Position numbers and translations under genes: made by a program
Notes under the pieces: model-generated
The model's input: only the letters and a program-made list of their open reading frames with translations
Databases searched by the model: none
What the model was told of the DNA's origin: nothing
In this document: piece by piece, positions 1-64,000 of the stretch
How positions within the stretch are numbered: position 1 is the first letter of the stretch
How the letters are laid out: each line of letters begins with the position of its first letter
Source: Bacteroidia bacterium
GTDB taxonomy: Bacteria > Bacteroidota > Bacteroidia > NS11-12g > UBA9320
Direction of reading: 5' to 3'
Assembly: GCA_965655315.1 (NCBI GenBank)
Contig: CBFHGJ010000009.1
Span: 26,008-90,007 of the forward strand
DNA length: 64,000 nt

Positions 1-1040
1 AAAATATCTTGTACGAAGCACATCCTCATATTGGAACTAACAAACTCCCTGGAATTATAGAAAATCTTAGAGAAACTATCATTAAGCAAGGAGGGGAGGT
101 AAGATTTGAGTCTAAGATGACTAGTTTCACTGTTAACCAAAATAAGGTTGAGACGATTGAAATTAATAATGTCTCAGAGGAATGTGATAGCTTAGTTTTA
201 GCTACGGGCCATTCTGCGAGAGATATTTATGAATTATTACATGAAAACGGCATTGAATTAGAAGCTAAGCCATTTGCGATGGGTTTTAGAATAGAACACC
301 CTCAAGAGCTAATAAATGATATTCAATATCATACACCAGAAAACGCCTCTATGCTGCCTCCAGCTAGTTATAGTCTGGTGACGCAAGTAAAAGGAAAGGG
401 AGCCTTCTCTTTTTGTATGTGCCCAGGAGGTATAATAGCCCCTGCTGCCACAGATAATGGAGAAGTAGTAGTAAATGGGTGGAGTCCAAGTAAAAGAAAT
501 GGTGAATATGCAAATAGTGGTTGGGTTACAGAAATAGGGCCAGATGAATGGCACGAGTTTGAAAACCACGGTGAACTTGCAGGACTTCGATTTCAACAAC
601 ATATTGAACGAAAAGCAAATGAAATGGGAGGAGGAAACTATAAAGTCCCAGCACAGAATCTGATGGACTATTTAGAGGTCAGGAAAAGCAAGAATTTAAA
701 TGAATCTAGCTATCATCCTGGGCTCACGTCTGTGGATTTAAATGACTTATATCCTACGGAAATAAATTACAGATTAAGAGAAGGATTGAGGGCAATGACA
801 AAAAAGTTAGCGGGCTTCAATCATAAAAAGGCAATAGTCACAGCTCCAGAAAGTAGAACAAGCTCACCTGTACGAATATCAAGAACTAAAGAGCTTCATC
901 ATACCGAAATAAAGAACTTATATCCATGTGGAGAAGGAGCAGGTTTTGCTGGAGGTATTATTAGTGCTGCACTAGACGGATATAGAGTTGTCAAAGCTCT
1001 AGTCTACAATGACCGGAGTTTCTCAGAAAAATCTAATTAA
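1..1040 (+). CDS. FAD-dependent oxidoreductase (COG2509-like flavoprotein), C-terminal part; 5' end outside window
   Basis: Frame open from window edge (first start-like codon TTG at 9) to TAA 1038-1040; translation shows flavoprotein C-terminal domain motifs (CMCPGGIIAPAATDNGEVVVNGWS; LYPCGEGAGFAGGIISAALDG). Confidence 0.7.
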   Translation, partial: NILYEAHPHIGTNKLPGIIENLRETIIKQGGEVRFESKMTSFTVNQNKVETIEINNVSEECDSLVLATGHSARDIYELLHENGIELEAKPFAMGFRIEHPQELINDIQYHTPENASMLPPASYSLVTQVKGKGAFSFCMCPGGIIAPAATDNGEVVVNGWSPSKRNGEYANSGWVTEIGPDEWHEFENHGELAGLRFQQHIERKANEMGGGNYKVPAQNLMDYLEVRKSKNLNESSYHPGLTSVDLNDLYPTEINYRLREGLRAMTKKLAGFNHKKAIVTAPESRTSSPVRISRTKELHHTEIKNLYPCGEGAGFAGGIISAALDGYRVVKALVYNDRSFSEKSN

Positions 1041-1055
1041 TCGTTTAGTTGCTGT

Positions 1056-2162
1056 TTAGTTAGCCGGAACTACTTCATTCTTTCCTAAATTATGAAGCAA
1101 GCTAAAATGACTTTTTAAAGCTCCAAAAAATGTTGCGTGCTGCAAGTAGGGAATGCCAAATTCTTTTGCTGTCTTTTCTACAATCTTTGAGATTTTCGGA
1201 TAGTGAACGTGACAAATAAAAGGGAATAAGTGGTGCTCTACCTGATGATTTAAACCACCAACTAGCCACGTAAACAGTCTGTTGTCAGTGCTAAAGTTAG
1301 AAGTAGTTTTTAGCTGATGGATTGCCCAATTGTTTTCCATACTAGTCCCAGTCTCTTCTGGATCATAAAAATGTGTTTCTTCTAAAACGTGAGCCGCTTG
1401 GAAAATTAGAGCCAAAATAAGTCCACTAAGGAATTGCATCATAAGAAATCCAGCTGCTACTTGACCCCAATGAATATCCAATATCATTATAGGTAAAACA
1501 ATTGTAAGTATGATATAAACCACCTTGTAAGTTAAAATCTCTAGAACTGCGTTGCGTGTTGTTCTGTTCTGTCCTTTCAGGAGATTTCTCTTACCATATC
1601 TAACTACCTGATCGATATCTTTTGCCACTAACCAATAAAAGGTAAGAAGACCATAGAAGATAGGGGCATAAAATGCCTGAAATCTGAAAGCTTTTTTATA
1701 CGGCTGTTTTGGAGAAAAACGCATTACAGGCTTAGTAATATCTTCATCATGTCCCTCTATGTTTGTAAACGAATGGTGAAGCACATTATGCTGTACTTTC
1801 CAGTTAATATGATAGGCACCAAGAAAATTGACAATCCAACCAAAGAATGAATTTATATTTTTATGACTTGAATAGGCACCGTGGTTAGCATCATGCATCA
1901 CAGAAAGCCCTATACCAGCCATTCCTAAGCTCATAATGAACCACATGGAATACATTACTGGAGTATTAGTAATATATCCAGAAAGCATAAGAATAAGTGG
2001 GATGAAGTACAATGAAACCATAAAAGCAGTTTTTAAGTACATACTCCAATTTCCAAATTTAGAGATATTGTTCTCCTTGAAATAGGTGTTTACATTCTGT
2101 CTCAATGCAGTTATGAATTCGGTGTTATTTCGATTGTTAAATCTTACGATTTGTTTACTCAT
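1056..2162 (-). CDS. membrane fatty-acid desaturase (acyl-lipid/acyl-CoA desaturase family)
   Basis: 368 aa with three His boxes typical of membrane desaturases (HDANHG, HNVLHH, HQVEHHLFP) and multiple hydrophobic helices. Confidence 0.85.
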   Translation of the reverse strand: MSKQIVRFNNRNNTEFITALRQNVNTYFKENNISKFGNWSMYLKTAFMVSLYFIPLILMLSGYITNTPVMYSMWFIMSLGMAGIGLSVMHDANHGAYSSHKNINSFFGWIVNFLGAYHINWKVQHNVLHHSFTNIEGHDEDITKPVMRFSPKQPYKKAFRFQAFYAPIFYGLLTFYWLVAKDIDQVVRYGKRNLLKGQNRTTRNAVLEILTYKVVYIILTIVLPIMILDIHWGQVAAGFLMMQFLSGLILALIFQAAHVLEETHFYDPEETGTSMENNWAIHQLKTTSNFSTDNRLFTWLVGGLNHQVEHHLFPFICHVHYPKISKIVEKTAKEFGIPYLQHATFFGALKSHFSLLHNLGKNEVVPAN

Positions 2163-2286
2163 TGCTATGTTACTAATTCTTGTGGGATTTATCCGAAATT
2201 GGACTGAAAAGATTGATTTTTAAGGCCTTAATACGGTTCGAAGGTATGTTAAAAAAGTGGGTTCCAGAGTCTTAGTTGTTCGGTTT

Positions 2287-3549
2287 TTAAGAAGAGGTAG
2301 CTTTACTGTTTGATAATGAAAGCCTTAACATTTCTAATGCAGCAAATGCGGTACGCTCAATTACCTGCTCTCTGGTGCCATGAAATTCGTGCCGCTTCAC
2401 TTGAACAAATCCATTTGGACCTGCAATTCCTATATAGACTAGACCCACCGGTTTGGTTGCTGTTCCTCCAGAAGGACCAGCTATTCCAGTAGTACTTATG
2501 CAGTAATCTACATCTAACTTTTCTCTTGCGTTAAGTGCCATCGATTTACAAACCTCTTCACTGACAGCTCCCAGCTTGTTAAGTGTATCTTGATTGATAT
2601 CCACTATTTTTACTTTAGTATCATAGGCATAAGAGATTATACTACCCTTATAATAGGCAGAACTGCCAGGCACAGCTGTGATTTTATGAGCAATAAAGCC
2701 ACCCGAACAGCTTTCACACGTTCCTAATGAATTCCCACTTCTGTGTAGCAAAGCACCCACTAATTCCGCTAGGTTTTTTTCTCCATCAAACCATACGGTC
2801 CCTATGATCTCTTTGATTTGATCAAAAAAATCATTTACCTCTTCACGAAGTTTAGCTTCTGAAATACTTATTGATTTACCACTTAGCCTTAGTCGTACAA
2901 GGTTGAGGTGAGGTAAGTATGCAAGTTTTAAATGGCTAGGTAAACTGTCCTCTATTGCCTCAATCTGATCTGCGAGCAATGATTCTGGTACACCGACAAC
3001 GGTAATGGTATGATGAACGATGGAGTAATTATCACCTATAGAATTTAGCTTCTCAAAGACCATGCGTTCCATCATATCCTTCATTTCATAAGGAACACCG
3101 GGCATACTTACATAGACCTTATTGTTTTCTTCAAAATACATTCCGGGAGCTGTACCTTTATGATTGAGAATTGGAGTACAATTTTCTGGAACTAATGCCT
3201 GGTCTATATTGGTTTGCAGAATAGATCTACCTTTTCTAGACAAAATGGCTTTTATATTGTCTAAGGCTTCATCGCTTTGAACCAATTGGGTGTTGAAATA
3301 GTCAGCTAGTACTTTTTTAGTGATATCGTCCTTAGTAGGGCCTAAACCACCAGTTATTAAAATAACATCTGCTCTGGATTCAGCCAGTTTGAGTGCGTCA
3401 ATTATTGAACTTTGTTTATCGTTAATCGAAGATATTTGAATGACTTCAATTCCATATTGGTTAAGTCTTTTTCCTAGCCATGCAGAGTTTGTGTCTACCG
3501 TCTGACCGATTAATATTTCATCTCCAATTGTGATTATTTCAGCAAGCAT
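2287..3549 (-). CDS. cinA: competence/damage-inducible protein CinA (MoCF-like N-domain + CinA C-domain)
   Basis: 420 aa; N-terminus MLAEIITIGDEILIGQTVDTNSAWL and C-terminal CinA-type domain (ESCSGG...AGPSGGT). Confidence 0.85.
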   Translation of the reverse strand: MLAEIITIGDEILIGQTVDTNSAWLGKRLNQYGIEVIQISSINDKQSSIIDALKLAESRADVILITGGLGPTKDDITKKVLADYFNTQLVQSDEALDNIKAILSRKGRSILQTNIDQALVPENCTPILNHKGTAPGMYFEENNKVYVSMPGVPYEMKDMMERMVFEKLNSIGDNYSIVHHTITVVGVPESLLADQIEAIEDSLPSHLKLAYLPHLNLVRLRLSGKSISISEAKLREEVNDFFDQIKEIIGTVWFDGEKNLAELVGALLHRSGNSLGTCESCSGGFIAHKITAVPGSSAYYKGSIISYAYDTKVKIVDINQDTLNKLGAVSEEVCKSMALNAREKLDVDYCISTTGIAGPSGGTATKPVGLVYIGIAGPNGFVQVKRHEFHGTREQVIERTAFAALEMLRLSLSNSKATSS

Positions 3550-3597
3550 TTAATCTATTAACAATTTTAAAATTATTTTCGCCGCAAATTATATAAT

Positions 3598-3927
3598 ATG
3601 AGGGAAGCAAAGGCAAATTTAGCAATCAATAACTTACTAAAAGAGGTTACTTCTTCGTTTGATTCAGACAAGGTGGTTGCTCAGCTGCAAGAAATTAGAA
3701 CTATGGCCTTGGAAGAAGAAGATCCTACCGCCGTAAAGATATGCAGACTTGCTAGTGAATACATTTCTGAAAATGGAAACTTTGATCTTGGCTATGTAGC
3801 TGAGGAAGAAATTGGGGATATGTCGGACATGGAGTATTTATTAGAGCTTATGCTAAAAATAGATAAACCTGCAAATCGTGAAGAAATCCAAGAAATTAGA
3901 GATAAACTGAAGGGCGAACTTTACTAA
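3598..3927 (+). CDS. hypothetical small acidic protein
   Basis: 109-aa ORF, ATG start, divergent from cinA; strongly acidic (E/D-rich); no recognisable motif. Confidence 0.4.
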   Translation: MREAKANLAINNLLKEVTSSFDSDKVVAQLQEIRTMALEEEDPTAVKICRLASEYISENGNFDLGYVAEEEIGDMSDMEYLLELMLKIDKPANREEIQEIRDKLKGELY

Positions 3928-4000
3928 GTTCTTATCCCAGACTTTTTTGTAAGGAATGAATGATTACTTCGTTGCATTCATTATTAAATAAATTTTAAAA

Positions 4001-4552
4001 ATGAAGAAGTACTTGTTAACCATAGGCATAGTCAGCCTCACCCTTTTATCTTTTGGTCAGTATCGTGCCTCTACAGGTATAGCAGTAGGTGAAAATGCAA
4101 CTATGTTTACTGTAGGAGCAGAGAGAGAATTCAATATAATCTCAGACAAGATTCACATAAACCCTAGTGTAAGAGGGAATTTCTACACCGGTGAAAATTT
4201 AGATTTCATAACAGTACCAGCTGAGTACACTGCCAATGACGAAGATGTTGAAACGCTTTATAGCGTAGGGAATAGCTCTTTCAATTTTATCAATGCTTAT
4301 GTTAGGCTTGGGTACGACATTACCGAGAAATTGGCCATTAGTTTTGATATTGATCTTGTCGGACTGACTTTTGGTTCGGTAGAGAACACTCTCTTGCTAG
4401 GAGAAGGTGAGAGTAGCAAAAATGATAATGTCACAGCAACACCTGTCAATGGAGCTAGTCCTACAACCATTAACTATTTAATTATGGGAGATCTAGATAA
4501 CGGTAGTTTGAATTCGACACTAGAGGGTTTGAGACTGTTATCGAATCTTTAG
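4001..4552 (+). CDS. hypothetical secreted protein, outer-membrane beta-barrel-like
   Basis: 183 aa; N-terminal signal peptide (MKKYLLTIGIVSLTLLSFGQ); alternating hydrophobic pattern typical of beta-strands. Confidence 0.5.
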   Translation: MKKYLLTIGIVSLTLLSFGQYRASTGIAVGENATMFTVGAEREFNIISDKIHINPSVRGNFYTGENLDFITVPAEYTANDEDVETLYSVGNSSFNFINAYVRLGYDITEKLAISFDIDLVGLTFGSVENTLLLGEGESSKNDNVTATPVNGASPTTINYLIMGDLDNGSLNSTLEGLRLLSNL

Positions 4553-4553
4553 T

Positions 4554-5690
4554 CTATTCTTTAATTATTTTGAAAGACTGATGAATATTTCCGTCTAATT
4601 TCACGAAATAAATTCCATCAGATAAATCTTGAATATTTACAACTGATTTTTCTTTTTCAATCTTACCTTCAGATACTTTTTGTCCAGAAATTGATGTGAT
4701 AGCATAACGATTTCCAATAAATTCTGAACCTACACTAATATGAATAACATTTTTAACGGGGTTAGGATAAACTTTAAAATTTTCTATATTATTTTTATTT
4801 ATTATTGATGCTGTTGAACATTCAATTATTCCATTTATGTCATAGCGAGAAACGAATTGCCAAATCTCTGAGCTAGCATCAATTGTCATATTTCCAAAAC
4901 TTCCAGGCCAATCATGTCCTCCTCCTATCACCTTTAATTCTTCCACATAGGCGCAACCTGAGGCAGTTGACCAAGTATATCGCTCTACAGAGGGGCTTAC
5001 AGAAATCATAGTAGCAGTTGTATCACAATTATTGTGCGTTGCCCAGTATCTATGTGTTGCCGCTGCGGAGAGATAATATTCAATTCCGCCAAAGGTAATA
5101 CCATTATATGGAGATGTAAAATCATTAGAGCCAAGTATTGTAAGAACTCCAGTGGGGTGCACCGGAGAGCAAAAACTATTTGGATTGGCTTGCGTGGTTC
5201 TTGCTACTGGAGCTGTAGCTGCAATTCTGCTATTGAGTTTACAAGCAAGCTCAAAGGACATATCACCTCCTAATGAATAACCACAAGCATATATTCTATT
5301 CTGGTCTATTTGGTAATTACTGGCAATCGTATCTATCAATGAACTAAAAAAGGGCACATCATCAAAAGTGCCTGGGACTTTAGTAATCCAGTTTAAAGAG
5401 TTCCCATCGCTTGGATCTGGGCGTGCCTGAGGATAAACAACAATAAAGTTTGCCGTATCAGCGATTGGTCTCATGTCAGATATAGCCTGCCAACTTGCAA
5501 CCCTGTCATTACCTCCATGAAAATTGAAAAGTAATGGAAATTCAGAAGTCCCGTCATAACTGGACGGGATATAGATGCTGTATTCCCGGGTAAGACCATC
5601 AAAGTCAATGGTTTTATTGATAAAAGATTGAGCTGATGAAAGAAATGAATTTAATACAACAAGAGTCAAAACAATGATTTTTATGTTCAT
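4554..5690 (-). CDS. secreted esterase/PHB-depolymerase-family alpha/beta hydrolase with T9SS type-A C-terminal sorting domain
   Basis: 378 aa; signal peptide; GxSxG nucleophile elbow (CGYSLGGDMS); C-terminal ~80 aa (KVYPNPVKNVIHISV...GIYFVKL...KIIKE) matches Por/T9SS CTD. Confidence 0.75.
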   Translation of the reverse strand: MNIKIIVLTLVVLNSFLSSAQSFINKTIDFDGLTREYSIYIPSSYDGTSEFPLLFNFHGGNDRVASWQAISDMRPIADTANFIVVYPQARPDPSDGNSLNWITKVPGTFDDVPFFSSLIDTIASNYQIDQNRIYACGYSLGGDMSFELACKLNSRIAATAPVARTTQANPNSFCSPVHPTGVLTILGSNDFTSPYNGITFGGIEYYLSAAATHRYWATHNNCDTTATMISVSPSVERYTWSTASGCAYVEELKVIGGGHDWPGSFGNMTIDASSEIWQFVSRYDINGIIECSTASIINKNNIENFKVYPNPVKNVIHISVGSEFIGNRYAITSISGQKVSEGKIEKEKSVVNIQDLSDGIYFVKLDGNIHQSFKIIKE

Positions 5691-5745
5691 GATAATTTAA
5701 GGATTTATTTACTTGCATTTCTGAAGTAATATATAAATTCGTATA
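5527..5745. repeat. source copy of segmental duplication (esterase 5' end + divergent promoter), paralogous to 6479-6680
   Basis: About 90% nucleotide identity to 6479-6680 by eye, collinear. Confidence 0.7.
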
Positions 5746-5763
5746 AATTAAAGTATAAAAAAA

Positions 5764-6375
5764 ATGAAAAAAACAATTTTATTATTAATCACAGTATTTG
5801 CTATTTCGTTAGCTAATGCTCAAAACGAAACGAAAGAATTTGCGAATTATTCGGTAGGGGTATCCGTTAGTCCATTTGGTGGATCGTTGGGTTTTGGCTA
5901 CAATCTATCTACAAAAACAACATTTCAAGCCTCAATCGGAGGATTTAAAGGATCTGCACCAATTTCACCCGAATATGGGAATGATGAATACGATGTAGAA
6001 AATTCGTCTTCATGGGTTGGGATGTTTGTAAATCACAGACCATTTGAAGATTCGGATTGGTTCAGGGTAGGAACTGGATTTGGTGTAGGTAAAATACAAA
6101 ACGAACTAACCAATACGAACAATGCAAGTGATGTTTATCATGCCAATTATGAGGGAAATATAGTTGCTTATGTTGGAGTAGGAGTAGGTAGCCGACCAGT
6201 TAAAGGGTTGCAATTTGGATTGGATGTTGGAGTGCTTTCAACAGGTGGAGCAACAGTATTTGCAGACCGAGACAATCTTGCACCCGAAAATGCTGTTCTC
6301 AAAAAAATTGAAGATGATTCATTTTTTGGATCTCTATTACCAAATGTTCAGCTTAACATAAGCTGGGGTTTTTAA
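5764..6375 (+). CDS. outer-membrane beta-barrel protein (small OMP)
   Basis: 203 aa; signal peptide ending ANAQ; Gly/aromatic-rich beta-strand pattern; C-terminal ...ISWGF with terminal Phe typical of OMPs; followed by terminator. Confidence 0.6.
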   Translation: MKKTILLLITVFAISLANAQNETKEFANYSVGVSVSPFGGSLGFGYNLSTKTTFQASIGGFKGSAPISPEYGNDEYDVENSSSWVGMFVNHRPFEDSDWFRVGTGFGVGKIQNELTNTNNASDVYHANYEGNIVAYVGVGVGSRPVKGLQFGLDVGVLSTGGATVFADRDNLAPENAVLKKIEDDSFFGSLLPNVQLNISWGF

Positions 6376-6396
6376 AATTTATTTAAGTTCAAATCA

Positions 6397-6441
6397 GGGC
6401 GGAATCGTGAACTAAAGTTCAATGATTCCGCCTTTTTTTTA
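6397..6441 (+). terminator. rho-independent terminator
   Basis: GGCGGAATC ... GATTCCGCC hairpin followed by T8 run. Confidence 0.8.
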
Positions 6442-6478
6442 TTGTTTTTGCCAATCAATTGGTCAATTCATGTAACTT

Positions 6479-6640
6479 AAAAAATAATGGAAATTCAGAA
6501 GTGCCGTTATAACTAGGCGGAATATAGATGCTATATTCCCGGGTAAGACCATCAAAGTCGATGGTTTTATTGATAAAAGATTGAGCCGAGCAAAGAAACG
6601 AATTCAATACAACAAGAGTCAATACGATGATTTTTTTGCT
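6479..6640 (-). pseudogene. relic of esterase N-terminus (start-less, 3'-truncated paralog fragment of 4554-5690)
   Basis: See repeat 6479-6680; the frame is intact but there is no start codon and the homology ends abruptly. Confidence 0.6.
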
Positions 6641-6680
6641 TGCATTTCTAAAATAGTTTATAAATTCGTGGAAATCAGAT
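6479..6680. repeat. duplicated copy of 5527-5745 (esterase N-terminal coding end + divergent promoter), contains internal ~30 bp deletion removing the esterase start codon
   Basis: Collinear ~90% identity to 5527-5745; minus-strand translation retains esterase residues 7-59 (IVLTLVVLNSFLCSAQSFINKTIDFDGLTREYSIYIPPSYNGTSEFPLFF) but no start and a stop soon after. Confidence 0.75.
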
Positions 6681-6690
6681 TAATTAAACA

Positions 6691-7158
6691 ATGAAAAAAA
6701 TTTTTCCATTACTTCTTTTGTTGACAACGATAATTTATGTTGGATGTTCTGAAGATGATGATTCGCCCGCACCCAAGTCTTCAGAGCAAGCATTTGTTGA
6801 TTATTCTGGGGCTTACCTCGGCACTAGATACGTAAATTATTACTCTACTCAAACAAATTCACTTTTAGATTCAAGCAGTTTCATTGATACTATTTTTGTA
6901 TTTAAGCATAAAATAAATAGTGACAGTTTTTTTACTTGGGGATATTCTGATGAATTTCAGAAGAGTGTTAATTGGGGGAGATTAAATAGTGATGGTTCTT
7001 TTAGGAATACCGGAAGTTGGTATGATGCAAATGCTAATGATTCTTTTACACAACAACATAATCATAGAATTTCAAATGATACGTTTTATGAAGTTATTGA
7101 AACTTTTAGAACAAACTTCCGATGGCATGGTGAGGGGGTATTCATAAAAATGGAGTAA
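6691..7158 (+). CDS. hypothetical lipoprotein
   Basis: 155 aa; signal peptide + lipobox-like LLLLTTIIYVGCSEDDD; preceded by the duplicated promoter segment; followed by terminator. Confidence 0.55.
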   Translation: MKKIFPLLLLLTTIIYVGCSEDDDSPAPKSSEQAFVDYSGAYLGTRYVNYYSTQTNSLLDSSSFIDTIFVFKHKINSDSFFTWGYSDEFQKSVNWGRLNSDGSFRNTGSWYDANANDSFTQQHNHRISNDTFYEVIETFRTNFRWHGEGVFIKME

Positions 7159-7180
7159 GTAAATGACAATATTATAAGAA

Positions 7181-7212
7181 AAGGGGACATTTTAATGTCC
7201 CCTTTTTTTATT
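7181..7212 (+). terminator. rho-independent terminator
   Basis: AAAGGGGACAT tttta ATGTCCCCTTTTTTT hairpin + T-run. Confidence 0.8.
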
Positions 7213-7229
7213 CAATTAGTTGATTGTGC

Positions 7230-7391
7230 TTATTTGATGAGGTATACAGGACCTTTATAATAATGTATGTTTCCTCTAAAATCGAGGGCTTTTATGTGGT
7301 ACAAATAATACCCAGATATTGCGTCTTTACCGTTCTGAGCAAAGACTCGATAGGTTCCATATATATGAGGTATGGAAATTATTTTTAACAT
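7230..7391 (-). pseudogene. remnant of T9SS type-B (gliding-motility-associated) C-terminal sorting domain
   Basis: Minus-strand frame translates ...GTYRVFAQNGKDAISGYYLYHIKALDFRGNIHYYKGPVYLIK*, resembling the conserved tail (IFNRWG..VF..YYYVI...kGtVtLIR) of type-B CTDs; only ~54 codons open, no upstream body. Confidence 0.5.
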
Positions 7392-7563
7392 TTTTGTTTA
7401 TGGAGTTGGCGGACTAATTGTTTTGTATTTTTTTTGGTTAGCCCTAAACTATTTTGGGGAGTGGTTAGAAGATAAAACTAATATGCAATTTTTATTAGGT
7501 TTTGTTCTCATAGGTTTGTTAGCAATTTTTTCATTGAGTTTATACGTTTGGTTAGTATTTTGA
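7372..7563 (+). CDS. hypothetical small membrane protein (two predicted TM helices)
   Basis: 63-aa ORF, ATG start, very hydrophobic; could be spurious. Confidence 0.25.
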   Translation: MEIIFNIFVYGVGGLIVLYFFWLALNYFGEWLEDKTNMQFLLGFVLIGLLAIFSLSLYVWLVF

Positions 7564-7804
7564 TTAATTAGTTAATGAATATAATCTGACGCTTCTTGTC
7601 CAACCAACATCAAACCATAGGGCTATCCCACTATTCTGAGCAAAGGCTATGGAAATGAAACCGATATTCTTAAAGGATAAGGGGGTGTTGAATATGAAAA
7701 ATAGTTCGGATTTTTTTAGGATTTATCTGTAAAACGATACCTAAATCGATACCCTGAGGCATAAAAAAAACCTACAATTATCTGTACAACAGTTAATTAC
7801 AGGT

Positions 7805-7979
7805 TTTAATGGGTAGGCTTGACTTACAATCTAACCAAAAAGTTTGCTATCGATGCAGGTTTTGGTCTCGTGTTTACTGAGGTTACATCGGATATAGCTG
7901 TTGGTTATGATGGAAATGATCGATTTAGAAATAAGAACTTGTTGGGATATTTAGGAGTCTCATACGGTTTTGGGAAGTA
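7805..7979 (+). pseudogene. C-terminal remnant of an outer-membrane beta-barrel protein gene
   Basis: Start-less frame translating VGLTYNLTKKFAIDAGFGLVFTEVTSDIAVGYDGNDRFRNKNLLGYLGVSYGFGK*; typical OMP C-terminal strands; no start codon, no N-terminal part. Confidence 0.45.
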
Positions 7980-8074
7980 ATTATTGCCAATGAAATAATT
8001 TAGAAAAGCTAGTCCTAAACGGCTAGCGTTTTTTATTTGATAATTCTCAGGTAACTAATACCTTCGTCTTCGAT

Positions 8075-9152
8075 ATGACTAGTGATCAGTTTAACGACAT
8101 TAAAGGCCGTACAGCTAAGCTGGCGGACTATCTTTGACGTAGAAAAGAATCTTGCTCTCATAGCAGATGAAGAGCAGCAAACGCACGATCCATCCTTCTG
8201 GGATAATCCAAAAAAAGCAGAAATACATCTCAGGAATATCAAGAAAAAGAAAATCTGGACTGATTCTTGGGTTGAAATCAATGCTGGAGTTGAAGACATA
8301 GAAGTGCTTCTTGAATTTAAAGAAATGGGTGAAGATGTGGATGAGGAAATTGAGACCAAGTATCAAGGTACACTTCAGAAGTTAGAGAACTTGGAATTTA
8401 AAAACATGCTTAGCGGAGAAGAGGATCAATTGGATGCAATTCTGGAAATCAATGCTGGAGCTGGAGGTACTGAGAGTAACGATTGGGCAGCTATGCTGAG
8501 CCGAATGTACACGATGTGGGGTCAGAATAATGGATATAAAGTCGAAGTTCTAGAGCAAGTCGATGGAGACGTTACAGGTATTAAGTCTATTTCCTTACAG
8601 TTTTCAGGAGATTTTGCTTTTGGTTATTTAAAAGGAGATAATGGTGTTCATAGATTGGTCAGAATAAGTCCTTTTGACAGCAGTAACAGGAGACATACGT
8701 CTTTCGCGTCAGCTTATATCTACCCTGTGGTAGATGATAGTATCGAGATTGATATTCCTTGGGGAGATATTGATATGCAGACTTCTCGAAGTGGTGGAGC
8801 AGGAGGTCAGAATGTAAATAAGGTGGAGACCAAAGTTCAGTTAACCCATAAACCGACAGGCATCATGGTGGTATGTTCTCAAGCCCGTTCTCAACTGGCT
8901 AACAAGGAAGAAGCCATGAAGATGCTTAAGTCTCAATTGTATGATATTGAGCTTCGTAAACAAACTGATGCTAGGGCCGAAATAGAAAATGGCAAGATGA
9001 AGATAGAGTGGGGAAGTCAAATAAGAAATTACGTTATGCATCCCTATAAATTGGTTAAGGACGTGCGAACAGGAGAGGAGACAAGTAATGTGCAAGCCGT
9101 GATGGATGGAGATTTAGAAGCTTTTCATAAGGCGTACTTGTTAGGACAGTAA
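8075..9152 (+). CDS. prfB: peptide chain release factor 2, with programmed +1 ribosomal frameshift (join 8075..8134, 8136..9152)
   Basis: ATG 8075 gives [20 protein letters not shown] then UGA; canonical shift site CUU UGA C at 8132-8138; +1 frame continues [15 protein letters not shown]... to TAA 9150-9152 and contains RF2 motifs (SPF-like region, GGQ in [16 protein letters not shown]). Confidence 0.95.
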
Positions 9153-9154
9153 AA

Positions 9155-10648
9155 GTGAAAAGATTTGCATTCGGCTTTATAATCCTTTTGTTGTTTGCTA
9201 TTGAATCTTCAGGACAACATCGCATTAAGCTTAATACAGGTACCTCTTTGTTTGTTGAGATAAATGAATTATCCGATGATTCTGTATGTTTTCGTTTTAT
9301 TAGACAAAAAGGATACAACTGCTTCGCCCGAAATGAAGTAGCTTATATTGAAGATCTGGGATTAGATGTCCACTTATTGAGCCAAAACTATAAACTAAGT
9401 AATCCATTCAAGTTTGAAAATCTCACTTTGGAGGATGAAATACAATTTAACTCCTATCTGAGGCACAATAAGTTAAACTATTATATGTTGCAGACTAAAG
9501 TACTAGAGATAGCTGCAGATAGCGTCCGTTTTCTAACTTTCATCGATGGTAAATACATTGAAAAAAAGATATCTAAAGATAGAATACTGTCTATACAGTA
9601 TTCGCAACGTTCTCGAAAATACTTGTTCCCGTCTGATAGCGTTGATTTAGATTTTGAGGATATTGTTTTCTTGCAAAATGGGGATCAACAAAGAATATAT
9701 GTCTATGAAGTAGGCTTCCAGGGAATTAAGTATGCTAAAGAATTATTACCGCACTACAGCACTAAACTTAAAGACGATAACTCAATAAAAACGATGAATC
9801 TTGCTGGATTAGAATTTCTGCATTACAACCAAATCGATAAATTGTATATAGCAAACGGTAGGATAATATTCCCTCCTAAATTAACAAAGAGCAGCAAAAG
9901 GGAAATATCTCGTTACCCTAGGCTTGTTTTGGGAGTAGAATACGGAGTTGGATCAATTAGGCAAGGTCTTATACAGTTCACTCAGATTGAAACTTTTGGG
10001 GGTGAAATTCAGGAAATTAGCCAAATAAGTACCTTGCCCCAAAGCTCTCAGTACTCTTTTGTAGCTGGGCTTCAATTATCTGACAATCAACGGGTAGAGA
10101 TGAAATATTCGAACTGGGACAGTCAAGAAATAGAGTTTAGTGATAACAGGTATTCAAATAACCCCATAGATTTTTCTGATTTCTATCTGACTAAGTATGG
10201 TACAAAAATGCAGTCCATACAGATTTCATATTACCGTGAATTATACAAGGGTATAATAGGTGGCATTGGTGTAAATAGTGTTTTATTTAACAACGATCTA
10301 CAAATCAAGAGAGCAAGGTATACTGGGACAAACTTTCACTCCGGTTTTTATAATTCTGCAGAGGTTTCGAATAAACCTCAACCTGGAATAGGAGCTAGTT
10401 TAGGATATGAATTAGATTTAGGAAGGTTGAACTTAAGATCACAATCTAGCTACAATGTGTATAGAGCAAATTTGAACCAATATTCTAATGAATCGTACCA
10501 ATACGTTTACCTAAATGATCAAGGAAAAAGAGTCTCTACGAATAGTGGAAGAAAAGTCCGCAATGAGATAGAACAGTATCGATTGGCGTTCATTTCAAAA
10601 GAAATAAGCAGACACATTCTGTCTTTCGAAGCAACACTGCTGTATTAG
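9155..10648 (+). CDS. hypothetical secreted protein (probable outer-membrane beta-barrel C-terminal half)
   Basis: 497 aa, signal peptide MKRFAFGFIILLLFAIESSGQ; Tyr/Gly/Ser/Asn-rich C-terminal half typical of barrels; starts 3 nt after prfB stop. Confidence 0.55.
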   Translation: MKRFAFGFIILLLFAIESSGQHRIKLNTGTSLFVEINELSDDSVCFRFIRQKGYNCFARNEVAYIEDLGLDVHLLSQNYKLSNPFKFENLTLEDEIQFNSYLRHNKLNYYMLQTKVLEIAADSVRFLTFIDGKYIEKKISKDRILSIQYSQRSRKYLFPSDSVDLDFEDIVFLQNGDQQRIYVYEVGFQGIKYAKELLPHYSTKLKDDNSIKTMNLAGLEFLHYNQIDKLYIANGRIIFPPKLTKSSKREISRYPRLVLGVEYGVGSIRQGLIQFTQIETFGGEIQEISQISTLPQSSQYSFVAGLQLSDNQRVEMKYSNWDSQEIEFSDNRYSNNPIDFSDFYLTKYGTKMQSIQISYYRELYKGIIGGIGVNSVLFNNDLQIKRARYTGTNFHSGFYNSAEVSNKPQPGIGASLGYELDLGRLNLRSQSSYNVYRANLNQYSNESYQYVYLNDQGKRVSTNSGRKVRNEIEQYRLAFISKEISRHILSFEATLLY

Positions 10649-10661
10649 TAAGTCTAGTTAA

Positions 10662-11657
10662 CTACTTTACAATCTCCATGAGTTGATCTAACTTAGGCGT
10701 TAGGATAATCTCTATACGTCTATTCTGTGCTCTAGCTTCTTTTGTTTTAGCATCATTTATAGGTACGTATTTACTTCTGCCACTAGGTATAATCTTAATT
10801 GGATCCATTTTTCCTTCGGTGGTTAAGTATCTAACGACTGATGTAGCTCGCAGTACACTCAAATCCCAGTTATCTTGAATAGTAGTAGATTTCATTGGAA
10901 CGTCATCAGTATGCCCTTCTACCATAATATCAAAATCTTCGATGTCTTTAAGGCTCTCAGCCACCTTAAGAAGAGCATTTTTACCTTTCCAATCGATATC
11001 TGTTTTACCACTTTGGAACAAAAGGTTATTGTCTAAGGATACATATATCCTACCATCTTTTTCAACTACTGAAATTCCGCTGTTCTTGTAACCAATCAAA
11101 GATTCAGTAAGTTTATTCTTCAAATCACTGACTGCCTTTTCTTGAGCTGCGAGTTTTGATTTCAGTTCATTTACGGTTTTTTCACGTTCACGCAGTGATA
11201 TTTCTAAAGCATCAAGTTCTTTCTTTAGTTTATTAGTCTCATTCTCTTTTTCTATCAGGGTAGACTCTTTAGCAAATAGCTCACGTTTCTTCTCATCTAG
11301 TTTCTTATCTAACCTTTCAAGTTCATATCTCAGATCCTTTTTTGTGTTTTCATTACTGTTTAACAAGTTTTCATAGTTCTCATTCAGAATTTTGTACGAA
11401 CGTTCTACCTTGTCAAATTCAGCTTTTTGATCAGCACATTCCCTTTCTGCTTGTTCGTATTCTGCAGCAAGGTTTTTGTACCTAGTATTTAGATCTTCTA
11501 GTTCGCTATCACTAAATGACTTTAATCTCTCCATTTCTTGGTACTTACTGGCTAGGTCATCGTATTTAACCTGTAAATCTTCAAGTTTTTTTGCTGGTAC
11601 ACAGCCTACTATCACACTGATCAGAAGGACAGTTATGAGTTTATATTCTTTATTCAT
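10662..11657 (-). CDS. OmpA-family lipoprotein with long N-terminal coiled-coil
   Basis: 331 aa; lipoprotein signal (LISVIVGCVPAKK); 150-aa heptad-rich coiled coil; C-terminal OmpA/MotB peptidoglycan-binding domain (…TDDVPM…LSVLRATSVVRYL…NRRIEIIL). Confidence 0.8.
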   Translation of the reverse strand: MNKEYKLITVLLISVIVGCVPAKKLEDLQVKYDDLASKYQEMERLKSFSDSELEDLNTRYKNLAAEYEQAERECADQKAEFDKVERSYKILNENYENLLNSNENTKKDLRYELERLDKKLDEKKRELFAKESTLIEKENETNKLKKELDALEISLREREKTVNELKSKLAAQEKAVSDLKNKLTESLIGYKNSGISVVEKDGRIYVSLDNNLLFQSGKTDIDWKGKNALLKVAESLKDIEDFDIMVEGHTDDVPMKSTTIQDNWDLSVLRATSVVRYLTTEGKMDPIKIIPSGRSKYVPINDAKTKEARAQNRRIEIILTPKLDQLMEIVK

Positions 11658-11734
11658 CTTGATGTTCTATTTCTAATCATCAAAATTACAACTTGGTCTG
11701 ATGCAGAATATTCACATATACACAGCGTGAAGGA

Positions 11735-11756
11735 ATGTCTATTTATTATTAGACAT
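11735..11756. promoter_or_regulatory. palindrome ATGTCTA-N8-TAGACAT between two minus-strand genes (possible operator or terminator stem)
   Basis: Perfect 7-bp inverted repeat read directly from sequence. Confidence 0.3.
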
Positions 11757-11789
11757 GTTGTTGGTTAGTAAGGGTTTAAAAGTGAAGCT

Positions 11790-12314
11790 CTATAGATTTT
11801 TCTTTGTTAGATTCTTAATCGTCTTTGCACCTCTATTTTTAAAGCCAGCACTACCTTCGTGTAACTGAGCAGACAAGCTCTCAATCAATTCAGGAATAAG
11901 GTCAATGTATTTCTTGGCTATTCTTTCACAGACAGTCATGCTAAACACTCTAATTGCTATGGCTTCCTTTGGGTTATTAATTGTTTTTAAGCAATAGTCA
12001 TAGAGTATACCTTCTATTTCCTCAGGAATTGTGGCAGTCTGATAGATTCTTACAATATTTCTTCTTACTGAATTGTGCACAGATGAATCAGCTAATTTTT
12101 CTAATAGTTGATTATGATACGGTTCAATCAGGCTTTGGTGTTTTTCAGCTATATGACCCACTGCCCAACTGGTAAGTTGAGATACTCGCACGTTACCATT
12201 CAGAAAGAGATCCATAAGTTGCTTAAACCGAGCAGAGTCACCATTTATATACTGGATAATATCGTCTATAGAGTTCTTATTTATAGGCAGCTTGCTTATC
12301 CCTTGTAACACCAT
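11790..12314 (-). CDS. hypothetical alpha-helical (HEAT-like) protein, possibly DNA-alkylation-repair-enzyme-like
   Basis: 174 aa, all-helical repeat-like composition; weak resemblance to AlkD-type HEAT repeat proteins; no catalytic motif identified. Confidence 0.4.
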   Translation of the reverse strand: MVLQGISKLPINKNSIDDIIQYINGDSARFKQLMDLFLNGNVRVSQLTSWAVGHIAEKHQSLIEPYHNQLLEKLADSSVHNSVRRNIVRIYQTATIPEEIEGILYDYCLKTINNPKEAIAIRVFSMTVCERIAKKYIDLIPELIESLSAQLHEGSAGFKNRGAKTIKNLTKKNL

Positions 12315-12341
12315 TTAAACGATTAAAAGTAAGTATCTAAG

Positions 12342-13433
12342 CTACTCTTGTTCAACGTCTACAATTAGTTTTTCTTCTAAAGTATGCCTACGAATAGCTA
12401 AATCAATCAGTCTAGAAATCAAATCAGAATAGGGGATTCCTGTTGCTTCCCAGAGCTTGGGGTACATGCTTATATCGGTAAATCCTGGTAATGTGTTGAC
12501 CTCATTTACAAGTATGTCGCCACTCTCGGTAAGAAATACATCTACTCGAGCCATCCCTTCGCATTCAAGCAACTTATATGCGGTAACCGCTACTTTCCTT
12601 ATCCTTTCTTGCTCGTTATCCGTAATCTCTGCAGGTATAACCGTCTTAGATCCAGTAGCATCCTTGTATTTAGCGTCATAACTGTAAAAAGTATGCTGTT
12701 CTCCTATAGTTACTACCTCACCTACAAAAGAAGCCTTTGGGTTCTCATTTCCTAGAACAGCACATTCAATCTCTCGTCCTACAATGTTTTCTTCTATCAG
12801 TATTTTTTTGTCGTATCTAAAAGCTAACTCTATTGCATTATAAAACTCCCTCTTTGTTGTCACTTTGCTTATTCCTACAGACGACCCAAGATTTGGAGGT
12901 TTGATATACATAGGAGTTCCTAAATAGGTCAAAGCTTTCTCATAAGTTATTTGATCTTTTTCGTCATAATGATAACTAAGAAATAAACTACTTGAGATAT
13001 TAGAATCTCGCAATACCTTTTTGGCTATATCTTTATCTATACATAGAGAACTGCCTAATATAGAAGGCCCTACAAATGCTATGCTTAAGCTTTTTAGAAG
13101 TCCCTGAAGGCTACCATCTTCACCGCCTGTACCATGAATGATAGGAAAGATTACATCTATATGAATAGGTTCGAGAGTAGATTTCAAAAGGAATTTATCT
13201 TCTCCGCCACCCGGAAAAATCACTACTTCCGAATCAGCTTTCTCTACGACAGTTTCTTGTGAAAAATCCTTTTGTGATTTTAAGTGCCATCCTCCTTGTT
13301 TATCTACTCCAAGTAAAACAACCTCAAAACGAGTTTTATCAATAGCTTGAGCAATATTTCTGGCAGAACGAATGGATACTTCATGCTCGGTAGACCGACC
13401 TCCATATACTATTGCTATTTTTTGTCTATTCAT
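12342..13433 (-). CDS. ddl: D-alanine--D-alanine ligase
   Basis: 363 aa; N-terminus KIAIVYGGRSTEHEVSIRSARNIAQAI and ATP-grasp body typical of Ddl. Confidence 0.9.
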   Translation of the reverse strand: MNRQKIAIVYGGRSTEHEVSIRSARNIAQAIDKTRFEVVLLGVDKQGGWHLKSQKDFSQETVVEKADSEVVIFPGGGEDKFLLKSTLEPIHIDVIFPIIHGTGGEDGSLQGLLKSLSIAFVGPSILGSSLCIDKDIAKKVLRDSNISSSLFLSYHYDEKDQITYEKALTYLGTPMYIKPPNLGSSVGISKVTTKREFYNAIELAFRYDKKILIEENIVGREIECAVLGNENPKASFVGEVVTIGEQHTFYSYDAKYKDATGSKTVIPAEITDNEQERIRKVAVTAYKLLECEGMARVDVFLTESGDILVNEVNTLPGFTDISMYPKLWEATGIPYSDLISRLIDLAIRRHTLEEKLIVDVEQE

Positions 13434-13467
13434 TCTTTTACTATTTTTAAAACGCCTTCGTATTCAG

Positions 13468-14529
13468 TTACTTAAACCTATTGTAAAACGCTGATGTATC
13501 TGACCCGTAGAGCCAATTTAATACATTTCTTTCCCAAATCTCTTGATGTTGTTGTTCATTTATAAGCTTTTGCTCTAGAGCCAGATCGAGTAGCTTTCCT
13601 GGATAACTACTTTGTGCATCACTTTCCATTTCGCCAAGAGGATACGGGTCATCAAGTCCCATCAAAATTTGATCGGTGCTTCCTTGCCTTTTGAGCATAA
13701 CCTCAAAGGATATTGTGTCATGGACTAAAGTGTCGAAGTATATATTGGGGTGACCTACAGCTTTCCTTGGTCGTGTTTTTCCTTCAAAAAGGTCAGGTCT
13801 ACCATCAAAACCCTGAACCCGCCTGCCAATGTTTATGTGATTAAGCTGTCCACCGTGAGCAAAACAAGTCCTTATATTAGGATATTTCTCATAGTATCCA
13901 TTTAAGGTGTAGAAATGATAAGAGTCTGCACATTGGGCAAGCATCCATATCAAATGAAATCTCCAAGCTGTGTTTTCTAGTTTAATAAATTTTTCGCCAT
14001 CGTACGGATGGACTTCTATTGCCAAGTTGTACTTATTGGCTAATTCTAGAATAGGCTCCGTATCAGCGTTGAAGATGCCTTTCCAGTTACCAGCGGTGTC
14101 AAGATAGTGAGTAGGTAAACAAAGCACCTTAAGGCCTAGCTTTTCTACACATCTCTCTATCTCCCAAAGAGCTCCGTCTACAAATCCCGCATGAACTACA
14201 AATCCAGTTGTAAATTTTTGATTGTAAGTTGCTTGCACCTCTGCATTAAAGTCATTTTGAAATCGAAGAGCTTGCTTCATATCACTATGAGTTAAGCCAT
14301 TTCCATAGAGCTGAGATAGGTTTAAGACTACGGCATGGTCGATATTGTTTTGACTCATCCATTCCAACTTTTCATTTAGAAAAAAGCTTTCTGCTGTAAT
14401 TGGTCTTTGCCAATTTTTTTGACGCATAAACTTACGATCACTATCTATCCAAAAGATCTCCTTGTCTTTCATAAACTTTGGAATCTGCTCTGGATATGGG
14501 AGTAAGTGTGAATGTCCGTTAATTTTCAT
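13468..14529 (-). CDS. amidohydrolase-2 family metal-dependent hydrolase (ACMSD/TIM-barrel type)
   Basis: 353 aa; MKINGHSHLLP... N-terminal His pair and ...HPYDGE.., FAHGGQ motifs consistent with amidohydrolase_2. Confidence 0.6.
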   Translation of the reverse strand: MKINGHSHLLPYPEQIPKFMKDKEIFWIDSDRKFMRQKNWQRPITAESFFLNEKLEWMSQNNIDHAVVLNLSQLYGNGLTHSDMKQALRFQNDFNAEVQATYNQKFTTGFVVHAGFVDGALWEIERCVEKLGLKVLCLPTHYLDTAGNWKGIFNADTEPILELANKYNLAIEVHPYDGEKFIKLENTAWRFHLIWMLAQCADSYHFYTLNGYYEKYPNIRTCFAHGGQLNHINIGRRVQGFDGRPDLFEGKTRPRKAVGHPNIYFDTLVHDTISFEVMLKRQGSTDQILMGLDDPYPLGEMESDAQSSYPGKLLDLALEQKLINEQQHQEIWERNVLNWLYGSDTSAFYNRFK

Positions 14530-14891
14530 GCTAGTCGTCTATTTAAACGAAAATACAACAGAGTAGTGCATCGAATTTGCGATGTACTTAAAATGTGGGT
14601 TAATCAGGCCTTACTGACTGAAATATCTTTGAGTAGCTTTCTTCCCTTCTTTATACAGGAGTTCTTGTTCTTCTTGAGATAGACTAAAATTAGTGATGGC
14701 AATGCCTTTACTATTAATTATTACCGTAGTTTTTTCCTTTTCTTCTGATTTAAAAAAGTCTACGTCTAGGGAGAAGTGTTGGCTACTAATCAGTTTGGAG
14801 ACATTATGTCGGCAATTGATGGCAACATATTTATGCCCTTATATCAGAAGCAAGGTATGGATGGATTCTTCATTATCAAACCAGTGGAACC

Positions 14892-16001
14892 TTAAGCCAT
14901 CTGCTTTCTTCTTTCTGTTTCTTTTGCCATGACATTGGAGATAGACTTAAATTCCTGGCGAATAATGGTCCATCGTTCCGGATACTTCTCTAAAAGATCA
15001 AATACCTTCTTTGATTGCCTGTTTAATGCATCTGTAATGCTGGCATTAGAAACCGCTGGTATACAGTGACTTCCGATATGTTTACCTATCACAGATAATC
15101 CTTTATCGTGAACTAACTTGGCTGCAGTTTCGTAACGGTCAAGCAGCTTGTAGGTTTTAGCAAGTCTACCAAGTGTTAGACTTTCGTCTTTTGCATTGAT
15201 TCTGCGTTGCTTTTTTAACTCTAGGTTGTTCAAGTGGGCAGGAGAGAGGAATATCTCCGTTTCCCCACTAGATAAAGCTAAATTAAGCTCTACTTGCATG
15301 TGCCTTTCTAGATTATTCTCTAGACTTTCAAAGGATCCTTGGTGGTTTTTTAATGCTGAAATAAAAGCAGGAGTTAGGCGAATCGATATTGAATACTTTT
15401 TTTCTAACTTGTTCACAATCAGTTGTATGAACTGTGTGATAGCTATCTCGTAGTTTCTTCCCTGTTTTTGAAGTAGGGCTCGGTTTTGTTCTAATTCATT
15501 CTCAGCGTTAACCTTCGTCTTGGCTATAGATGATATAATAGCTCTGTCTTCTTGTGTGAGTTGGACTAGTTTATTGACGACACCTCGTATATTTATTTCA
15601 AACTGTTTCTTTTGGTCAGCTAGGAGATAGGTGTTTTTGTTTGGACCGAAAGGTCGCAGCTGTACAAGTAAGTGCATAGATCCGGCGTCAGTTGCAATGT
15701 TTTTAACAAAAAGATAGTCTTTCTTAAGCTCCATCTCTAGTGAAGTCTGACCAATTGCCTTACCAGAATCGAATGGAGTATCACTTATAGCATACCATCC
15801 ATTATTTCCCTTCTCTATAAAATGAGCTAGTGTTTTAGGGTATTTCTCCTCGTATTCCCCATTGTTTATCTGTATTTGTATAGCTCCGTTATTGTATTGG
15901 AGTATGCCATACACAGATTGAGAATAGGGTATAGCTTCCTTGATGAAATTTACTGCTAGCTGTTGTATCGGTATGTTGCTGCTTAATAACAAGCTACACA
16001 A
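14892..16001 (-). CDS. hypothetical protein (putative sensor/regulator-like: N-terminal alpha/beta domain, central coiled coil, C-terminal helix-turn-helix-like segment)
   Basis: 369-aa ORF ending TAA; no recognisable catalytic motif; divergent from 16178-16588 across an AT-rich repeat-bearing region; the domain guess is inference only. Confidence 0.45.
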   Translation of the reverse strand: MCSLLLSSNIPIQQLAVNFIKEAIPYSQSVYGILQYNNGAIQIQINNGEYEEKYPKTLAHFIEKGNNGWYAISDTPFDSGKAIGQTSLEMELKKDYLFVKNIATDAGSMHLLVQLRPFGPNKNTYLLADQKKQFEINIRGVVNKLVQLTQEDRAIISSIAKTKVNAENELEQNRALLQKQGRNYEIAITQFIQLIVNKLEKKYSISIRLTPAFISALKNHQGSFESLENNLERHMQVELNLALSSGETEIFLSPAHLNNLELKKQRRINAKDESLTLGRLAKTYKLLDRYETAAKLVHDKGLSVIGKHIGSHCIPAVSNASITDALNRQSKKVFDLLEKYPERWTIIRQEFKSISNVMAKETERRKQMA

Positions 16002-16019
16002 AAATACATTATTAAGTAA

Positions 16020-16085
16020 TAAGTTAAGTTATATTAAGTTATATGCTTAGCTTAATTTAAGTTAAATAAAGATATATTAAGCCTC
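16020..16085. promoter_or_regulatory. AT-rich divergent intergenic region with three direct repeats of TTAAGTTA(W)AT
   Basis: aagTTAAGTTATAttaagTTAAGTTATATgcttagcttaattTAAGTTAAATaaag read directly; lies between divergent orphan genes. Confidence 0.35.
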
Positions 16086-16177
16086 CCAAATAATACTTAA
16101 TTAACTTTATTTCAATTGTTTATGGTAATAATATTGCCAAAGAATTAATCGTTAATAAAGCAAAATAATTAAGTATT

Positions 16178-16588
16178 ATGGTAAGTGTAAGAAATGTAGA
16201 GGCGTACTTAATGTACGAGGTAGTAGTGTTAGTAGAAGTATTGATAGACCGGGTTTTGGGTCGAATGAAAAATCCATATCAATTGGAGCAACAATGGGAT
16301 CAGGTAAAAAGAGCGTTCCATCTTTTTATGTTAGATCTAGAAGCTGATGATTTCAAACAGATGTATTTGTTCAAGGACTTGAAGCTACCCAGTGAACGTA
16401 AGACAAAAAGAGCAAAACCATCTAATAAAAAGTCTAAGGCTAAAAGACCTAAAGTAGGAAAGCAGCTTCAGTTGTTTTTTGGAAAGATAGTAGCTGTTTC
16501 TAGTTTAATAATTATAGAGATGAAAAAGGGTAGCACTGAGTTTTCTTTTAGATTTAATAAGAAGACTGGTGACTGGATACGAGTTTAA
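16178..16588 (+). CDS. hypothetical lysine/arginine-rich small protein
   Basis: 136-aa ORF (GTG/ATG start ambiguity; possible start at MKNPYQLE), basic tract KRAKPSNKKSKAKRPKVGK; followed directly by a bidirectional terminator, supporting a real transcript. Confidence 0.4.
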   Translation: MVSVRNVEAYLMYEVVVLVEVLIDRVLGRMKNPYQLEQQWDQVKRAFHLFMLDLEADDFKQMYLFKDLKLPSERKTKRAKPSNKKSKAKRPKVGKQLQLFFGKIVAVSSLIIIEMKKGSTEFSFRFNKKTGDWIRV

Positions 16589-16590
16589 CT

Positions 16591-16627
16591 AAAAAATCCC
16601 TCCCGCAATACGGGAAGGATTCCTTTT
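16591..16627. terminator. bidirectional rho-independent terminator (A-run / hairpin TCCCTCCCG-caata-CGGGAAGGA / T-run)
   Basis: Hairpin flanked by A6 upstream and T-run downstream; sits between + strand ORF and 3' end of the minus-strand tRNA. Confidence 0.75.
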
Positions 16628-16628
16628 G

Positions 16629-16702
16629 TGACCTCGTCAGGATTCAAACCTGAGACCTCTTGAGCCGTAATCAAGTGCTCTATTCAGCTGAGCTACGAGG
16701 CC
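16629..16702 (-). tRNA. tRNA-Arg (anticodon ACG)
   Basis: Reverse complement GGCCTCGTAGCTCAGCTGAATAGAGCACTTGATTACGGCTCAAGAGGTCTCAGGTTTGAATCCTGACGAGGTCA folds as cloverleaf; anticodon stem CTTGA/TCAAG, loop TTACGGC. Confidence 0.9.
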
Positions 16703-16778
16703 AGTTACCCTTTCGGGGCTGCAAATATAGTATCCTGTATTATTCTACAAGACAAAAAATTATATTCGTGGCTTCATT

Positions 16779-17669
16779 TTGAAACTATTAAAATTTGCTT
16801 CTATCGACGTAGGCTCAAATGCCGTTAGGTTACTGTTTACCAACGTATTTGAAACACCTAAAGGTCCAGTTTTTAGAAAGCTTTCTCTAGTACGTGTACC
16901 TATACGATTAGGGGAGGATGCGTTCATTCACGGGCGTATTAGTGAAGAAAAAACAGATCAGTTGGTAAGGACCATGCGTTCCTTCAAACACCTAATGAAC
17001 GTGCATCAGGTATTGGACTACAAAGCTTATGCTACTAGTGCTATGAGGGAAGCTACTAATGCAAAGTATATCATTTCCGAAATTAAGCATTATGCTGATT
17101 TAGATTTACAAATAGTGAGTGGGGATAAAGAGGCGGATACAATATCTCTAGAAAATCTACCTGATTATATTCCTCGGTTTGAAGATGTAGTGTTTGTAGA
17201 CGTAGGGGGTGGGAGTACAGAGCTGACTTATCTAAAAGGAAGTAATAAAGCAGCTGCTAAATCGTTGAAAATAGGCACGATACGTCTACTGCATAATACG
17301 GTTGACGATTTACTCTGGGAAGAAATGAAATCTTGGTTTAAAGAGTTGAATATATCAGGTAAAAAAATACCGATCATTGGTACAGGAGGAAATATCAATA
17401 AAATGCTAAAAATGCTTCGAAAGGAGCAAGAGGACTATTTCATATCTTCTTCTGATTTGTCTACCTTAAAAGAGGAACTAAAGTCGGTAGACTATGAAGA
17501 AAGGATAGCCAGATATGTACTTAATCCTGATCGTGCGGATGTGATAGTTCCAGCCGCTCATATATTTGAAACGGTAGCATCTTACCTAGGAAGTGAACGC
17601 ATCTATATTCCTAAAATAGGATTGTCAGACGGTATTGCTAGATCATTATACAAGAAGTATGGGAGGTAG
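16779..17669 (+). CDS. ppx: Ppx/GppA-family exopolyphosphatase / guanosine pentaphosphate phosphohydrolase
   Basis: 296 aa; N-terminal ASIDVGSNAVRLL (actin-like ATPase fold phosphate-1 motif) and Ppx/GppA-type layout. Confidence 0.8.
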   Translation: MKLLKFASIDVGSNAVRLLFTNVFETPKGPVFRKLSLVRVPIRLGEDAFIHGRISEEKTDQLVRTMRSFKHLMNVHQVLDYKAYATSAMREATNAKYIISEIKHYADLDLQIVSGDKEADTISLENLPDYIPRFEDVVFVDVGGGSTELTYLKGSNKAAAKSLKIGTIRLLHNTVDDLLWEEMKSWFKELNISGKKIPIIGTGGNINKMLKMLRKEQEDYFISSSDLSTLKEELKSVDYEERIARYVLNPDRADVIVPAAHIFETVASYLGSERIYIPKIGLSDGIARSLYKKYGR

Positions 17670-17694
17670 GATTTAGCGTTTAATTGCTATTTGT

Positions 17695-20600
17695 TTACTC
17701 TTCTTCTAGTTCGATTTTTTCTTCTGGATTTTCGATTTTCTTGATTGTCTCAATCTTCTCTCTACAGATATCTAGTAGGCCATCTTCCTCATTTTCATAG
17801 TTGTCAAGTATACTTTTTAAGGTAGCTTTCGCTTGGAAGTAATCTTCTTCTTTTACGTAAACATCGCTTAGTAGTATGAATCCTTTTACTACCCAAAAGT
17901 CATAAGCACTAAAATCTGCACTTAAATCAAAAACATTAGTTCTTGCCTTTTCTAGGTCATTCTGCTGATAGTAGATATAGGCTCTTTGATACAGGGCTTC
18001 AGCGGTCATAGCATTTTGACTTTCTTCTATGACATAATCAAAATGAAACTTAGCTGTTCGGAAGTTTTCATCTTTGAGTTGAATACGTCCGAGTGTCATA
18101 TTTGCTTCTACTAGATCATCTTTAGGCACATCTTCGATTGGAAGTAGCTGTATGGCCTTTTTCTTGGCTAGATCATAGTTCTCAAGTTCATAATGGCATC
18201 TCATCTGCCCCATAATAGAGCTGATAAAAGTACTTTTAGAAGCAGCTATTGGCTCTAACTTAGCATAATACCCTACAGCCTTCTGATATCCCTTTCTGTA
18301 GTAATAGGTAGAAGTTAGTTTGATAAGTGATTTCTCAGTGTACTCGTTTCTGCTCTGAGATACCACATAATCATAGTGTTTAAGGGCTTCGTCTTCTCTA
18401 TCTGTATAATAGTCAGCTTCGGCTTTGAAGTAGTGGGCCTGGATGATAAAGTATCCTTGATCTCCAAATCGTTTGATGTAATTACCTAGCTCTTTTGATG
18501 CTCCTGTATAATCCTTGTTATTATATACACTCATAGCGTGGTTATATATCACACTATCTTGTGCAGATAAACTTACTTCAGCTCCAGGTATATTTTTCAC
18601 GTAATCGAAATAACCTTGAGGATCTCCTTGATTGTTATAGATGATCTCAATGAAAGTGAGAGCTTCTTTTGAAGATATCGTTTTAGGAAAACGCTCTACA
18701 ACGGTTTTAAAGTATCCTAACGCAGCGTCATCTTTACTTTGATTATAGTTAATGAGTCCTAGTTTCAAGTAGGCTTGAGGTAGGTAAGGAGAATAGTCAT
18801 GTTGAGATATAATGACATTGAATATACTCTTTGCAGTACTGTAATTACCTAGAATAGTGTACTCATTTGCAATCTCGAATAAGGCATCGTCCAAGTATAT
18901 ACTTTTCTTAAAGTCATTCTGAATTTTCTTCAAGGCATTGATTTTTTCTGAGTGACGTTCTTGTAAACCGTAAAGCATGCCTTGTTGGTAAAGTGCATAA
19001 TCTGCTGATTTATAGTTGTTTTTAATGTAAAAATCATATTCAGATATAGCAGGAGAGTACTGACCGTTCAAAAAGTAGCAGTCCGCAAGTCGAATGGTAT
19101 TATCGAGATATATGGATTTATTTACCTCAGAATAAGTCTCATTTTGTTTGAATTTCGCAAAATAATTCTGTGCCTTAGGATAATCTTTCTTCTTCAGATA
19201 GTTATAACCCGTACTGTAGTAGCCGTAGGTCTTATTTTTACTTCTATCCCCTTTGTTATTACTCATAAATCGGTTCATCAGTTTCAAGCTTTCGTCGTAA
19301 TCGTTCACTTTGTACGCTATTTCAGCTTGCCAGAAGTAAGCTAAAGCCGCTAACTCTTCATCCTTTGGGTATTTTAGAGATTTTTGAAAGAAAATATTTG
19401 CGGTTTGCAGTTCATTATTGAGATACAATTCTTCACCTCTGTGAAAGGTTAATTCCTGATAGGCTTTTTTTGAATCGTTGTTTAAATCTCCAATATCTTC
19501 CAGTACTGCGATGGCTGCCTTGTAGTTTTTTGTACTCAAAAAGATATCTGCCATCATCGATTTAGCCTCGTTTGAGTATTTTGAGTTTGGGTATTGCTCT
19601 AGGAACTGCTTTATTGCTGTTACAGCAGTAGAGTTCTTACCCAGTTCAGTAGCTAACTTAGCATAGTTATATGCAGCTATTTCTGTGATTTCTTTATCGT
19701 AATTCTTACGTTTTGCTTCGGCGAATGCATTTAATGCACGATTTTTCTTTTCTATTTTTACATCAGACACCCCTAAGTGATAGTTCGCTGCTTGTCCCAT
19801 TTCACTATCCTCATTGGCTATCAAAATGAAGAATTGTGTAGATTTTTCAAACTTGTCTGCTGCATAATTAGCGTGAGCTATTTGATAGATTTCGTCAGGT
19901 TGTAGCTCTTTTACATCTTGTTGATACTTATCAAAATGACTAAGTGCCACACTTAGGTTGCCTAGCTGATACTGAATCTTGCCTGTAAGTAGAGCAATCT
20001 CATTTTCTCGTTTCCTTATTCTAATATCTTTTACTATCCCAAAGGCCTTTTCATACTCTTCTTTTTCATAGTACATCTGAGCGAGGTACAATTGCATGGT
20101 CTTTGGACCTTTATTTCCTATTTTTTCGAATGTAGCAATCGCACAGCTATATTCTTTTAATACATAGCATTGGTATCCGTAGTAGTAATTTGCCTCTACA
20201 GCATATTTACCATCCCCGTTCATTATTTTTCTGAATTCGTTTCGGGCGGATTCGTAATTTTTATTCTTGAAATAACTGTATCCTTTCTTAAATGCTAATT
20301 CTTCTCTTTGTGCCTTGGAAACATCTGTTTCTTCGATTTTTTCAAGGTATTTTAATACTCGTGAGTATTTCTGATCATTAAAATAGTGCAGACCAAGCTC
20401 ATAGGTTATTTCAGTATTTAGTTTATGCTCAGGTTCTGAACGTAGAAATTTTGCAAGATCTCTAGTTGCTCCTTGCTTATCTAGTTTGAGCCGAGCTAAT
20501 TTAGTATAGGCTTGAGCTTCATAAGTAAAGTTAGGTCCTGGGTTGGTAGCTAAGAATTTACTAAACTCTTGTATAGATGGAACATACTGTTGTTTTATGT

Positions 20601-20727
20601 ATAGTCTTTTTGCGTGCTCAAATAGAGGAGAGGATTCAGTATATTCTTTCGTCTTCTGAGCATTGGTGATTAAAGCAGTACAGCTGAAAAGCAGTGTAAG
20701 AAGGAGTATAGAATGTAATCTATTCAT
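17695..20727 (-). CDS. large tetratricopeptide-repeat (TPR) protein, secreted
   Basis: 1010 aa; signal peptide MNRLHSILLLTLLFSCTALITNAQ; many 34-residue TPR-like units (W/Y-LG-Y-A-F-P patterns) throughout. Confidence 0.75.
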   Translation of the reverse strand: MNRLHSILLLTLLFSCTALITNAQKTKEYTESSPLFEHAKRLYIKQQYVPSIQEFSKFLATNPGPNFTYEAQAYTKLARLKLDKQGATRDLAKFLRSEPEHKLNTEITYELGLHYFNDQKYSRVLKYLEKIEETDVSKAQREELAFKKGYSYFKNKNYESARNEFRKIMNGDGKYAVEANYYYGYQCYVLKEYSCAIATFEKIGNKGPKTMQLYLAQMYYEKEEYEKAFGIVKDIRIRKRENEIALLTGKIQYQLGNLSVALSHFDKYQQDVKELQPDEIYQIAHANYAADKFEKSTQFFILIANEDSEMGQAANYHLGVSDVKIEKKNRALNAFAEAKRKNYDKEITEIAAYNYAKLATELGKNSTAVTAIKQFLEQYPNSKYSNEAKSMMADIFLSTKNYKAAIAVLEDIGDLNNDSKKAYQELTFHRGEELYLNNELQTANIFFQKSLKYPKDEELAALAYFWQAEIAYKVNDYDESLKLMNRFMSNNKGDRSKNKTYGYYSTGYNYLKKKDYPKAQNYFAKFKQNETYSEVNKSIYLDNTIRLADCYFLNGQYSPAISEYDFYIKNNYKSADYALYQQGMLYGLQERHSEKINALKKIQNDFKKSIYLDDALFEIANEYTILGNYSTAKSIFNVIISQHDYSPYLPQAYLKLGLINYNQSKDDAALGYFKTVVERFPKTISSKEALTFIEIIYNNQGDPQGYFDYVKNIPGAEVSLSAQDSVIYNHAMSVYNNKDYTGASKELGNYIKRFGDQGYFIIQAHYFKAEADYYTDREDEALKHYDYVVSQSRNEYTEKSLIKLTSTYYYRKGYQKAVGYYAKLEPIAASKSTFISSIMGQMRCHYELENYDLAKKKAIQLLPIEDVPKDDLVEANMTLGRIQLKDENFRTAKFHFDYVIEESQNAMTAEALYQRAYIYYQQNDLEKARTNVFDLSADFSAYDFWVVKGFILLSDVYVKEEDYFQAKATLKSILDNYENEEDGLLDICREKIETIKKIENPEEKIELEEE

Positions 20728-20915
20728 TAGTCTGTGCGAATTCGCTTCAAAATAACTCTGAAAAGGTGGGATAAAGTATTCTAATTGCCCACAATCTATT
20801 AAGGAATTACTGCGTACATGATCAAAAAAAATCCTTTCAATTTTATTTTAATTGAACAGGGTAATACTATATTCGCACCCGCTTTTGAAGCACAGAGCAT
20901 TTGTTCTGATTTTAT

Positions 20916-20990
20916 GGTGGTTGTAGCTCAGTTGGTTAGAGCACCGGTTTGTGGTACCGGGGGTCGTGGGTTCGAGCCCCATCTTCCACC
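20916..20990 (+). tRNA. tRNA-His (anticodon GTG) with G-1
   Basis: gGTGGTTGTAGCTCAGTTGGTTAGAGCACCGGTTTGTGGTACCGGGGGTCGTGGGTTCGAGCCCCATCTTCCACC: anticodon loop TTGTGGT, extra 5' G pairing with discriminator C; note two T:T mismatches in the acceptor stem. Confidence 0.8.
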
Positions 20991-20993
20991 CAG

Positions 20994-21027
20994 AAAAGTC
21001 CGACTATTTCAGTCGGACTTTTTTTAT
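20994..21027 (+). terminator. rho-independent terminator after tRNA-His
   Basis: AAAGTCCGACT atttc AGTCGGACTTTTTTTAT. Confidence 0.85.
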
Positions 21028-21093
21028 TGATCATTTTTAGATCATCTCAAGTCAATTACTTATGGGCTATCATTTTTGTTAAATTTGCATCAA

Positions 21094-21548
21094 TGAAAAA
21101 TATAGTAATTCTCTCCATTATCTTTTTTGCGGTAGCTTGTAATTCAAGCGACAAGTCTCAAGAAACTGCTTCTGAATCTGAAGAAGTGATTGAAGCAGTA
21201 GAGGAAAATGCATCTACAAACGGCGTATCTTTTAATGGTTTGGAAGATGGTTCTACACTTTCTTCTCCGTTCTTATTAGAAATGGGAGTAGAAGGTATGA
21301 TAGTAAAGCCCAAAGGTGCACCAAGAGAAGGTTATGGTCATCATCATTTACTCATCAATGATGATTATGCTCCTGCAGGTACGGTAATTGTGGCGGATGA
21401 TACTCACATCCATTATGGAGGTGGACAAACATCTGATTCAATAGCTCTAGAGCCAGGGGAGTACAAGTTGACTTTACAGTTTGCTGATGGTATGCACGTA
21501 TCCTACGGTGAACAATGGGCTAAATCTATTAACGTTACCGTAGAGTAG
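21094..21548 (+). CDS. hypothetical lipoprotein (DUF4399-like, His-rich GYGHHHL motif)
   Basis: ATG 21094 gives MKNIVILSIIFFAVACNSSD lipoprotein signal; the longer listed ORFs (20818.., 20949..) run through the tRNA and are not credible. Confidence 0.6.
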
Positions 21549-21559
21549 ATTTTTGTCGT

Positions 21560-22618
21560 TTGTTTCCTTGGAGTAATCTAATGCTTGCAGGCGTGCGTAA
21601 AGCTGCATTTGCTCTTTGTTTCAGTTTACTCCTTCTTACTAAATTTGGTTTTGGTCAGAATACTAATTTCAAATCAAACATCCTTCTTTCTCAGGTATTT
21701 TCAGATTACAATGCTGTCCTATTAGACGGTGATCCTACACCATTTGATAGTAGTCTATCATTGACAAACAGATTAAGTTATCAAAGGAGTTACAATAATA
21801 GATGGGAAGGATATGCTGGGTTATCCAATGGTTTTAGACAGTATTACACGATTGAAAATGAAGACTATAATAAGGTGTACTCATTTGCAGTAGATGCTGG
21901 AATAAAATATGTGCTATTTGCTCAACCAAACAACAGATAGCTAAGGAGGTTTTCACCATTTTTATCTGCAGGCTACTACTTAGAATACTTACGCGGATTA
22001 AGAGAAACAGAAAACCAGCTGTATTTATCAAATGGCCAATATGGTTTGGGGTTTGTTTCAGAATTTTCTCCAAGGTTGGGATTGCAAAGCAGCGTAATAA
22101 TTACTCAGAAACTACAAGATGATTTTAATACATTCTTACAATACAGAGCTGGGCTCTATTTCAAAGTAGGTAAATCTCAAAGCACACCCATCGAAAATAT
22201 TGAGGAGATTGATAATCCAGTTGTTGAAGGAGTAATTGAACCTGAATATTTAGTCAACTTAAGAGATAGTATTGATCAGGTATCTCAATGATTTGACTCC
22301 TTAAACAGCTCTAATTTGACCAAGATAAAGAGGTTAGAGCAATTGAATAAAGTGCTGAAAGATTCGTTGTCTAGTAACGAAAAGCAATCGATTCAGAGAT
22401 ACTTTGTCGTCGTCTTTTCTTCCAAAAGCTTGGAATCCATCAATACATTTGAAAAACGAATCGCAAAAAAGAATTACAAAACCGTAGTCTTGGAAAATCA
22501 AGCTGCTGGAAATTATAGATTAGCCATCCCTGCTTGCGATGACTATAGCAAAGCGGCAGTCGTATTGAATCAGGTTAGAGATTTAGTCACTGCTATTGCG
22601 TGGTTACTTTATCAGTGA
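21560..22618 (+). pseudogene. single reading frame (~352 codons) interrupted by two in-frame stops: signal-peptide protein with C-terminal SPOR-like domain
   Basis: ORFs 21560-21940, 22046-22291 and 22316-22618 are all in the same frame; the intervening stretches are open; the only interruptions are TAG 21938-21940 and TGA 22289-22291; C-terminal part resembles SPOR (…YFVVVFSSKSLESINTFEKRIAKKNYKTVVLENQAAGNYRLAI…). Confidence 0.55.
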
Positions 22619-22730
22619 CATTTCTGCTCAAATAAGCTTTTTTCGGTCTTTAAGCATTAGGTTTTTATCGATATCATGTGGAATTGTAGGTAGATAATGC
22701 TCTATTTGCAGAAAATAAATTTATCACTTA

Positions 22731-25565
22731 ATGAAACACATATCATTTTTATTTAACTTATTAATTTTAAGCATGTTAGCTACAGCTCAGAGCAATTTTA
22801 AGCTCGTAGAAAAGATAGAACCTCAAGAAGGTAAAGTAATCATACCTTATGAAAAGTACACCTTACCTGTAAATGACCTTACACTAATTATCCATGAAGA
22901 TCATTCAGATCCAATTGTACACGTACAAGTAGCATATCATGTAGGGAGTGCACGTGAAAGTGCTAGAAATAGTGGTTTCGCTCACTTTTTTGAGCATATG
23001 ATGTTTCAAGGTTCTGGAAATGTAGCGGATGAAGAACATTTTAAAATAATAAGTGAGGCAGGTGGTACCAATAATGCCTTTACTTCTTTCGATAAAACAG
23101 TTTATCACCAAACTGCACCTTCTAATCTTACAGAGACAATGCTTTGGTTAGAAGCAGATAGAATGGGAACTCATCTAGAAGGTTTTACTCAGGAAAAATT
23201 CGAAAATCAAAGAGATGCGGTTAAAAATGAAAAGCGTCAGCGTTATGATAACCAGCCTTATGGTATGGTAAGTGAAATATTATTTAAGACTATGTTTTAC
23301 GATCATCCTTATGAGTGGACTCCAATAGGATTCGTAGACGATTTAGACATAGCTACTTATGACGACTTAAAAAACTTCTTCTTAAGATGGTATGGTCCAA
23401 ATAACGCTACATTGGTAGTAGCTGGAGATGTGAACCCTGAAGAGGTGAAAATCTGGGCTGAGAAATACTTTGGAGGTATAGCTAAGTGCCCTGAAGTAAA
23501 AGATATGTATCCTAAAAAGCCTCTATTGACTAAAGACCGTTATGTGAATTCGACTGATAACATTTATGCTCCATTGACCATATTTACTTTCCCAACTGTA
23601 CCAGAATATCACAAAGATGAGGCGGCATTAGATATTTTAGCAGAGATATTAGGTGGTGGGAATAATTCAATACTTTACAAAAACTTAACTAAAGAAGAAT
23701 TAGCTCTTCAAGCTGGTGCTGGTCATTCTGCTCTTGAGTTGGCTGGTGTATTGCAGGTGCAAGTAGTTACTAAACCTGCAATGGCTGGAGGTCTTACTTT
23801 CAAAGAAACTGAGGATAAAATAAGAGCCTCTCTAGCAGAGTTTGAAACAAGAGGAGTTACTGATGAAGATATGGGTATTGTTAAGTCTAGAGTATTGACT
23901 TCAACTTACGGTGCTCTTACTAGTGTACAATCTAAGGCTTTGACATTGAGTCAGTTTGATATGATGAAAGATGATAGTTATAATCTTCAAGATGAGATTG
24001 ATAGATATAATGCGGTAACCAAAGAAGATATAGTAAGGGTATATAATAAGTATATAAAAAATAGGAAGGCAGTAATTCTTAGGGTAGAAAGAGAAGCAAA
24101 AAAGGATGAGGATGACGATACACCTAAGAGTATTAACCCAAGAGCAGATCAGCCTAAGAAAACTGATAAGCAGTATGAAGGTCTATCGTATACACCACCA
24201 AAGGACAATTTTGACAGATCAGAACGTCCTGTTACACCTAAAGCGAAAGCATTGACTCTTCCAGAGTTCTATGAAACTAAATTTGATAATGGGTTGAAAG
24301 TAATTGGTACCAAGAGTTCTGAAGCTCCTTTGGTATATTTCTACATAGAAATGGAAGGTGGACATCTCCTGTCAGCTGATAAAAAAGTACGAACAGGTAC
24401 AGCTATGATGACTTCGTCTATGATGGGTGAAGGAACTTCTAAGCTGACTACTGAAGAGTTTTCAAGAGAACTTGATAAGTTAGGTAGTAGCATTAGATTT
24501 AATAGCGGTACGATGTCGAGTTCAGTATTTGTAAGCACTCTTGCGGAGAATGTAGATGCGACATTAGCACTACTAAAAGATGCTTTGTTTGAACCAAGAT
24601 TTGATGAGAAGGACTTCAAGCGAATCAAAGATCAGATAATAGAAGGATTACAAAATCAAAAGTCTAGTCCATCTGTAATGGCTTCTAAAGCTTGGAATAA
24701 AATAATGTATGAGGGTACAATTTTAGAGCAGTACTATTACGGTGATTTCAAGTCATTGAATAAAATAAGTCTAGATGATGTAAAATCATTCTACAAGACA
24801 TATTACTCTCCAAATGTGAGTACGTTAGTAGTTTCTGGAGATATCTCTAAAGAAGATGCCTTAAGTAAGTTGTCATTTCTAAAAGAATGGGAAAACACTA
24901 ATGTTACGGTTCCTACTATTCCAGCATTAAAAATGCCAGAGAAAACTACCGTATATCTTGTAGATAAGCCATATGCTGCTCAAAGTACTGTATATGCTGG
25001 TCACCCAGGTCCTAAGTTTGACTACAACGGAGACTACTTCAAAGCAGGAGTTATGAACTTTGCCTTAGGTGGAGCTTTCAACAGTAGAATCAATCTTAAT
25101 CTTAGAGAAGATAAAGGTTATACGTATGGAGCAAGATCTAGATTTAGCGGAAACAAGCAGTATGGAGTATATAGATTTAGCTCTGAGATTAAGAAAGAAG
25201 CAACTGACAGTGCTATCCGTGAATTAATGAAGGAAGTAAAAGGATTTGCTACTAAGGGAATCACTGAAGAAGAATTAGCATTCACTAAGAGTTCTATAAC
25301 ATTAAGTGAGGCATTGGACTACGAAACGCCATTTGATAAGCTTAATTTCTTAAGCCGAATAGCGGAGAATGAGTTACCAAAGGATTTCACTACACAACAA
25401 GCAGCAATGATTAATGAAATGACTGCGAGTGATGTAAATGCTTTGGCTTCTAAGCTTTTAAAGCCTGAGAATATGGTCATCATAGTCGTAGGTCACGCTT
25501 ATAAAATAAGAGAAGGGTTAAACAACCTTGGCTATGGTAAGATCGAAGAAATTACAGTAGACTAG
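22731..25565 (+). CDS. M16-family zinc peptidase (insulinase-like), tandem two-unit form
   Basis: 944 aa; signal peptide; inverted zinc motif HFFEHMMFQGS (HxxEH) near N-terminus; second inactive M16 half. Confidence 0.9.
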   Translation: MKHISFLFNLLILSMLATAQSNFKLVEKIEPQEGKVIIPYEKYTLPVNDLTLIIHEDHSDPIVHVQVAYHVGSARESARNSGFAHFFEHMMFQGSGNVADEEHFKIISEAGGTNNAFTSFDKTVYHQTAPSNLTETMLWLEADRMGTHLEGFTQEKFENQRDAVKNEKRQRYDNQPYGMVSEILFKTMFYDHPYEWTPIGFVDDLDIATYDDLKNFFLRWYGPNNATLVVAGDVNPEEVKIWAEKYFGGIAKCPEVKDMYPKKPLLTKDRYVNSTDNIYAPLTIFTFPTVPEYHKDEAALDILAEILGGGNNSILYKNLTKEELALQAGAGHSALELAGVLQVQVVTKPAMAGGLTFKETEDKIRASLAEFETRGVTDEDMGIVKSRVLTSTYGALTSVQSKALTLSQFDMMKDDSYNLQDEIDRYNAVTKEDIVRVYNKYIKNRKAVILRVEREAKKDEDDDTPKSINPRADQPKKTDKQYEGLSYTPPKDNFDRSERPVTPKAKALTLPEFYETKFDNGLKVIGTKSSEAPLVYFYIEMEGGHLLSADKKVRTGTAMMTSSMMGEGTSKLTTEEFSRELDKLGSSIRFNSGTMSSSVFVSTLAENVDATLALLKDALFEPRFDEKDFKRIKDQIIEGLQNQKSSPSVMASKAWNKIMYEGTILEQYYYGDFKSLNKISLDDVKSFYKTYYSPNVSTLVVSGDISKEDALSKLSFLKEWENTNVTVPTIPALKMPEKTTVYLVDKPYAAQSTVYAGHPGPKFDYNGDYFKAGVMNFALGGAFNSRINLNLREDKGYTYGARSRFSGNKQYGVYRFSSEIKKEATDSAIRELMKEVKGFATKGITEEELAFTKSSITLSEALDYETPFDKLNFLSRIAENELPKDFTTQQAAMINEMTASDVNALASKLLKPENMVIIVVGHAYKIREGLNNLGYGKIEEITVD

Positions 25566-25587
25566 GTAGTAGGAACGATACTAAATT

Positions 25588-25624
25588 AAAAGTCGCTTAG
25601 AATACCCTAAGCGACTTTTTTATT
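25588..25624 (+). terminator. rho-independent terminator of M16 peptidase gene
   Basis: AAAGTCGCTTAG aataccc CTAAGCGACTTTTTTTAT. Confidence 0.85.
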
Positions 25625-25634
25625 TCCTGTTAAA

Positions 25635-25670
25635 CTAAAAAAGCCAGACTCTATAAAGTCTGGCTTTAGC
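25635..25670 (-). terminator. rho-independent terminator of slyD (read on minus strand)
   Basis: AAAGCCAGACT ctataa AGTCTGGCTTT; on the minus strand the hairpin is followed by T6. Confidence 0.75.
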
Positions 25671-25694
25671 TTATTGTTAAAATTCTATTTAAAA

Positions 25695-26186
25695 CTAGTG
25701 ATTGTGTCCACCAGGGCCATGAACGTGTCCGTGGCTGATCTCTTCTGATGTAGCTTCTCTTAAACTTGCTATACTACCCGTAAAATGTAGCTCCTTACCA
25801 GCAAGTTGATGATTGAAATCCATTGTGACTGTATCTTCACCGATGGCTTGTACAACGCCTACCATAGGCTGACCGTCTTGATTCGTCAGTTGAAGTTGAG
25901 CACCTTCAAATACTTCAGTACTCATACTACCATCTACTAAGAATATCTGCTTGTCTAAATCTACTACAGCTTCTGCATTTAACTCTCCATAACCTTCTTT
26001 AGGCTCTACTTGGAAATCAAATGATTCACCTTCAGATAAACCTTCTAATTGGCCTTCAAAGCCTGGAATCATCATTCCGTGACCGTGTAAATACATCAGT
26101 GGTTTGTCTCCTGAAGCATCAAGCTGCTGACCATCCACTTCTAATACATAGTTTACGCCTACTACAGCGTCTTTGCTTATTTTCAT
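25695..26186 (-). CDS. slyD: FKBP-type peptidyl-prolyl cis-trans isomerase SlyD
   Basis: MKISKDAVVGVNYVLEVDGQ... FKBP domain with IF insert and His-rich tail HGHVHGPGGHNH; start taken at 4th codon of listed ORF (MKISKD). Confidence 0.85.
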   Translation of the reverse strand: MKISKDAVVGVNYVLEVDGQQLDASGDKPLMYLHGHGMMIPGFEGQLEGLSEGESFDFQVEPKEGYGELNAEAVVDLDKQIFLVDGSMSTEVFEGAQLQLTNQDGQPMVGVVQAIGEDTVTMDFNHQLAGKELHFTGSIASLREATSEEISHGHVHGPGGHNH

Positions 26187-26246
26187 GAGGTGCAAAGGTA
26201 GTAAACTAGAATAACTGAGTAGCTATTTTTACTATTTTCGCCGCCC

Positions 26247-26651
26247 GTGAAATATAGTCGAATAGAGAAGGACGAATTAGAAAAACTAGAGAAAGAGTTT
26301 GTTGATTTTTTAGTTGTTAATGGAATTACAGCTGAAGACTGGTTAGCAATCAAAGAGAATGAACCATTGAATGCAGATGAGATTATTAATCAATTTAGCG
26401 ACGTAGTTTGGGAAAGTATTCTTAGAAGTACTAAATACTTAATGAAAGTAGAGGAGAACGCTGCTTACTATTTTTATTGTGGTGAAGATAATATTCAGCT
26501 AATACGCGTGATTAAAAAGGAGGGAGGTAGAGCTGAAAAACAAATGTTAGATAAATCTTACGCAAAGACAAGAGAACTAGAGATCTTTGAAATGATATCG
26601 AATGGATGTGTGATTTGTGAAGGAGATGAATACAACCAGCTAAAGTCTTAA
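26247..26651 (+). CDS. hypothetical protein
   Basis: 134-aa ORF with GTG start; acidic/helical; no motif recognised. Confidence 0.4.
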   Translation: MKYSRIEKDELEKLEKEFVDFLVVNGITAEDWLAIKENEPLNADEIINQFSDVVWESILRSTKYLMKVEENAAYYFYCGEDNIQLIRVIKKEGGRAEKQMLDKSYAKTRELEIFEMISNGCVICEGDEYNQLKS

Positions 26652-26655
26652 TAAC

Positions 26656-27363
26656 TTATTCTTTTACCCGAGGAGCTTCTTCATCTAGTTTATCGTTAGA
26701 CTTTAAATAGGTGTTGGGTAGAATTTCCTTGGCGGTGTAAGTCACTTTATAGGTATAATAGTCCAATTCATATTTTAAAAATAATGCCCCATTAGTTTCT
26801 TCTATGAAGTAGTTGAAAAGTTCATCATTTACGTTTGCGTACTTTGACTTATCAATACGTATAGTTTCATCATACCAGTATTTAATTGCTAGAAAGTTAC
26901 CTTTTGCCATTGGATATGGGCTTTCTTGAGCAGCAATTGCTACTTGTTTCAGCTCACGATCTAATAGCTTCAATGATTCGTTTGATGTTCTTAGGTCGTT
27001 TAGTTTTGAATAATTTCGTTTTTCAAGAGAGTGTACATGGAGAGAATCAGAATCGTTGTACTTTTCGAGCACCTCTTTATCTTCTAAATCTATATAGCGG
27101 ATGTCATATCCAACAGTGCTATCTGAACCTTTATACAAGCGTTGAATATCCCCATTTTTATAAATAGTCAAGTGCATTTCATTTCCCAAAACACTCGCTA
27201 GATTACCTTCATATTTTCCTTTTAGTGGTGATTCAACTTCAATATCATAAACAATAGTGCCTCTGAATAATGGAATTTTCTCACCTGAAGGAGTTGTGAA
27301 TTTCTTATTACAACCGATGGATAGTACAGAAACAAGGAATAAGATACTATAGAGATACTTCAT
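26656..27363 (-). CDS. hypothetical lipoprotein
   Basis: 235 aa; signal peptide + Cys (ILFLVSVLSIGCNKK). Confidence 0.5.
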   Translation of the reverse strand: MKYLYSILFLVSVLSIGCNKKFTTPSGEKIPLFRGTIVYDIEVESPLKGKYEGNLASVLGNEMHLTIYKNGDIQRLYKGSDSTVGYDIRYIDLEDKEVLEKYNDSDSLHVHSLEKRNYSKLNDLRTSNESLKLLDRELKQVAIAAQESPYPMAKGNFLAIKYWYDETIRIDKSKYANVNDELFNYFIEETNGALFLKYELDYYTYKVTYTAKEILPNTYLKSNDKLDEEAPRVKE

Positions 27364-27382
27364 AGATTATAAGCAACAATTT

Positions 27383-28255
27383 TTATTCCGCTTTTGACTT
27401 TACAACTATTCTTTTTACTGGCTCAACCAACAACAAGACAATAAAACCAATTACTAGGCCTAAAACTAAATCATTCAATATCGGTGGAATACCATGAACC
27501 AAATCGTGAATAAAATCAATATTATGTCTGAAAATACCTCCAGAGACTAAAAATAGAGCTACTGTACCTACAAATGAGAGTGTTTTAATCACCCAAGGAA
27601 GACCTTTAACTAACAATTTTCCAATTCTCGAGCTGAATTCACTACTGTTAGATTTGATCATTCTATAGCCTAAATCATCCATCCTCACGATAAGAGCAAC
27701 TACTCCATAAACACCAACTGTAGCCAAAATGGCAATGAATGATACTACAAAGATTTGAACCATCATCTCTGCTTCAGTAACTGTACTCAGGGCTATTATT
27801 ATAATTTCAATAGATAGAATAAAATCTACTAATAGAGCCGATTTCACCTTTGTGTTTTCATAAACCTGATAGTCATCCTCATTTAATTCTTCGTGAAGTT
27901 TTTGAACTTGTTTCTTATCGGAATGAAAAAATATGTGATACACCTTGTGGGCACCTTCATAGGCTAAATAGAGACCTCCAAATAGCAGTATTATGGTGAC
28001 TGCTAGTGGCACAAATACACTCAATAGAAAAGCTACAGGTAAAATTATTAGTTTATTGAGAAATGAACCTTTGGTAATTTTCCATAAAACAGGTAGTTCT
28101 CGTTTGTTCAAAAAGCCTGAAGACTTTTCTGCATTTACTGCTAAATCATCACCTAATATTCCAGCGGTCTTTTTAGTGGCAATTTTTGTCATGCTTGCCA
28201 CGTCATCCATGAGTAATACTATGTCGTCAAATAGTGCAAAGAAAGATGATGACAT
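27383..28255 (-). CDS. DUF808 (YedI-like) inner-membrane protein
   Basis: 290 aa; N-terminus MSSSFFALFDDIVLLMDDVASMTKIATKKTAGILGDDLAVNAEK characteristic of the DUF808 family; several TM segments. Confidence 0.6.
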   Translation of the reverse strand: MSSSFFALFDDIVLLMDDVASMTKIATKKTAGILGDDLAVNAEKSSGFLNKRELPVLWKITKGSFLNKLIILPVAFLLSVFVPLAVTIILLFGGLYLAYEGAHKVYHIFFHSDKKQVQKLHEELNEDDYQVYENTKVKSALLVDFILSIEIIIIALSTVTEAEMMVQIFVVSFIAILATVGVYGVVALIVRMDDLGYRMIKSNSSEFSSRIGKLLVKGLPWVIKTLSFVGTVALFLVSGGIFRHNIDFIHDLVHGIPPILNDLVLGLVIGFIVLLLVEPVKRIVVKSKAE

Positions 28256-28316
28256 AATCTGTAGTAATTGGTTTTAGGAAACAAATATAGCCTTAGACTT
28301 AAATCGTTTGGTCAAT

Positions 28317-29756
28317 CTAGCTTTTTGGTGTGTCAGCTAATATTGCTTTTAAAAATTTCCAAAACTTAGCAGTAGAAGCAATACCACATCGTTCATCTGG
28401 GCTATGTGCTCCTTTTATCGTAGGACCGAAACTAATCATATCTAATCCTAGGATACGCTCTCCTAGAAGTCCGCATTCTAATCCTGCGTGGATAGCCATA
28501 ACTTTTGGCTCTTCATCGAAAAGTGATTTATACTTGGCTACTAGGACATCTAAAATAGCTGACTTTGGGTTTGGATTCCAACCTGGATAAGAACCACCGT
28601 GTTCTACCTCACAACCCATAAGGTGGAAAGGTGCGGCCACTGTGTAAGCAACATCATACTTTCCGCTTTCTGAAGAACTTCTTTGTAAACTCTGAGTTTT
28701 GAAAGCCCCATCTTTGATTATAACTCTGGCCAACGAAGAAGAAGTTTCTACCAACCCTTCAATGGTTCTACTATATCGAAATACACCATTGTGACAGGCG
28801 TACAGTGCTTGAGTCACTTTTTTTGAGTCGCTAGTACTCATAGCTGTAGAAGCAGATGCAGCTGATTCAATTCTAATTTCTAAATCACTGTCTTGTACCA
28901 GATATTCTTCTTTTATGTCCTTAGCAAGATTTAAAACGTGATTTAAGTAATCTTCAGTAGCAGTAACTACTGCAAAGCTTTCTCGTGGTATTGCATTTCT
29001 TAAACTACCTCCATTTACCTCCACTATCTGCAGGTTGTATTGCTCCGCTTTATACATCAAGCGATTCATAATCTTGTTTGCATTTCCCAGTTCTTCATTG
29101 ATCTGAACTCCAGAATGTCCTCCATTAAGTCCTTTTACTGATATGCTATAGGTGTTTGAATTAGCAGGAACATCTACACTTTCATAGTCATACGTCGTAT
29201 TTGTGTCTATACCTCCAGCACAACCTATACTGAATTCATCATCATCTTCCGTGTCTAGATTAAGAAGTATAGTCCCATTTAATATACCCATTTCGAGATT
29301 CATCGCACCTGTCATACCAGTCTCTTCGTCTATAGTGAAAAGTGCTTCTATTGCTGGATGAGGTAAATCTGTAGAACTTAATACAGCCATAATAGAAGCT
29401 ACTCCCATACCATTATCTGCACCTAATGTAGTCCCATTTGCTCTCACCCAGTCCCCATCCACGTACATTTCGATACCCTGAGTACTAAAATCAAAATTAG
29501 TGTCCGAATTCTTTTGATGTACCATATCTAGGTGACTCTGAATAATAACAGTTTGTCTATCCTCCATACCTGGTGTGGCTGGTTTTCTAATTATCACATT
29601 GCCAACAGAATCGGTATAAGTCTCTAAATTCAAACTTGCACCAAAATCCTGCATAAAGGCAATAACTTTTTCCTCTTTTTTACTAGGTCTTGGCACTGCA
29701 TTCAAATCAGCAAAATGATTCCATACTGATTTTGGTTCTAGGTCACGTACTTTCAT
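28317..29756 (-). CDS. pepD: aminoacyl-histidine dipeptidase (Xaa-His dipeptidase, M20 family)
   Basis: 479 aa; LEPKSVWNHFADLNAVPRPS...SVGNVIIRK N-terminus and M20 metal-binding His/Asp/Glu pattern (HLDMV, DNGMG, EETG). Confidence 0.85.
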   Translation of the reverse strand: MKVRDLEPKSVWNHFADLNAVPRPSKKEEKVIAFMQDFGASLNLETYTDSVGNVIIRKPATPGMEDRQTVIIQSHLDMVHQKNSDTNFDFSTQGIEMYVDGDWVRANGTTLGADNGMGVASIMAVLSSTDLPHPAIEALFTIDEETGMTGAMNLEMGILNGTILLNLDTEDDDEFSIGCAGGIDTNTTYDYESVDVPANSNTYSISVKGLNGGHSGVQINEELGNANKIMNRLMYKAEQYNLQIVEVNGGSLRNAIPRESFAVVTATEDYLNHVLNLAKDIKEEYLVQDSDLEIRIESAASASTAMSTSDSKKVTQALYACHNGVFRYSRTIEGLVETSSSLARVIIKDGAFKTQSLQRSSSESGKYDVAYTVAAPFHLMGCEVEHGGSYPGWNPNPKSAILDVLVAKYKSLFDEEPKVMAIHAGLECGLLGERILGLDMISFGPTIKGAHSPDERCGIASTAKFWKFLKAILADTPKS

Positions 29757-29856
29757 AGGGCGAAGGTAATAAGAGTACGTTGTTTATCCATCTAAATAGC
29801 AGATTAGTAGCAGTAAGAAAAATGAATTCGTTAAAAAAGCGAACTTTGACCTAGAA

Positions 29857-30477
29857 ATGAGTTTAAACCTTATTCTTTTGATCAGTATAGGAGCAGTCAG
29901 TTATATCAGTTTTTCAAATGCAGAAATGTTTAGAAAGCTGTTATTTAATCCTTATACAATTATTAGAGAAAAACAGTGGTATCGATTTATCTCTAGTGCA
30001 TGGTTACACGGAGATATGATGCATCTTTTTGTAAACCTTTATGTCTTATACAGTTTTGGGAATTACTTAGAAATGGTTACTACAACCTGGTTTGGTGGGG
30101 CAGGATCATTCTATTATTTATTCCTTTTTGTTGGATCGGTAATCATTGGTCATATTCCATCCTACATCAAACATAAAGATAATTACTCCTTTTCTTCTGT
30201 AGGAGCGTCAGGTGGAGTCTCCGGTATTTTGTTCGCTTGTATCCTAGTAAGTCCATTGATGCAATTGAGACTATTCTTTGCTATTCCTATTAACAGTCTA
30301 ATTTTCGGTGTTTTATATCTGGTATATACCTGGTATATGTCTAAAAAAGGAGGTGATAATATCAATCACGATGCACACTTATGGGGTGCACTTGGAGGTA
30401 TGATTTTATTGATAGCAATAAAACCCGTTGTACTAACTAATTTCTTCAGTCAGCTGCTTAATTTTTTGCCAGGTTAG
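29857..30477 (+). CDS. rhomboid-family intramembrane serine protease
   Basis: 206 aa, 6 TM; GxSG motif (GASGGVSGILFA) and catalytic His in AHLWGALGG. Confidence 0.8.
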   Translation: MSLNLILLISIGAVSYISFSNAEMFRKLLFNPYTIIREKQWYRFISSAWLHGDMMHLFVNLYVLYSFGNYLEMVTTTWFGGAGSFYYLFLFVGSVIIGHIPSYIKHKDNYSFSSVGASGGVSGILFACILVSPLMQLRLFFAIPINSLIFGVLYLVYTWYMSKKGGDNINHDAHLWGALGGMILLIAIKPVVLTNFFSQLLNFLPG

Positions 30478-30608
30478 ACTTTTTTGAAGGCGTGAACCGC
30501 ATCAATATCTAACTCAATGTGCCCATCTTTTTGAACGTCAAAGTTTCGGATAAACTGAGCATTTGGCTCTATCTCGTCTGCAGTATATGAAAATCAGATT
30601 CTAATATT

Positions 30609-31391
30609 TTAACCAAAAGTTTCATCGTATCCTTTTAGTAAAATTAGAAACTCTGCTTTTCGCTTTTTTAAATCATCAAGACTATATGAATTTAATGGAC
30701 TGTCTTCCCCAATAGGATGAACAATAGTCCAACTCAATGGAAAGAAAGTAATGTTATTCGTTTCGAAATCTAGATTGTAGAATCTTCTGACAACTTGCTC
30801 ACTTTCATCAGTGTCTAATACTAGTAATAGTCGAGCTTCCATTTCCATAAGAACATTAGGCCTTCGATTTACTACTCTAAACATAAATGCTTCTCCGCCT
30901 TGATAAGGTGAAATTAGAGCATTGTCACTATATACAAGTCTTGCATTTGGCTAACTAAATCGTGTATAGATGACACCCGTAGCTACTGCGAAAAACATCC
31001 AGCCAAGCATAACCTGCATTCCAGAAACAAAATTGGTAGCTTGATCTAGCGGAAAAATACTACCAAACCCAACGGTAGTAAAAGTTTGCATGCTAAAGAA
31101 GAGTGTTTTTAGAAAGGGAGATAAATCAGAAGGATTACCTGCAAAACTTAGATGTTCTGTTCCTAGACTAAGATAAATCAAGGCAAAAAGAACATTAATC
31201 ACTAAATAAGCCCCTAATACCCATAGTAGAAATCCACCCATGGGCATAGTTATAACAGTTTGAAAGCTTTGAATACGAACTCCTTTTCGGCTTACATTAA
31301 AGCTACCATCCTTATTAATAAACCTTTGAGGGTCATGGTCGTATTTTTTACTTAACCCTAAGTCAAACTGATTCTTTCTGTTTCCAGACAA
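30609..31391 (-). pseudogene. KirBac-type inward-rectifier potassium channel interrupted by one in-frame TAG
   Basis: ORFs 30951-31391 (slide helix, TM1, pore helix, filter TTVGFG, TM2) and 30609-30884 (Kir cytoplasmic domain) are in the same frame; the 66 nt between them are open; the sole interruption is TAG (forward CTA 30951-30953) at ...IYTRFS*PNARLVY..., i.e. within the conserved RFSRP-type post-TM2 segment. Confidence 0.65.
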
Positions 31392-31437
31392 GGCTTGTCA
31401 ATTTAAAGATATCCTTTTCAACTAAGGATAGAATAGA

Positions 31438-31815
31438 TTAAAATGGTAAGTCTCCTTCATCATCACTACTGAAAGAAATCCCAGTGATATCACTGTCATC
31501 ACTCGTGTTTGCAGCGGATGAATTGGCGGCTGAAGGAGATGAAGAACCTTCGATTCTCCAAGCTTTGATATCTGTATACCAGCGTGAGTTATATTCTCTA
31601 CTTTCTATATTTATTGATACCTTGAGCTGATCGTTTGGTTGATATTTCTGTATTTCATCAGCCTTTTCATTCCAACAACTCACACATATTTTTTTAGGAT
31701 ATTGATCCGCAGTTTCTAAGATAAAATCCTGTTTCTTCCAAGCACCTCTTGTACTTACACCTTCCTGAACAGGTAGTACCTGCACTAGTTTTCCTTCGAT
31801 TACTAAATTGTCCAT
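31438..31815 (-). CDS. DUF3127-family protein
   Basis: 125 aa; N-terminal MDNLVIEGKLVQVLPVQEGVSTRGAWKKQDFILETADQYPKKICVSCWNEK pattern typical of Bacteroidota DUF3127; Ser/Asp-rich tail. Confidence 0.55.
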   Translation of the reverse strand: MDNLVIEGKLVQVLPVQEGVSTRGAWKKQDFILETADQYPKKICVSCWNEKADEIQKYQPNDQLKVSINIESREYNSRWYTDIKAWRIEGSSSPSAANSSAANTSDDSDITGISFSSDDEGDLPF

Positions 31816-31896
31816 TTTACTTGGTGCAAGTTTAAGTACTTATGTAAGTTTCTAACGTATTTGGATACGAAGATTTTTTAAACAATTTTTGATGCC

Positions 31897-32547
31897 TTGG
31901 AAGTTCTAAAAGCTTTTCTAGTAGCACTAGTCTTTAGTTTCTTAGGTTCAGTTTTTCTGGGGCTTGTAAATGTAGCAGTTATAGAAACTGCAATACGTAA
32001 ATCTAAAAAATCTGCATTGTGGTTAGCTTTTGGTGGTGTTCTTCCAGAAATACCATATACTCTTATTGCCATTTTTGGAACTCAGTATGTGGATATACTT
32101 GAGGGGTATAAAAGCCAAATTGGGATTGCAATAGGAATTGTATTTCTAGTCTTGGGCATTGGATATTTCAAGTCAAAGAGCAATGTAGAGACTGGGAAGC
32201 CAATAGAAACTACTGCCATAAAAAACTTTTCAAAAGGGTTTCTTTTGGCAATAGCGAACCCTCAACTTATCTTTTTCTGGTCTGGATATTTAATTTTATT
32301 TCAAACAGGCACTTTTTCTGGTGGTGAACCTTTTTTTAAATTCTCAATGGGTATAAGTGATTCAGTAAAATGGAGTTTCGCTGCTGGAGCAGTAGCGGGA
32401 GCTTACTTAATACTCTGGATATATGCAATGCTAGGTTCGATTTATAAACAGAAGTTAATTAATGTTATAGGAGATAGATTAGGCAAAGTAATTGGGATAG
32501 TCTTTATAGGTGTCGGTATATTTACGGTTATAAAAAATGCGATTTAA
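31897..32547 (+). CDS. LysE/RhtB-family amino-acid efflux transporter
   Basis: 216 aa (TTG start), 6 TM; N-terminal LysE-type segment …GPVNVAVIETAIRKS…. Confidence 0.55.
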   Translation: MEVLKAFLVALVFSFLGSVFLGLVNVAVIETAIRKSKKSALWLAFGGVLPEIPYTLIAIFGTQYVDILEGYKSQIGIAIGIVFLVLGIGYFKSKSNVETGKPIETTAIKNFSKGFLLAIANPQLIFFWSGYLILFQTGTFSGGEPFFKFSMGISDSVKWSFAAGAVAGAYLILWIYAMLGSIYKQKLINVIGDRLGKVIGIVFIGVGIFTVIKNAI

Positions 32548-33489
32548 ATCATTTCCTGTCCTTGTATTGATTTTAACTATTTCAACTCTTTGTAAGGCAC
32601 AGCTCCCCGCCAAAAAGTTTAAATGGAAACATTTAGGTCCCTTTGAAATGGCTCCTAGTAATGTAGACACTGGAAAGTGGACGGCTGTAGGGCAGGGTTG
32701 GATAGAAGATGTTCTAATCACAGATAAAAAGTGGTTTGCAGGAAGTATTACAGGTGGTTTATACTCGAGTAAGAATGAAGGACGAAAATGGAAGAAAGTT
32801 GATACCGACAGTATTCAAATGGGATCATTATGTTTACTCCAAATAGAAGATACTATCTACAGGGGCACTGGAGTTACCCATTACGGAGAGAGATTTGGAT
32901 TTGGGCTATATTGATCTACTGATTTCGGTAAATCTTGGGAAACTACTGGTTTGACCTTTAATGCAAAAGAGTCTAAGGTAATAAGGGATGTAGAAAATTC
33001 TTCGGACGGAAATACTTTGATGGCTTGTACAGATGAAGAGGTTTTTTAAGCTTGGATGATAGTAGAGCTTGGGAGTCAGTATTATTTAAAGAGAAAGGTA
33101 GTTTTAGAAAGATTCTGTTTCATGAAAATAATCCCCTAGAGGTTTGGCTGGCAGGAAGTGAACTCTATCATAGCTTAAATGGAGGGAAAACTTGGGAAGA
33201 TGTAACCCCACAAATTACGCAAGACTTAAAGGAACGCGAAAAGAAGCTAAGCCGTATTGATATTGCCCAAGATTTAGTTAATGCTAATCGACTTCTGGTG
33301 TTTTATGGACTCAGAAATGGAAGTTGTGTATTAGAGTCGCTAGACGGAGGAAAATCTTGGAGTCAGATACTTTGGGATCTTGACATTAGACGGGCTGATA
33401 TCCATCTCTTCGGCTTTTACATAATCACCTATGGCGAATGCATTTCTGGCTATCTGAATGCTATAAGATGTTTTTTGTTTAGAATTTGA
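32537..33489 (+). pseudogene. BNR/Asp-box repeat protein (sialidase/Ycf48-like beta-propeller) disrupted by in-frame TGA and a frameshift; 3' part missing
   Basis: Signal peptide + Asp-box motifs SxDxGxTW (SKNEGRKWKKV, STDFGKSWETT, SLNGGKTWEDV, SLDGGKSWSQI). In-frame TGA at 32912-32914 sits between GFGLY and STDFGKSW in the same frame. The frame changes at the T6 run 33042-33047. The body ends prematurely at 33489. Confidence 0.6.
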
Positions 33490-33594
33490 GGTCACACTCA
33501 TTTCCGGTAATTGAGCCATACTTGCTAAGGTTGTTAGCAGTATAATCAAGAATAAAAAGGAATGTTTATTCATTATTGGGGTAAAATTCGACAA
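33340..33594 (-). CDS. hypothetical small secreted protein or N-terminal remnant of a truncated gene
   Basis: 84-aa ORF with good signal peptide (MNKHSFLFLIILLTTLASMAQ) directly downstream of the HI0933 gene; overlaps the 3' end of the decayed BNR gene on the other strand. Confidence 0.3.
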   Translation of the reverse strand: MSNFTPIMNKHSFLFLIILLTTLASMAQLPEMSVTSNSKQKTSYSIQIARNAFAIGDYVKAEEMDISPSNVKIPKYLTPRFSSV

Positions 33595-33605
33595 TATATT
33601 TCAAA

Positions 33606-34829
33606 CTACTGAGATTGTGTGTTTGCTATAGAATTTGCAATAACATAAGACTCACTCCATGCTGCTTGAAAATTAAAACCACCGGTGATTCCATCAATAT
33701 TGAGTACTTCACCAGCAGCGTAAAGATTTGGATGAGTATTTACAGCCATAGAACTAGAGTCGACCTGAGTCAAATCAATACCTCCTGCAGTAACAAACTC
33801 TTCTTTAAACGTGCTCTTGCCTTCTATTCTCACATCAAAATGACACAATAGATTTACAAGTTTGTTAATTCCTTTTTTTCCAACCTCAGACCAATTTGTA
33901 AACTCACGTAAGTTGCTTTGTTCAAAAATTGAATGCCATAGTCTTTTTGGTAGTCCGTGATCTTTCCAAGCTAATACTTTGCTTTTAGGGTTATCAGTGG
34001 TATTTGATTTCAATTTTTGTCTTAATTCTTCTTCATTGTAGTTATTCCAATTGATCAAAAAATTAAAACTGTAGTCCAAATCAGATAATTCTCTAGCATA
34101 CCAAGCACTTAGACGAAGTACGCTTGGTGCACTATAACCCCAGTGGGTTATGAGTAAGGGTCCAGTTTCTCTGGCCTCTTTAATCTGGTTTATTCTAACT
34201 GAAGCATTCGGTACACTAACACCGGCTAGTTTTTTTTGTGGGTGTTCTTTAGCATTGAAGGTAAATAGGGAAGGGACTGGGTCTACAATCTCTATACCTG
34301 CTTGTTGCAGCAGTTTGTATATTTTAGGATTACTGCCTGTACAAAGTATCAATATGTCAGCTGGAACTAAAGCGTTATTAATCGTTAATTCCCATCCAGA
34401 ATCAGAAAAGCTTATGTTGCTTAATCTATGGCTGGTCTTCAGTTCTACATTATTTTTTCTTGCTAGAAGAGTTAAACAATCATATATAGATTTTGAAGAA
34501 TTACTTGCGGGGAAGACTCTTCCATCAGATTCAGTTTTAGTTGGAACACCCCTCTGATCAAACCATTTTCGGGTATCATCAGAGTTAAATTGCTCAAAAA
34601 CAGGTTTAAGAAATGATCTACCTCTTGGATAATGCTCAATTAGCTTCTTTGGTACAGAAATTTTATTAGTGACATTGCATCTGCCACCTCCGGATACCAG
34701 CACCTTCGTTAAGACTTTATTGCTACCCTCATATATGGTAATATCAGCTTCGGGAAGACGTTCAGCAATGTTAATAGCAGAAAAAAAACCTGCAGCTCCT
34801 CCACCTATTACTGCAACTGCAAGTCCCAT
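33606..34829 (-). CDS. HI0933/YhiN-family NAD(FAD)-utilizing flavoprotein
   Basis: 407 aa; Rossmann GxGxxG (VIGGGAAGFFSA) and conserved SGGGRCNVTN motif. Confidence 0.8.
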   Translation of the reverse strand: MGLAVAVIGGGAAGFFSAINIAERLPEADITIYEGSNKVLTKVLVSGGGRCNVTNKISVPKKLIEHYPRGRSFLKPVFEQFNSDDTRKWFDQRGVPTKTESDGRVFPASNSSKSIYDCLTLLARKNNVELKTSHRLSNISFSDSGWELTINNALVPADILILCTGSNPKIYKLLQQAGIEIVDPVPSLFTFNAKEHPQKKLAGVSVPNASVRINQIKEARETGPLLITHWGYSAPSVLRLSAWYARELSDLDYSFNFLINWNNYNEEELRQKLKSNTTDNPKSKVLAWKDHGLPKRLWHSIFEQSNLREFTNWSEVGKKGINKLVNLLCHFDVRIEGKSTFKEEFVTAGGIDLTQVDSSSMAVNTHPNLYAAGEVLNIDGITGGFNFQAAWSESYVIANSIANTQSQ

Positions 34830-35683
34830 TAGTCGTATAGTTGAAAAAACTCTATAGTTTCAGTTATTGCTTCAGCAAATACCTTAGGAATCTTTCTTTC
34901 AGTGAGAGGATGTGAAGTATTGAATGTATGGTTAGCTCCTTCTATTTCTAGTAGTATGGCGTGAGGCACATCTTCATAAATGGTATGTGTATCGTCTATA
35001 GGTACAACATTATCTTTATCACCGTGGACTATAAGTAATGGAGCTTCAATTTTTTCAAGGTTCTTATCTAAATTTAATACTGAGGCATGATTGGCGTATG
35101 CTTCGACAAATTGAAAATAAATAGGCATATTTTGATTTGTTCTGCCATTTTTTATGAAATGTACTCCAGCTTCTTTCCATTCACTAAAGTTCTTCATTTC
35201 AATATACCTCTCCAAGTTGCTTACGCTAGCCCAAGTTGCACATTTGGAAATTCTCTCATCTTGAGCCGTTTTCAGAAGGGTTATTGCCCCACCTCGACTA
35301 TGACCTATGAGACATATATCGCCATTCCAGTCAAAATCAAAACTTGGTGCTTTTCGACTAATGAAATCTATAACACTCCCTAGATCGTCTAATTCTTTTT
35401 TGAAATTGTTGTTCCCAAAAGACTCTAAATCAACGAACTCTGATAAGTTTTCAGGGGATGTACCGTTGTGAGAGAAATTAAACTTGAAGAAAGGTAAACC
35501 TTTGACCGCAAATATTTCAGCAGCTAATGGCCAGGCTCCCCAGTCTTTGAAACCCTTAAATCCGTGAGCAAAAACTACTATAGGAACCTCATCTTGATAC
35601 TTAGTATAAGTGAGATCTGCAGTGATGAGTTTTTTATCGCTGCCTTTAAACTTATACTCCTTTTTCTGAATAGGAGAATTCAA
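34829..35683 (-). CDS. alpha/beta-fold hydrolase (esterase/lipase-like)
   Basis: 284 aa; PIVVFAHGFKG oxyanion region; nucleophile elbow LIGHSRGG; catalytic His near C-terminus (HGDKDNVV…HTF). Confidence 0.7.
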   Translation of the reverse strand: MNSPIQKKEYKFKGSDKKLITADLTYTKYQDEVPIVVFAHGFKGFKDWGAWPLAAEIFAVKGLPFFKFNFSHNGTSPENLSEFVDLESFGNNNFKKELDDLGSVIDFISRKAPSFDFDWNGDICLIGHSRGGAITLLKTAQDERISKCATWASVSNLERYIEMKNFSEWKEAGVHFIKNGRTNQNMPIYFQFVEAYANHASVLNLDKNLEKIEAPLLIVHGDKDNVVPIDDTHTIYEDVPHAILLEIEGANHTFNTSHPLTERKIPKVFAEAITETIEFFQLYD

Positions 35684-35687
35684 AAGT

Positions 35688-36548
35688 CTATTTAAGCTTA
35701 TTGAAGGTATCTAAAGCATCAAATTTCTTTGCTTCGTCACCTACTCTGATAATATCTATATCCATATAAATAGGACTTCTAGGTCTGTTTGATCCTGTCT
35801 TATTTACATCTGCGATAGCAGTCACAACGTCTTGACCAGATACTAGGTATCCGAAAACGTTGTAATTCCCATCTAAATGTGGGGTAGGAACGTGAGTTAT
35901 AAAAAATTGGCTTCCATTTGTGTTTGGACCCGCATTTGCCATTGAGAATGTTCCAGCTTTGCTGTGACCAAGATCAGGATGAATTTCATTTTTAAACTTG
36001 TAGCCAGGACCTCCAGAACCATTTCCTGCAGGATCTCCACCTTGAATCATAAAGTTAGGAATTACTCTATGAAAAGTAAGGCTATCATAATACTCAGCTC
36101 CATCTGATTTTACTTTATTTGGCATACTACCTTCGGCTAGTCCCACAAAGTTTGCTACGGTAAGGGGTGCTTTCTCATATTCAAGCTTTCCAACTATATC
36201 GCCTTTAGAAGTTTTGATGTATGCATATATGCCGTCCTCCTTTAAATCTGGGTACTTCTGTAGAACACGCACCAACTCAATTGCTCCAGTTTCTTCAGAT
36301 TTTTTAATCTCTACCTGATATATGTATCCAGCTTCGTGAGTAAATCCATTGATTGCAGTATTCATGGTTTCCCATTCATCTCCAAGTTTTTGAGTTTTTT
36401 GCACTTGAAGACAGGTGGCAGGGTCAGATTCAGAACACACTACCTTTTCACTGTTAATCCATAGGGTGTTATCATCACTTTTACCCGATTTAAGTACACT
36501 GCAGCTAGCTAATAATATTGCTATCGCTAAAATTCCTGTAAATTTCAT
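35688..36548 (-). CDS. cyclophilin-type peptidyl-prolyl cis-trans isomerase, lipoprotein with N-terminal extra domain
   Basis: 286 aa; lipobox LLASCSV; cyclophilin core FHRVIPNFMIQGGDP…GS…FFIT. Confidence 0.8.
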   Translation of the reverse strand: MKFTGILAIAILLASCSVLKSGKSDDNTLWINSEKVVCSESDPATCLQVQKTQKLGDEWETMNTAINGFTHEAGYIYQVEIKKSEETGAIELVRVLQKYPDLKEDGIYAYIKTSKGDIVGKLEYEKAPLTVANFVGLAEGSMPNKVKSDGAEYYDSLTFHRVIPNFMIQGGDPAGNGSGGPGYKFKNEIHPDLGHSKAGTFSMANAGPNTNGSQFFITHVPTPHLDGNYNVFGYLVSGQDVVTAIADVNKTGSNRPRSPIYMDIDIIRVGDEAKKFDALDTFNKLK

Positions 36549-36633
36549 GGTTGCAAAGGTAAAATTTGCTTTAAGAGTACGAACCTAAAGTTTACCTTTC
36601 TTCTTCATTTTTTTATAATCTTGCAGGACCTTT

Positions 36634-38220
36634 ATGAGCCTAGAGCAAGAAATAGCAGCACGGAAGACTTTCGGAATAATTTCTCACCCTGATGCAGGTA
36701 AAACAACTTTAACAGAGAAACTACTTCTCTTTGGGGGTGCTATACAGACCGCGGGTGCTGTAAAAAGCAATAAGATTAAGAAAACTGCTACTTCCGATTT
36801 TATGGAAATAGAGAAGCAGCGTGGAATATCTGTAGCTACTTCTGTAATGAGTTTTAACTATAAAGGCAAAAAAATCAACATACTAGATACACCTGGTCAC
36901 AAAGACTTTGCCGAGGACACCTATAGAACCCTTACTGCAGTAGATAGTGTTATCCTCGTTGTAGATATAGCTAAAGGTGTAGAGGAACAGACACGTAAGC
37001 TGATGCAGGTATGTAGAATGAGAAACACACCGGTTATCATTTTTGTGAACAAAATGGATCGAGAAGGACAGGAACCTTTTGATATCTTAGAAGAACTGGA
37101 AGAAGAGCTGCAAATTAGCACTCGTCCGCTTAGTTGGCCAATCAATATGGGTTCACGTTTTAAAGGTGTCTACTTATTGCACGATAACTCTTTGAACCTA
37201 TTTGAAGCTGAAAAGACAAAGAAAGCTGATGATGTGGTAACTATCGAAAATCTTGAGGATGCCAAACTAGATGAACTAGTAGGTGAGTCTGATGCGAATC
37301 AACTCAGAGGAGATGTAGAGCTTATAAATGGAGTTATGGAACCATTTGACAAAGAGCTTTACGAAGAAGGTCTTTTAGCACCCGTTTTTTTCGGATCTGC
37401 TTTAAACAACTTTGGGGTAAAGGAAATGCTCGATACGTTCGTAGAAATAGCTCCAAGCCCAAGACCTCGACCCACAGATGTCCGTGACATTCAACCGTTA
37501 GAAAAGAAAATGACTGGTTTCATTTTCAAGATTCACGCCAATTTAGACCCAAATCATAGAGATAGAATTGCATTTCTACGAGTTTGTTCTGGAACATTTG
37601 AGAGAAATACATTTTATATCCATCCAAGAACAGGTAAAAAGATGCGTTTTAGTAATCCTTACACCTTTTTAGCTGATAGTAAAGAAGTTACTCAGTTTGC
37701 ATATCCTGGCGATGTTGTAGGATTGTACGATACTGGAAACTTCAAAATTGGTGATGGATTGACGGAAGGTGAAAAGCTAGTATTCAAAGGCATTCCTAGT
37801 TTCTCTCCTGAGCTATTCAGAGAAGTAGTAAATCTTGATCCTATGAAAAGCAAACAACTTGAAAAAGGCTTGAACCAGTTGACGGATGAAGGGGTTGCTC
37901 AATTATTTACTCAGCAACCAGGAAATAGGAAGATTATAGGGGTAGTAGGAGAGCTTCAGTTTGAAGTGATTCAATATCGATTGGAACAAGAATATAATGC
38001 TAAGGCACGGTTTGATATGGTAAATTATCATAAAGCTTGCTGGATGACCGGACCAGAGGATAAGATTGGCGAGTTTATTAAGTATCGTCCTCAGGACATT
38101 GTTAAGGATAAAGATGAAAACTTGGTATTCTTAGCTCAAACAGCTTACGTTCTTCAAATGGCAAAGAGTAACAATCCTGATTTAGAATTTCACGAAACTA
38201 GTGAGTTTAAGGTAGGATAA
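36634..38220 (+). CDS. prfC: peptide chain release factor 3 (GTPase)
   Basis: 528 aa; [25 protein letters not shown] (G1), DTPGHKDF (G3), NKMDR (G4) and RF3-specific C-terminal domains. Confidence 0.92.
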
Positions 38221-38254
38221 ACGACCTAATCTTACTTAAAAAGTAGTTCTTTTG

Positions 38255-38328
38255 TGCACTCGAGAGGATTCGAACCCCTAACCCTCGGAGCCGAAATCCG
38301 ATATTCTATCCAGTTGAACTACGAGTGC
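38255..38328 (-). tRNA. tRNA-Arg (anticodon TCG)
   Basis: Reverse complement GCACTCGTAGTTCAACTGGATAGAATATCGGATTTCGGCTCCGAGGGTTAGGGGTTCGAATCCTCTCGAGTGCA: perfect 7-bp acceptor, anticodon stem TCGGA/TCCGA, loop TTTCGGC. Confidence 0.85.
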
Positions 38329-38409
38329 AATTAGACGGCAAATATAATTGTCTCTATCCATTTGCATTTCTTTTAGGTTTGATATTTATATTCTATTTTT
38401 ACGCCCTAT

Positions 38410-40065
38410 ATGTCAGAACAATTCCCTTGGTTTAAAAGCTATCCAGACTTTGTACCTCAAACTGTAGATAACAATAAATACAAATCCTTAGCCGCAATTT
38501 TCGATGATGTTGTAGCTAAATATGGTGATTCAGTTGCATTCCAAAATATGGATGTAGCACTCACATTTAACCAACTTAAAGAACAGGTAGACGCATTTGC
38601 GTGGTATTTGCAAAACAAAACGAATTTAAAAAAAGGAGATAGGGTTGCAATTCAAATGCCCAACTTGCTTCAATTCCCCGTTGCAATGTTTGCAGTTATT
38701 AAGTGTGGATTTGTAGCTGTAAATACGAATCCGCTTTACACGGCCGAAGAAATGAAGCATCAGTATAATGACAGTGGTGCTAAAGGTTTAATCATCTTAG
38801 AAAACTTTGCTTGTAATTACGAAAAAATACAAGCTGAGACTACAGTGGATACAGTTATAGTTACGCGAATCGGTGATATGCTTGGCGGACTTAAAGGAAC
38901 TATTGTAAATCTCGTAGTAAAGCACGTTAAGAAGATGGTTCCTGCCTACAATCTTCCTAAATCACATAGCTTTAAACAAGTACTCAAGGATGGGAATGGA
39001 AAAAGTCCAGAAGCTGTTGAGATTACGTACGATGATACTGCGTTCCTTCAATATACTGGTGGTACAACAGGAGTCAGCAAAGGAGCAATACTTACCCACG
39101 GAAATATCTGTGCTCAGTTATCACAAATCGACGGTTGGTTAACCGGTTTATTTAAAGGTGGTGAGGTAGTAATAACGGCTCTACCTTTGTATCATATCTT
39201 CGCTTTGACTGCAAATTGTCTTACCTTCTTTAATTATGGTGCTAGAAATGTATTGATCACAAACCCTAGGGATATGAAGGCATTCATAAAGGATCTAAAA
39301 AAGAATCCATTTGCTCTGATTACTGGTGTGAATACCCTATTTAATGGGCTACTAAATCAGCCAGATTTCAAAGAAGTTGACTTTTCTAAACTTAAAATCG
39401 CTTTAGGTGGAGGTATGGCGGTTCAAGACGCTGTTGCGACCAGATGGCAAGAACTAACAGGTTCACCTTTGCTAGAAGCATACGGACTTTCTGAGACTTC
39501 ACCTGCAGCAACAATAAATCCAACAAATGGTACACATAGAATGGGTACTATAGGACTACCTATTCCAAATACAGACATTAAGATTTTTGACGATGACAAA
39601 AAAGAAGTAGCTCTCGGTGAAAGGGGAGAAATTGGAATCAAAGGCCCTCAGGTCATGGCCGGTTATTGGAATAGACCAGAGGCTACAGAAGAAGTGATGC
39701 ATAATGGTTATTTCTTGACAGGAGATATAGGGATAATGGACGAAGATGGATTCTTTAAAATTGTGGATCGGAAGAAAGAAATGGTCTGTGTATCAGGGTT
39801 TAATGTTTATCCGAGTGAAGTAGAGGCTGCAATATTTGAACATCCTAAAGTGCTTGAAGTTGGGGTAAGAAGTGAACCAGATGAAAAGACAACGGAAGCT
39901 GTTATGGCTTTTGTAGTTAAGAAAGATGATAGTTTAAATGAAGACGAGATAAGAGAGTTTTGCAAAGAAAAATTGACCAACTATAAGCGTCCAAAGCATA
40001 TTGTATTCAGGGACGAGCTTCCAAAAAGTAACGTAGGAAAAATTCTTAGAAGGAAGTTAAAATAA
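38410..40065 (+). CDS. fadD: long-chain-fatty-acid--CoA ligase (AMP-forming acyl-CoA synthetase)
   Basis: 551 aa; AMP-binding signature LQYTGGTTGVSKGAILTH, second motif GYGLSETS, C-terminal KxPK…GKILRR. Confidence 0.88.
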   Translation: MSEQFPWFKSYPDFVPQTVDNNKYKSLAAIFDDVVAKYGDSVAFQNMDVALTFNQLKEQVDAFAWYLQNKTNLKKGDRVAIQMPNLLQFPVAMFAVIKCGFVAVNTNPLYTAEEMKHQYNDSGAKGLIILENFACNYEKIQAETTVDTVIVTRIGDMLGGLKGTIVNLVVKHVKKMVPAYNLPKSHSFKQVLKDGNGKSPEAVEITYDDTAFLQYTGGTTGVSKGAILTHGNICAQLSQIDGWLTGLFKGGEVVITALPLYHIFALTANCLTFFNYGARNVLITNPRDMKAFIKDLKKNPFALITGVNTLFNGLLNQPDFKEVDFSKLKIALGGGMAVQDAVATRWQELTGSPLLEAYGLSETSPAATINPTNGTHRMGTIGLPIPNTDIKIFDDDKKEVALGERGEIGIKGPQVMAGYWNRPEATEEVMHNGYFLTGDIGIMDEDGFFKIVDRKKEMVCVSGFNVYPSEVEAAIFEHPKVLEVGVRSEPDEKTTEAVMAFVVKKDDSLNEDEIREFCKEKLTNYKRPKHIVFRDELPKSNVGKILRRKLK

Positions 40066-40139
40066 TCAACTATCCGCTAGATGTTTTACTCATAAAATGA
40101 TTTAGCGGTCTTGATCTAGTATAGTTCAGTTCTAGATTT

Positions 40140-42053
40140 ATGGAGTACAACCCAATGTTAGAGGGCTTATTAAAACAATATTGGGGTTTCAATTCTTTTC
40201 GTCCATTACAAAGGGAGATTATAGTATCTGTCATAAGAGGAGATGATACATTAGCATTATTACCTACTGGAGGAGGTAAGAGTTTATGTTACCAGCTGCC
40301 TGCTATGGCCAAAGAAGGTGTCTGTATCGTGTTTAGTCCCTTGATAGCACTAATGAAAGATCAAGTGGATAACTTGAATAAGCGAGGTATTCCTGCTTTA
40401 GCTCTTCACAGTGGTTTGGATCGGAAGGAGATAGAGACTGAACTTCAAAATACTCTATATGGTAAATACAAGCTTGTCTATTTAAGTCCAGAAAGAGCGG
40501 CAACCAAGGTATTTAGATCTTATTTGAAGAATTTCAATGTTAGTTTCTTTGTTGTAGACGAAGCTCATTGTATATCACAATGGGGGCATCAGTTTAGACC
40601 AGAATACCTACAAATAGGTGAGCTTAGACAAATTTTACCAAACACTAATTTTATTGCTGTTACAGCTACAGCAACAATTCAAGTAAAAAAAGATATTGTT
40701 AAATACTTATCGTTTAAGCCAGGTAAGTACAATGAGTTTTCAAAGTCATTTGTCCGAGATAATCTCAGTTATCTTGTTTTACGAGAAAGTAACAAATTAA
40801 AAAGACTAATAAAGATATTAGGTAAGCTTAAAGGTACAGGAATAATCTATGCAAATACCAGACGGCAATGTGAAAATATCTCACAGTTTTTAGTTGAGAA
40901 TCAAATTTCTGCTGCGTTTTATCACGGTGGCTTATCAAACGAGATAAGAAGCAAAATCCAAAATGATTGGATTTCGAATAGAACTCGAATAGTGGTGTGT
41001 ACAAATGCTTTTGGTATGGGCATTGACAAGCCTGATGTAAGAGTTGTAATACACTATGATATGCCTCAAGGACCTGAGGCATATTATCAAGAAGCTGGAA
41101 GGGCGGGTAGAGATGGCTTAGCCGCTTATTGCATTTTGTTAACTGAACCGGAACCTGATAAGAATTTATGGACGAGTATTCCTACAATTGATCAACTTGA
41201 ACACACTTTAAAAGCACTATATAATCACCACGAAATTGCATTTACGGCAGGCAAAGGAGAAACATGTTCTTTAGAATTAATGAGCTTTGCAGCCAATTTT
41301 AATATTCCTCCAAGAACTCTAATAAATAGCTTAGAACTATTACACACATTAGGTTATCTGAAACTAAATCAGAGTGTATTTCAATTGCCAAAAATTAAAT
41401 TTGTGGTAAAACAAGAGGAACTTTATCGATATCAGGTACAACATCAGGTTCAAGATCAGTTTATAAAGCTTTTGTTAAGATCTTATGGAGGATTATTTGA
41501 CCACTATACAACCCTTCAGTTTAAGGAACTAGCCGCTCGTCAACGGTGTAGCGTAAGAGACCTGGAAAAACAAATTGAGACCTTACAAAAGGACAGTATA
41601 ATTGAATACATCCCTGAATCAAAAGGGAATTCAATAACATATTTATTGCCTAGACCTACTAAAGTATCATTCAATAAACAACTGTATATAGAACTAAGAG
41701 ATCAAGAGGCCTATAGGAAGCAGTATATATGCGACTATACTCTGAATACAAAGTCTTGTAGAGAAAAGATTCTGCTACGGTATTTTGGAGAACAAATAGA
41801 TAAGAGCTGTGGTCATTGTGATTTATGCCGGTTATTGAACAAAGCAGAAATTACGGATTATTCACTTATTCGAATTACTAATGATATTCGAGACCTAGTT
41901 GTTGATAAAGATTTGGAACTTTATGCAATACTAGCTTTCTTTCGCACGTTCGAAGAACATCAAATTACGGCTGTCATAAAGTGGCTGCTAGATAACGAAT
42001 ACCTAACCAAAACTAACCAAACCTACTCTTGGACCAAAGGCCGAAAGTTATAG
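40140..42053 (+). CDS. recQ: ATP-dependent DNA helicase, RecQ family
   Basis: 637 aa; LKQYWGFNSFRPLQREII start, Walker A TGGGKSLCYQLPA, DEAH box VVDEAHCISQWGHQFR, RecQ Zn-binding Cys cluster (CGHCDLC). Confidence 0.88.
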   Translation: MEYNPMLEGLLKQYWGFNSFRPLQREIIVSVIRGDDTLALLPTGGGKSLCYQLPAMAKEGVCIVFSPLIALMKDQVDNLNKRGIPALALHSGLDRKEIETELQNTLYGKYKLVYLSPERAATKVFRSYLKNFNVSFFVVDEAHCISQWGHQFRPEYLQIGELRQILPNTNFIAVTATATIQVKKDIVKYLSFKPGKYNEFSKSFVRDNLSYLVLRESNKLKRLIKILGKLKGTGIIYANTRRQCENISQFLVENQISAAFYHGGLSNEIRSKIQNDWISNRTRIVVCTNAFGMGIDKPDVRVVIHYDMPQGPEAYYQEAGRAGRDGLAAYCILLTEPEPDKNLWTSIPTIDQLEHTLKALYNHHEIAFTAGKGETCSLELMSFAANFNIPPRTLINSLELLHTLGYLKLNQSVFQLPKIKFVVKQEELYRYQVQHQVQDQFIKLLLRSYGGLFDHYTTLQFKELAARQRCSVRDLEKQIETLQKDSIIEYIPESKGNSITYLLPRPTKVSFNKQLYIELRDQEAYRKQYICDYTLNTKSCREKILLRYFGEQIDKSCGHCDLCRLLNKAEITDYSLIRITNDIRDLVVDKDLELYAILAFFRTFEEHQITAVIKWLLDNEYLTKTNQTYSWTKGRKL

Positions 42054-43117
42054 CTACTGTTATAAATGATGTGTTATACGATCAACGAATGATTCGTATA
42101 TGCACTTCACTTTCAACACATTATGATGTAGAATTGTGGGGTAGAAAAAGATCTGACGAGTCGGCAACAATTCGTGGGTATGGACAAAAAAGATTCAATT
42201 TCATTATTAATAGCGGTCCCTTATTCTATCTATTTTACAATATCAGGCTTTTTATCAATCTCTTACTTACTAAAGTTGATATTCTTCACGCAGTTGATTT
42301 GGATACGCTTCCTGCATGTTATTTTGCTAGTAAAATAAAAGGCACATCGCTAGTGTATGATTCACATGAGTATTTCACTGAGGTTCCTGAGCTAATTTAC
42401 AGACCTAAAGTTAGACGAATCTGGCTATTAATAGAAAGACGTATTCTACCAAAAGTTAAGAATGCAATAACTGTAGGAAATAAAATTGCACTTGAGTACC
42501 AGGAGAAATATAATGTTCATTTCACTGTGATTAGAAACTGTCCTCGACTTACTGAAAAACCTAAAGTTGAATCTAAAGTTGAGCCTTATCTGCTTTACCA
42601 AGGGGCTCTGAATAAGGGTAGGGGATTAGAAGCATTAATTGGTGCTATGCCGAAGTTAGATATGGAATTGAAGATTGCGGGCACTGGTGATATTGACCAC
42701 GAGCTAAAAACACTTGTGAGAAGTTTAGGCGTAGAAGATAAAGTCCATTTTTTGGGAATGTTAAAACCTGAAGAATTGCCTCCACTTTCTAGTTCTGCAT
42801 TTGCTGGAATTAATGTTTCAGAAAACCTTGGTTTGAGCTACTACTACTCTTTAAACAATAAGTTTTTTGATTATATACATGCAGGAATCCCGGCAATAAC
42901 GAATCCTTTCCCTGAATATGAAGCTTTGAATGAAAAATACGACTGCTTAGTTTTTGCCAGTGCAAAATCAGAAGAAATAGCTGGTGCGGTAAAATTACTT
43001 CTCAATGATAAAGATAGATATAGTCAATTAAGAAAAAACTCGTTTCTTGCGAGACAACAATTAAATTGGGATAAAGAAGGAAAAAAGCTTCTCGAATTCT
43101 ATAAAGACATTGCCTAA
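42029..43117 (+). CDS. glycosyltransferase family 4 (GT-B, group 1)
   Basis: 362 aa (TTG start overlapping recQ 3' end by 25 nt); N-terminal KVIATVINDVLYDQRM typical GT4 start; C-terminal GT-B E-x7-E region (…ALNEKYDCLVFAS…). Confidence 0.65.
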   Translation: MDQRPKVIATVINDVLYDQRMIRICTSLSTHYDVELWGRKRSDESATIRGYGQKRFNFIINSGPLFYLFYNIRLFINLLLTKVDILHAVDLDTLPACYFASKIKGTSLVYDSHEYFTEVPELIYRPKVRRIWLLIERRILPKVKNAITVGNKIALEYQEKYNVHFTVIRNCPRLTEKPKVESKVEPYLLYQGALNKGRGLEALIGAMPKLDMELKIAGTGDIDHELKTLVRSLGVEDKVHFLGMLKPEELPPLSSSAFAGINVSENLGLSYYYSLNNKFFDYIHAGIPAITNPFPEYEALNEKYDCLVFASAKSEEIAGAVKLLLNDKDRYSQLRKNSFLARQQLNWDKEGKKLLEFYKDIA

Positions 43118-44324
43118 AAATAAATTACATATTGTTGCTTTTGATGTCCCTTATCCGGCGGATTACGGCGGAGTTATAGACATTTATTATAAGTGTAAAG
43201 AACTGAATAAGCTAGGTGTTTCTATTGCTTTGCACATTTATCAGTATGGTAGAAAGAAAAATGATGAAAAGCTAAAGGAGGTTTGTGATCATTTATACTA
43301 CTACAAAAGGCATACATTTAAAAATCCGTTTGTAGGCAGCAAGCCCTATATAGTAGCTACCAGAAATGGAGAAGAACTGCTAGAAAATCTGAGAAAAGAT
43401 AACGCCCCGATTCTTTTTGAAGGGTTGCATTGCACTTATCATATAGATGCGGTTTCTTTAAAAAATAGATTTAAAACAGTTCGCACACACAATATAGAAC
43501 ACCATTATTACAAGCATTTAGAACGATCAGAACTAAGTTATTTTAAAAAATACTTCTTCAGAATAGAGGCAGAAAAGCTACGTAAGTATGAGTCTAAGTT
43601 AAAACATGCAAGCTTGATAGCTGCCATTAGCCCAAATGATACAGCATATTTTTCCAAGAAATATGACAACGTTATCTATTTGCCTGCTTTTCACAGTAAC
43701 GAAGACTTAAAGTATTCAGGTAAGAAAGGAAAATATCTTTTATATCATGGGAATTTGTCTGTCCCTGAGAACTACATGGCAGCAATAGAATTAGTTAATA
43801 ATATTTTTAACGAACTAAATTCTCCTGTGATCATTGCTGGGAATAATCCACCGAAGCAATTAATTGATTTATGTGAAAAATATGAGCATATTCAGTTAAG
43901 TACTGACCTGCAGACCAAAGACTTAAATGAGTTAATTAAAAATGCACATATAAATGTGTTGTACACTAATCAGAATACAGGAATTAAACTAAAGCTACTT
44001 AATGCATTATATAGAGGTAAGTTTTCTGTGGTTAATCCGCTTATGGTTAAGGGTTCAGGACTGGAAGAGTATTGTTTAGTCGGTGAAGACTTCAAGGCGA
44101 TGCTGCAGCACATCAGAAACTACTTATTGCTTGACTTTACCAAGGCATACGCCGAAAAGCGTGCTTCATATTTAAGCGATAATTTCGGGAATTCTAATGG
44201 AGCACAATTACTCATTGACCAAATAGATTTTACTGGGGTAGACAAGCCCGTTAGACAATCAGATAAAGGGATCTTAAAGCGTTTATCCCAATTATCTTCT
44301 GTTATGTCTTACTTCTCGCTCTAA
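43110..44324 (+). CDS. glycosyltransferase (GT-B fold, mannosyltransferase-like)
   Basis: 404 aa; LHIVAFDVPYPADYGGVIDIYYKCKELNKLG N-terminal Rossmann half; overlaps upstream GT by 8 nt (operon). Confidence 0.55.
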   Translation: MPKNKLHIVAFDVPYPADYGGVIDIYYKCKELNKLGVSIALHIYQYGRKKNDEKLKEVCDHLYYYKRHTFKNPFVGSKPYIVATRNGEELLENLRKDNAPILFEGLHCTYHIDAVSLKNRFKTVRTHNIEHHYYKHLERSELSYFKKYFFRIEAEKLRKYESKLKHASLIAAISPNDTAYFSKKYDNVIYLPAFHSNEDLKYSGKKGKYLLYHGNLSVPENYMAAIELVNNIFNELNSPVIIAGNNPPKQLIDLCEKYEHIQLSTDLQTKDLNELIKNAHINVLYTNQNTGIKLKLLNALYRGKFSVVNPLMVKGSGLEEYCLVGEDFKAMLQHIRNYLLLDFTKAYAEKRASYLSDNFGNSNGAQLLIDQIDFTGVDKPVRQSDKGILKRLSQLSSVMSYFSL

Positions 44325-44374
44325 GTTTTCGGTATTTAGGGAATACTTCTACATTTGCAGCCTTATAAAATTGT

Positions 44375-46225
44375 ATGGATAGAAGTTCTAGTATAGGATA
44401 CATTGTTATTCTATTCCTTTTCATTGGTTTTTATTATTTCAATAGTAAAAATAAAGAAGAATTAGACGCTCAAGAGAGGAAAGTTGAGCAAATGCGTGCG
44501 GATAGCCTAGCGTCACTAGCTGAAAATCAAGGTTCAATTGATGAAGCAAGTGTGTCAGAAACCGAGACCACTGAAGTTCAGGATAGTTTTACTCCTTTGG
44601 TAGAGAGCAAAGCAACGTTAAGTAATGAATTGTTGTCCATTGATTTTTCTAGTATTGGTGGTAAACCAAACAAGGTAAACTTAACTGAATTTCATAAATA
44701 TGATTCGTCTGATTTAGTCCTGTTTGATGGTAAGCAGATGAGATTAAATTATGCTATACCATTAGCCAACGGCACAGTTATTAATACTGAGAGTCAGAGT
44801 TTTAAGTTAGAAGAGTCTGAAAATCAGATTGTAATGACTTTAGATTTGCCTAATAATGCTAGTATAGTTAAGACTTACACTTTAGAGTCAAACTCATATA
44901 AGTTAGATTATAATGTAACCTTTAATAACATCGGTTCTGTAGTGGCACCAAACAACCGCTTTGCTGAACTGGCTTGGTCTACTGATATACAGGGACAAGA
45001 AAAAACGTTGAAGGATGAAAGAGCTGCTACCACTTTATACTATAGATATGGTACTGATGATGAAGTTGATTATCTGAGTGAAACTAGCAGTGATGACGAT
45101 GAGCTTCACGCAAATGTCCAATGGGTTTCATTTAAACAAAAGTTTTTTAATCAAACATTGATTAACAACGGTCAATTCATCGAAACAGGGACTAAAATTG
45201 AGATCATTGAACCAGAAGATGAAAATGTTGATTATGTAAAAAAAGCACAGGCTCAGTTTTACATTCCATTAGACAAGAATACGGTGGAAGAGAGCATGGC
45301 TTTCTACTATGGCCCAAATCACTACCCAACATTAAAGAATCAGGGTATTGAGCTTCATAAAATCATCCCATTAGGTTGGGGAATTTTCGGTTGGGTAAAT
45401 AAGCTTATCGTTATTCCAATTTTTAATTGGTTAAATAACTACTTATCCAATTTTGGCTTGATTATTCTCTTGCTGACATTGATTATCAAGACAGCACTCT
45501 TTCCATTTATGTACAAAACATATAAGAGTACTGCGAAAATGCGTATTCTTAAGCCTGAGCTGGATGAGATTAAAGAAAGGGTAGGAGATGAAATGCAAAA
45601 AGCCCAGCAGGAGCAAATGAAGCTTTATAAACAAGCTGGTGTGAGCCCACTAGGAGGTTGTTTACCTCAGTTGGTGCAGATGCCTATTCTTTTTGCAATG
45701 TTTCGATTTTTCCCATCTTCCATAGAGCTTCGACAAGAAAGTCTATGGTGGGCGGATGATTTAAGTACTTATGATAGTGTTTTTGATTTCCCAAATGGTT
45801 TTGAGATACCATTTTACGGAGATCACGTTAGTCTTTTTACACTGATGATGACAACGGTAACGTTGTTATACACGTACATGAACAGTCAAAATAGTGGTCA
45901 AATGGTTGGGCCAATGAAAACTGTAATGTATTTAATGCCAGTAATGTTCTTAGGCTTCTTCAATAATTACGCTGCAGCATTATCATTTTATTATTTCCTA
46001 TCTACTTGTATGACTATTATCCAAAACTTCATTATAAGAAAGTTTGTAATAGATGAGGATAAACTGCACAAACAGATACAAGACAGTAAAAAGAAAAAGG
46101 TAAAGGTAAAGAAGTCTGGTCTTCAGAAAAGACTCGAGGATATGGCTAAGAAAAGAGGCATAGACCCAAAAACGGGAAAGCCTTCTTCCGGTTCTAAACC
46201 TAAACGTACTAAGAAAAAGAAATAG
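44375..46225 (+). CDS. yidC: membrane protein insertase YidC (Bacteroidota long form)
   Basis: 616 aa; N-terminal TM, large periplasmic domain, conserved 60-kDa insertase core (…LLLTLIIKTALFPFMYKTYKSTAKMRILKPEL…QMPILFAMF…) and basic C-terminal tail. Confidence 0.9.
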   Translation: MDRSSSIGYIVILFLFIGFYYFNSKNKEELDAQERKVEQMRADSLASLAENQGSIDEASVSETETTEVQDSFTPLVESKATLSNELLSIDFSSIGGKPNKVNLTEFHKYDSSDLVLFDGKQMRLNYAIPLANGTVINTESQSFKLEESENQIVMTLDLPNNASIVKTYTLESNSYKLDYNVTFNNIGSVVAPNNRFAELAWSTDIQGQEKTLKDERAATTLYYRYGTDDEVDYLSETSSDDDELHANVQWVSFKQKFFNQTLINNGQFIETGTKIEIIEPEDENVDYVKKAQAQFYIPLDKNTVEESMAFYYGPNHYPTLKNQGIELHKIIPLGWGIFGWVNKLIVIPIFNWLNNYLSNFGLIILLLTLIIKTALFPFMYKTYKSTAKMRILKPELDEIKERVGDEMQKAQQEQMKLYKQAGVSPLGGCLPQLVQMPILFAMFRFFPSSIELRQESLWWADDLSTYDSVFDFPNGFEIPFYGDHVSLFTLMMTTVTLLYTYMNSQNSGQMVGPMKTVMYLMPVMFLGFFNNYAAALSFYYFLSTCMTIIQNFIIRKFVIDEDKLHKQIQDSKKKKVKVKKSGLQKRLEDMAKKRGIDPKTGKPSSGSKPKRTKKKK

Positions 46226-46317
46226 GCTTTCTAAAGTCTTTTTACCTTCGGTAGCCAACTATTGCCCAACTGACAATAGTCCTTAAGCTTTCATCGATAG
46301 AGAATTTTTTGTTTTAG

Positions 46318-46340
46318 TTGTATCATTATTTTTGATACAA
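46318..46340. promoter_or_regulatory. palindrome TTGTATCA-N7-TGATACAA upstream of TPR gene
   Basis: Perfect 8-bp inverted repeat ~45 nt upstream of ATG 46383. Confidence 0.3.
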
Positions 46341-46382
46341 ATCAAAGTAGATTGATAAAAAAAACTAATAGTCATATTATTT

Positions 46383-47234
46383 ATGTTTTCTAGTTTCACT
46401 GGCTTTTCACAACGAGCTGATGATTATTACAATCGTGCAGTAGCCAAGTACAAACAAGGCGATTATGGTGCAGCTGCGATTGAATACACTAGAGCTATTG
46501 AAATTAAAGATAATGCTTCAGTCTTATACAATAATAGGGGAGTATGCTATTATAAAATTGAGCGATATTCTCAAGCACTCAAGGACTATGATAAAGCACT
46601 GCAATTAGATAGTGAGAATGCAAATGCACATTTTAATAAAGGAAATGTATTAAGGGCATTAGAACGGAATAATGAAGCTCTACTTGCATATGATAAATCT
46701 ATAAAGTTTAAACCAAATGATAAAAAATCATTTCAAAATAGAGGTTTGGTTAAGCTTGTTCTAGCTGATTATTCAGGAGCAATTGAGGATTTCACCAAGG
46801 TGTTGAACGTTAGTCCAAACAATGTGAAAGCATTATTCAATCGAGGAACTGCATACTCAAAGAAAAAGGAATATAAGAAGGCGATTGTTGATTTTGATAA
46901 AGCACTTTCTATTGATCCAAAATACTATAAAGCATTGATAAATAAAGGTATTTGCAAGACGCAATTGGATCAGACAGAATCTGCAAAGAATGATTTTTCT
47001 ACGGCTGTAAGTTCAAGCCCTACTAATGGAGAAAGATATTATTACAGAGCTTTAGCAACCCTTGATCACGTCAATCTTGTAAAATCAGATGCCCGTAATG
47101 CTATGAACATGAGAGCTATAAAGAAAAACATCTTAGCTCAAAAAGAGGCCTGCTCTGATTTCGAAAAAGCGAAAGTGTATGAATATGCTAAGGCTTATGA
47201 AGCAATAAAAGAATATTGTGTAGGAGTAAAATAG
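46383..47234 (+). CDS. tetratricopeptide-repeat protein
   Basis: 283 aa; seven consecutive 34-aa TPR units (…YNNRGVCYYKIERYSQALKDYDKALQLD…). Confidence 0.7.
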   Translation: MFSSFTGFSQRADDYYNRAVAKYKQGDYGAAAIEYTRAIEIKDNASVLYNNRGVCYYKIERYSQALKDYDKALQLDSENANAHFNKGNVLRALERNNEALLAYDKSIKFKPNDKKSFQNRGLVKLVLADYSGAIEDFTKVLNVSPNNVKALFNRGTAYSKKKEYKKAIVDFDKALSIDPKYYKALINKGICKTQLDQTESAKNDFSTAVSSSPTNGERYYYRALATLDHVNLVKSDARNAMNMRAIKKNILAQKEACSDFEKAKVYEYAKAYEAIKEYCVGVK

Positions 47235-47238
47235 GCTA

Positions 47239-48465
47239 TTACTTCAGACCAGCTAGCAGAAATTCAATTTCTCGTTTGGGTAGGTTGTATCTTTCGGCAA
47301 GAATACCATTTGTTAGTTTACCTTTAAACATGTAGGTGCCTTCTCTTAAACCCTTGTGGTTTCTAAGACATTCTTCCAAACCTCCATCATTTGTTATCTG
47401 TTGTAGGAGTGGTGTGAAAATATTACTTAGTGCATAACTGGCAGTACGAGCGAATCTAGATGGGATATTTGGAACGCAGTAATGTAGCACACCATGTTTT
47501 TCAAATACCGGCATTTTATGATTTGTTTCCTCAGAAGTCTCAAAACATCCACCTTGGTCTATACTCACATCTACAATTATGGATTTTGGCCTCATATTAG
47601 CCACCATTTCTTCAGTTACTATACACGGACTATACCTATCCTTACTTCGCATTGCACCTATCGCTACATCACAGTCTGAAAGTGCTTTTGATAGGATTTT
47701 TGGAATGACAGTTGAAGAATGAAGTCTTCGACCTACACTTTCTTCAAGCCTTCTTAGCTTTTCTAAGCTATTGTCAAATACTTTAACAGATGCCCCAAGA
47801 CCAAGTGCAGCTTTTATTGCATACTCTGCGACAGCACCTGCTCCTAGAATCACAATTTGGGTAGGCTGTATTCCTGGCAATCCACCAAACAATTCACCTT
47901 TTCCAGAATTATAATTACTCAAATATTCAGCAGCTATAAGTACAGATGCACGTCCGGCTAGTTCACTCATACTTCTGATAATTGGTAATGAGTTTGCATC
48001 ATCTCTTAAGAATTCATACCCAATGGCGACGATACCTTTCTCAAGCATCCTCTTTATTACAATTTCCTTTGTTCTAACCATTTGTATTGCACTAATAAGG
48101 ATTTGGTTGGGCTTCATTAGCTCAACTTCTTCTTCAGTAGGCGGTGCTACTTTTATGATTATGTCTGCCTTATAGACCTCTTTAGCATCTAATACTATTT
48201 CTGCACCGTGACTACTATATTCAATATCAGGGAAGTTTGCTTTTTCACCACAGTTGGACTCTATTTTTACAGAATGTCCTTGCTGTACAAGTAATTGAAC
48301 AGCCATTGGAGATAATGGAATACGATGCTCTTGAAAAATAGTCTCCTTCGGGATGCCGATACTGAGCGAATTATTATCCTTTTTTAGAGCTTGAAGTTTT
48401 TCTTGAGGTTGTAAACTTGCTTCTTTTGCTAACTCGCCAAAAGATGGATTAGAAATTGTTCCCAT
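47239..48465 (-). CDS. alanine dehydrogenase / PNT-family NAD(H)-binding protein with N-terminal extension
   Basis: 408 aa; AlaDH/PNT N-domain then Rossmann IVILGAGAVAEYAIKAALGLGASVKVFD. Confidence 0.6.
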   Translation of the reverse strand: MGTISNPSFGELAKEASLQPQEKLQALKKDNNSLSIGIPKETIFQEHRIPLSPMAVQLLVQQGHSVKIESNCGEKANFPDIEYSSHGAEIVLDAKEVYKADIIIKVAPPTEEEVELMKPNQILISAIQMVRTKEIVIKRMLEKGIVAIGYEFLRDDANSLPIIRSMSELAGRASVLIAAEYLSNYNSGKGELFGGLPGIQPTQIVILGAGAVAEYAIKAALGLGASVKVFDNSLEKLRRLEESVGRRLHSSTVIPKILSKALSDCDVAIGAMRSKDRYSPCIVTEEMVANMRPKSIIVDVSIDQGGCFETSEETNHKMPVFEKHGVLHYCVPNIPSRFARTASYALSNIFTPLLQQITNDGGLEECLRNHKGLREGTYMFKGKLTNGILAERYNLPKREIEFLLAGLK

Positions 48466-48578
48466 TCTCTAAAATAATTTACTGCAATATAGTGTTAATT
48501 ATATAATATTGAACACTTTCTAGTTCTGTTGGTAACGGAAGTGAAATCCTAGGTAAGGTTAATCTTACTTTGTAAATT

Positions 48579-49841
48579 ATGAAAAAAAGCATCATTCTCC
48601 CCATTCTCATTATTGCATCACTCGGAGCAAAGGCCGGTGAGGATGACTCTCTATCTTTATCATCATTTGGAGATGAAAAGAGTGATACTTTATCAATCAT
48701 AGATACTTCAAATTGTTTAACCGGTGAAAATACGGAAGTAACTTTAGTTTCTTTAAATAACCCTATTAAACAAGAAGAGTACACTTCAAATGAAGTTGTA
48801 ATGTTTCTTGAGAATAAACTCCCAATAAATGAAGAGTTATTTAACTTTCATGTCAGCACTAAGGAGTTTAGTATCCCAATGGTGTACAATAATCATGTTC
48901 GTGCACAGATTGATTATTTTGGGACTAGATGGCAAAGTAAACTTAAGGAAATGGTGACCAAGTCACAGTACTTTTTCCCTTACTACGAAGAAGTATTGAA
49001 TGAATTTAATATGCCTTTAGAGATAAAGTACTTATCTGTAATTGAGTCTAGTTTAAATCCATATGCATATTCTAGAGTTGGCGCTGCAGGGGCTTGGCAA
49101 TTCATGCCCGCAACGGGTCGCATTTTTGATTTAAATCAGAATAGAGTATATGATGAAAGAAGATCAGTAGAAAAAAGTACTAGAGCGGCTTGTACTTATT
49201 TACAACAGATGTATAATATGTATGGAGATTGGCTAGTAGCTTTAGCAGCTTACAATTGTGGGCCAGGAAATGTTCGTAAGGCAATGAGATACTCTGGTAA
49301 AAAGGATTTTTGGGGTATGTACAATTACTTGCCACGAGAAACTAAAAACTATGTACCTAAATTCATTGCTATGGCTTATATGATGAATTTTTATTCTGAG
49401 TACGGGATAACTCCAGTACCCTATGAGGGCAAGAACTTCGAATATGATCGCGTTTTTTGTCAGGAAGGGTTGCATTTTTCTGCAGTGTCAGATCTATTAG
49501 GCTTAACAGATGAAGAGCTTAGGAGATATAATCCAGAATTAAGCAAGCCGACTATTCCGTATAAAGGCAATGGTTATGAGTTAAATATTCCAGAAGGATA
49601 TTCAGAAGTCTTCTACAACAATGTAGAGGGTATGCTTGTAAGGTCTAAAGAAGCTTATGAGAAAGAACGGATAGAAGAAGCTAAAAGACCGAAAGTAGTA
49701 TATCATTATGTAAGGAAAGGGGAGTGCTTACCTATTATCGCTCGAAGACACGGTTGTACCGTTAGTCAATTGAAAAAGTGGAATGGTATAAGAGGTAGCA
49801 TTATTTACCCTAAACAGAAGTTAAAGATTTACAGGAGTTAA
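48579..49841 (+). CDS. lytic transglycosylase (SLT domain) with C-terminal LysM domain, MltD-like
   Basis: 420 aa; signal peptide; SLT catalytic region (…LSVIESSLNPYAYSRVGAAGAWQFMPATG…AAYNCGPGNV) and C-terminal LysM (YHYVRKGECLPIIARRHGCTVSQLKKWNGI). Confidence 0.8.
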   Translation: MKKSIILPILIIASLGAKAGEDDSLSLSSFGDEKSDTLSIIDTSNCLTGENTEVTLVSLNNPIKQEEYTSNEVVMFLENKLPINEELFNFHVSTKEFSIPMVYNNHVRAQIDYFGTRWQSKLKEMVTKSQYFFPYYEEVLNEFNMPLEIKYLSVIESSLNPYAYSRVGAAGAWQFMPATGRIFDLNQNRVYDERRSVEKSTRAACTYLQQMYNMYGDWLVALAAYNCGPGNVRKAMRYSGKKDFWGMYNYLPRETKNYVPKFIAMAYMMNFYSEYGITPVPYEGKNFEYDRVFCQEGLHFSAVSDLLGLTDEELRRYNPELSKPTIPYKGNGYELNIPEGYSEVFYNNVEGMLVRSKEAYEKERIEEAKRPKVVYHYVRKGECLPIIARRHGCTVSQLKKWNGIRGSIIYPKQKLKIYRS

Positions 49842-49866
49842 CCTTTAACCTTTTAGAAGCAAACAT

Positions 49867-50934
49867 TTGAAGCCATATTTCTACCTATTATCATTATACT
49901 TATTAGTTGGATGCCAGATGTCCGACGAAGAGCAGAAAGCTTTGTTACCTGATTCTACAGGACAAATTGCAGAAGTTGTAGTAATTACTGATTCCAAATC
50001 GGCAGACAGCCTATTCAATTTAAGTATAAAAGGTGCATTCAGTAAAAAGCTAGAGGGTCAACCACCCCCTGGGGAACCAATGTTTCAAGTTCAATTCACA
50101 GACGAGTCTTTTTTTAAGGGTTTTTTTAAAAAACACAACAACATCTTTGTTTTTATTAATGCTATAAATGCACATTTATTGAAACGTATACTGCCGTCTT
50201 CTACTATCGATAAACTGGTTAAGATCAAGAAGGATAAGCCTGGCACCTTTGGGGTTCTCCAAGAAGATGTATTTGCAAAAAATCAACGAATTTTCTATGT
50301 ACTTGGTAAAGACAAAGCAGATCTAGAAAAGGTATTAGCAGAAAAAAGTGGTGATATATTAAATCTGGCTGAAAAACACGAAACACTTGCTTGGGGATAT
50401 AAATTATTAGGTTCTAAGAAAGTGGCGAAGGACAGGTTTTATCAGAAGCAGATAAAACAAAAGAATTTTGGCATCCGAAAACCTGAGTCCTATCGAATAG
50501 CGATAGATAACCCAGATTTTGTTTGGTTAAGGAAATCTTCTACAACTTCTGAACTAGAACAAGGACTATTGATGTATGAAGCACCATATACCAATAAAGA
50601 AGACCTCTCAACCGACAGTCTCATCGCAGCGCGAAATAAGTGGGTAAAGCAATATATTCCCGGTGAAATAGATGGGAGCTATATGAAGTATTCGGATGTT
50701 TTTGTTCCCGTAAGGAAAGACCAAGATTTCAAAGGAAAATATGGAGTTGAAATTAGAGGTTGGTGGGATGTTGAGGGTGATTTTATGGGTGGACCATCTT
50801 ATATCCGTGCGGTAGTAGATGAAGCTAGAGGACGAATCGTTTTTGCTGAGGGATTTGTTTTTCATCCCAATGAGAACAAGGCTAAGCCTATGCGTGAATT
50901 AGAAATACTAGTAAATACACTATCTATAAAGTAA
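49867..50934 (+). CDS. hypothetical lipoprotein (DUF4837-like)
   Basis: 355 aa; lipoprotein signal LLSLYLLVGCQMSD; family assignment from memory of Bacteroidota DUF4837, uncertain. Confidence 0.45.
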   Translation: MKPYFYLLSLYLLVGCQMSDEEQKALLPDSTGQIAEVVVITDSKSADSLFNLSIKGAFSKKLEGQPPPGEPMFQVQFTDESFFKGFFKKHNNIFVFINAINAHLLKRILPSSTIDKLVKIKKDKPGTFGVLQEDVFAKNQRIFYVLGKDKADLEKVLAEKSGDILNLAEKHETLAWGYKLLGSKKVAKDRFYQKQIKQKNFGIRKPESYRIAIDNPDFVWLRKSSTTSELEQGLLMYEAPYTNKEDLSTDSLIAARNKWVKQYIPGEIDGSYMKYSDVFVPVRKDQDFKGKYGVEIRGWWDVEGDFMGGPSYIRAVVDEARGRIVFAEGFVFHPNENKAKPMRELEILVNTLSIK

Positions 50935-51509
50935 TGAAGCGACTTGAGATATGGGCTTCTGGTGGTGGTACAAATGCAGATGCGATTTTCAAATACTTTA
51001 AAAACCATAAAGATATTTCTGTAGTACATCTAGGATGTAACAGAATCAAAGCTAGAGCATTTGACGTAGCAAAAAAGCACTCGGTTAACACTACATACTG
51101 GAATAAAGATAAATGGAATGCGACTCATGTATTAGATCAACTTAACAAAAGAAACATTGATTTTATCATTCTAGCCGGGTTTTTAAAACTAGTCCCATCC
51201 GAGGTGACAAAAGCATATAGAGGAAGAATACTAAATATACATCCAAGCTTATTGCCAAAATTTGGTGGCATAAACATGTATGGCAATAACGTTCACCAGG
51301 CTGTACTAAACTCAAAAGATGATCAAACTGGAATTACCATACACGAAGTGAATGAAGAGTTTGATAAAGGTAAACCAATTGCACAATTCAGTGCAGGATT
51401 AGTCCCTGGAGTCGAAACAATAGACTCTATAAAATCAAAAATTCAGCAGCTTGAGCACCAAAACTTTGCACCAATAATAGAATCTTGGGTTAAGGCAAAG
51501 TCTATTTAG
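50934..51509 (+). CDS. purN: phosphoribosylglycinamide formyltransferase
   Basis: 191 aa; KRLEIWASGGGTNADAIF, ILAGFLKLVP, NIHPSLLPKFGG (formyl-transferase HxSLLP motif). Confidence 0.85.
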   Translation: MKRLEIWASGGGTNADAIFKYFKNHKDISVVHLGCNRIKARAFDVAKKHSVNTTYWNKDKWNATHVLDQLNKRNIDFIILAGFLKLVPSEVTKAYRGRILNIHPSLLPKFGGINMYGNNVHQAVLNSKDDQTGITIHEVNEEFDKGKPIAQFSAGLVPGVETIDSIKSKIQQLEHQNFAPIIESWVKAKSI

Positions 51510-53433
51510 TTACTTTAAACTCTGTCCTTCTGTTGATCGCTCTTCCTTGTTCAGTGCTATTCGATTTAATAGGATTATTGTCACCATAGCCTTGATATGT
51601 TAGTCGTGTAGAAGATACACCATTCTTAACTAGGTAGTTATAAACAGACTTAGCTCGATTAGTAGACAATTCAATATTATTAGTTTTATTACCAACATTA
51701 TCTGTATGACCACCTATTTCTATTGAGATGTCTGGATTGATTTTCATAAAATCTATCAGTTTTTGCAGCTCATTAATGCTATTTTCTTTCAACTCGCATT
51801 TGTCAGTATCAAAAAATACATTCTTGAGTACCACACTTTTACCGATTTTTACTTTTTTCAAATCAATTATAATCTCAAATGGTTTGTCTGTATCCACATT
51901 AGGCATATCAAAATACTCCGAATGGAATAAGTAACCGTCTTTATCTATTGTGAGGGCATATTTTTGATCAGCTTTTAGTGGTACTAAGAACATACCGTCT
52001 GTTTGATCTGCGTATGTGTTTGTGCTTACACCACCAGATTGAGGTGTGAGAATCACACTGGCTGCTAGTGGTCTTTTTGTATCAGCATCTCTTATAAATC
52101 CACGAGCGTAGCTAACTCTTTGGGCTTGCAATTTTGTCGGTAATTGAAAAGTGTAAATGTCTAAGCCTCCTTTTCCATCAGGCATTTTGTCACTGCTATA
52201 TAATGCTGTTTTTCCATCTCTTGCTACTATCATATTCCAATCGTAACCAGATGTATTTATTGGATGTCCTAAATTGACGGGAGACCCCCAATTACCTTCT
52301 GGCCCTAATCGTGATAAAAAAAGGTCACTTTTGCCCATTCCAGGATGCCCTTCAGAACTAAAGTATAACGTATTGTTATCTGAATGTATAAATGGAAATT
52401 GCTCGTCAAATGGAGTATTTATCTCTGGACCTAAGTTTATAGGTTCTTCCCAACCTGTTTCACTAAAATTGGCCTTCCACAGATCTGTTCCCCCATAGCC
52501 ACCTGGTCTGTCACTAGTGAAATACAAGGTCTTACCATTTGAGGCGATAGAAGGTTGTGATTCCCAGTGCCTAGTGTTAATGGGGGCTTGAAGATTCATT
52601 GGTTCTGACCATTCCCCATCGTTATCTATAGTTAGCCAGATATCACATTGTCCTTTTCCTCCGCGTCTACTGCAGGACGTGAAAAATATATAATGTCTGT
52701 CTGATGATATACTAAATGCTCCTTCATTATCTGAAGTATTGATTGGCCTACCTAGGTTCTTGATTGGATTCCAACTTCCATCGGTATTTCGAGTGGCAAA
52801 ATAAATATCCTCATTAGGTCGACTATCTCTTAAATCACCCGTCCTTCTTGTGATGTACATAGTTTGCTCATCAATAGCAAAAGCAGGAGAATACTCTTGT
52901 TCATTGGTATTAATTGATGACCCGATATTAATTGGATTAATATCCATCGGGTTAGCGATAGCTTCACGCATGAAAGAAATATTTTGAAGGTTTCTTACCG
53001 CTATAGAAGTATTTTTATCTTTTGTCTTATTGTACTTTAGAAAAGTTCTGAAGTAGTACTCTGCACTATCTATCTGCTCATTTGAAATGTATATGTTACC
53101 AAGGGAATATAGAGCGTATAGATGGTCTGATTTCAACTCAAGTAATTGTCTGTAAACTGAAACTGCTCTATCTGATGCACCAGCCTTTTGATAGGTGTGT
53201 GCCAGGGCATCATAAGCATCTAAAAAACCGGGTGACTTCTTTATTGCAGCTTTGAATGAACTAACTGCATCATTATATTCTCCTAAACTTTGTTGTTGCA
53301 ATCCTTTTGTGAAAAGTGCTTGAGACTTTTTCGATGGCTCATTTTGAGCTGTTGCTTTTTTTGTTTGACCACAAGCTGAAAAGATCAAAAAGGCAGTTGC
53401 AATTAAAAGTGCATTTTTACACATTTCTATCAT
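51502..53433 (-). CDS. OmpA-family protein with N-terminal TPR repeats and TolB-like beta-propeller repeats
   Basis: 643 aa; signal peptide; TPR segment; repeated WD40-like/TolB blades (…DGKTLYFTSDRPGGYGGTDLW…); C-terminal OmpA domain (…NRRTEFKV). Confidence 0.75.
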   Translation of the reverse strand: MIEMCKNALLIATAFLIFSACGQTKKATAQNEPSKKSQALFTKGLQQQSLGEYNDAVSSFKAAIKKSPGFLDAYDALAHTYQKAGASDRAVSVYRQLLELKSDHLYALYSLGNIYISNEQIDSAEYYFRTFLKYNKTKDKNTSIAVRNLQNISFMREAIANPMDINPINIGSSINTNEQEYSPAFAIDEQTMYITRRTGDLRDSRPNEDIYFATRNTDGSWNPIKNLGRPINTSDNEGAFSISSDRHYIFFTSCSRRGGKGQCDIWLTIDNDGEWSEPMNLQAPINTRHWESQPSIASNGKTLYFTSDRPGGYGGTDLWKANFSETGWEEPINLGPEINTPFDEQFPFIHSDNNTLYFSSEGHPGMGKSDLFLSRLGPEGNWGSPVNLGHPINTSGYDWNMIVARDGKTALYSSDKMPDGKGGLDIYTFQLPTKLQAQRVSYARGFIRDADTKRPLAASVILTPQSGGVSTNTYADQTDGMFLVPLKADQKYALTIDKDGYLFHSEYFDMPNVDTDKPFEIIIDLKKVKIGKSVVLKNVFFDTDKCELKENSINELQKLIDFMKINPDISIEIGGHTDNVGNKTNNIELSTNRAKSVYNYLVKNGVSSTRLTYQGYGDNNPIKSNSTEQGRAINRRTEFKVTK

Positions 53434-53920
53434 ATTCTAGTACTTGTATATCAATAAGTTTGCCATTGTCTATTCCAAATTTAACCATTGTTCTTTTTTT
53501 GTGAAATCCTTTAACCCCAATTGCTCCGGGATTGATGTGTAAGAGATTTAGTTTGTTGTCCTTCATTATTTTACAAATGTGTGAATGGCCGCATACGTAA
53601 AGGTCAGGTTGAAGTTCTAGTAGCCTTTCTTTTACTATTTTTCTGTATTTGCCTGGATACCCTCCAATATGAATCATATAGACCTTTAGACCTTCTATTT
53701 CAAAAGAAAGGTCTTCAGGAAATTGACTTCGAAGTATCTGGCTATCAATATTCCCATAGACTCCTCTTAAAGTCTTTCCTCTAAGAGATTTTATGAGGCC
53801 TTCATGATTTCCCCAATCTCCTACATGCCACACTTCATCACATTCTGTGGCATGTTTCACTATCTCAGAACCATTATACCCGTGAGTGTCAGAAAGAAGA
53901 AGAATTTTTTTGATGTTGTA
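53417..53920 (-). CDS. YfcE/MJ0936-family metallophosphoesterase (start codon uncertain)
   Basis: Motifs GDWGNHE, VCGHSH, IHIGGYPG within listed ORF 53417-53860 (GTG start); conserved motif-I region …KKILLLSDTHGYN… lies in-frame upstream (53882-53917) with no canonical ATG/GTG/TTG before the in-frame stop at 54008-54010. Confidence 0.6.
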   Translation of the reverse strand, partial: YNIKKILLLSDTHGYNGSEIVKHATECDEVWHVGDWGNHEGLIKSLRGKTLRGVYGNIDSQILRSQFPEDLSFEIEGLKVYMIHIGGYPGKYRKIVKERLLELQPDLYVCGHSHICKIMKDNKLNLLHINPGAIGVKGFHKKRTMVKFGIDNGKLIDIQVLEYDRNV

Positions 53921-53965
53921 AAAATAAGATGGAGTATTTAAAGCACCACCAACTATTTTTGTCTT

Positions 53966-54832
53966 GTGTTTGTATCCGGCTTTACTTTCATAAAAAATGC
54001 TGTAAAACTAGACTATCCTGTCGCAGAGGCTATCAAATCTATTTTACCTTTAGTGGATGAGATGATTGTAGCCGTAGGAGAAAGTGAGGATACAACACGA
54101 GCTTTGATTGATTCGCTTGGACCAAAGATTAAAATTATTGACACAGTATGGGATGACTCACTCAGAAAGGGAGGAGAGGTTTTGGCTGTTGAGACAAATA
54201 AAGCACTTGATTCAATTTCTGAACAAGCTGATTGGTGTATTTACATACAAGGAGACGAGTGTGTTCACGAAAAGTATCATTCAGAAATTCTTGAAAAGAT
54301 GAAGAAGCATCAAAATAACAAGAGGGTAGAAGGACTGCTGTTTGACTATGCACATTTCTATGGGAGTTATGATTATATAGGAGATAGCAGAACATGGTAC
54401 AGAAAAGAGATTCGTGTAATTCGAAATGACCCAAAAATAAGAAGCTATCGTGATGCACAAGGATTTCGAAAAAATGGAAAAAAGCTTAATGTAAAGCAAA
54501 TCCAAGCAGAAATCTTCCATTACGGCTGGGTCAGGCATCCAAAATATCAAATGGCTAAACAAATTGAGGCTCATAAACTCTGGCATTCAGATGATTATAT
54601 ATCGGAAAGATTTGATCCTGATGAAGAGTTTGACTATTCAGAGATAGATTCCATCAAACCTTTTAAAGGCACTCATCCTGCAGTTATGCAATCTAGAATT
54701 GATCATATGAACTGGAAATTTGACAAAGATCCACAAGTGAAATCCTTCAATCTAAAACTTAAGCTACTTTATGCAATTGAGAAATGGACTGGAATTCGAA
54801 TAGGAGAGTATAAAAACTATAAAATAATCTAA
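53966..54832 (+). CDS. putative glycosyltransferase-like protein (Bacteroidota family beginning MxVSGFT…NA.K.DYP)
   Basis: 288 aa, GTG start; resembles from memory a family usually annotated as glycosyltransferase; no catalytic motif confirmed. Confidence 0.35.
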   Translation: MFVSGFTFIKNAVKLDYPVAEAIKSILPLVDEMIVAVGESEDTTRALIDSLGPKIKIIDTVWDDSLRKGGEVLAVETNKALDSISEQADWCIYIQGDECVHEKYHSEILEKMKKHQNNKRVEGLLFDYAHFYGSYDYIGDSRTWYRKEIRVIRNDPKIRSYRDAQGFRKNGKKLNVKQIQAEIFHYGWVRHPKYQMAKQIEAHKLWHSDDYISERFDPDEEFDYSEIDSIKPFKGTHPAVMQSRIDHMNWKFDKDPQVKSFNLKLKLLYAIEKWTGIRIGEYKNYKII

Positions 54833-56137
54833 TTAGAGATTCAGTTGTGCATCCTTTATCATTGATTCATACACTCTTCTCCAACCTTTCCACCTTTCTG
54901 TTTCACTTAAACTTTCGTTATGCCAAAGTGAGACAAACAGGCCATTCACTTCTTTTACCTTACTCATTAGTTTAGCAATAGACTGTATAGCTTCGTCTGG
55001 GGACTCTTTTCGATAATGCAATGATGTTATATCCATAGCACAGAATGGGACTAGTTTCAAGTCAGTGGCTTCATTTATTTCTAAGTCAAACCAAGAAAAT
55101 GCTGATGCTATCCCAGCTCTAAAACCCAAATGAGTACTATATCCTAGAGTATGATCTTCTTTAATACCATTGCTCAGTAGATTTCTATATGTTTTTGGCA
55201 TTCTTTGCATTAAAAAATGCTGCCTAGAAACTTCTATCGTTTCACTTGTGATCCTAGCTAGTCTATTTCTTTCTAACTTTACTCTCCTATCCTCATTGTT
55301 GCTAAGGTAAGAAGGGTGTATACCTACTTTATGATGTTTTGAAACACTTCTAATCAGGTGCCTAAACTTCTTATTTTTATGTGATATATTTTTATCAAAC
55401 TCACTGTAATCGCCCAAAAGAAAGAAATAAAGCGTTTCAAAGTGATACTTATGTTCTAGGCTTGTGTTCCAATCATATTGATAAAATGGATCTGCTTTTA
55501 ATCCCAGCAGCACTGGCCAGCGATCTTTAAAATTTTCCCACTTACACTGCTTAAAATCCCGGATTGTACCAAGTATACTTCTTAATGCCCCTTTGTGCTT
55601 AAACTTCCATGCCTGGTCTATGTCAAGTGTACTCAGATAGCTGAATGATGAATCTTCAAAACTTAATTCATCATATTTGTTTTCCAGTATAGACTTTAAC
55701 AGGATTACCCATTGGTTTACAAGAGGTTCACCTAATTTATCTTGTTGCATTAAAACACTTTCTTCAGCTGGAAATCTATTATGAGCATCAGCTTCAAAAG
55801 GTAAGTACTCTTCGTATCTGCTTAATAAAAAGAATGAAGCTGAAAATAAATCATATGACAACTCATTTGTACCTGTTTTATAAAAACACCAAGAGTTTTC
55901 CAATTTCTCAAATCTAACTTCCTCTTTATGAATATGATCTACCCCGATTTCTTCAAGAAGACCGTAGGGTATACAGTCTATTTTATCTGAAGGAACTGAA
56001 GAATAGTTGATGTGACATTCGGAAATATCTGATACAAGTTGATACCTTGAGCTGCATAATTCCTTAAATATGACATCAAAAATGTAATGATGCCTATTCG
56101 TAGGATTTTGCACATATATTTTTACTGGTACTTGCAA
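54833..56137 (-). CDS. hypothetical protein (possibly polysaccharide-deacetylase-like)
   Basis: 434-aa ORF convergent with the GT-like gene; His/Asp-rich conserved-looking segments (…DIDQAWKFKHKG…, …GIHPSYLSNN…, …SLWHNESL…); assignment weak. Confidence 0.35.
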   Translation of the reverse strand: MQVPVKIYVQNPTNRHHYIFDVIFKELCSSRYQLVSDISECHINYSSVPSDKIDCIPYGLLEEIGVDHIHKEEVRFEKLENSWCFYKTGTNELSYDLFSASFFLLSRYEEYLPFEADAHNRFPAEESVLMQQDKLGEPLVNQWVILLKSILENKYDELSFEDSSFSYLSTLDIDQAWKFKHKGALRSILGTIRDFKQCKWENFKDRWPVLLGLKADPFYQYDWNTSLEHKYHFETLYFFLLGDYSEFDKNISHKNKKFRHLIRSVSKHHKVGIHPSYLSNNEDRRVKLERNRLARITSETIEVSRQHFLMQRMPKTYRNLLSNGIKEDHTLGYSTHLGFRAGIASAFSWFDLEINEATDLKLVPFCAMDITSLHYRKESPDEAIQSIAKLMSKVKEVNGLFVSLWHNESLSETERWKGWRRVYESMIKDAQLNL

Positions 56138-56373
56138 TAGATTTCTTCTAACTGCTTTGCAAGTTTACGGTCTTTAGCAGTAACTACATTCCCTGAATCG
56201 TGAGTTGTAAGCTTGATTAATATTTTATTGTAGACATTGCTCCATTCAGGATGATGGTTTAACTCTTCAATAGCAGGAACACATTCTTGAATAAAACGCA
56301 TGGCTTCTTCGAATGATTTGAATGAAATATTTGCTACCAGTGCGTTATTTTCTTCTTTCCAAATGCTGCCCAT
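56122..56373 (-). CDS. 4a-hydroxytetrahydrobiopterin dehydratase (pterin-4-alpha-carbinolamine dehydratase)
   Basis: 83 aa; FKSFEEAMRFIQECVPAIEELNHHPEWSNVYNKILIKLTTHD matches PCD/DCoH fold signature (…HHPEW…N…V…L.TH). Confidence 0.8.
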   Translation of the reverse strand: MGSIWKEENNALVANISFKSFEEAMRFIQECVPAIEELNHHPEWSNVYNKILIKLTTHDSGNVVTAKDRKLAKQLEEIYCKYQ

Positions 56374-56389
56374 AACTCACTTTAAACGA

Positions 56390-58039
56390 TTAATACTTTA
56401 CTATTTTAACGCTAGATCTATTGCCTCCACAAATAATATCTATAACGTACATACCTGCAGAAAAATCGCTAGGATCAAGTGTAATTTCAGTTCGTTTAGA
56501 GTTTATTATTTTTTGTCCAAATAAATTATACACGATGAATTGACTGCTGGTTGGGACTTGTATTTTTAACTGTCCTGACCCTGAAGCAAACGCTGAGTGA
56601 TTCAATACTCTGATATCGTCAGTTAGAGTAATAACAGGAACATTCACACCTCTAACAATAAATCCAGCATCAACAAAACACTGTTTTAACTGATTGCCAT
56701 ATCGACCATCAAAATCTGCATTATCTATTCTTAATAATTCTACAGCCATTTCAGACATAGTACTGTTTGCGTACTGATAATAAAGATGTTCTAGTACAAG
56801 ACTGTCTGCCTGCTTTTTACCGATAAAATCCTGAACACACATAAGTGCACTTGACCAAATATCGCGATCTGAATTCCTATCTCCTTTTAGATCCGTGGGG
56901 TATCTCTTACTAGAATTGATGTCAATTCCTGCCCAAAACTCATTGTGTCCATCCCAAGAAAAAACTTGGTCTCTAAAGAAAATTGAAACCGTTTGGCTAT
57001 AAGACTTACAGAAATAATCTGCAGTCCCTTCTTCCATAGCAGTACGTTCTGAACCTACTGTATTGTCAGGAGAAGCACGCTCACTAAGGCTATGAGCGAA
57101 TTCATGAACAACAACTTCACCATCTTCTGCATCATCTACACCACCATCACCAAACTCTAAGGAATGTAAACTTGGTCTGTATCCAGAATTGTCCGCAAAA
57201 CCTGCGTGCACATCTACTAAGAGTGTGTCTGTTAGCTCATCGTGACCCATTAAGTCAATGTATTCCGCTATCGTATTGATGTGATAATATGCATTCATTT
57301 TTTCAAATGGTTGCATGTCCCTAGTATAGACAGCTGTATCGTTGTTTTCATACGTAATGGTATCGACAGGTCCTCTGATTTCACCAAAGTAGAGATATTC
57401 AGATTCAAGAAAAAAGCTATCGTTTTCATACTTTACCTGAATAGGTTTCCAAACCATCTGATTTTCAAGAGCTGTGCTTGTAGAATCATTTCGATCAGTA
57501 AATACATCTCCATAGGCTATACCCGAAGAGTGAATAGGGTTAACCGCAAACACCTTTGTGAATAGGGTAGTGTCTTTCCTGATATACTTTACGTGGTCTA
57601 TTTCCATCACAATCTCGCCATGAATATTACTGAAAGTCTCTATATCCTCGTTTTTCGTACTGTTTGTTAGAACTACTCCTTTTACTGAAGGTAAATAACT
57701 GTTTGCAAAAGATTCGGGTTTAGGAAATCGTTCATAAATCAAATTGTTTTGGATATGATAAGTATTATCAAATTTTAAATGTATCTTGACTTCCGCAAAC
57801 CTTACTCGTAATCCATTAGTAATCTGCTGAAAAGTAATGTGCTCCGCAAACGGGCTGTTTACTCTGTTTGTTTCGATTAAAACCGTGTTGTCCGGCAAAT
57901 CAATATTGGCCAAAACCAAGGACAGGGCAAAATTCGAAGGTGCCTTAAAGTTCGAGCTCTGATTGATCTTTATATCCTGAGCTCTACTTTCAAACCGTAC
58001 TAAACCGATAAGCAGGAATATGATTGCAAAGTATTTCAT
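56390..58039 (-). CDS. secreted zinc metalloprotease (HExxH) with T9SS type-A C-terminal sorting domain
   Basis: 549 aa; signal peptide; N-terminal propeptide-like region; HEFAHSLSE zinc motif; C-terminal CTD (…FIVYNLFGQKIINS…GMYVIDIICGGNRSSVKIVKY). Confidence 0.7.
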   Translation of the reverse strand: MKYFAIIFLLIGLVRFESRAQDIKINQSSNFKAPSNFALSLVLANIDLPDNTVLIETNRVNSPFAEHITFQQITNGLRVRFAEVKIHLKFDNTYHIQNNLIYERFPKPESFANSYLPSVKGVVLTNSTKNEDIETFSNIHGEIVMEIDHVKYIRKDTTLFTKVFAVNPIHSSGIAYGDVFTDRNDSTSTALENQMVWKPIQVKYENDSFFLESEYLYFGEIRGPVDTITYENNDTAVYTRDMQPFEKMNAYYHINTIAEYIDLMGHDELTDTLLVDVHAGFADNSGYRPSLHSLEFGDGGVDDAEDGEVVVHEFAHSLSERASPDNTVGSERTAMEEGTADYFCKSYSQTVSIFFRDQVFSWDGHNEFWAGIDINSSKRYPTDLKGDRNSDRDIWSSALMCVQDFIGKKQADSLVLEHLYYQYANSTMSEMAVELLRIDNADFDGRYGNQLKQCFVDAGFIVRGVNVPVITLTDDIRVLNHSAFASGSGQLKIQVPTSSQFIVYNLFGQKIINSKRTEITLDPSDFSAGMYVIDIICGGNRSSVKIVKY

Positions 58040-58632
58040 TTATCAATAATTGCTAAGGTAGCAATATTCAGTAAGTCTTCGTGTAACCTTGGAGTCATAC
58101 TTTGTGCATGAGTTAGGCTAAATTTACCATCGTGCGTTGTTTGATATGAAATGTTGGGTTGACGAGAAAGATAATTGTAAAGGAGGTAAGACTTAGCACT
58201 ATTAATAGAACAGATTGTAGTTTCTTTCAGTGTCTGAATCTCAATACTCGCGTCTTCCAAACAAAGCAGAGATGTCTTTCCGTAAGCTTCTATTAACCCT
58301 GGTATTCCTAGTTTTTTGCCACCAAAATATCTTACCACTACACAACCGACATAAGATATTTCCGCAGACAAAAGATTGTTCAATATTGGACGGCCGGAGC
58401 TATTACTATGTTCACCATCATCACAACATCTTTGATACTCTCTGTTTACCCCTATTACACAAGCTGAGCAAACATGATTTGCATCAGCAAACTCAATTTT
58501 ATAACTCTTGATTTGCTGTTCAAAATCAGAAATATCTACTACTGGAAATAAATATCCATAAAACTTGCTGCTGCTTGCCTTATATTTGCTCCTGTAGAGC
58601 TTATCTATTCCGTTGTATTGATCAGTTTGCAT
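58036..58632 (-). CDS. YigZ/IMPACT-family (UPF0029) protein
   Basis: 198 aa; …CDDGEHSNSSGRPILN… and …GCVVVRYFGGKKLGIPGLIEAYG… match the IMPACT N-domain signature. Confidence 0.7.
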   Translation of the reverse strand: MQTDQYNGIDKLYRSKYKASSSKFYGYLFPVVDISDFEQQIKSYKIEFADANHVCSACVIGVNREYQRCCDDGEHSNSSGRPILNNLLSAEISYVGCVVVRYFGGKKLGIPGLIEAYGKTSLLCLEDASIEIQTLKETTICSINSAKSYLLYNYLSRQPNISYQTTHDGKFSLTHAQSMTPRLHEDLLNIATLAIIDK

Positions 58633-59488
58633 ATGCTATAATGGAAATAGAAATAACTGCTAGTGTAAGTCCAATCTTATTCTTTTTACTTAAGTTTTCT
58701 CTGAAAATCAGAATAGATAAAAGCGTACTAAGGACGACGACTCCTACATTATTGATTCCAAAAACTAAAGCACTCTTATGTTTGAAAGAAACAATTGCGA
58801 TGAGCAAAAAGTAAATAGAAAAATAATTTGGTACACCCAGAAGTATACCTGCCACAACACTCTTCGTTGTTAATGCAGGTGCTCCTCTTCGAGTTCTGAA
58901 AAAAAGAATAACTAATCCAGCTAAGAATGCACCTAAAAAGATAGAGTATGATATGGTTTCCGTGGCAACAATATCAGAAAATTCAGACTCAAGAATTTTT
59001 AATGAAGTATCAATAATTCCGCCACCAAGGAAGACAATTATTGGGAGTAAAAAATAGCGTCTATCTAAAGCCAATTCTTCTTTTACACTAATGAAATAAA
59101 TACTTAGTAACGACAGGATTACTCCAAAAACAAATAGGAATGAGACTTCTTCATTTAAATAGATAAAAGCGAATAAAATGGGAACTACAACTGACATTTT
59201 ACCACTTACGGCGGTTACGCTAATGCCCATTTTTTCGGTTGTTAAAGCCATGGAAAAAAAGATTGCAACAAAAAGGAAACCTAGGAGTATGCAATATGGA
59301 AACCAGCTATTGCTTAAATGACTCAATATATCACGATCTGAAGATAATAGATAACCTACGACAAAGCACACTAAGTAGTTAACTATAATAGCCTGGAATT
59401 TATCAACTTTGTAATCCTTAAACCACCTAAATATCAAGTTTATCGAGGTGCTAAATACTATGCTGAGTGTAAGGAATACGATAGCCAT
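58622..59488 (-). CDS. EamA/DMT-superfamily membrane transporter
   Basis: 288 aa, ~10 TM helices arranged as two 5-TM repeats. Confidence 0.5.
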   Translation of the reverse strand: MAIVFLTLSIVFSTSINLIFRWFKDYKVDKFQAIIVNYLVCFVVGYLLSSDRDILSHLSNSWFPYCILLGFLFVAIFFSMALTTEKMGISVTAVSGKMSVVVPILFAFIYLNEEVSFLFVFGVILSLLSIYFISVKEELALDRRYFLLPIIVFLGGGIIDTSLKILESEFSDIVATETISYSIFLGAFLAGLVILFFRTRRGAPALTTKSVVAGILLGVPNYFSIYFLLIAIVSFKHKSALVFGINNVGVVVLSTLLSILIFRENLSKKNKIGLTLAVISISIIAYAN

Positions 59489-59491
59489 ATT

Positions 59492-60517
59492 TTATGGTTT
59501 AAAGTATTTTATTCTATCATTGAAAGAAGTTCTTTCTTTTATTGAAGGAATGCCTATCCAAGGTGCTTTTATACCTTTTGACCAAACCTTATTTGATTTT
59601 AATATTATGGCTTCATCCCAAAGTTTTTCACTGAGAAAAGCATTTAACACAATCGATCCACCTTCAACAAGTACGCTGTGAATATCACGCTTGATTAAAT
59701 CATCTAAGAATGCATCTAAGGTAAAAGGATTTAGAGTTATAGTTTCAACATTTTTAATTGAAAGTTTTTGTTGTGCTTCCGTGTATATTATGGTTCTTCC
59801 CTCTGAAAATAGTTTCAACTCCCTGTTCAAAGTATTGGATTTAGAGAGAATTACTTTAATAGGGGAGCTCCCTTTACTGTGTCTCAAATTGAGTAATGGA
59901 TCATCATGATTCGCCGTTTTTGCCCCGACTACAATAGCTTGATGCGTAGCTCTAAGTTGATGGACAAATTCATCATTCTCTGATGAACTTATTTTAGCTG
60001 AGCTGTTATCGCCTTCAGATCGTGCTATATAGCCATCTTTCGTTTCAGCCCATTTTAGAGTGATATAGGGTTTTTGGACAGTATGTGCTTTAAAAAAAAC
60101 TTTATTCAACTCGAGGCATTCTTGTTCCAATATACCTACTTTAACCTCTATACCTGCCTCCAAAAGCATTTTAACACCTCTGCCAGCCACTTTTGGATGT
60201 GGATCTAAGGTGCCAATAACCACTTTGCCTGGTTTTCTATCAATCAATAAACTAGCACAAGGTGGAGTTTTTCCATAAAAAGAACAAGGTTCTAAGTTGA
60301 CATAGACTGTGCACTCATTGATTTCAATAGACTCAGGAAGATTTGCAAAGGCATTCACCTCAGCATGTGCTTCTCCGTATTTTTCATGAAAACCTTCAGC
60401 TACAATAACTCCATTATGAACTATCACACAACCAACCATAGGGTTTGGAGCAACAAAGAGTTGTCCTTGTATGGCTAATTCTAAACATCTGCCAATATAT
60501 TTCTTATCCTTATCCAA
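59492..60517 (-). CDS. ribD: bifunctional riboflavin biosynthesis protein RibD (pyrimidine deaminase / reductase)
   Basis: 341 aa; CMP/dCMP-type deaminase zinc motifs HAEVNA and PCSFYGKTPPC; C-terminal RibD reductase domain. Confidence 0.9.
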   Translation of the reverse strand: MDKDKKYIGRCLELAIQGQLFVAPNPMVGCVIVHNGVIVAEGFHEKYGEAHAEVNAFANLPESIEINECTVYVNLEPCSFYGKTPPCASLLIDRKPGKVVIGTLDPHPKVAGRGVKMLLEAGIEVKVGILEQECLELNKVFFKAHTVQKPYITLKWAETKDGYIARSEGDNSSAKISSSENDEFVHQLRATHQAIVVGAKTANHDDPLLNLRHSKGSSPIKVILSKSNTLNRELKLFSEGRTIIYTEAQQKLSIKNVETITLNPFTLDAFLDDLIKRDIHSVLVEGGSIVLNAFLSEKLWDEAIILKSNKVWSKGIKAPWIGIPSIKERTSFNDRIKYFKP

Positions 60518-60635
60518 TATGATGATTGTAGAACTGCAATAATAGAACTAATGTTTTTCAGGCTTCCATTTAAATTTAGATAGTATAATTGTCAACCAAA
60601 GATTTACTAAATACTAAAAATAGGTTCGTTACAAT

Positions 60636-61457
60636 ATGTCTGTGAAACTATCTACAATAAAAGCTATATATTTAGATGTTCTAACTAAACTGTATACGAG
60701 ATCTGAGGCGGAAAATTACTTCTATATTGTTTTACAATGGTTAGAAAAAAAATCTAAAACAGATGTAATTGTTGGTAATGAAACTTTGCTTCAATCTACC
60801 TACCTTGATTTACTTTCACAATTAGAAAAAAGTGTCCCTATACAATACTTCACTAATGAAGCTCCTTTTTACGGGTTAGACTTATATGTAGACGAGCGAA
60901 CGCTTATTCCTAGGCCAGAAACAGAGCAACTTGTACATCTTATTCTTGAAGAAAATCAAGGTTTTTCAGGTAAAATATTGGATATCGGTACTGGAAGTGG
61001 CTGCATTGCTTTGACGTTGAAAAAGAATCTTCCAAATGCTACTGTGAGTGGATGTGATATAAGTTTAGATGCACTAGAAGTAGCTAAGAAGAATGCTCAT
61101 TTATTAAATATAGATGTAGATTTCTTTGAGTTAGATGTATTGAATGACACAATTACACCTAGCAATATTGTTGTGTCAAACCCTCCCTATATAGCACTAG
61201 AAGAAAAGGTTAATATGGAGTCCAATGTGATTGATTATGAGCCAGATGTCGCATTATTTGTAGATGCAGAAGATCCTCTATTGTTTTATAAAACGATCGT
61301 AAAAAAAGCATTGAAGAACAAGGACACGGTATGCTACTTTGAAACGAGTGAGTTTTATAGTACCGAATTGGATGAATGGTTAGCGTCTAGTAATTATCAA
61401 TATGTATGGAAATCTGATTTTCAACTAAAGGATAGAATATTGAAAGTATGGCATTGA
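60636..61457 (+). CDS. prmC: release-factor glutamine N5-methyltransferase PrmC/HemK
   Basis: 273 aa; SAM-binding ILDIGTGSGCIAL and catalytic VVSNPPYI (NPPY). Confidence 0.85.
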   Translation: MSVKLSTIKAIYLDVLTKLYTRSEAENYFYIVLQWLEKKSKTDVIVGNETLLQSTYLDLLSQLEKSVPIQYFTNEAPFYGLDLYVDERTLIPRPETEQLVHLILEENQGFSGKILDIGTGSGCIALTLKKNLPNATVSGCDISLDALEVAKKNAHLLNIDVDFFELDVLNDTITPSNIVVSNPPYIALEEKVNMESNVIDYEPDVALFVDAEDPLLFYKTIVKKALKNKDTVCYFETSEFYSTELDEWLASSNYQYVWKSDFQLKDRILKVWH

Positions 61458-61585
61458 AAAAAACACGATGGAGCAAGTTTGTTAGAGACCCTGAGTTCTG
61501 GTTTATCATCTGTTTCAATGCGATGATAATCTTGCTATATCTCAATAATTCTTACAATAAAAACATAGCCATCTGAGGGTATTAT

Positions 61586-62074
61586 TTGCAGTCCATTTTT
61601 GTAGGCTTGCAATATGTATTGATCCGTACAGTGAAAAGGGTTAAATCTACAGGTTCAATATTACCCTTAAAGCAACATGCATTTACTGGTTTTTTTATAC
61701 TTCATTTCGGTCTTTTTCATTTTGTTTATTTCATCTTCCTACTTACAATGTTTCTTGGAGGAAATGGAAGCGACCAAGCGTCTTTTATAACTTTTATAAA
61801 ATCTAGCTTAGCGTTTCTTGTCATCAATACGCTATTTCATACTGGTCGAGAAGTATTGCCTGGCACACCAAATTATCCCGCACCATCTGTTATAGCAGCA
61901 TATGCAAGAATTGTCCCAATACATTTATTGATAATGATTGCCGGGTTTCAGGATGATAGAATGACTATTGCCTTTTTAGTATTTATGGTTTTGAAAGTGT
62001 TTTTTGATCTACTAACCTACGTATTTACTATGCCTTCTGCATGGGAATCAAAGCAGAAAAAAGCCCTCTGGTAA
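61586..62074 (+). CDS. hypothetical membrane protein
   Basis: 162-aa ORF (TTG start; possible later ATG), 4 hydrophobic segments. Confidence 0.35.
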   Translation: MQSIFVGLQYVLIRTVKRVKSTGSILPLKQHAFTGFFILHFGLFHFVYFIFLLTMFLGGNGSDQASFITFIKSSLAFLVINTLFHTGREVLPGTPNYPAPSVIAAYARIVPIHLLIMIAGFQDDRMTIAFLVFMVLKVFFDLLTYVFTMPSAWESKQKKALW

Positions 62075-62201
62075 ACCCAATAGACACTTTCTGTAAATTA
62101 TCCCCATTATAGTACGTTAAATGTGGGTATTTTGGGGTCTTCAAGACGATTTGATTTAGATATATAAAATAACTTGCAGGCCAATTTAAACCTTGTAATT
62201 A

Positions 62202-64000
62202 ATGAATTCGGAAAACGAAAAAATTATTCCAATTAACATAGAAGAGGAGATGAAAACAGCATACATTGATTATTCAATGTCTGTCATTGTATCAAGAGCC
62301 CTCCCAGATGTTAGAGATGGTCTTAAACCTGTGCATAGACGAGTACTTTATGGTATGACTGAGTTAGGTTTAGCAAGTAACAGAGCCCACAAAAAATCAG
62401 CTAGAATAGTAGGAGAGGTACTTGGTAAGTATCACCCCCATGGAGATACATCTGTTTACGACACTATGGTGCGTATGGCTCAAGATTGGAGTCTTCGCTA
62501 CCCGATGGTAGATGGACAAGGAAACTTCGGTAGTATAGATGGTGATCCACCTGCAGCAATGAGGTATACGGAAGCACGTATGCGTAAGCTAGCTGAGGAG
62601 ATGTTATCTGATATAGACAAGGACACCGTAGATTTCAGACCAAACTTTGATGATAGTTTAAGTGAACCAACAGTATTGCCGGCTCGAATTCCAAGTTTAT
62701 TGGTAAATGGAGCTTCCGGTATAGCAGTAGGAATGGCCACTAATATGGCTCCACATAATCTGACTGAAGTGATAGATGGAACAGTAGCTTACATAGAGGA
62801 CAATGAAATCTCAATTGAGGGGCTCATGGAATATGTTAAAGCTCCTGACTTCCCAACAGGAGGAATTATCTATGGTACAGAAGGTGTAAAGTCTGCTTTT
62901 GAAACTGGCAAGGGTAGGATTGTAATGCGCGGAAAGGCTGAGTTTGATGTAACTAAAACTGGAAAGGAGCAAATTATTATTACTGAAGTTCCTTATCAGG
63001 TTAGCCCTTCTCAAATTATTGTGAAAGCGGTTGACCTTGTAAACGATAAAGTAATCGAAGGTATCAGTGAAGTTAGAGATGAAAGTGGTAGACAAGGTCT
63101 CAGAATAGTTTTCGATTTAAAACGGGATGCTATTCCTAATATAGTACTCAATAAACTGTACAAATACACTCCGCTTCAAACTAGCTTCAGTGTCAATAAC
63201 ATAGCATTGGTAAATGGTCGTCCTCAAATGTTAAATCTTAAGGATATGATTCATCATTATGTTGATCATAGACACGAGGTTGTAATTAGACGTACAGAGT
63301 ATTTACTAAAGGAGGCTGAGAAGAGAGCACATATCTTAGAAGGACTAATTATAGCATCTGATAATATAGATGAGGTAATTGCATTAATAAGATCATCTAA
63401 AAATGCTGAAGAAGCTCGAAATAAACTAATCAAACGTTTCGAATTATCTGAAATACAAGCTAAAGCTATTGTTGAAATGAGATTACGTCAACTGACTGGT
63501 CTTGAACAAGATAAGCTGCGAGCTGAGTATGATGAGTTGATGAAAACCATCTCAGATTTAAAAGAAATTTTGGCTGACAAAGCTAGGAGGATGCAAATCA
63601 TCAAAGATGAGCTACTAGAAATTAGAGAAAAATATGGTGATGACAGAAGAACTGCCATAGAGTTTGATGCTGGGGAAATCAATATAGAAGACCTGATAGC
63701 CAATGAGGAAATGGTAGTGACTATTTCTAGTATGGGTTACATAAAGAGAACTCCACTCACTGAGTATAAGCAGCAGAGTAGGGGTGGTGTAGGCAATAAA
63801 GGTGTGAAGCACAGGGATAAAGACTTTGTGGAACACTTATTCGTTACCATGACGCATAATTATATACTCTTATTCACAGATCAAGGTAGATGTTTCTGGA
63901 TGAAGGTATATGAAATTCCAGAAGGAGGTAAAGTATCTCAAGGTCGAGCCATTCAAAACCTCATCAATATACCATCAGAGGATTCGGTAAGAGCTTTTGT
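62202..64000 (+). CDS. gyrA: DNA gyrase subunit A, N-terminal ~600 aa (3' end beyond window)
   Basis: ATG 62202: [52 protein letters not shown]…; active-site region [10 protein letters not shown] (catalytic Tyr); frame open to window end. Confidence 0.95.

Follow-up and report, generated by a model that had tools for sequence, protein, structure and literature searches.

The window, the whole 64 kb stretch of DNA that was analysed, comes from a metagenome-assembled genome (MAG) with a GC content of 36%. About four of its roughly 57 genes are disrupted and three orphan fragments accompany them, all inside the first 34 kb. No broken gene was found between 35 and 64 kb, where tiling of open reading frames (ORFs) gave no split ORFs and ten ORFs (51.5–62.1 kb) were scanned against Pfam. 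The window was compared with ten near-identical contigs (98–99.5% DNA identity) that had been assembled independently from marine metagenomes (JGI, ENA, Logan, NCBI), and assembly GCA_900632135.1 supplied one relative contig. The near-identical strains originate from coastal seawater metagenomes, such as those of the Gulf of Cadiz shoreline, and are also present in many other metagenome assemblies. The features concerned are:

4001–4552, plus strand: 5' part of a gene for a 209-aa putative beta-barrel protein, cut at 4523/4524 by an insertion and running to a new stop (183 aa)
4524–7813: strain-specific insertion of 3,290 bp
6458–6679, minus strand: duplicated 5' head of an esterase gene, about 58 codons
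7233–7397, minus strand: weak candidate for the remains of a T9SS C-terminal sorting domain, resembling the esterase C-terminus by eye
7814–7980, plus strand: orphaned 3' end of the gene for the 209-aa beta-barrel protein
8075–9152, plus strand: prfB with a programmed +1 frameshift (CTT TGA C at 8132–8138), a control for UGA as a stop read by RF2
21581–22618, plus strand: 345-codon pseudogene, in one frame but with two in-frame stops, whose putative product is an outer-membrane beta-barrel protein with a SPOR-like domain at its C-terminus
21938–21940, plus strand: in-frame TAG, from CAG (Gln)
22289–22291, plus strand: in-frame TGA, replacing CGA (Arg) in the window strain alone
30474–31391, minus strand: pseudogene of a KirBac-type inward-rectifier K+ channel (Kir); 305 codons in frame, TTG start, three nonsense substitutions, no indel
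30594–30596, minus strand: in-frame TGA, from CGA (Arg)
30609–30611, minus strand: in-frame TAA, from CAA (Gln)
30951–30953, minus strand: in-frame TAG (stop 147), from AAG (Lys of a conserved FSKP motif)
32537–33406, plus strand: what is left of the 5' part of a gene for a secreted BNR/sortilin-like protein, about 289 codons out of 654; it contains one nonsense codon and a 1-bp deletion and is truncated at its 3' end
32912–32914, plus strand: in-frame TGA seen in the window strain alone, where it replaces CGA, an Arg codon of the BNR motif YRSTDFGKSW
33042–33047, plus strand: T6 run, a 1-bp deletion from T7 whose frameshift separates two frames of one BNR gene
33397–33406: junction of a 2,641-bp deletion with imperfect microhomology, through which two convergent genes lost their 3' halves
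33407–33594, minus strand: orphan 5' head (signal peptide and about 40 codons) of a gene for a 577-aa CarboxypepD_reg/PD40-type envelope protein, left by the same deletion

The insertion is absent from L096 and L097, where the beta-barrel ORF is unbroken (209 aa, P0182), and both alleles segregate. Within it are an unbroken gene for an esterase with a T9SS tail (4554–5690, minus strand), genes for proteins of 203 and 155 aa, and debris; in L092–L095 the 203-aa gene and the gene downstream of it are found in different genomic surroundings. The first-pass annotation had listed three start-less gene tails in this region. That at 7805–7979 is a true 3' tail, which comparison with L096/L097 assigns to the beta-barrel gene starting at 4001. 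The sequence at 6479–6640 is instead part of the duplicated esterase head, with start codon and signal peptide present; the repeat (5516–5773 against 6469–6700) is 77.5% identical, and the 6458–6679 peptide matches the esterase N-terminus. The third (7230–7391) has the likeness to a T9SS sorting-domain tail, but its peptide gave no significant Pfam match.

The product of the SPOR-like gene shows weak Pfam matches to SPOR and OMP_b-brl. L002 and L003 have unbroken orthologues (411 and 365 aa, respectively), likewise located between the DUF4399 and M16 genes. Among the conspecific strains (9 cluster members), none showed an intact allele. At 21938, CAG is present in L084, L086 and proteins P0121, P0124 and P0125, TAG is common to the window and L085, and L087/L088 have TAA. 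At 22289 every other strain has CGA, and L087/L088 carry a CAA to TAA change one codon away, at 22286. Further nonsense hits in relatives are AAA to TAA at codon 7 and a stop at Gln269, and four alleles are frameshifted, two by 1-bp deletions at 21751 (L084) and 22464 (L086) and two with shifted C-termini (P0125 and P0123); the P0123 frameshift may equal the 22464 event. There are at least four independent first hits among the strains. Beyond the species, the gene is absent from L001, and in L004 it has an independent in-frame TAG that sits two alignment columns from that of the window.

Homologues of the Kir channel are 300–310 aa long, with Pfam domains IRK, Ion_trans_2 and IRK_C, and L085, L086, P0138 and P0143 preserve an unbroken version of 305 aa. 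Stop 147 recurs in P0133, a non-identical allele from Logan assemblies, and the 91-aa fragment ending at the TAA of 30609–30611 (P0132) is found on 5 contigs from NCBI and Logan. Other strains have GGA to TGA at codon 77, GAA to TAA at codon 167 and CAA to TAA at codon 199, and no Kir indel occurs in any strain compared. The window allele carries 16 private changes (1.75% vs. 0.19% elsewhere), exceeding the prediction from flanking synonymous divergence, so its history is not simply clock-like.

The BNR product matches Sortilin-Vps10 and BNR in Pfam, and intact 654-aa alleles exist in conspecific strains (P0198 and P0201). Relatives with intact alleles, as well as L085–L089, have T7 at 33042–33047, and the intact relatives read EEVFLSLDDSR across this site; T6 is found in the window and in L081–L083 (three Logan runs). 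A further 1-bp deletion occurs in relatives at 32726. The 2,641 bp are kept in L085 and L086 and are missing from the window, L081–L083 and L087–L089. The BNR lesions are nested by sharing, the large deletion being the most widespread, followed by the T-run deletion and then the window-private TGA. In L085/L086 the convergent 577-aa gene has four clustered in-frame stops. The sister species L098 has Kir, BNR (an orthologue of 672 aa) and the 577-aa gene all intact and in the same order.

All four in-frame stops and the homopolymer frameshift first reported for this region are present; two more Kir stops (30609–30611 and 30594–30596), the 2,641-bp BNR deletion and the 3,290-bp insertion splitting a fourth gene had been overlooked. 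Decay had been described as dominated by nonsense, which is correct in that nonsense is the most numerous lesion, but two loci are strain-variable indel sites and not cases of point-mutation decay. At the six window stops, relatives (98–99.5% DNA identity) have CAG, CGA, AAG, CAA, CGA and CGA. The suggested origin by C-to-T change thus fits CAG to TAG at 21938, CGA to TGA at 22289, 30596 and 32912, and CAA to TAA at 30611, but not 30953, where AAG became TAG by an A-to-T transversion, and TGG, also proposed as a source codon, gave rise to none of them. Among 53 window-private substitutions, 26 are C to T, and GC to AT changes outnumber the reverse (30 vs. 12).

The comparison of dN/dS called for by the first-pass annotation gave neutral-like values for broken genes (Kir, 0.7–1.0; SPOR-like, about 1 for the window vs. 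L087) and normal constraint for 15 intact neighbours (0.07–0.21). Synonymous changes make up 17 of the 61 segregating sites in Kir plus the SPOR-like gene (28%) and 179/267 (67%) in intact genes. Across the population dS is a mosaic, ranging from 0 to 0.17, which indicates recombination. About one neutral disabling hit per kb per lineage is expected since the strains diverged. Nonsense changes account for 6/30 segregating sites in Kir, against a neutral expectation of 4–6% (P 0.001–0.009), and for 11/76 when pooled, against 5–7% (P 0.002–0.02, or 0.03–0.16 once one discovery hit per gene is subtracted). The nonsense excess, the indel-free Kir gene and the non-clock-like window Kir allele count against simple neutral loss.

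The proposal that these lesions represent real, recent gene decay is borne out by the sense codons of near-identical relatives, and by strains that break the same genes elsewhere or keep intact alleles. The decaying genes are accessory. One of the five, Kir, encodes an ion channel; the products of the other four are putatively secreted or located in the envelope, and their N-termini resemble signal peptides. Very probably, the broken genes are real, segregating pseudogenes of dispensable, mostly envelope genes, undergoing ordinary loss in a free-living, recombining marine population. Four genes (SPOR-like beta-barrel, KirBac-type K+ channel, BNR/sortilin-like and small beta-barrel) would be at differing stages of natural loss, and of a fifth, for the 577-aa envelope protein, the window retains no more than the 5' head. 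Selection on them may have been relaxed or reversed species-wide, in which case each strain lineage would gather its own disabling mutations, and a GC-to-AT biased spectrum, converting CAA, CAG and CGA to TAA, TAG and TGA, would make nonsense the most numerous lesion. Structural changes (the 1-bp deletion in the T7 run, the 2.6-kb microhomology deletion and the 3.3-kb insertion) add to the loss, and homologous recombination would shuffle intact and broken alleles between strains. Relaxed rather than positive selection probably drives the loss, and the products of the broken genes are presumably no longer made.

An altered genetic code is rejected. In agreement with the first reading, UGA and UAG are genuine terminators and codon reassignment is unlikely: prfB (whose L096 orthologue has Pfam domains PCRF and RF-1) keeps its CTT-TGA-C shift site, of the 62 tiled ORFs, 22 terminate in TAG, and each window stop corresponds to an ordinary sense codon in relatives. 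Recoding, whereby the stops are read through or reassigned (by suppressor tRNA, selenocysteine, pyrrolysine or partial reassignment) and the genes still function, might draw on the frames that remain open beyond each stop, on the rarity of TGA as a terminator (8/62 ORFs) and on the nearby TAG of the L004 orthologue. It is nevertheless extremely improbable, since the ancestral codons differ (Gln, Arg and Lys) and persist in conspecific strains, so that no site is a conserved recoding signal, and since dN/dS is about 1 and frameshifts and deletions strike the same genes. No internal stop occurs in the 15 intact genes in any strain compared, and neither a suppressor tRNA nor a matching Rfam element is present in the window. 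Reassignment is known for UGA to Trp in Mycoplasma, UGA to Gly in Gracilibacteria/SR1, and in recoded phages; the window shares with these its in-frame TGA and TAG within otherwise open frames, and differs in having RF2 with a UGA-dependent frameshift, TAG and TGA closing ordinary genes, stops that replace three different amino acids, and conserved genes free of internal stops. We give equally little credence to a sequencing, assembly or consensus artefact, in which the stops and the homopolymer frameshift would be errors or a chimeric population consensus. The window is from a MAG, one lesion lies in a homopolymer, and four of the six stops (22289, 30611, 30596 and 32912) occur only in sequence from the window's own strain. 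The idea of a systematic artefact fails on the recurrence of lesions in independent assemblies and other samples, namely the T6 run in three Logan assemblies, the 2.6-kb deletion in ENA and Logan contigs, TAG 21938 in JGI and ENA contigs and stop 147 in the different allele P0133, together with alternative lesions in the same genes. NCBI and Logan both list fragment proteins that end at private stops, window positions 1–8475 (about 8.5 kb) are matched at 100% identity by L091, which Logan assembled from another run, and the broken genes have the excess of missense changes seen in real pseudogenes.

Erosion of a host-restricted or bottlenecked lineage, with selection weakened genome-wide and pseudogenes accumulating, was the other earlier suggestion, and is improbable. 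The most closely related complete genome is a MAG, and its isolate name, NCC532, hints at a culture collection; locally, about 7% of roughly 57 genes are disrupted, a higher share than is typical of free-living bacteria. A review of parallel pseudogene formation within bacterial species tabulates roughly 2–2.6% for broad-host Salmonella and 10–36% for host-restricted bacteria (PMC11078800), between which the window falls; for a sample of 64 kb, this density exceeds chance only modestly. Against erosion, intact genes have dN/dS of 0.07–0.21, neither a broken housekeeping gene nor an IS element was found in the 64 kb, the strains are from coastal seawater and many other metagenome assemblies, and a recombining population still holding intact alleles does not fit a clonal bottleneck. 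Adaptive loss, in which knock-outs are positively selected, is somewhat unlikely but the most credible alternative. It could reflect escape from phages or grazers that exploit envelope proteins, or the shedding of membrane proteins that are costly or toxic, in which case later stops would have been selected for silencing truncated products that do harm. Compatible with it are the predominance of envelope and secreted proteins, the repeated first hits and lack of intact alleles in the SPOR-like gene, the fate of that gene in L004 and L001, and the two strain-variable indel sites, and the mild nonsense excess in Kir may leave room for it. However, most of what is seen is explained by the neutral expectation, correction for gene-discovery bias leaves the nonsense excess marginal, multiple stops per haplotype cannot each have been selected and their order is not consistently upstream, and intact Kir and BNR alleles persist.

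Polymorphic pseudogenes are a known phenomenon. Kuo and Ochman (2010) reportedly described pseudogenes as short-lived and removed by deletion; the present case is a 64-kb sample, and shares young, strain-specific pseudogenes and, in BNR, lesions nested from a point change up to a large deletion. Rodriguez-Valera and colleagues are said to have proposed a phage-predation 'constant diversity' model, with flexible or hypervariable genomic islets for surface structures in marine bacteria. The insertion (4524–7813) and the deletion (junction 33397–33406) likewise affect envelope or secreted proteins, and the small-gene cassette occurs in differing contexts across related genomes; unlike such islets they are small (2.6–3.3 kb) and without glycosyltransferase, O-antigen or integrase genes. 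Parallel or convergent pseudogene formation occurs within bacterial species, for example in Salmonella Typhi and Paratyphi A and in the loss of antivirulence genes by Shigella. Those pathogens are host-restricted, whereas this population is uncultured, recombining, free-living and marine, with intact alleles co-circulating and neighbouring genes under no general relaxation of selection. Common to both are the independent disabling of the same genes by different lesions in close lineages, a mix of nonsense, frameshift, deletion and insertion, and a dN/dS near 1 in the broken genes.

The window is Bacteroidota sequence with a GC content of 36%. Species-representative genomes (L001–L004) are too distant for codon-level comparison, and their synteny with the window is limited to 16.7–25.6 kb; in the best of them, CP121331 (L004, the closest complete genome), the M16 peptidase protein is 80% identical. 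No record was found for the M16 peptidase or DUF4399 when their exact protein sequences were looked up. Near-identical strains, present in independent metagenome assemblies, were reached by protein searches and exact look-ups, and are listed below. The runs ERR4674117 and ERR4674142, which both hold the strain, are Gulf of Cadiz shoreline seawater metagenomes (PMC12574857).

Contigs of related strains compared with the window
L081–L083, Logan, three runs: 99.1–99.5% identity to window 26950–38283, gap-free
L084, NCBI GCA_900632135.1: 98.1% identity
L085 and L086, two JGI metagenomes: 98.1–99.1% identity
L087 and L088, ENA: 98.1–99.1% identity
L089 and L090, Logan: 98.1–99.1% identity
L091, Logan: 100% identity over window 1–8475
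L096 and L097: span window 1–15917

The first-pass annotation described dense gene decay between 5500 and 33600, an observation that is essentially correct and in fact understated. All of the point lesions it listed are present at the coordinates it gave, and at each stop codon of the window a sense codon is found in at least one close relative.

Genes of the window interrupted by nonsense codons, with the codon changes
21581–22618, plus strand, SPOR-like gene for a putative outer-membrane beta-barrel: CAG to TAG at 21938, CGA to TGA at 22289
30474–31391, minus strand, predicted K+ channel gene (Kir): AAG to TAG at 30953, CAA to TAA at 30611, CGA to TGA at 30596
32537–33406, plus strand, BNR/sortilin-like gene (BNR): CGA to TGA at 32912

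The proposal that such stops are C-to-T products holds for five of the six, which are C-to-T transitions; the other is an A-to-T transversion, and none arose from TGG, one of the source codons proposed. Substitutions private to the window strain (53 in the 20.4 kb compared) are 49% C-to-T, with an approximately fourfold GC-to-AT bias per site. By count, decay is indeed dominated by nonsense changes: there are six of them, and the remaining lesions are a 1-bp deletion, a 2.6-kb deletion and a 3.3-kb insertion. Even so, structural events probably came first in disabling two of the four disrupted genes. Two other origins for the stops were considered and rejected. The TGA at 32912 overlaps GATC, and an error at a methylation motif might be supposed, but the other stops lie outside such a motif and the polymorphisms recur in independent assemblies. 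A deaminase-toxin signature would require a consistent context, and at the five C-to-T stops the mutated C is preceded by A, A, T, C and T, respectively.

In the SPOR-like gene, a single gene of 345 codons, TAG 21938–21940 and TGA 22289–22291 lie in the same reading frame. L085 shares the TAG with the window, and in L087/L088 this codon has since drifted to TAA; these two strains also carry a CAA to TAA change at 22286, the codon adjoining the window TGA. Both L084 and L086 have AAA to TAA at codon 7, and each has lost 1 bp as well, at 21751 in L084 and at 22464 in L086; among related protein alleles there is a stop at Gln269 (P0124, P0127) or a frameshifted C-terminus (P0125, P0123). No intact allele was found among the nine cluster members, and intact orthologues are limited to other species (L002 and L003). 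One in-frame TAG likewise interrupts the orthologue in CP121331 (L004 8729–9913; TAG at 9149), and in L001 the gene is absent, the gap between DUF4399 and M16 being only ~115 bp (L001 5019–5134). The gene seems to have been repeatedly lost across the family. The TAG of L004 lies two alignment columns from 21938, but a conserved recoding site was rejected: conspecific strains have CAG, the L004 and window proteins are only ~16% identical and so cannot be aligned reliably, and the TAG of L004 must have arisen on its own.

The TAG at 30951–30953 breaks a minus-strand inward-rectifier K+ channel gene. Alignment to full-length homologues (~305 aa) showed that the frame runs beyond its apparent end, with two more in-frame stops that the first reading had missed (TAA 30609–30611 and TGA 30594–30596); the window keeps all 305 codons in frame, free of indels but interrupted by three nonsense codons. 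The intact allele P0131 matches the Pfam domains IRK_C (1.1e-20), Ion_trans_2 (5.9e-10) and IRK (1.3e-05), the homologues number 2,289, and the predicted product, with a pore, a cytoplasmic domain and a length of ~300 aa, is a KirBac-type inward-rectifier K+ channel. The gene is intact (305 aa) in L085, L086 and the alleles P0138 and P0143. Stops are found at codons 77 and 167 in L087–L090, at 167 and 199 in L081/L082, and in the window at 147, 261 and 266. Stop 147 also occurs in P0133, a different Kir allele, and no Kir indel occurs in any strain compared. Within the 20.4 kb compared, 16 of the 53 window-private substitutions fall in this allele, a concentration suggesting that it is an older pseudogene allele transferred through recombination. 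The Kir start (31389–31391) is TTG in every conspecific strain, otherwise-intact copies included, and ATG in the sister species L098; decay may thus have followed a weakening of the start. A LysE-family gene (31897–32547), flanked by the Kir and BNR pseudogenes, is intact in all strains, with two synonymous versus nine missense segregating sites and with dN greater than dS for the window–L085 pair, and may also be under relaxed or diversifying selection.

BNR is interrupted by TGA 32912–32914 and by a T6 run (33042–33047) that is T7 in L085–L089 and the intact alleles, which read EEVFLSLDDSR. A third lesion, overlooked in the first-pass annotation, is a 2,641-bp deletion with imperfect microhomology at its junction (33397–33406). 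It removed the 3' 365 codons of BNR and most of a convergent 577-aa gene for a CarboxypepD_reg/PD40-type envelope protein, the head of which is left at ~33407–33594 on the minus strand. Intact BNR alleles are 654 aa (P0198 and P0201), and in L098, which has the same gene order, Kir (310 aa), BNR (672 aa) and the 577-aa gene are all intact. The 2.6-kb deletion occurs alone in L087–L089, with the T-run frameshift in L081–L083, and with both the frameshift and the TGA in the window, a nested decay series; L085/L086 carry another 1-bp deletion, at 32726. The 577-aa gene of L085 (5232–6800) and L086 (109–1677) has four in-frame stops within ~40 codons, a cluster that may be explained by two compensating indels with a few codons out of frame between them.

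Among the three start-less tails described at the 4–8 kb locus, 7805–7979 is a true 3' tail. It is the end of a 209-aa beta-barrel gene that starts at 4001 on the plus strand and is split by a 3,290-bp insertion (4524–7813) absent from L096/L097; an intact allele (P0182) and insertion-split 183-aa alleles both exist. The segment 6479–6640 is instead the duplicated 5' head of an esterase gene (4554–5690, minus strand), within a direct repeat (5516–5773 versus 6469–6700; 258 bp, 77.5% identical) that holds the divergent promoter region and the first ~58 esterase codons, one copy being intact and the other an orphan head. The third, 7230–7391, only resembles a T9SS sorting-domain tail. Pfam gave nothing significant for the short orphan fragments, and their identities come from DNA comparison with other strains. 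The insertion holds a 203-aa gene and then a 155-aa gene. In related genomes (L092–L095) the 203-aa gene and a 207-aa downstream neighbor are found in quite different contexts, beside a Gp49/HTH_3 toxin-antitoxin-like pair (L092, L094 and L095) or DUF4419 (L093), which gives the impression of a small cassette, mobile or recombining, that lacks an integrase.

Values of dN/dS were obtained from Nei-Gojobori counts, with 15 intact genes summed as reference. They were 0.07–0.21 for the intact genes, 0.7–1.0 (0.72–0.98) for Kir, ~1 for the SPOR-like gene (window versus L087) and 0.2–0.6 for BNR (pairs with enough differences), the last two on small counts; this comparison, proposed in the first-pass annotation, indicates relaxed constraint in the broken genes relative to their neighbors. 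Segregating sites comprise 7 synonymous, 17 missense and 6 nonsense in Kir, 10, 17 and 4 in the SPOR-like gene, and 179 synonymous versus 88 missense in the intact genes, so that synonymous sites make up 28% in Kir and the SPOR-like gene together versus 67% in the intact genes. Since dS is mosaic, ranging from 0 to 0.17 between adjacent genes of the same strain pair, homologous recombination must be frequent. The dS peaks lie in 26656–28255 (0.17 for a 235-aa gene, window versus L085; 0.15 for DUF808, window versus L087) and adjoin genes with dS of 0–0.01; these patches look like recombination tracts from diverged lineages.

Could the broken genes remain functional through stop-codon reassignment or read-through? 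The earlier judgment that reassignment is unlikely was borne out. The prfB gene (8075–9152) is intact, and its 20-codon ORF0 leads to a CTT TGA C site (8132–8138), the classical, autoregulatory programmed +1 frameshift; prfA lies outside the window. Of 62 tiled ORFs, 32 end in TAA, 22 in TAG and 8 in TGA, with ddl and the M16 peptidase gene ending in TAG as reported, so both TAG and TGA are real terminators. TGA is thus rare window-wide and TAG unusually common, and four of the eight TGA-ended ORFs are pseudogene fragments. Relatives have sense codons at the window stops, the ancestral amino acids are heterogeneous (Gln, Arg and Lys), and dN/dS in the broken genes is neutral. No internal stop was found in the 15 intact genes of any strain compared. 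The 64 kb contain neither a suppressor tRNA (ARAGORN gave tRNA-Arg(ACG), tRNA-His and tRNA-Arg(TCG) only) nor a recoding RNA element (Rfam matches were tRNAs only). Taken together, these results from the window and its relatives make reassignment or read-through very improbable. A systematic sequencing or assembly artefact, one of two causes suggested initially, is excluded: lesions are common to independent assemblies, NCBI and Logan both have records of the window fragment proteins, and missense changes are in surplus in the broken genes. The other suggested cause, erosion in a host-associated or bottlenecked lineage, finds no support. Neighboring genes are under normal constraint, intact alleles are still present, the population is recombining rather than clonal, and neither an IS element nor a broken housekeeping gene was found in the 64 kb. 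The claim of an unusually high density stands in part. Approximately four disrupted genes and three orphan fragments among ~57 genes (~7%), all within 4–34 kb, exceed the ~2–2.6% pseudogene share of broad-host Salmonella and stay below the 10–36% in Rickettsia, Neisseria meningitidis or Mycobacterium leprae (PMC11078800). The excess in this 64-kb sample is only modest, however, because ~1 (2% baseline) to ~3 (5%) disrupted genes would be expected in 57, and it is due in part to two strain-variable indel sites.

With intact homologues in close relatives, disrupted frames, relaxed constraint and lesions seen in independent assemblies, the broken genes are best read as real pseudogenes of dispensable genes, mostly for envelope proteins, segregating in a marine population that recombines and is probably free-living. 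Parallel gene loss and pseudogenes that are young and strain-specific are well known, and the result is mainly a clean negative: a cluster of stops in a metagenome-assembled genome that resembled artefact or symbiont-style erosion is ordinary segregating gene loss. Comparison with near-identical metagenomic strains can polarize every lesion and tell real pseudogenes from errors without reads. That the losses are adaptive, positive selection having repeatedly inactivated envelope proteins and a K+ channel in a wild marine Bacteroidia population, for example in phage evasion or the silencing of costly membrane proteins, strikes us as unlikely. It would fit the several independent loss-of-function alleles per gene, the lack of an intact SPOR-like allele in the cluster, the envelope or secreted proteins putatively encoded by four of the five decaying genes, and the concentration of window-private substitutions in the window Kir allele. 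Nonsense changes make up 6 of 30 segregating sites in Kir, against 4–6% under a neutral model (P 0.001–0.009), a share three to five times the neutral expectation in a gene free of indels. With genes pooled, the count is 11 of 76 (P 0.002–0.02), but the excess weakens to P 0.03–0.16 when one discovery hit per gene is removed. Should the mild nonsense excess and the envelope bias extend to the whole genome, this uncultured marine species would lend itself well, as a natural system, to the study of adaptive gene loss.

Other coding lesions among the strains are confined to a 1-bp insertion near the rhomboid start (L085), start-codon changes and a fusion of DUF808 to the next gene in L087/L088, where a 1-bp deletion at 27369 accompanies a polymorphic DUF808 end stop (27383–27385, TAA or TTA) and gives a fusion ORF of 517–532 aa. 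Several other end stops vary. That of the M20 peptidase (28317–28319) is TAG or AAG, giving 479 or 485 aa, that of the 235-aa gene (26656–26658) is TAA or TAG by strain, and the true prfB stop is TAA in the window versus AAA in L096/L097, where the protein is 2 aa longer. Between two minus-strand genes, 14530–14891 is a 362-bp stretch without a convincing ORF, matched by an uncalled gap of equal length in L096/L097. Relative to the same two contigs, lysS (10644) has lost 6 bp at the 3' end (497 versus 499 aa), and the 174-aa gene at 11790–12314 (minus strand) starts with ATG (12312–12314) in the window and has lost its start codon in L096/L097, which carry ATA.

Follow-up and report, generated by a model that had tools for sequence, protein, structure and literature searches.

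The lipoprotein gene Y of this marine bacterial genome is preceded by a segment of ~230 nt, copy B, which is probably a rearrangement scar that now controls Y and that would derive from a diverged allele of an esterase gene, acquired by recombination. The window, meaning the whole 64,000-nt stretch of DNA that was analysed, also contains the resident counterpart of this segment, copy A, which spans the 5' end of a divergent esterase gene (est) and reaches the start of the gene of an outer-membrane protein (X). Promoter capture for Y is well supported by comparison with the Y loci of relatives.

The repeat pair and its genes

Copy A (5516..5773) takes in est codons 1 to ~58, all 73 nt between est and X, and 10 nt at the start of X. 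Copy B (6469..6700) includes an est stump, a PX-type upstream region (PX being the candidate promoter of X), and a start codon that it has in common with Y. The repeat search of the window found a gap-free block of 170 nt with 89% identity (5516-5685 versus 6469-6638) and a second block of 83 nt with 76% identity (5702-5784 versus 6629-6711), and the MAFFT alignment links both blocks by a single 26-nt gap in copy B. The two copies are 86% identical over 228 aligned bases with the gap left out, 89% in the esterase-coding part and 76-79% in the intergenic part. A blastn search of the whole window with copy A found only copy A itself and copy B (E = 1e-60). The repeat, which an earlier note on this DNA had reported, is real. 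The coordinates given there were ~10 nt too narrow at the left end; the similarity had also been described as ending before the two ATGs, however, it runs through ATGAAAAAAA, with which both X and Y begin (10 nt).

An independent 9.7 kb Logan contig (L001/L070, run ERR15116864) has this structure without a single base difference, including both joints of copy B. The window is part of a metagenome-assembled genome, and the tracts that make up the locus differ in their closest relatives, features that would fit two strains joined at the repeat by assembly or binning. This is extremely improbable given the Logan contig, which is identical through both joints, and given that A and B have at most ~26 nt of uninterrupted identity, as read by eye from the MAFFT alignment, which is too short for a repeat-induced join if an assembler k of ~31 is assumed. 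The match at the left joint is 8 nt, far under assembler k-mer sizes.

The est gene (4554..5690, minus strand) encodes a predicted secreted alpha/beta-hydrolase, which is PHB-depolymerase- or feruloyl-esterase-like, with a T9SS type A C-terminal sorting domain. The sorting domain scores 44.1 bits with PF18962 (cut-off 27) and 40.6 bits with TIGR04183 (cut-off 23), above the curated cut-offs, which identifies the protein as T9SS type A cargo. The catalytic domain scores below the family cut-offs, with 125 versus 150 bits for NF050058 and 48.6 versus 107.85 bits for TIGR01840. Despite these scores for the PHB-depolymerase family, sequence comparison clearly places the protein as a related alpha/beta-hydrolase, and its match to the feruloyl esterase 9j07 in the PDB has an E of 8e-18. 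The gene is recombinant. Positions 4521-5460 are 92-100% identical to the est genes of the related contigs L048/L051/L052, and from 5466 on the sequence is 93-100% identical to L058; five-way alignment and sliding identity locate the switch from L048-like to L058-like sequence to a crossover block at 5454..5466. Esterase relatives at 83-86% identity (P0005, P0011, and P0010) are all found in unrelated contexts, and comparison with them revealed the esterase body as a recent recombinant. Esterase bodies that are 97-100% identical in DNA were found in unrelated contexts, and an IS6-type transposase adjoins est in one relative. A scan of GTDB genomes with the esterase returned 46 loci, none of which has X or Y nearby. 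The esterase context differs in almost every GTDB genome, so synteny is uninformative there.

The X gene (5764..6375, plus strand) encodes a small outer-membrane protein that has a signal peptide and an 8-stranded beta-barrel. The AlphaFold model has a pLDDT of 86 and is matched by Foldseek to CarO (4fuv, E = 3.7e-7, TM 0.65). X is 97% identical in amino acids to the X of L058. It is followed by an intrinsic terminator (6396..6442, plus strand), a long hairpin and then U8, with a folding energy of -24.1 kcal/mol (z = -5.8, 0/200 shuffles equally stable). The terminator is also found 3' of X in L058, and L062 aligns there too.

Y (6691..7158, plus strand) encodes a 155-aa lipoprotein that is predicted to form a small all-beta barrel. 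Its signal peptide ends in IIYVGC, which includes the lipobox YVGC, followed by SEDDD, and the Cys is invariant in 12 homologues. The acidic residues after the Cys resemble the surface-export signal of Bacteroidetes (PMC5080379), and Y is a probable surface lipoprotein. A Foldseek comparison of the Y model with the PDB gave no confident match, the best having E = 7e-3 and a TM of ~0.35. X and Y were considered as paralogues and this was rejected, since the sequences are unrelated on comparison. The earlier gene calls stand, both for the sorting and hydrolase domains of est and for the lipobox of Y. The earlier view that the segment consists of the esterase 5' end, to codon ~55-58, and the divergent intergenic region, and that it is placed directly in front of an unrelated lipoprotein gene, was likewise borne out.

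The esterase part of copy B is a dead 5' stump of a second est allele (6469..6634, minus strand) which covers codons ~4-58 and is open but truncated, and lacks the start codon. Its translation is identical to esterase residues 4-58 at 49/55 residues. The sole in-frame start is a TTG at 6622. The stump was rejected as a small protein because this internal TTG would give a signal peptide without a charged N-region. The start was removed together with leader sequence by a deletion specific to copy B (site at 6634..6635). The earlier note had recognized that the esterase start codon was lost and put the deletion at ~30 bp; the length is 26 nt. The counterpart in copy A is ~5682-5707, which contains the esterase start (CAT, 5688-5690) and is flanked by short GATTT repeats, and the 26 nt are retained in 5/5 A-type sequences.

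Downstream of Y, a hairpin with a T-run (7183..7210), read by eye as a post-Y terminator, is 100% conserved with L053. In relatives this hairpin is common to Y and a convergent giant PKD/CHU_C gene. Of the giant gene, the window retains a remnant of the last 34 codons (7233..7334, minus strand; tblastn 88% identity, E = 2.5e-13), and similarity to L053 ends at 7333. Another gene fragment is found at 7819-7980. No RNA gene was found near the repeat with a permissive Rfam search of 3400-8300 and a tRNA search of the whole window, which gave weak terminator-like matches only.

Gene order in relatives and the joints of copy B

Six relatives carry Y in a same-strand run that consists of X, a HYR/T9SS protein gene (~1,350 aa), the gene of a 220- or 228-aa protein (p220/228), and Y, followed by the convergent giant gene. 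The full run, with p198 as an optional member before Y, is present in L062 and L073, and the run from the HYR gene onward is present in L053, L065, L071, and L074. L058-L061 feature est on the minus strand, X, and then the start of the HYR gene. L076-L079 have a same-strand gene upstream of Y and a convergent gene after it, and L080 has p198 before Y, the neighbours in L076-L080 being placed by order and not by sequence identity. In 12/13 of the relative contig groups read, the gene that precedes Y on its strand is p220/228 or p198, and the HYR gene is upstream in six of these 12; the exception is L072, where Y is in a different context with a native-type upstream sequence. The native gap between Y and its upstream neighbour is short (~50-100 nt), so Y was probably co-transcribed as the last gene of the run. 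Comparison of these loci shows an ancestral order of X, HYR, the 220-228-aa protein, and Y on one strand.

Compared with the 13 relative contig groups, the esterase/X upstream region is found before Y only in this genome. About 5 kb are missing between X and Y, and the 230-nt copy B stands in their place; no part of the 64-kb window matches HYR or p228. The earlier note described a plain duplication, however, copy B fills this ~5 kb deletion and has microhomology at both joints. A full esterase gene divergent from Y, the arrangement predicted for an intermediate or donor, is absent from the Y-bearing contig groups examined, which came from a metagenome scan and from the loci of the Y relatives P0121, P0122, P0123, and P0127 and of the window's own Y. 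L075 has a distant esterase-like gene (28% identity) 1.7 kb from Y, which was considered irrelevant.

At the left joint, J1 (6469..6492), the post-X sequence of relatives meets est codon ~55. Homology to L058 7613-7728 reaches 6492 and homology to copy A begins at 6469, and within this patchy similarity the two sequences share an exact 8-nt microhomology, TAATGGAA (6485-6492). The junction sequence is CATGTAACTTAAAAAATAATGGAAATTCAGAAGTG. The 8-nt match between L058-like post-X sequence and est codon ~55 marks J1 as an illegitimate joint. At the right joint, J2 (6688..6701), the PX-type leader meets Y at the start codon; X has ATGAAAAAAA and the Y genes of relatives have ATGA[A/C/T] at this position. 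Similarity to native Y loci begins at 6690/6691, and the native Y upstream sequences are unrelated to copy B.

Ancestry of copy B and its possible histories

The divergence of the two copies does not fit the recent event proposed earlier, a fresh copy of the resident segment. Copy B is 88.9% identical to copy A and 89.5% identical to the A-type sequence of L058 (L058A), whereas copy A is 95.1% identical to L058A. The dS is 0.39 between A and B, 0.30 between B and L058A, 0.13 between copy A and L058A, an orthologue of another lineage, and 0.067 for X. At 5 synonymous sites copy B has the base of the outgroup L063, whereas copy A, L058A, L060A, and L081A share another base. Copy B therefore branches outside the clade formed by A and its orthologues, on the basis of these 5 sites in ~150 nt, and it is not nested with the resident copy A as a sister copy made within the genome would be. 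The B branch has 10 private changes, of which 8/10 are at third codon positions; two codons are nonsynonymous and there is no stop. Under simulated neutral change this third-position bias has a P of 1e-4 to 1e-3, which argues against a stump that decayed neutrally. The private changes are typical of a gene under selection, and their third-position bias suggests that B was part of a working esterase allele until recently.

The older ancestry extends beyond copy B into Y. The dS versus L053 is 0.475 for Y codons 1-35 (6691..6795) and 0.153 for codons 36-155, a difference of ~2 standard errors by rough estimate. As a control, six pairs have similar dS in both parts of Y, and the L062-L065 pair is also high at the N-terminus. 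Copy B and the 5' part of Y form a patch of ~315 nt, which most likely was brought in as a unit by recombination. This reading of incoming DNA is based on the 64 kb seen, and a second esterase paralogue elsewhere in the genome is possible. The esterase P0028, whose N-terminus is the best match to B, was considered as a donor and rejected, as it is an ordinary A-type allele. Four tracts of different ancestry are found inside 3 kb at this locus.

The most economical history that can be inferred has two steps. First, the ATGAAAAAAA starts of X and Y would have provided the microhomology for a deletion in some related lineage, by which the X promoter became fused to Y. DNA of that lineage would then have recombined into the present one, homologously inside Y and illegitimately at TAATGGAA just past the X terminator. 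This second step would follow the pattern of homology-facilitated illegitimate recombination (HFIR) and would account both for the loss of HYR and p228 and for the esterase stump, whose start codon would have disappeared later with the 26-nt deletion. The result would be an older-ancestry patch (B and the first ~100 nt of Y) between two tracts close to the L058/L053 lineage, where L053/L054 and L058 are taken as one lineage by assumption and share a sample. An anchor of ~100 nt at ~80% identity is poor for HFIR, so the donor fragment would have had to be longer than the part retained.

The view taken in essence by the earlier note is an in-situ duplication, in which one replication template switch would have placed a second copy of the resident promoter and est 5' end between X and Y during the deletion of HYR and p228, after which B decayed as non-coding DNA. 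It would require one event and no foreign DNA, and the microhomology at both joints fits template switching. The promoter part also has two sites where A and B agree against the relatives; these two shared derived bases and a CCCGGG motif fit duplication, and the two sites hint at some exchange between the copies. It is nevertheless unlikely, since a decaying copy of A does not explain the synonymous, stop-free character of the private changes in B (P ~1e-3), the 5 sites at which B has the outgroup base and A agrees with three orthologues in a derived one, or a dS between A and B above that between A and its orthologue, and duplication of A leaves the high dS in the first 35 codons of Y unexplained.

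The coding-type divergence of B is accounted for equally well if the events ran in the reverse direction, which is rather unlikely. Here the lineage would have had est-PX-Y after a simple X-to-Y start-codon deletion, and a ~1 kb L058-like cassette with the est 5' end, PX, X, and the terminator would have been inserted later by a crossover at 5454-5466 and an illegitimate join at TAATGGAA, so that X was restored and the native est 5' end was displaced as B. In its favour, 5466-6480 stands out as an L058-like island (93-100% identity) that has sharp limits and a clean crossover on its left, and an insertion of this kind would resemble the displacement arrays that have been proposed at T6SS and Rhs loci (PMC5361080). 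However, Y from ~6800 to 7333 is also L053-like (dS 0.15, ~96% identity), which would need a second import, and the est body left of the crossover would be a poor homologous anchor, as its identity to L058 is 65-78%.

Probable promoter capture by Y and its relation to known systems

Bacteroidetes sigma-A promoters have a consensus of TTG at -33 and TAnnTTTG at -7 (PMC7641319), the TTG being expected ~17-20 nt ahead of the -7 box. PX (5713..5741, plus strand) and the candidate promoter now serving Y, PX' (6640..6668, plus strand), both consist of TTG, an 18-nt spacer, and the box TAAATTCG, which in each case ends 22 nt before the ATG of X or Y. They resemble sigma-A promoters in these elements and the box fits the -7 consensus at 7/8 positions, the one mismatch being C for T. 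The PX box is kept in L058A, L060A, L081A, and L063A, and the last of these has the perfect box TAAATTTG. The strict -7 motif is ~five-fold enriched upstream of ORFs in this window, with TAnnTTTG upstream of 11/51 ORFs versus ~2.3 expected from its window-wide frequency. Counted over both strands, the 64 kb contain 9 full TTG-N18-box motifs, and two of these are in copies A and B at equal distance from the ATG. A scan with the sigma-70 consensus found no more sites than in shuffles; this consensus is unsuited to Bacteroidota and the TAnnTTTG analysis was used instead.

Promoter capture, which the earlier note had suggested, is a strong reading on the comparative data. Relative to the context in relatives, a promoter-bearing segment is newly upstream of Y, and 12/13 relative contig groups have another upstream context. 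Capture is well supported because B keeps the candidate promoter correctly placed at 22 nt from the ATG and a strong terminator separates X from B. As X ends in this terminator and B keeps the promoter of X with its 22-nt leader, Y is most likely transcribed from PX', the second copy of the X promoter, translated from the X leader and start context, and co-regulated with X. It is very unlikely that B is inert debris with a silent promoter motif and that Y is silent, being lost, or driven by an unrecognised signal. The locus has been losing genes (HYR, p228, and the giant gene, with fragments at 7233-7334 and 7819-7980) and the -7 box has a mismatch, however, Y is intact and its dN/dS of 0.22 versus L053 indicates that it is still under selection. 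Moreover, the motif, the spacer length, and the ATG distance are the same in A and B though the intergenic part is otherwise 79% identical, and the joint keeps a clean start codon.

Promoter capture by microhomology deletion or duplication is known from laboratory E. coli, where a promoterless transferred gene was activated (PMC6614815); the same paper cites the long-term evolution experiment with its Cit+ rnk-citT duplication. As in these E. coli cases, Y would have gained the promoter of a neighbour and the breakpoints are on microhomology of a few bases, TAATGGAA and ATGAAAAAAA; the captured unit would be the X promoter with its leader. Unlike them, the present rearrangement arose in nature, in the genome of an uncultured marine member of the Bacteroidota, the promoter copy would come from a diverged allele and not from the resident one, and Y was not silent before and lost its same-strand upstream genes. 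HFIR has been proposed to leave arrays of orphan gene stubs at T6SS/Rhs loci (PMC3240628, PMC5361080). The proposed history is like HFIR in having a possible homologous crossover at one end and an illegitimate short-microhomology joint at the other, and in being an indel with a displaced stub of a former or donor gene beside the new junction. It differs from known HFIR in that the homologous side is supported statistically only, and from T6SS/Rhs stubs in that the stub is a 5' end with a promoter and not a 3' toxin/immunity end. The rearrangement is a fresh example of an already known event type and current understanding stands.

The locus provides a natural example in which a gene stranded by an upstream same-strand deletion would have come under the promoter of a neighbour, with joints mapped to a few bases and an ancestral order that relatives still display. 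It also suggests that an apparent simple duplication may be the stump of a diverged allele imported by recombination, which calls for caution when repeats are dated by identity. A wider reading, in which the est 5' end with PX is a recurrent recombination handle and marine Flavobacteriales exchange outer-membrane and T9SS cargo genes as cassettes at an esterase/X/Y hotspot, is doubtful; if true, promoter-bearing 5' stubs would be reused to drive the gene that lands next, analogous to the T6SS/Rhs displacement arrays. The four tracts inside 3 kb, the nearly identical esterase bodies in unrelated contexts, and the IS6-type transposase beside est in one relative would fit such a reading. If X and Y do share their regulation, the rearrangement would have brought the genes of an outer-membrane barrel and of a probable surface lipoprotein together in one regulon and at the same time removed two large adhesin-like genes, which would fit cell-surface genome streamlining in a marine bacterium.

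The repeated segment and its flanking genes

The esterase gene (4554-5690, minus strand) encodes a T9SS type A sorting domain that scores over curated cut-offs and an alpha/beta-hydrolase domain that is kin to PHB depolymerases and feruloyl esterases, yet falls under the cut-offs of those families. Gene X (5764-6375, plus strand) encodes a protein with a signal peptide, which is modelled (pLDDT 86) as an outer-membrane barrel of eight strands, with CarO as the nearest structure (E = 3.7e-7, TM 0.65). Gene Y (6691-7158, plus strand) encodes a lipoprotein with a YVGC lipobox followed by SEDDD, and the lipobox cysteine is unchanged across 12 homologues. Y is intact (dN/dS 0.22), and its model is a small all-beta barrel for which no confident structural match was found. 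A relationship between X and Y was rejected, as their comparison shows none.

Copy A (5516-5773) consists of the resident 5' end of the esterase gene and the esterase/X intergenic region, and copy B (6469-6700) lies in front of Y. A repeat search of the window returned two blocks, 5516-5685 against 6469-6638 (89% over 170 nt) and 5702-5784 against 6629-6711 (76% over 83 nt), which a MAFFT alignment links through a single 26-nt gap in copy B. The esterase start codon (CAT, 5688-5690 in copy A) falls inside this gap, and 49 of the 55 residues translated from the copy B stump match esterase residues 4-58. A blastn search of the whole 64-kb window with copy A gave no hits beyond copy A itself and copy B (E = 1e-60). 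Additionally, a 9.7-kb Logan contig, assembled independently from run ERR15116864, is identical across both copies, and the longest exact run that they share is ~26 nt (by eye, in the MAFFT alignment), so a misassembly caused by the repeat is unlikely. These results bear out the repeat described in the earlier note; its statement that the similarity stops short of the downstream ATGs does not hold, since the likeness extends ten bases into both X and Y, through ATGAAAAAAA. The copy B arrangement is known from one genome only.

Ancestral gene order and the mosaic locus

Synteny based on the esterase was uninformative, since its surroundings differ across nearly all the genomes found, and it was the relatives of X and Y that settled the ancestral order. 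In contigs L058-L061, with 97% protein identity in X, a minus-strand esterase gene is followed by plus-strand X, and a long HYR-repeat gene begins ~144 nt further on. The full run is found in L062 and L073 and comprises X, a 1,347-aa HYR/T9SS protein, a 220-aa protein, Y, and a convergent giant PKD/CHU_C gene; a partial esterase also lies upstream of X in L062. In L053-L057, L065-L068, L071, and L074 the run can be followed starting at the HYR gene or the gene after it, and in L076-L079 and L080 a matching layout was judged from gene size and strand. Y follows a same-strand neighbour by ~50-100 nt in all of these contigs, and therefore was probably co-transcribed with it ancestrally.

The HYR and p228 genes of the relatives have no match anywhere in the 64-kb window. 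The giant gene exceeds 2,400 aa in relatives and is convergent to Y; only its last 34 codons remain (7233-7334, minus strand, 88% amino acid identity), the remainder being absent from the window, so this remnant is a second large deletion scar adjoining Y. Copy B therefore sits in the scar of a ~5 kb deletion, which the earlier note overlooked. In L072 (3300-4002), Y (85% identical) occurs without the HYR, p228, and giant genes, in another neighbourhood and with native-type upstream sequence. At least two events, each by its own route, have thus parted Y from its upstream genes.

Sliding identities delimit four tracts. The esterase body (4521-5460) is 92-100% identical to L048, L051, and L052, where it lies in unrelated contexts. 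The esterase 5' end, promoter, X, and terminator (5466-6480) are 93-100% identical to L058, copy B and the 5' end of Y (~6480-6795) are without a close relative, and the rest of Y with the giant-gene remnant (~6800-7333) is ~96% identical to L053. The esterase gene is itself recombinant: its 3' ~900 nt show 92-100% DNA identity to L048/L051/L052 (97-100% in the central 600 nt), its 5' 225 nt are L058-like, and the switch is clean, within the conserved GTATCAGCGAT (5454-5466). L054 and L058 belong to one assembly, and that they are a single genome is an assumption. For Y against its L053 homologue, the first 35 codons give a dS of 0.475, compared with 0.153 for the remaining 120, so copy B and the first ~100 nt of Y look like one ~315-nt patch of older ancestry between L058- and L053-like flanks. 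Six control pairs have similar dS in both parts, and one pair, L062-L065, is also higher N-terminally (dS 1.31 for codons 1-33 and 0.38 elsewhere); as this pair breaks likewise inside Y, the 5' end of Y may repeatedly serve as a boundary for recombination.

Downstream of Y, 112 nt (7614-7725) are 84% identical to L048 2081-2192, intergenic sequence just 3' of the esterase, on its opposite side relative to the window; Rfam gave no match for this stretch. A 53-aa ORF (7819-7980) ending in GYLGVSYGFGK resembles the C-terminal strands of an outer-membrane barrel and may be a further gene fragment between Y and prfB. The left flank of the esterase is different in each lineage seen, with LysR in L058, a 183-aa protein in the window, and an IS in L081, a close relative in which an IS6/IS240-type transposase gene (1403-2071) lies directly 3' of the esterase.

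Joints, ancestry, and proposed history of copy B

At the left joint, likeness to the post-X sequence of L058 extends up to 6492 and likeness to copy A begins at 6469. This overlap holds an exact TAATGGAA, common to the ancestral post-X sequence and esterase codon ~55 and embedded in a patchily similar stretch. At the right joint, likeness to native Y loci starts at 6690/6691, and the sequence further upstream is unrelated to native pre-Y sequence. X starts with ATGAAAAAAAC and Y in relatives with ATGACAAAAAT, ATGATTAAAAA, or similar, which places the right joint within a start-codon region common to both genes. A clean start codon is kept there, and the leader of X now precedes Y. Both joints are of the microhomology type.

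The earlier note took the conservative changes in copy B as a sign of a recent event, which is not borne out. In the esterase-coding part, copy B is 88.9% identical to copy A and 89.5% to the L058 orthologue, while A and L058 are 95.1% identical. At five synonymous sites copy B has the base of the outgroup L063, whereas copy A, L058, L060, and L081 share another base, which places B outside the clade holding A. Eight of the 10 B-private substitutions in codons 4-53 are at third positions, with two amino-acid-changing codons and no stop; simulated random substitutions match or better this pattern with a probability of 1e-4 to 1e-3. dN/dS between A and B is 0.10 and dS is 0.39, against dS values of 0.13 for A and 0.067 for X relative to L058. 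Copy B thus diverged while inside a functional esterase gene, and its truncation is recent. Neither a new duplicate of the resident segment nor an old stump decaying in place fits these data well. The same data disfavour in-situ template switching as the source of copy B.

The most likely history has three steps. First, a related lineage would have lost the DNA between the ATGAAAAAAA starts of X and Y, so that the promoter and leader of X were joined to Y and a complete esterase lay divergent to it; promoter capture of this deletion type is known from experiments (PMC6614815). DNA of that lineage would then have recombined into an L058-like genome, homologously in Y and illegitimately at TAATGGAA past the X terminator, removing the HYR and p228 genes and leaving the donor esterase stump. 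Such an exchange matches homology-facilitated illegitimate recombination (PMC3240628), which has been proposed for displacements that leave stubs (PMC5361080). Later, a 26-nt deletion, with ends in short GATTT repeats of copy A, would have taken the stump start codon, and the esterase body would have been exchanged separately. None of the datasets searched contained the donor arrangement that this history predicts. A mirror-image history, in which the lineage already had the esterase, X promoter, and Y in this order and a 1-kb X cassette was inserted later, accounts for the sharp edges of the L058-like island. It would call for another import to supply the 3' part of Y, it has a poor homologous anchor, and it is rated as less likely than the three-step history.

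The putative promoter of Y

The Bacteroidetes -7 box is TAnnTTTG (PMC7641319). Of 51 long ORFs in the window, 11 have a strict match no more than 120 nt upstream, where ~2.3 would be expected from the window-wide frequency. The pattern TTG-N17-20-TAnnTT[TC]G has nine occurrences in the 64 kb, counting both strands, among them the candidate promoters of X (5713-5741) and Y (6640-6668), both of which stop 22 nt short of the ATG. The -7 box is kept in all A-type relatives, with a perfect TAAATTTG in L063; in the window copies, the promoter is a usual Bacteroidetes one whose -7 box has a single mismatch. The spacer contains a perfect palindrome, TTTCGAAA, in L058, L060, L081, and L063, which is broken in both window copies (TTTCTGAA at 5718-5727 and TTTCTAAA at 6645-6654), the two sharing one G-to-T change; this may be a lost operator or the trace of an exchange between A and B. 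A hairpin between X and copy B (-24.1 kcal/mol, z = -5.8) is followed by eight U, which makes read-through from X into Y unlikely. From these sequence features, it is fairly likely that a second copy of the X promoter now drives Y.

The earlier interpretation, that an esterase 5' end and promoter were moved before an unrelated lipoprotein gene, stands in this respect and fails on origin and age, since copy B is no recent copy of the resident segment. In function the locus would be a case of promoter capture. Its mechanism matches microhomology-mediated illegitimate recombination, probably of the homology-facilitated kind, and no new kind of element is needed. As read from sequence, the copy B locus is a well-resolved natural example of probable promoter capture.

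Follow-up and report, generated by a model that had tools for sequence, protein, structure and literature searches.

A conserved divergent gene pair around a phased RCTTAAT box array in Bacteroidota, probably encoding an autoregulated one-component regulator and a small basic protein

Organization of the locus

The window, i.e. the whole stretch of 64,000 nucleotides analysed here, contains two divergently oriented open reading frames, a large one called at 369 aa (14892-16001, minus strand) and a small one of 136 aa (16178-16588, plus strand). Both had been described in the initial annotation, together with the Lys/Arg tract in the small product, and both were found in the sequence, the large one most likely in a corrected form of 366 aa (Table 1). 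The reading frames as originally called are separated by a spacer of 176 bp; the corrected start lengthens this to 185 bp. The spacer had been characterized as very AT-rich with three direct repeats. Indeed, its AT content is 80%, and TTAAGTTA occurs at 16024, 16034 and 16057, which are three of only six copies in the whole 64 kb; the three repeats are part of a larger array.

The small gene is followed by a tRNA-Arg(ACG) gene, the sole match in an Rfam scan of 14000-17500. The hairpin between the two genes had been regarded as a strong bidirectional terminator serving both. It folds on both strands, with folding energies of -13.5 kcal/mol (plus) and -22.2 kcal/mol (minus), but a strong T-run is present on the minus strand only, and bidirectional action is therefore plausible, though asymmetric.

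Table 1 Features of the divergent gene pair and its surroundings (positions in the window)
Feature	Position	Strand	Basis or remark
Large-protein gene, 366 aa	14892..15992	-	TTG start 15992-15990
C-terminal all-helical domain, aa 278-368	14898..15170	-	Putative helix-turn-helix DNA-binding region
Small beta-alpha-alpha-beta middle domain, aa 206-257	15231..15386	-	Predicted structure
Single 76-residue helix, aa 128-203	15393..15620	-	Secondary structure of model
N-terminal GAF-like alpha/beta sensor-type domain, aa ~10-125 (369-aa numbering)	15627..15974	-	Predicted structure
Possible extra box, codons 2-4 of large gene (TTA TTA AGC)	15981..15987
Large gene's Bacteroidetes sigma-A -7 box TATTTTTG (consensus TAnnTTTG)	15999..16006	-	Consensus and conservation
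RCTTAAT box array	16011..16174		Includes the three repeats reported earlier
RCTTAAT boxes (plus-strand coordinates)	16011-16017, 16023-16029, 16033-16039, 16056-16062, 16076-16082, 16168-16174
RCTTAAT boxes in opposite orientation	16050-16056, 16095-16101
Palindrome CTTAATTTAAG in array	16051-16061
Small gene's putative -7 box TAATATTG	16129..16136	+	Conserved block in spacer alignment
Small basic protein gene, 136 aa	16178..16588	+
K/R tract KRAKPSNKKSKAKRPKVGK, aa 77-95	16397-16462	+
QLQLFF	16463-16480	+
Hairpin terminator between small gene and tRNA-Arg	~16595-16621		Both strands fold
tRNA-Arg(ACG)	16628-16702	-	3' end towards small gene

The large protein

Homologues of the large protein begin with (M/V)LLSSNIP at the codon equivalent to 15992, and the start codon at that position is GTG in 15 of 18 loci and TTG in the other 3. 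The TTG at 16001 selected by the ORF finder falls within the predicted -7 box of the promoter and the homologues start three codons downstream of it; therefore the gene most likely starts at 15992 and encodes a protein of 366 rather than 369 aa. Clustering at 90% identity gives 36 clusters for the family; at 50% identity there are 407 representatives, of which 372 have E<1e-10. The matches mostly cover most of the profile, with protein lengths of about 365-390 aa.

Neither protein of the pair had been assigned to a recognised family, and this was borne out by scans against Pfam, NCBIfam, PADLOC and PHROGs, in which neither scored above threshold. Likewise, none of the 29 close and 10 distant members of the large-protein family that were scanned had a Pfam match above threshold, and no match to the Pfam models GAF, GAF_2 or GAF_3 was found up to E=10 for the large protein of the window and 29 members. 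Searches of solved structures by sequence profile yielded chance-level matches only, whether the profile was that of the large protein, of its C-terminal half or of the small protein.

The predicted structure of the N-terminus is GAF-like, and this domain carries the conserved motif GWY..ETPF....IGQTSLEMELDRD. The long helix that follows presumably forms a coiled-coil stalk for dimerisation or oligomerisation. Conservation within the family is highest in the C-terminal domain (LGRYAKTYKLLDRYE ... IGK.IG..C.P.VSNASITDALNK ... YP..W.IIR.EF.S..N), for which helix-turn-helix-like matches were obtained. The segment VSNASITDAL of this domain, putatively involved in recognition, shows little or no variation, and this extends to members sharing 25-28% overall identity.

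The small basic protein

The small protein consists of an N-terminal helical part, a (D/E)(F/Y)..KDL.LPSE motif, the K/R tract, the QLQLFF motif and a hydrophobic/amphipathic C-terminal helix. Many codon differences between the small genes of relatives are synonymous only, which supports the view that the gene is protein-coding. The protein evolves fast, with conservation of the short motifs LPSE and FMLD. Among 18 orthologues, 14 contain QL.L[FLM][FLM] (QLQLFF, QLSLFF, QLPLFF, QLKLFM). One clade lacks QLxLFF: in L006, L009, L013 and L017 it is replaced by YKRLVI or KDKII, with the hydrophobic periodicity kept. Distant homologues retain just ..[LS]F[FK].

The RCTTAAT box array

The spacer holds 8-9 CTTAA/TTAAG cores. 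First-order Markov simulations of its sequence predict 1.3-1.4, and at least 8 cores were reached in 0 of 5000 such simulations. It is the densest cluster of these cores in the window, and pairs of CTTAA in the same orientation at 9-12 bp distance occur in the window only within this spacer. Counted from the predicted start of the large gene, the box centres lie at -20, -32, -42, -59, -65, -85, -104 and -177.

Alignment of 18 spacers from 18 species showed invariant CTTAA cores in fixed columns. Across the aligned loci the box centres are at -21, -33, -43, -60, -66, -76, -86 and -105, within about 2 nt, and the commonest spacings between them are 10 bp (23 times) and 12 bp (14 times). The spacers are 185-200 bp long and contain 8-11 boxes each, with 5-11 CTTAA cores versus 1.1-1.5 expected. 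In all 26 loci inspected, distant ones included, no other 200-bp window is as dense in boxes as the spacer ahead of the large gene. These conserved positions and this clustering support the earlier suggestion that the repeats behave like operators. The invariance of the RCTTAAT box is paralleled by the near-invariance of VSNASITDAL in the large protein.

A further box within codons 2-4 of the large gene is suggestive only: Leu-Leu-Ser is written TTATTAAGY in 12 of 18 loci, and Ser is AGY in 18 of 18, in loci that are not phylogenetically independent. Other box clusters of the window, at 10.9 kb and 25.3 kb, and a palindrome at 9224 are all located inside coding sequence and unphased, and were judged to be due to chance. 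Besides the gene pair itself, no further regulon members were found in the 64 kb and its short flanks. A literature search on the palindrome of the array found nothing relevant. Among the at least 80 metagenome loci listed for the pattern CTTAATN{3,5}ACTTAATN{4,6}ACTTAAT no family member was encoded; many of the matches listed were tandem repeats of 11-12 bp, the pattern being too unspecific for that database.

Promoters and predicted mRNA starts

In flavobacteria the TAnnTTTG -7 box spans positions -12 to -5 (PMC9723704). In the -7 box of the large gene TA, TT and the final G are invariant in 18 loci, and the full TAnnTTTG is present in 14 of these; a -33 TTTG is absent from this promoter. 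Based on the consensus, transcription of the large gene is predicted to start at ~15994, giving a leader of 2 nt, and leaders of 0-8 nt are predicted across the loci. As the -7 box sits 4-12 nt ahead of the GTG/TTG start, a near-leaderless mRNA is implied by the sequence. Non-AUG starts on near-leaderless mRNAs are unusual.

On the side of the small gene, the spacer alignment contains a conserved GCAATATTATTA / GCAAAAATATA block, and L009 shows TATTTTTG on the small-gene strand. The promoter placed here is a putative one. A predicted start at ~16141 would put the box at 16168-16174 into the 5'UTR, and that at 16095-16101 at -43. Judged from the predicted starts, each promoter has one box at -43 in its own direction of transcription. 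One of the boxes in the 5'UTR of the small gene is fixed 3 nt ahead of the ATG.

Conservation and inheritance

Of the related loci, 21 include upstream DNA, and each of these has a homologue of the small gene divergently oriented ahead of the large gene, at identities down to 35%. At six loci of much greater distance, a small or unannotated divergent ORF is found in this place, in several cases with a basic tract. The wider neighbourhood of the pair, prfB-ompA-ddl-amidohydrolase, is also present in L001 and L002; in L001 ppx is positioned between the gene pair and the tRNA, and L002 is without the tRNA. The genomic context varies among loci, while the promoter geometry is fixed.

It had been proposed that the pair is typical of a small mobile or anti-phage defence islet, inserted at the 3' end of tRNA-Arg(ACG) and possibly missing from close relatives. 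It is true that the small gene directly adjoins the 3' end of the tRNA, with a hairpin in common, and both proteins are without a curated family. However, the segment is not missing from relatives: synteny of the pair is kept in all relatives for which upstream DNA is available, tRNA present or not, and the same spacer array was seen at every locus examined of a family that comprises 407 clusters at 50% identity. In the search for the proposed att site, which would duplicate the 3' end of the tRNA as a direct repeat, no tRNA-derived match of at least 10 nt was found within 9000-24000 on either strand (~7.5 kb to each side). GC content is 0.36-0.38 across 12-20 kb, as in the rest of the window, so that the module matches its flanks. 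No integrase or recombinase was found in the neighbourhood, no PHROGs match was obtained, and neither protein matched a defence family of PADLOC-DB up to E=1. The islet reading is thereby largely refuted and its being correct would be extremely improbable; by these sequence comparisons the module is chromosomal and vertically inherited in uncultured Bacteroidota. Of the counter-description as conserved core genes with known housekeeping domains, conservation and synteny were found and such domains were not.

Proposed mechanism and alternatives

The locus probably encodes an autoregulated one-component regulator, which acts on an RCTTAAT operator array and has a divergent small basic protein under its control. 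The 366-aa protein would be a one-component transcription regulator, in which the GAF-like N-terminal domain senses a small molecule or a partner, the 76-residue helix renders the protein dimeric or oligomeric, and the helix-turn-helix-like C-terminus binds the RCTTAAT heptamer. In view of the conserved box positions, with mainly 10 or 12 bp between neighbours of the same orientation, several regulator molecules may coat one face of the DNA. The boxes at -21 and -33 overlap the core promoter of the large gene, which would result in autoregulation, most likely autorepression. With the -43 box at each promoter and the boxes in the 5'UTR of the small gene, control by this regulator would extend to the small gene. 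The small protein would then be the only cis-linked output of the module, and is predicted either to act as an effector that binds nucleic acid or protein, or to modulate the regulator. A factor other than the large protein could also be the binder of the boxes.

The small protein might not be an independent effector, serving instead as an antagonist or co-factor that binds the regulator (e.g. its GAF-like domain) in a feedback loop. The strict co-occurrence of both genes across the family points in this direction, as do the rapid evolution with short conserved motifs, which is typical of modulators, and the absence of another visible target in 64 kb; the basic tract points to nucleic-acid or membrane affinity instead. 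This possibility is rather unlikely, and is a compatible refinement of the one-component regulator model. It is improbable that the small protein forms the functional core of the locus, interacting with the beta-sliding clamp (DnaN) via QLxLFF, with the regulator setting its dosage and a signal thereby reaching replication or repair. The canonical clamp-binding consensus is QL[SD]LF. The motif shared by most orthologues resembles it, and its position behind a tract of low complexity, here of K/R, is common for short linear motifs. However, the motif is replaced in the four orthologues mentioned above and reduced in the distant homologues, it may be no more than the beginning of the amphipathic helix that is conserved, and neither a GC-skew switch nor a replication gene was found nearby.

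The phased array has also been considered as a structural DNA element (centromere-like, iteron-like or nucleoid-organising) coated by a large coiled-coil protein. Similar phased repeats are found in parC and iteron arrays, and the 8-11 helically phased repeats over about 170 bp, the single array per locus and the long helix of the large protein would suit such a function. The boxes are, however, locked to the -7 boxes and start codons of both promoters, which is typical of operators, and the promoter geometry is maintained in varying genomic contexts. No ParA/ParM-type or replication-initiator partner was found nearby, the GC skew has no inflection here, and the structural reading is very improbable. 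An idea that the locus is a replication origin was rejected, likewise in view of the missing GC-skew inflection. We also regard as improbable a Bacteroidota-wide signalling module in which the regulator polymerises on 8-11 phased RCTTAAT boxes and is translated from a near-leaderless GTG/TTG mRNA, and the QLxLFF of the small protein docks on the sliding clamp.

Comparison with known systems

The proposed regulator can be compared with one-component regulators of the GAF/IclR/LuxR/CodY type. It would share with them a predicted N-terminal GAF-like sensor fold and a putative C-terminal helical DNA-binding-like domain, as well as operator repeats over its own promoter and a divergent target gene. 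Unlike these regulators, the large protein is outside every Pfam and NCBIfam family, has a 76-residue helix and an extra small domain between the sensor and the putative helix-turn-helix, is associated with 8-11 phased heptamers in place of one or two palindromes, and has a predicted near-leaderless mRNA with a GTG/TTG start. The large protein was rejected as a sigma-54 enhancer-binding protein (NifA/NtrC/FleQ), since it has no Pfam match to the AAA+ Sigma54_activat domain and residues 128-203 in its centre are one long helix in the model. Its matches to such proteins were gone when the C-terminal half was searched alone. All that the locus shares with tRNA-linked islets and defence islands is its position beside the 3' end of a tRNA, and that in this one genome; in contrast to these, there is no integrase, att repeat, compositional shift or defence match, and the pair is syntenic across the lineage. 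The tempting assignment as a tRNA-linked defence islet is herewith corrected.

The regulatory biology of Bacteroidota is poorly charted, especially in the abundant uncultured marine and freshwater lineages. The locus offers a complete and testable cis/trans package, consisting of a regulator, its probable element RCTTAAT, the exact geometry of the operator with respect to promoters of the Bacteroidetes type and a co-inherited target, in a family without a database model. It could seed a new family definition, and the 185-bp fragment would make a clean in-vitro test system. The predicted mRNA start provides a natural case of near-leaderless, non-AUG initiation; to our knowledge, the phylum Bacteroidota does not use Shine-Dalgarno sequences. 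We know of essentially no signal-coupled control of replication or repair in Bacteroidota, and a clamp-docking module would, if true, be a new route from an environmental or metabolic signal to these processes. The likeness of the small protein to proteins with the clamp-binding motif lies in its QLxLFF after a basic disordered tract, a motif that one clade lacks and that may belong to a helix. The peptide KVGKQLQLFFGK of the small protein represents the candidate DnaN-binding segment.

Genomic context of the divergent gene pair

The divergent arrangement of two genes described in the initial annotation was recovered by ORF finding (table), and the small protein carries the Lys/Arg tract reported for it. 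Neither protein could be placed in a recognisable family, as had been stated: no match was obtained for either in Pfam, NCBIfam, PADLOC or PHROGs, sequence searches of the PDB yielded nothing, and no Pfam domain was found in 10 distant or 29 aligned members of the large-protein family. In a set of 5.8 billion proteins the large protein forms 36 clusters at 90 % identity, nearly all of 366 aa and originating from Bacteroidia MAGs and single-cell genomes. A profile search of 50 %-identity representatives retrieved 407 proteins (372 with E<1e-10), mostly of ~365-390 aa and covering most of the profile; the few named relatives are 'hypothetical protein' entries of Bacteroidota MAGs, including Crocinitomix sp. 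A single-sequence search with the small protein retrieved 8 relatives and a profile search 24, none of which carries a name.

Features of the gene pair and of the encoded proteins (residues in 369-aa numbering)
Feature	Position	Strand	Basis or remark
Large ORF, 369 aa	14892-16001	-	ORF finding
Large-gene -7 box	15999-16006	-	TAnnTTTG consensus
Putative small-gene -7-like box	16129-16136	+	conserved block GCAATATTATTA or GCAAAAATATA
Small ORF, 136 aa	16178-16588	+	ORF finding
Hairpin between small gene and tRNA-Arg	~16595-16621	both	folds on both strands
tRNA-Arg(ACG)	16628-16702	-	ARAGORN and Rfam
Large protein, alpha/beta domain	aa ~10-125		AlphaFold2 model
Large protein, single 76-residue helix	aa 128-203		AlphaFold2 model
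Large protein, small beta-alpha-alpha-beta unit	aa 206-257		AlphaFold2 model
Large protein, disordered linker, then six-helix C-terminal domain	aa 278-368		AlphaFold2 model
Small protein, N-terminal helical region			conserved; V.NVE.Y..YE, AFH.FMLD
Small protein, motif			conserved; (D/E)(F/Y)..KDL.LPSE
Small protein, K/R-rich low-complexity tract			conserved
Small protein, QLxLFF, then amphipathic or hydrophobic helix	16463-16480 (QLQLFF)		conserved

The same divergent pair was found in two related contigs, L001 (2.4 Mb, 48 % identity) and L002 (382 kb, 51 %). The genes ddl and prfB and an OmpA-like gene lie beside it in both, as in the window, and the nearby amidohydrolase gene is also common to L001 and the window. 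In L001 ppx lies between tRNA-Arg and the pair in an inverted arrangement, and L002 lacks a tRNA altogether. The tRNA abuts the small gene in the window and not in L001 because the two differ in the orientation of the tRNA-Arg(ACG)+ppx block (window 16628-17669, L001 4252-5374); this rearrangement is a local inversion adjoining the module. Scanning 185,579 species-representative genomes gave 22 loci. A small-protein HMM detected a divergent homologue directly upstream in all 21 loci with upstream DNA, at large-protein identities as low as 35 %. Six far more distant family members again have a divergent ORF without Pfam match directly upstream (62-233 aa, several with a basic tract), in differing contexts (Rnf operon, mnmA, FKBP genes). 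Since the two genes remain linked even in distant members and in different contexts, the pair is a self-contained, vertically inherited module.

The arrangement next to a tRNA had been called typical of small mobile or defence-type islets. As positioned by ARAGORN and Rfam, tRNA-Arg(ACG) and the small gene do face each other with their 3' ends. However, the pair is syntenic in relatives independent of tRNA position, the GC content of the module (0.36-0.38) equals that of its flanks, no integrase is present at the locus, and a search for an att site revealed no tRNA repeat of at least 10 nt within ~7.5 kb on either side. A tRNA-linked island was therefore rejected, and the lack of PADLOC matches for both proteins likewise speaks against a defence-type islet; the module fails every test for either kind of system. 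No support was found for a replication origin. The hairpin next to the tRNA had been described as a strong bidirectional terminator. It folds on both strands (+ strand: -13.5 kcal/mol; - strand: -22.2 kcal/mol), but a pattern scan calls a terminator for the - strand only, where the T-run is clean.

The 362 bp that separate the large gene from the amidohydrolase gene (14530-14891) contain gene remnants. The translation of 14614-14766(-) shows 55 % identity to the C-terminal 51 aa of a patatin-like gene at the same position in L001, and 14768-14876 shows 78 % DNA identity to the 3' end of an AstE/AspA-like gene directly adjoining the large gene in L002. These remnants point to gene decay or streamlining of the window genome. 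Two (+) strand ORFs, one of 79 aa (14693-14932) mostly within this region and overlapping the large gene at its 3' end, and one of 85 aa (15196-15453) antisense inside the large gene, found no support as genes and were treated as spurious.

A conserved box array in the spacer

The spacer between both start codons is very AT-rich (80 % AT), as noted initially, and the three repeats reported in it were found as copies of TTAAGTTA at 16024, 16034 and 16057, compared to 6 in total in the 64 kb. These repeats are part of a deeply conserved, putative operator array of RCTTAAT boxes. Spacers of 18 non-redundant loci, all 185-202 bp from start codon to start codon, contain 5-11 CTTAA/TTAAG cores where 1.1-1.5 are expected from first-order Markov simulations; the 8 cores of the window spacer were reached in 0 of 5000 simulations. 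In a MAFFT alignment of these spacers the cores are invariant columns at fixed positions, with (A/G)CTTAAT(T) as box consensus. Counted from where transcription of the large gene is predicted to start, the boxes are centred at ~-21, -33, -43, (-51), -60 (inverted), -66, -76, -86 and -105 (inverted), agreeing between species to ~2 nt. Another one or two boxes are close to the small gene, one at a fixed distance of 3 nt before the ATG, and in 12 of the 18 loci the large-gene codons 2-4 (TTA TTA AGY) make up a possible further box. The boxes are mostly spaced by 10 bp (23 cases) or 12 bp (14 cases), so that one follows the next after about a turn of the helix. Among 200-bp windows, the spacer ahead of the large gene has the highest core density (5-11 cores, background 0.4-1.2) in 26 of 26 independent loci that include upstream DNA, the six distant ones among them. 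Within the 64-kb window same-orientation CTTAA pairs 9-12 bp apart occur only in the spacer.

At 9224-9235, where a 497-aa ORF encodes its signal peptide, there is a perfect 12-bp palindrome, ATTAAGCTTAAT. Some relatives have this box pair in their arrays, and the match in the window is probably due to chance. No literature on the box motif was found. When metagenomes were scanned for a pattern of three phased boxes, AT-rich tandem repeats swamped the output, such as the long arrays of 11-12 bp period with an ACTTAAT-containing unit on seven contigs (L047, L066, L068, L069, L086, L100 and L105). These have no relation to the protein family, as no member is encoded at any of the 80 metagenome loci listed. 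A family member of 27 % identity with an upstream box array was encountered on JABMOA010000091.1 (L025), a contig of 2.1 kb in a MAG labelled 'Candidatus Woesearchaeota archaeon'; most likely it is Bacteroidota DNA that was mis-binned and not an archaeal occurrence.

Predicted promoters and start codons

Every spacer ends in TAnnTT(T/C)G, followed after 4-12 nt by a start codon, GTG in 15 loci and TTG in 3, that aligns with the family N-terminus (M/V)LLSSNIP. The Bacteroidetes sigma-A -7 box is TAnnTTTG, at -12 to -5 (PMC9723704), and this consensus predicts large-gene 5' leaders of 0-8 nt. In the window transcription is predicted to start at ~15994, with the TTG start codon at 15992. The 369-aa ORF annotated initially is present, but the protein is corrected to 366 aa since the TTG at 16001, taken as start by the ORF finder, is part of the -7 box. 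A -33 TTTG is absent from this promoter and a box sits there instead. The large-gene mRNA is predicted to be leaderless or near-leaderless with a non-AUG start; leaderless mRNAs amount to only ~5.5 % in Flavobacterium psychrophilum (PMC9723704). A second conserved spacer block is taken as a -7-like box that belongs to the small gene. If this is right, one box lies at -43, in the same relative orientation as the large-gene -43 box, and further boxes lie in the predicted ~37-nt 5'UTR. Both promoter assignments are consensus-based predictions.

The large protein and a model for the module

The large protein (AlphaFold2 model with a 29-sequence alignment, mean pLDDT 82.8) is interpreted as a sensor-type domain joined to a probable DNA-binding domain and is a member of no defined family. 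Conservation in the family is by far strongest in the C-terminal region: G278, R279, T283, R289-Y290-E291, C313, P315, N319-A320 and I322-T323-D324-A325-L326 are invariant even at 25-28 % overall identity, and this parallels the invariance of the DNA box. The Cys-x-Pro (Cys313, window 15063-15065), located in the loop just before the putative recognition helix (G..C.P.VSNASITDAL), is invariant in 29 of 29 aligned members; Cys313 could be a redox-sensitive or a structural residue.

The conservation, geometry and fold resemblance observed are best accommodated by an autoregulated one-component regulator, a model we consider rather probable. A sensor-controlled oligomeric HTH protein would bind the phased RCTTAAT array and govern both divergent promoters. 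The boxes at -21 and -33 overlap the core promoter of the regulator itself, suggesting autorepression. Activation could come from the -43 box at each promoter, and repression from the boxes in the small-gene 5'UTR; the small basic protein would be an output or feedback partner. Binding of the boxes, the sign of control, a ligand and the output function are what we infer. The module would work like sensor-HTH one-component regulators, with an autoregulatory operator. The large protein fails the GAF sequence test and, unlike sigma-54 activators, the AAA+ test; no support was found for a degenerate sigma-54 activator. The module belongs to no curated family. Its unusual traits are the modelled long helix between sensor and HTH, the phased array of 8-11 boxes with nucleotide-position conservation in a family reaching distant members, the predicted near-leaderless GTG/TTG start and an obligatory small basic partner. 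It is a well-defined, experimentally tractable orphan and not a categorically new system.

The small protein

The small gene is genuinely protein-coding, since related pairs show many synonymous-only codon differences (e.g. 36 synonymous and 26 amino-acid-changing between the L011 and L008 loci). Its product evolves much faster than the large partner. Most homologues end in (D/E)(F/Y)EN(R/K), which is missing in the window copy. QLxLFF is kept in 14 of 18 orthologues and resembles QL[SD]LF, the consensus for binding to the beta clamp, the bacterial sliding clamp. Clamp binding by the small protein would be a low-probability lead: the one clade that lost QLxLFF replaces it yet keeps the hydrophobic pattern, and QLxLFF may therefore merely begin a helix.

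Follow-up and report, generated by a model that had tools for sequence, protein, structure and literature searches.

Between positions 21,560 and 22,618 of the 64,000-nucleotide stretch of Bacteroidia DNA analysed here (the window), three small open reading frames (21560-21940, 22046-22291 and 22316-22618) follow one another in a single frame, which raises the question of whether they are separate cistrons, one gene read through its stop codons, one intact gene with sequencing errors, or the remains of a gene that has been lost. A frame check agrees with the preliminary description: ahead of the terminal TGA at 22616-22618, only one TAG and one TGA (Table 1) interrupt the frame, and both differ by a C-to-T transition from an open codon. 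At the base composition of the window, 24.8 stops are expected in 352 codons and the probability of two or fewer is 2.5e-9; in 20 shuffles of the sequence, not one of 1.26 million 352-codon windows contained two stops or fewer. Because the frame is open so far beyond chance, the locus was certainly once a single gene. The open frame of about 352 codons that had been proposed therefore stands as a frame and is revised in length, since its likely true start, ATG 21581, which is also the sole Met codon of the entire frame, gives 345 codons. No other gap between long ORFs in the window is as large as the 1,182-bp stretch that contains the locus, and ORFs of at least 120 amino acids cover 86.5% of the sequence.

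Table 1. Coordinates, in window positions, of the disrupted gene, its parts and its neighbours
Feature	Position	Strand	Remarks
DUF4399 protein, intact upstream neighbour	21093..21548	+	Pfam DUF4399, E 8.6e-30; synteny anchor
Whole disrupted frame	21581..22618	+	345 codons and terminal TGA; outer-membrane barrel/SPOR-like pseudogene (very probable)
Signal peptide	21581..21655	+	MLAGVRKAAFALCFSLLLLTKFGFG, then Gln26; read from the sequence, with a predicted cleavage site
8-stranded outer-membrane β-barrel, remains	21656..22165	+	approximate boundaries; P0002 model, Foldseek
First nonsense mutation, CAG (Gln120) to TAG	21938..21940	+	loop between barrel strands 4 and 5; the older lesion
AGGAGG	21944..21949	+	coding; Arg122-Arg123 within CTA AGG AGG (Leu-Arg-Arg)
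Long helical (coiled-coil-like) linker, remains	22190..22375	+	approximate; helix 218-274 of P0002 mapped by alignment
Second nonsense mutation, CGA (Arg237) to TGA	22289..22291	+	within linker helix; the younger lesion
SPOR-like C-terminal domain, remains	22397..22615	+	Pfam SPOR below threshold, family-level support
M16 family peptidase, intact downstream neighbour	22731..25565	+	Pfam Peptidase_M16, M16_C; synteny anchor

Using the conceptual product as query, a protein search returned a cluster of near-identical proteins and one distant intact homologue. A member of the cluster, P0001, is 96% identical to the conceptual product, with Gln and Arg, respectively, at the positions of the window's TAG and TGA; the DNA of its contig reads CAG and CGA at the two codons and carries two lesions of its own, AAA having become TAA at codon 7 and one base pair being missing from codon 57. 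The remaining proteins of the cluster are of mixed lengths. The allele set comprises the window and 15 further copies from NCBI, JGI, ENA and Logan assemblies, representing at least seven sequencing projects, with 98.0-100% identity of the further copies to the window over 1,121 bp; a search for additional alleles in metagenome contigs returned only L014, already in the set. None of the 16 copies, which fall into 10 haplotypes, is intact. They exhibit eight disruption patterns built from nine distinct lesions, six nonsense changes and three one-base deletions, which are, by codon number, TAA7, TAG38, del57, TAG/TAA120, TAA236, TGA237, TAA269, del284 and del295. The majority consensus of the 16 alleles is nevertheless a clean 345-codon ORF. 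Ten of the 16 copies have CAG at codon 120; the window, L003 and L004 have TAG there, and L005, L006 and L016 have TAA. At codon 237, CGA occurs in 14 of 16, the TAG120 carrier L003 included, and TGA in the window and L004 only. The alleles that have CAG and CGA at these codons are 98-99.6% identical to the window at the nucleotide level. By pattern, the window and L004 combine TAG120 with TGA237; L003 has TAG120 alone; L005, L006 and L016 combine TAA120 with TAA236, which adjoins the window's codon 237; L007-L010 have TAA269, to which L015 adds TAG38; L011 has the 1-bp deletion at codon 284; L001 and L014 have TAA7 and the deletion at codon 57; and L012 and L013 have TAA7 and the deletion at codon 295. 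A young pseudogene, which had been named as one of several explanations, is strongly supported by the CAG and CGA codons of the sister alleles and by the finding that the sampled alleles are all broken, each differently.

A neighbour-joining tree built from the flanks, where divergence is 0.2-0.6%, was too poorly resolved to order the haplotype groups A (window), B (L011), C (TAA269) and D (TAA120), and for that reason intragenic informative sites (21721 and 21649) were used. These group the haplotypes as ((A,D),(B,C)),E, where E denotes the carriers of TAA7. On this grouping the ancestor was intact, and four lineages received separate first hits, namely TAG120, del284, TAA269 and TAA7. The lesions are nested, L003 having TAG120 only and the window adding TGA237, and in the window lineage TAG120 came first and TGA237 later. 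The D clade converted its TAG120 to TAA, a change with which decoding specific to TAG is incompatible.

The fate of this gene differs from that of its neighbours. The DUF4399 gene has no disabling change across 14 alleles and the M16 peptidase gene no nonsense change or indel across nine; on the same contigs, nine disabling events in the 1,035 bp of the target compare with none in 5,073 bp of flanking genes (M16 peptidase, 2,655 bp; DUF4399, 453 bp; a TPR protein, 1,965 bp). An apparent difference in the M16 start in L005 was traced to a gene-calling artefact, as the start-codon DNA and its surroundings are identical in four of the four copies compared. The target has a pN/pS ratio of 0.56, compared with 0.09 in M16 and 0.23 in DUF4399; a value of 0.56 rather than about 1 fits a recent inactivation, with part of the polymorphism predating the loss, the counts being small. 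Against the 2.8 nonsense changes that the observed mutation spectrum would yield under neutrality, six were found (P = 0.05, based on 37 substitutions polarised by consensus). Selection against stops is absent, and selection for stops is at most weakly hinted at by these numbers.

Searching the target protein against the GTDB representative genomes found no relative, and the window species is evidently absent from those representatives. Relatives were fetched through the M16 peptidase as an anchor, yielding MAGs in which this protein is at most 80% identical. The DUF4399 gene is found at the same position in L002, L017, L019 and L020, and L002 contains a syntenic intact homologue of 361 amino acids. 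An intact 411-aa orthologue is present in L018 (M16 identity 64%), and an intact 365-aa distant homologue in L019 (76%; hhalign probability 95.9%, E 5e-9). The gene is absent from L017 (75%), where DUF4399 lies 114 bp from M16. The nearest relative in the collection, L020 (80%; chromosome CP121331.1, a MAG labelled Sphingobacteriales bacterium), has a homologue that a single in-frame TAG interrupts; this stop sits in the barrel loop of the window's TAG120, at a distance of two residues. The possibility that it marks a conserved recoding site was rejected, as P0071, from that species, has TGG (Trp) at the codon in question and most of the cluster's 28 proteins reach full length (344-389 aa). 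Because the database holds intact alleles for the L020 species, their lack in the window species is meaningful.

An exhaustive profile search delimits a family of 61 representative clusters at E <= 1e-3, of which about 40 full-length representatives are single proteins of 330-512 amino acids. These homologues run uninterrupted across both stop positions, the opposite of relatives with three independent genes, the arrangement that the preliminary description had named as speaking against a single gene. Fourteen members align across both stops; in this alignment a variable loop holds codon 120 and a variable linker codon 237. The full-length family is covered by no curated Pfam or NCBIfam model. 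The architecture of the ancestral protein was approached through an AlphaFold2 model of the intact homologue P0002 (mean pLDDT 81.8). The model consists of a signal helix (residues 2-16), eight β-strands within residues 26-188, a helix at 218-274 and a β-α-β-β-α-β domain at 291-360, in which strands 291-298, 318-322, 328-335 and 357-360 and helices 300-312 and 338-352 are modelled at a pLDDT of about 90. Mapped onto it, TAG120 lies between strands 4 and 5 and TGA237 inside the long helix. The Ala-Gln pair at the signal peptide cleavage site is conserved in the family alignment. In Foldseek searches the N-terminal domain matches the Ail, OmpX, OmpA, OprF, NspA and OmpW barrels (E 3.4e-7 to 2.5e-4). 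The Pfam model OMP_b-brl (PF13505; cut-off 28.7 bits) is matched at E < 0.01 by 5 of 26 family members; it has no match in the window copy and scores below its cut-off in the positional homologues of L019 (27.8 bits) and L020 (26.0 bits). For the C-terminal domain, the window copy reaches 16.7 bits (E 0.0097) against Pfam SPOR (PF05036), short of the gathering cut-off of 21 bits, and the L018 orthologue reaches 21.1 bits; the model is matched at E < 0.01 by 6 of 26 family members, with a best E-value of 6e-6, and the family profile matches the SPOR structure of CwlC (1x60) at E 0.007. The linker of some family members contains TSP3-like repeats. There is moderate support for the family as a divergent SPOR-like group, of which the window copy by itself fails the cut-off. 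The signal peptide and SPOR domain proposed earlier hold in substance, the SPOR assignment with less strength than had been given to it, at the level of the family. By analogy with OmpA-type proteins, the role of the intact protein would have been to tether the outer membrane to the peptidoglycan of the cell wall.

Taken together, we consider it very probable that the locus is a pseudogene of a single gene for a 345-aa envelope protein, arising by two successive C-to-T nonsense mutations. The ancestral product carried a signal peptide at its N-terminus, then an 8-stranded outer-membrane β-barrel and a long periplasmic helix, and ended in a SPOR-like peptidoglycan-binding domain. The change of CAG120 to TAG occurred first and is common to sister strains, and that of CGA237 to TGA followed, and is seen in this haplotype only. 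Translation from the sole ATG would stop at codon 120 and release a 119-aa fragment, which, with a signal peptide but only half of the eight barrel strands, could not form a barrel. The downstream pieces have no Met codon, usable ribosome-binding arrangement or export signal. Function has, we infer, been lost. Since all sampled alleles are independently inactivated and the relatives include a deletion and a strain-specific nonsense change, the species as a whole seems able to do without the gene, or to fare better without it.

Whether it was dispensable or disadvantageous bears on a variant of the pseudogene explanation that differs only in the evolutionary force. If the loss was adaptive and not neutral decay, inactivation of the surface-exposed barrel, for example as a phage receptor or as a target of hosts or predators, would have been favoured, and knock-outs would have swept repeatedly. 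Consistent with this, four primary lineages of a species whose divergence does not exceed about 2% have their own first hits, and the short B and C branches each have a disabling hit among only about two events. The zero count of intact alleles in 10 haplotypes points in the same direction, since the mostly full-length alleles of the L020 species indicate that the database is not hiding intact ones. The twofold excess of nonsense changes over the neutral expectation would also agree, but it is a borderline statistic on a few dozen consensus-polarised substitutions, and C-to-T bias accounts for five of the six nonsense events. Moreover, neutral decay following one ancestral loss of need would give the same pattern, and other OmpA-like peptidoglycan-binding outer-membrane proteins encoded in the window make redundancy plausible. 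Adaptive loss is accordingly a tentative and rather unlikely reading. The broader proposition, that the same barrel/SPOR tether was knocked out repeatedly under selection, in at least four lineages here, by deletion in a sister species and by its own TAG in a strain of another species, is doubtful too, and we hold it slightly more loosely.

Programmed readthrough or recoding, whether by a suppressor tRNA, by selenocysteine at UGA or by pyrrolysine at UAG, would deliver the full-length 345-aa protein, and the two stops are indeed the sole interruptions of an otherwise clean frame. That cleanness, in the window haplotype, is what a young pseudogene is expected to show and is also predicted by readthrough. 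The stops are not conserved, being CAG and CGA in sisters and TAA at codon 120 in one clade, with frameshifts and other stops elsewhere; at the homologous positions the residues found are Gln and Arg and neither Cys nor Lys-like, and homologues have variable loop and linker residues at both positions. The 54 long ORFs of the window end in TAA (29), TAG (20) and TGA (5), so that both TAG and TGA terminate neighbouring genes, and RF2 (prfB) and RF3 (prfC) are both encoded in the window; an alternative genetic code was rejected on these grounds, taken from the 64 kb of the window. Because prfB carries the classic autoregulatory +1 frameshift site CTT TGA C (8126-8138), UGA is read as a stop. Within the 64-kb window there is no suppressor tRNA, the tRNAs being Arg-ACG, His-GTG and Arg-TCG, and an Rfam scan of the window returned tRNAs only, with no SECIS or other stimulatory RNA. 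Structure in the 70 nt after each stop does not exceed that of shuffled sequences (z = -0.68 and +1.21), and nothing resembling a SECIS element was seen. Regulated readthrough, which had been raised as a possible explanation, is contradicted by the allele series and is very improbable; low-level natural readthrough of UAG and UGA would be compatible with the sequence.

Sequencing or assembly errors at both stops, in a gene that is really intact, would account for a sequence that is only two single-base differences away from an open frame. The TAG at codon 120 recurs, however, in the independently assembled contigs JGI 3300050343 and Logan ERR15116864, and TAA stands at this codon in ENA and Logan contigs, by which error is excluded for the TAG. 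For the TGA it is unlikely: TGA237 is found again in L004 (Logan ERR15116864), which is 100% identical to the window over 1,121 bp and might derive from the same sample. Two substitution errors, both at first positions of codons and both creating stops, would be an improbable coincidence, and every other strain is also broken, elsewhere in the gene. Error at both positions thus deserves very little credence as an explanation of the locus.

The weakest alternative, that the locus is read as two or three separate cistrons with the AGGAGG as a Shine-Dalgarno (SD) sequence for reinitiation after the TAG, retains next to no probability. The motif that prompted it is real: CTA AGG AGG (CTAAGGAGG) follows the TAG directly, at 21941-21949, so that a perfect AGGAGG begins 4 nt past the stop. 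The SD role raised for it did not survive. The window contains 24 copies of AGGAGG versus 21.3 +/- 4.6 expected, which is chance frequency, and since the motif is unchanged in alleles with CAG at codon 120, where it encodes the same Arg-Arg, it predates the stop. No start codon is located 5-10 nt past the AGGAGG; it takes 82 nt to meet any ATG, GTG or TTG downstream, and 96 nt to reach the first one in frame, TTG 22046. In Bacteroidota, moreover, ribosomes make little use of SD pairing. The second and third pieces have neither a Met codon nor a signal peptide, though the two domains function extracytoplasmically; the stop at codon 120 splits the barrel after four of its eight strands; and the homologues are never split.

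With the pseudogene as the preferred explanation, the locus can be compared with known systems. As in other young split-ORF pseudogenes, single transitions at CAG, CAA or CGA codons make in-frame stops, and the familiar accompaniments are present: uninterrupted close alleles or orthologues, relaxed constraint, further lesions in sisters and complete loss in relatives. What is unusual is that 10 of 10 haplotypes have been inactivated, by different lesions, within a surrounding genome that is compact and intact. The in-frame TGA within prfB of the same window (programmed +1 frameshift, 8075-8138) provides an instructive counterpart, as prfB is nevertheless expressed; its CTT TGA C motif is conserved and universal among orthologues, whereas the stops of 21581-22618 have no such motif and are absent from sister alleles.

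The putative ancestral protein resembles OmpA-type tethers such as E. coli OmpA and P. aeruginosa OprF in having a signal peptide, an 8-stranded barrel, a periplasmic linker and a C-terminal wall-binding module, and OmpA, OprF, OmpX and Ail are Foldseek matches of the ancestral-type barrel at E 3e-7 to 1e-5. The TSP3-like linker repeats of some family members also have a parallel in the OmpA-family structure 5wtl. Differences are that the wall module is SPOR-like (β-α-β-β-α-β) and not OmpA_C (PF00691), that a single long helix of about 55 residues forms the linker, and that sequence similarity to OmpA is not detectable in the family. With the SPOR proteins (FtsN, DamX, DedD and RlpA of E. coli, and CwlC of B. 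subtilis) the family shares a C-terminal domain of about 75 amino acids with SPOR topology, weak but repeated PF05036 matches and the match to CwlC 1x60. Known SPOR proteins are anchored in the inner membrane, or are lipoproteins or amidases; here, by contrast, the domain is joined with an integral barrel of the outer membrane, and its binding to denuded glycan strands is putative.

For the study of translation the locus has little bearing, and it should not be counted as a candidate site of recoding or reinitiation. For annotation it is a clean case, the three small ORFs being best merged into one entry that is flagged as a pseudogene. It also points to a small uncurated group of Bacteroidota proteins (about 60 representative clusters) combining an 8-stranded barrel, a long helix and a SPOR-like domain. 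The species-wide parallel inactivation constitutes a small natural experiment on the dispensability or the cost of such a tether. Should the repeated knock-outs prove to have been selected, the protein would count as a burden to its bearer, perhaps by serving as a phage receptor or as a target of hosts or grazers, and the alleles would represent a natural loss-of-function series for a previously undescribed family of outer-membrane-to-peptidoglycan tethers.

In two related MAGs, the locus corresponding to the interrupted barrel/SPOR-like gene was found broken by a nonsense codon of its own in one and emptied of the gene in the other. In the MAG labelled Sphingobacteriales bacterium (L020; CP121331.1, 3729-4913), one in-frame TAG breaks the positional homologue within 'DIFRI*RIQPY'. 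This stop is a strain-specific TGG-to-TAG change, full-length members of the same 90% cluster having Trp at the position. In another related MAG (L017; JAHEGS010000001.1, 4485-5001), the barrel/SPOR-like gene is absent altogether, and only 114 bp lie between the end of the DUF4399 gene and the M16 peptidase gene.

Within the species itself, the sister allele L015, which belongs to the group with TAA at codon 269, has two synonymous variants (window-equivalent 21613 and 21631) in common with the divergent group with TAA at codon 7. This pattern suggests either recombination between the lineages or homoplasy. Another sister allele, L001, lies on a 1.8-kb contig (UZXB01029930.1) of NCBI assembly GCA_900632135.1, which comprises tens of thousands of contigs.

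Other features of the window are listed in the table below.

Features of the window that accompany the interrupted gene
Feature	Window position	Strand	Remarks
prfB (release factor 2)	8075-9152	+	classic programmed +1 frameshift
MotB/OmpA-like and PorE / CHU_0125-like envelope proteins (one each)	10662-11657 and 51502-53433	both -	OmpA-like peptidoglycan-binding C-terminal domains
tRNA-His(GTG)	20917-20991	+	overlaps mechanical ORF 20949-21548, reported as inside ORF
gyrA	62199-64000	+	recognised N-terminus; incomplete, extends past window end

ATG 21093, rather than the start of the mechanical ORF that overlaps the tRNA, is the most likely start of the real DUF4399 gene; the product from this ATG is 151 aa, the same as that predicted by gene callers in several sister contigs. 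Four AGGAGG matches at 62858-63928 are coding sequence within gyrA.

The window that holds the pseudogene also contains a true recoding site, the prfB frameshift: ORF0, starting at ATG 8075, reaches an in-frame TGA (8135-8137) inside TAT CTT TGA C, and the main ORF runs on in the +1 frame to 9152. The plus-strand stretch 5' of prfB (7560-7980) is ORF-poor. An open stretch within it (7810-7977, +) ends in ...LLGYLGVSYGFGK, a sequence similar to the final strands of an outer-membrane barrel, and upstream of that stretch stops are abundant in all frames; a further envelope-protein gene may have decayed at 7560-7980.

Both genes for envelope proteins with OmpA-like domains are intact, and the barrel/SPOR-like gene might be dispensable through redundancy with these two proteins.
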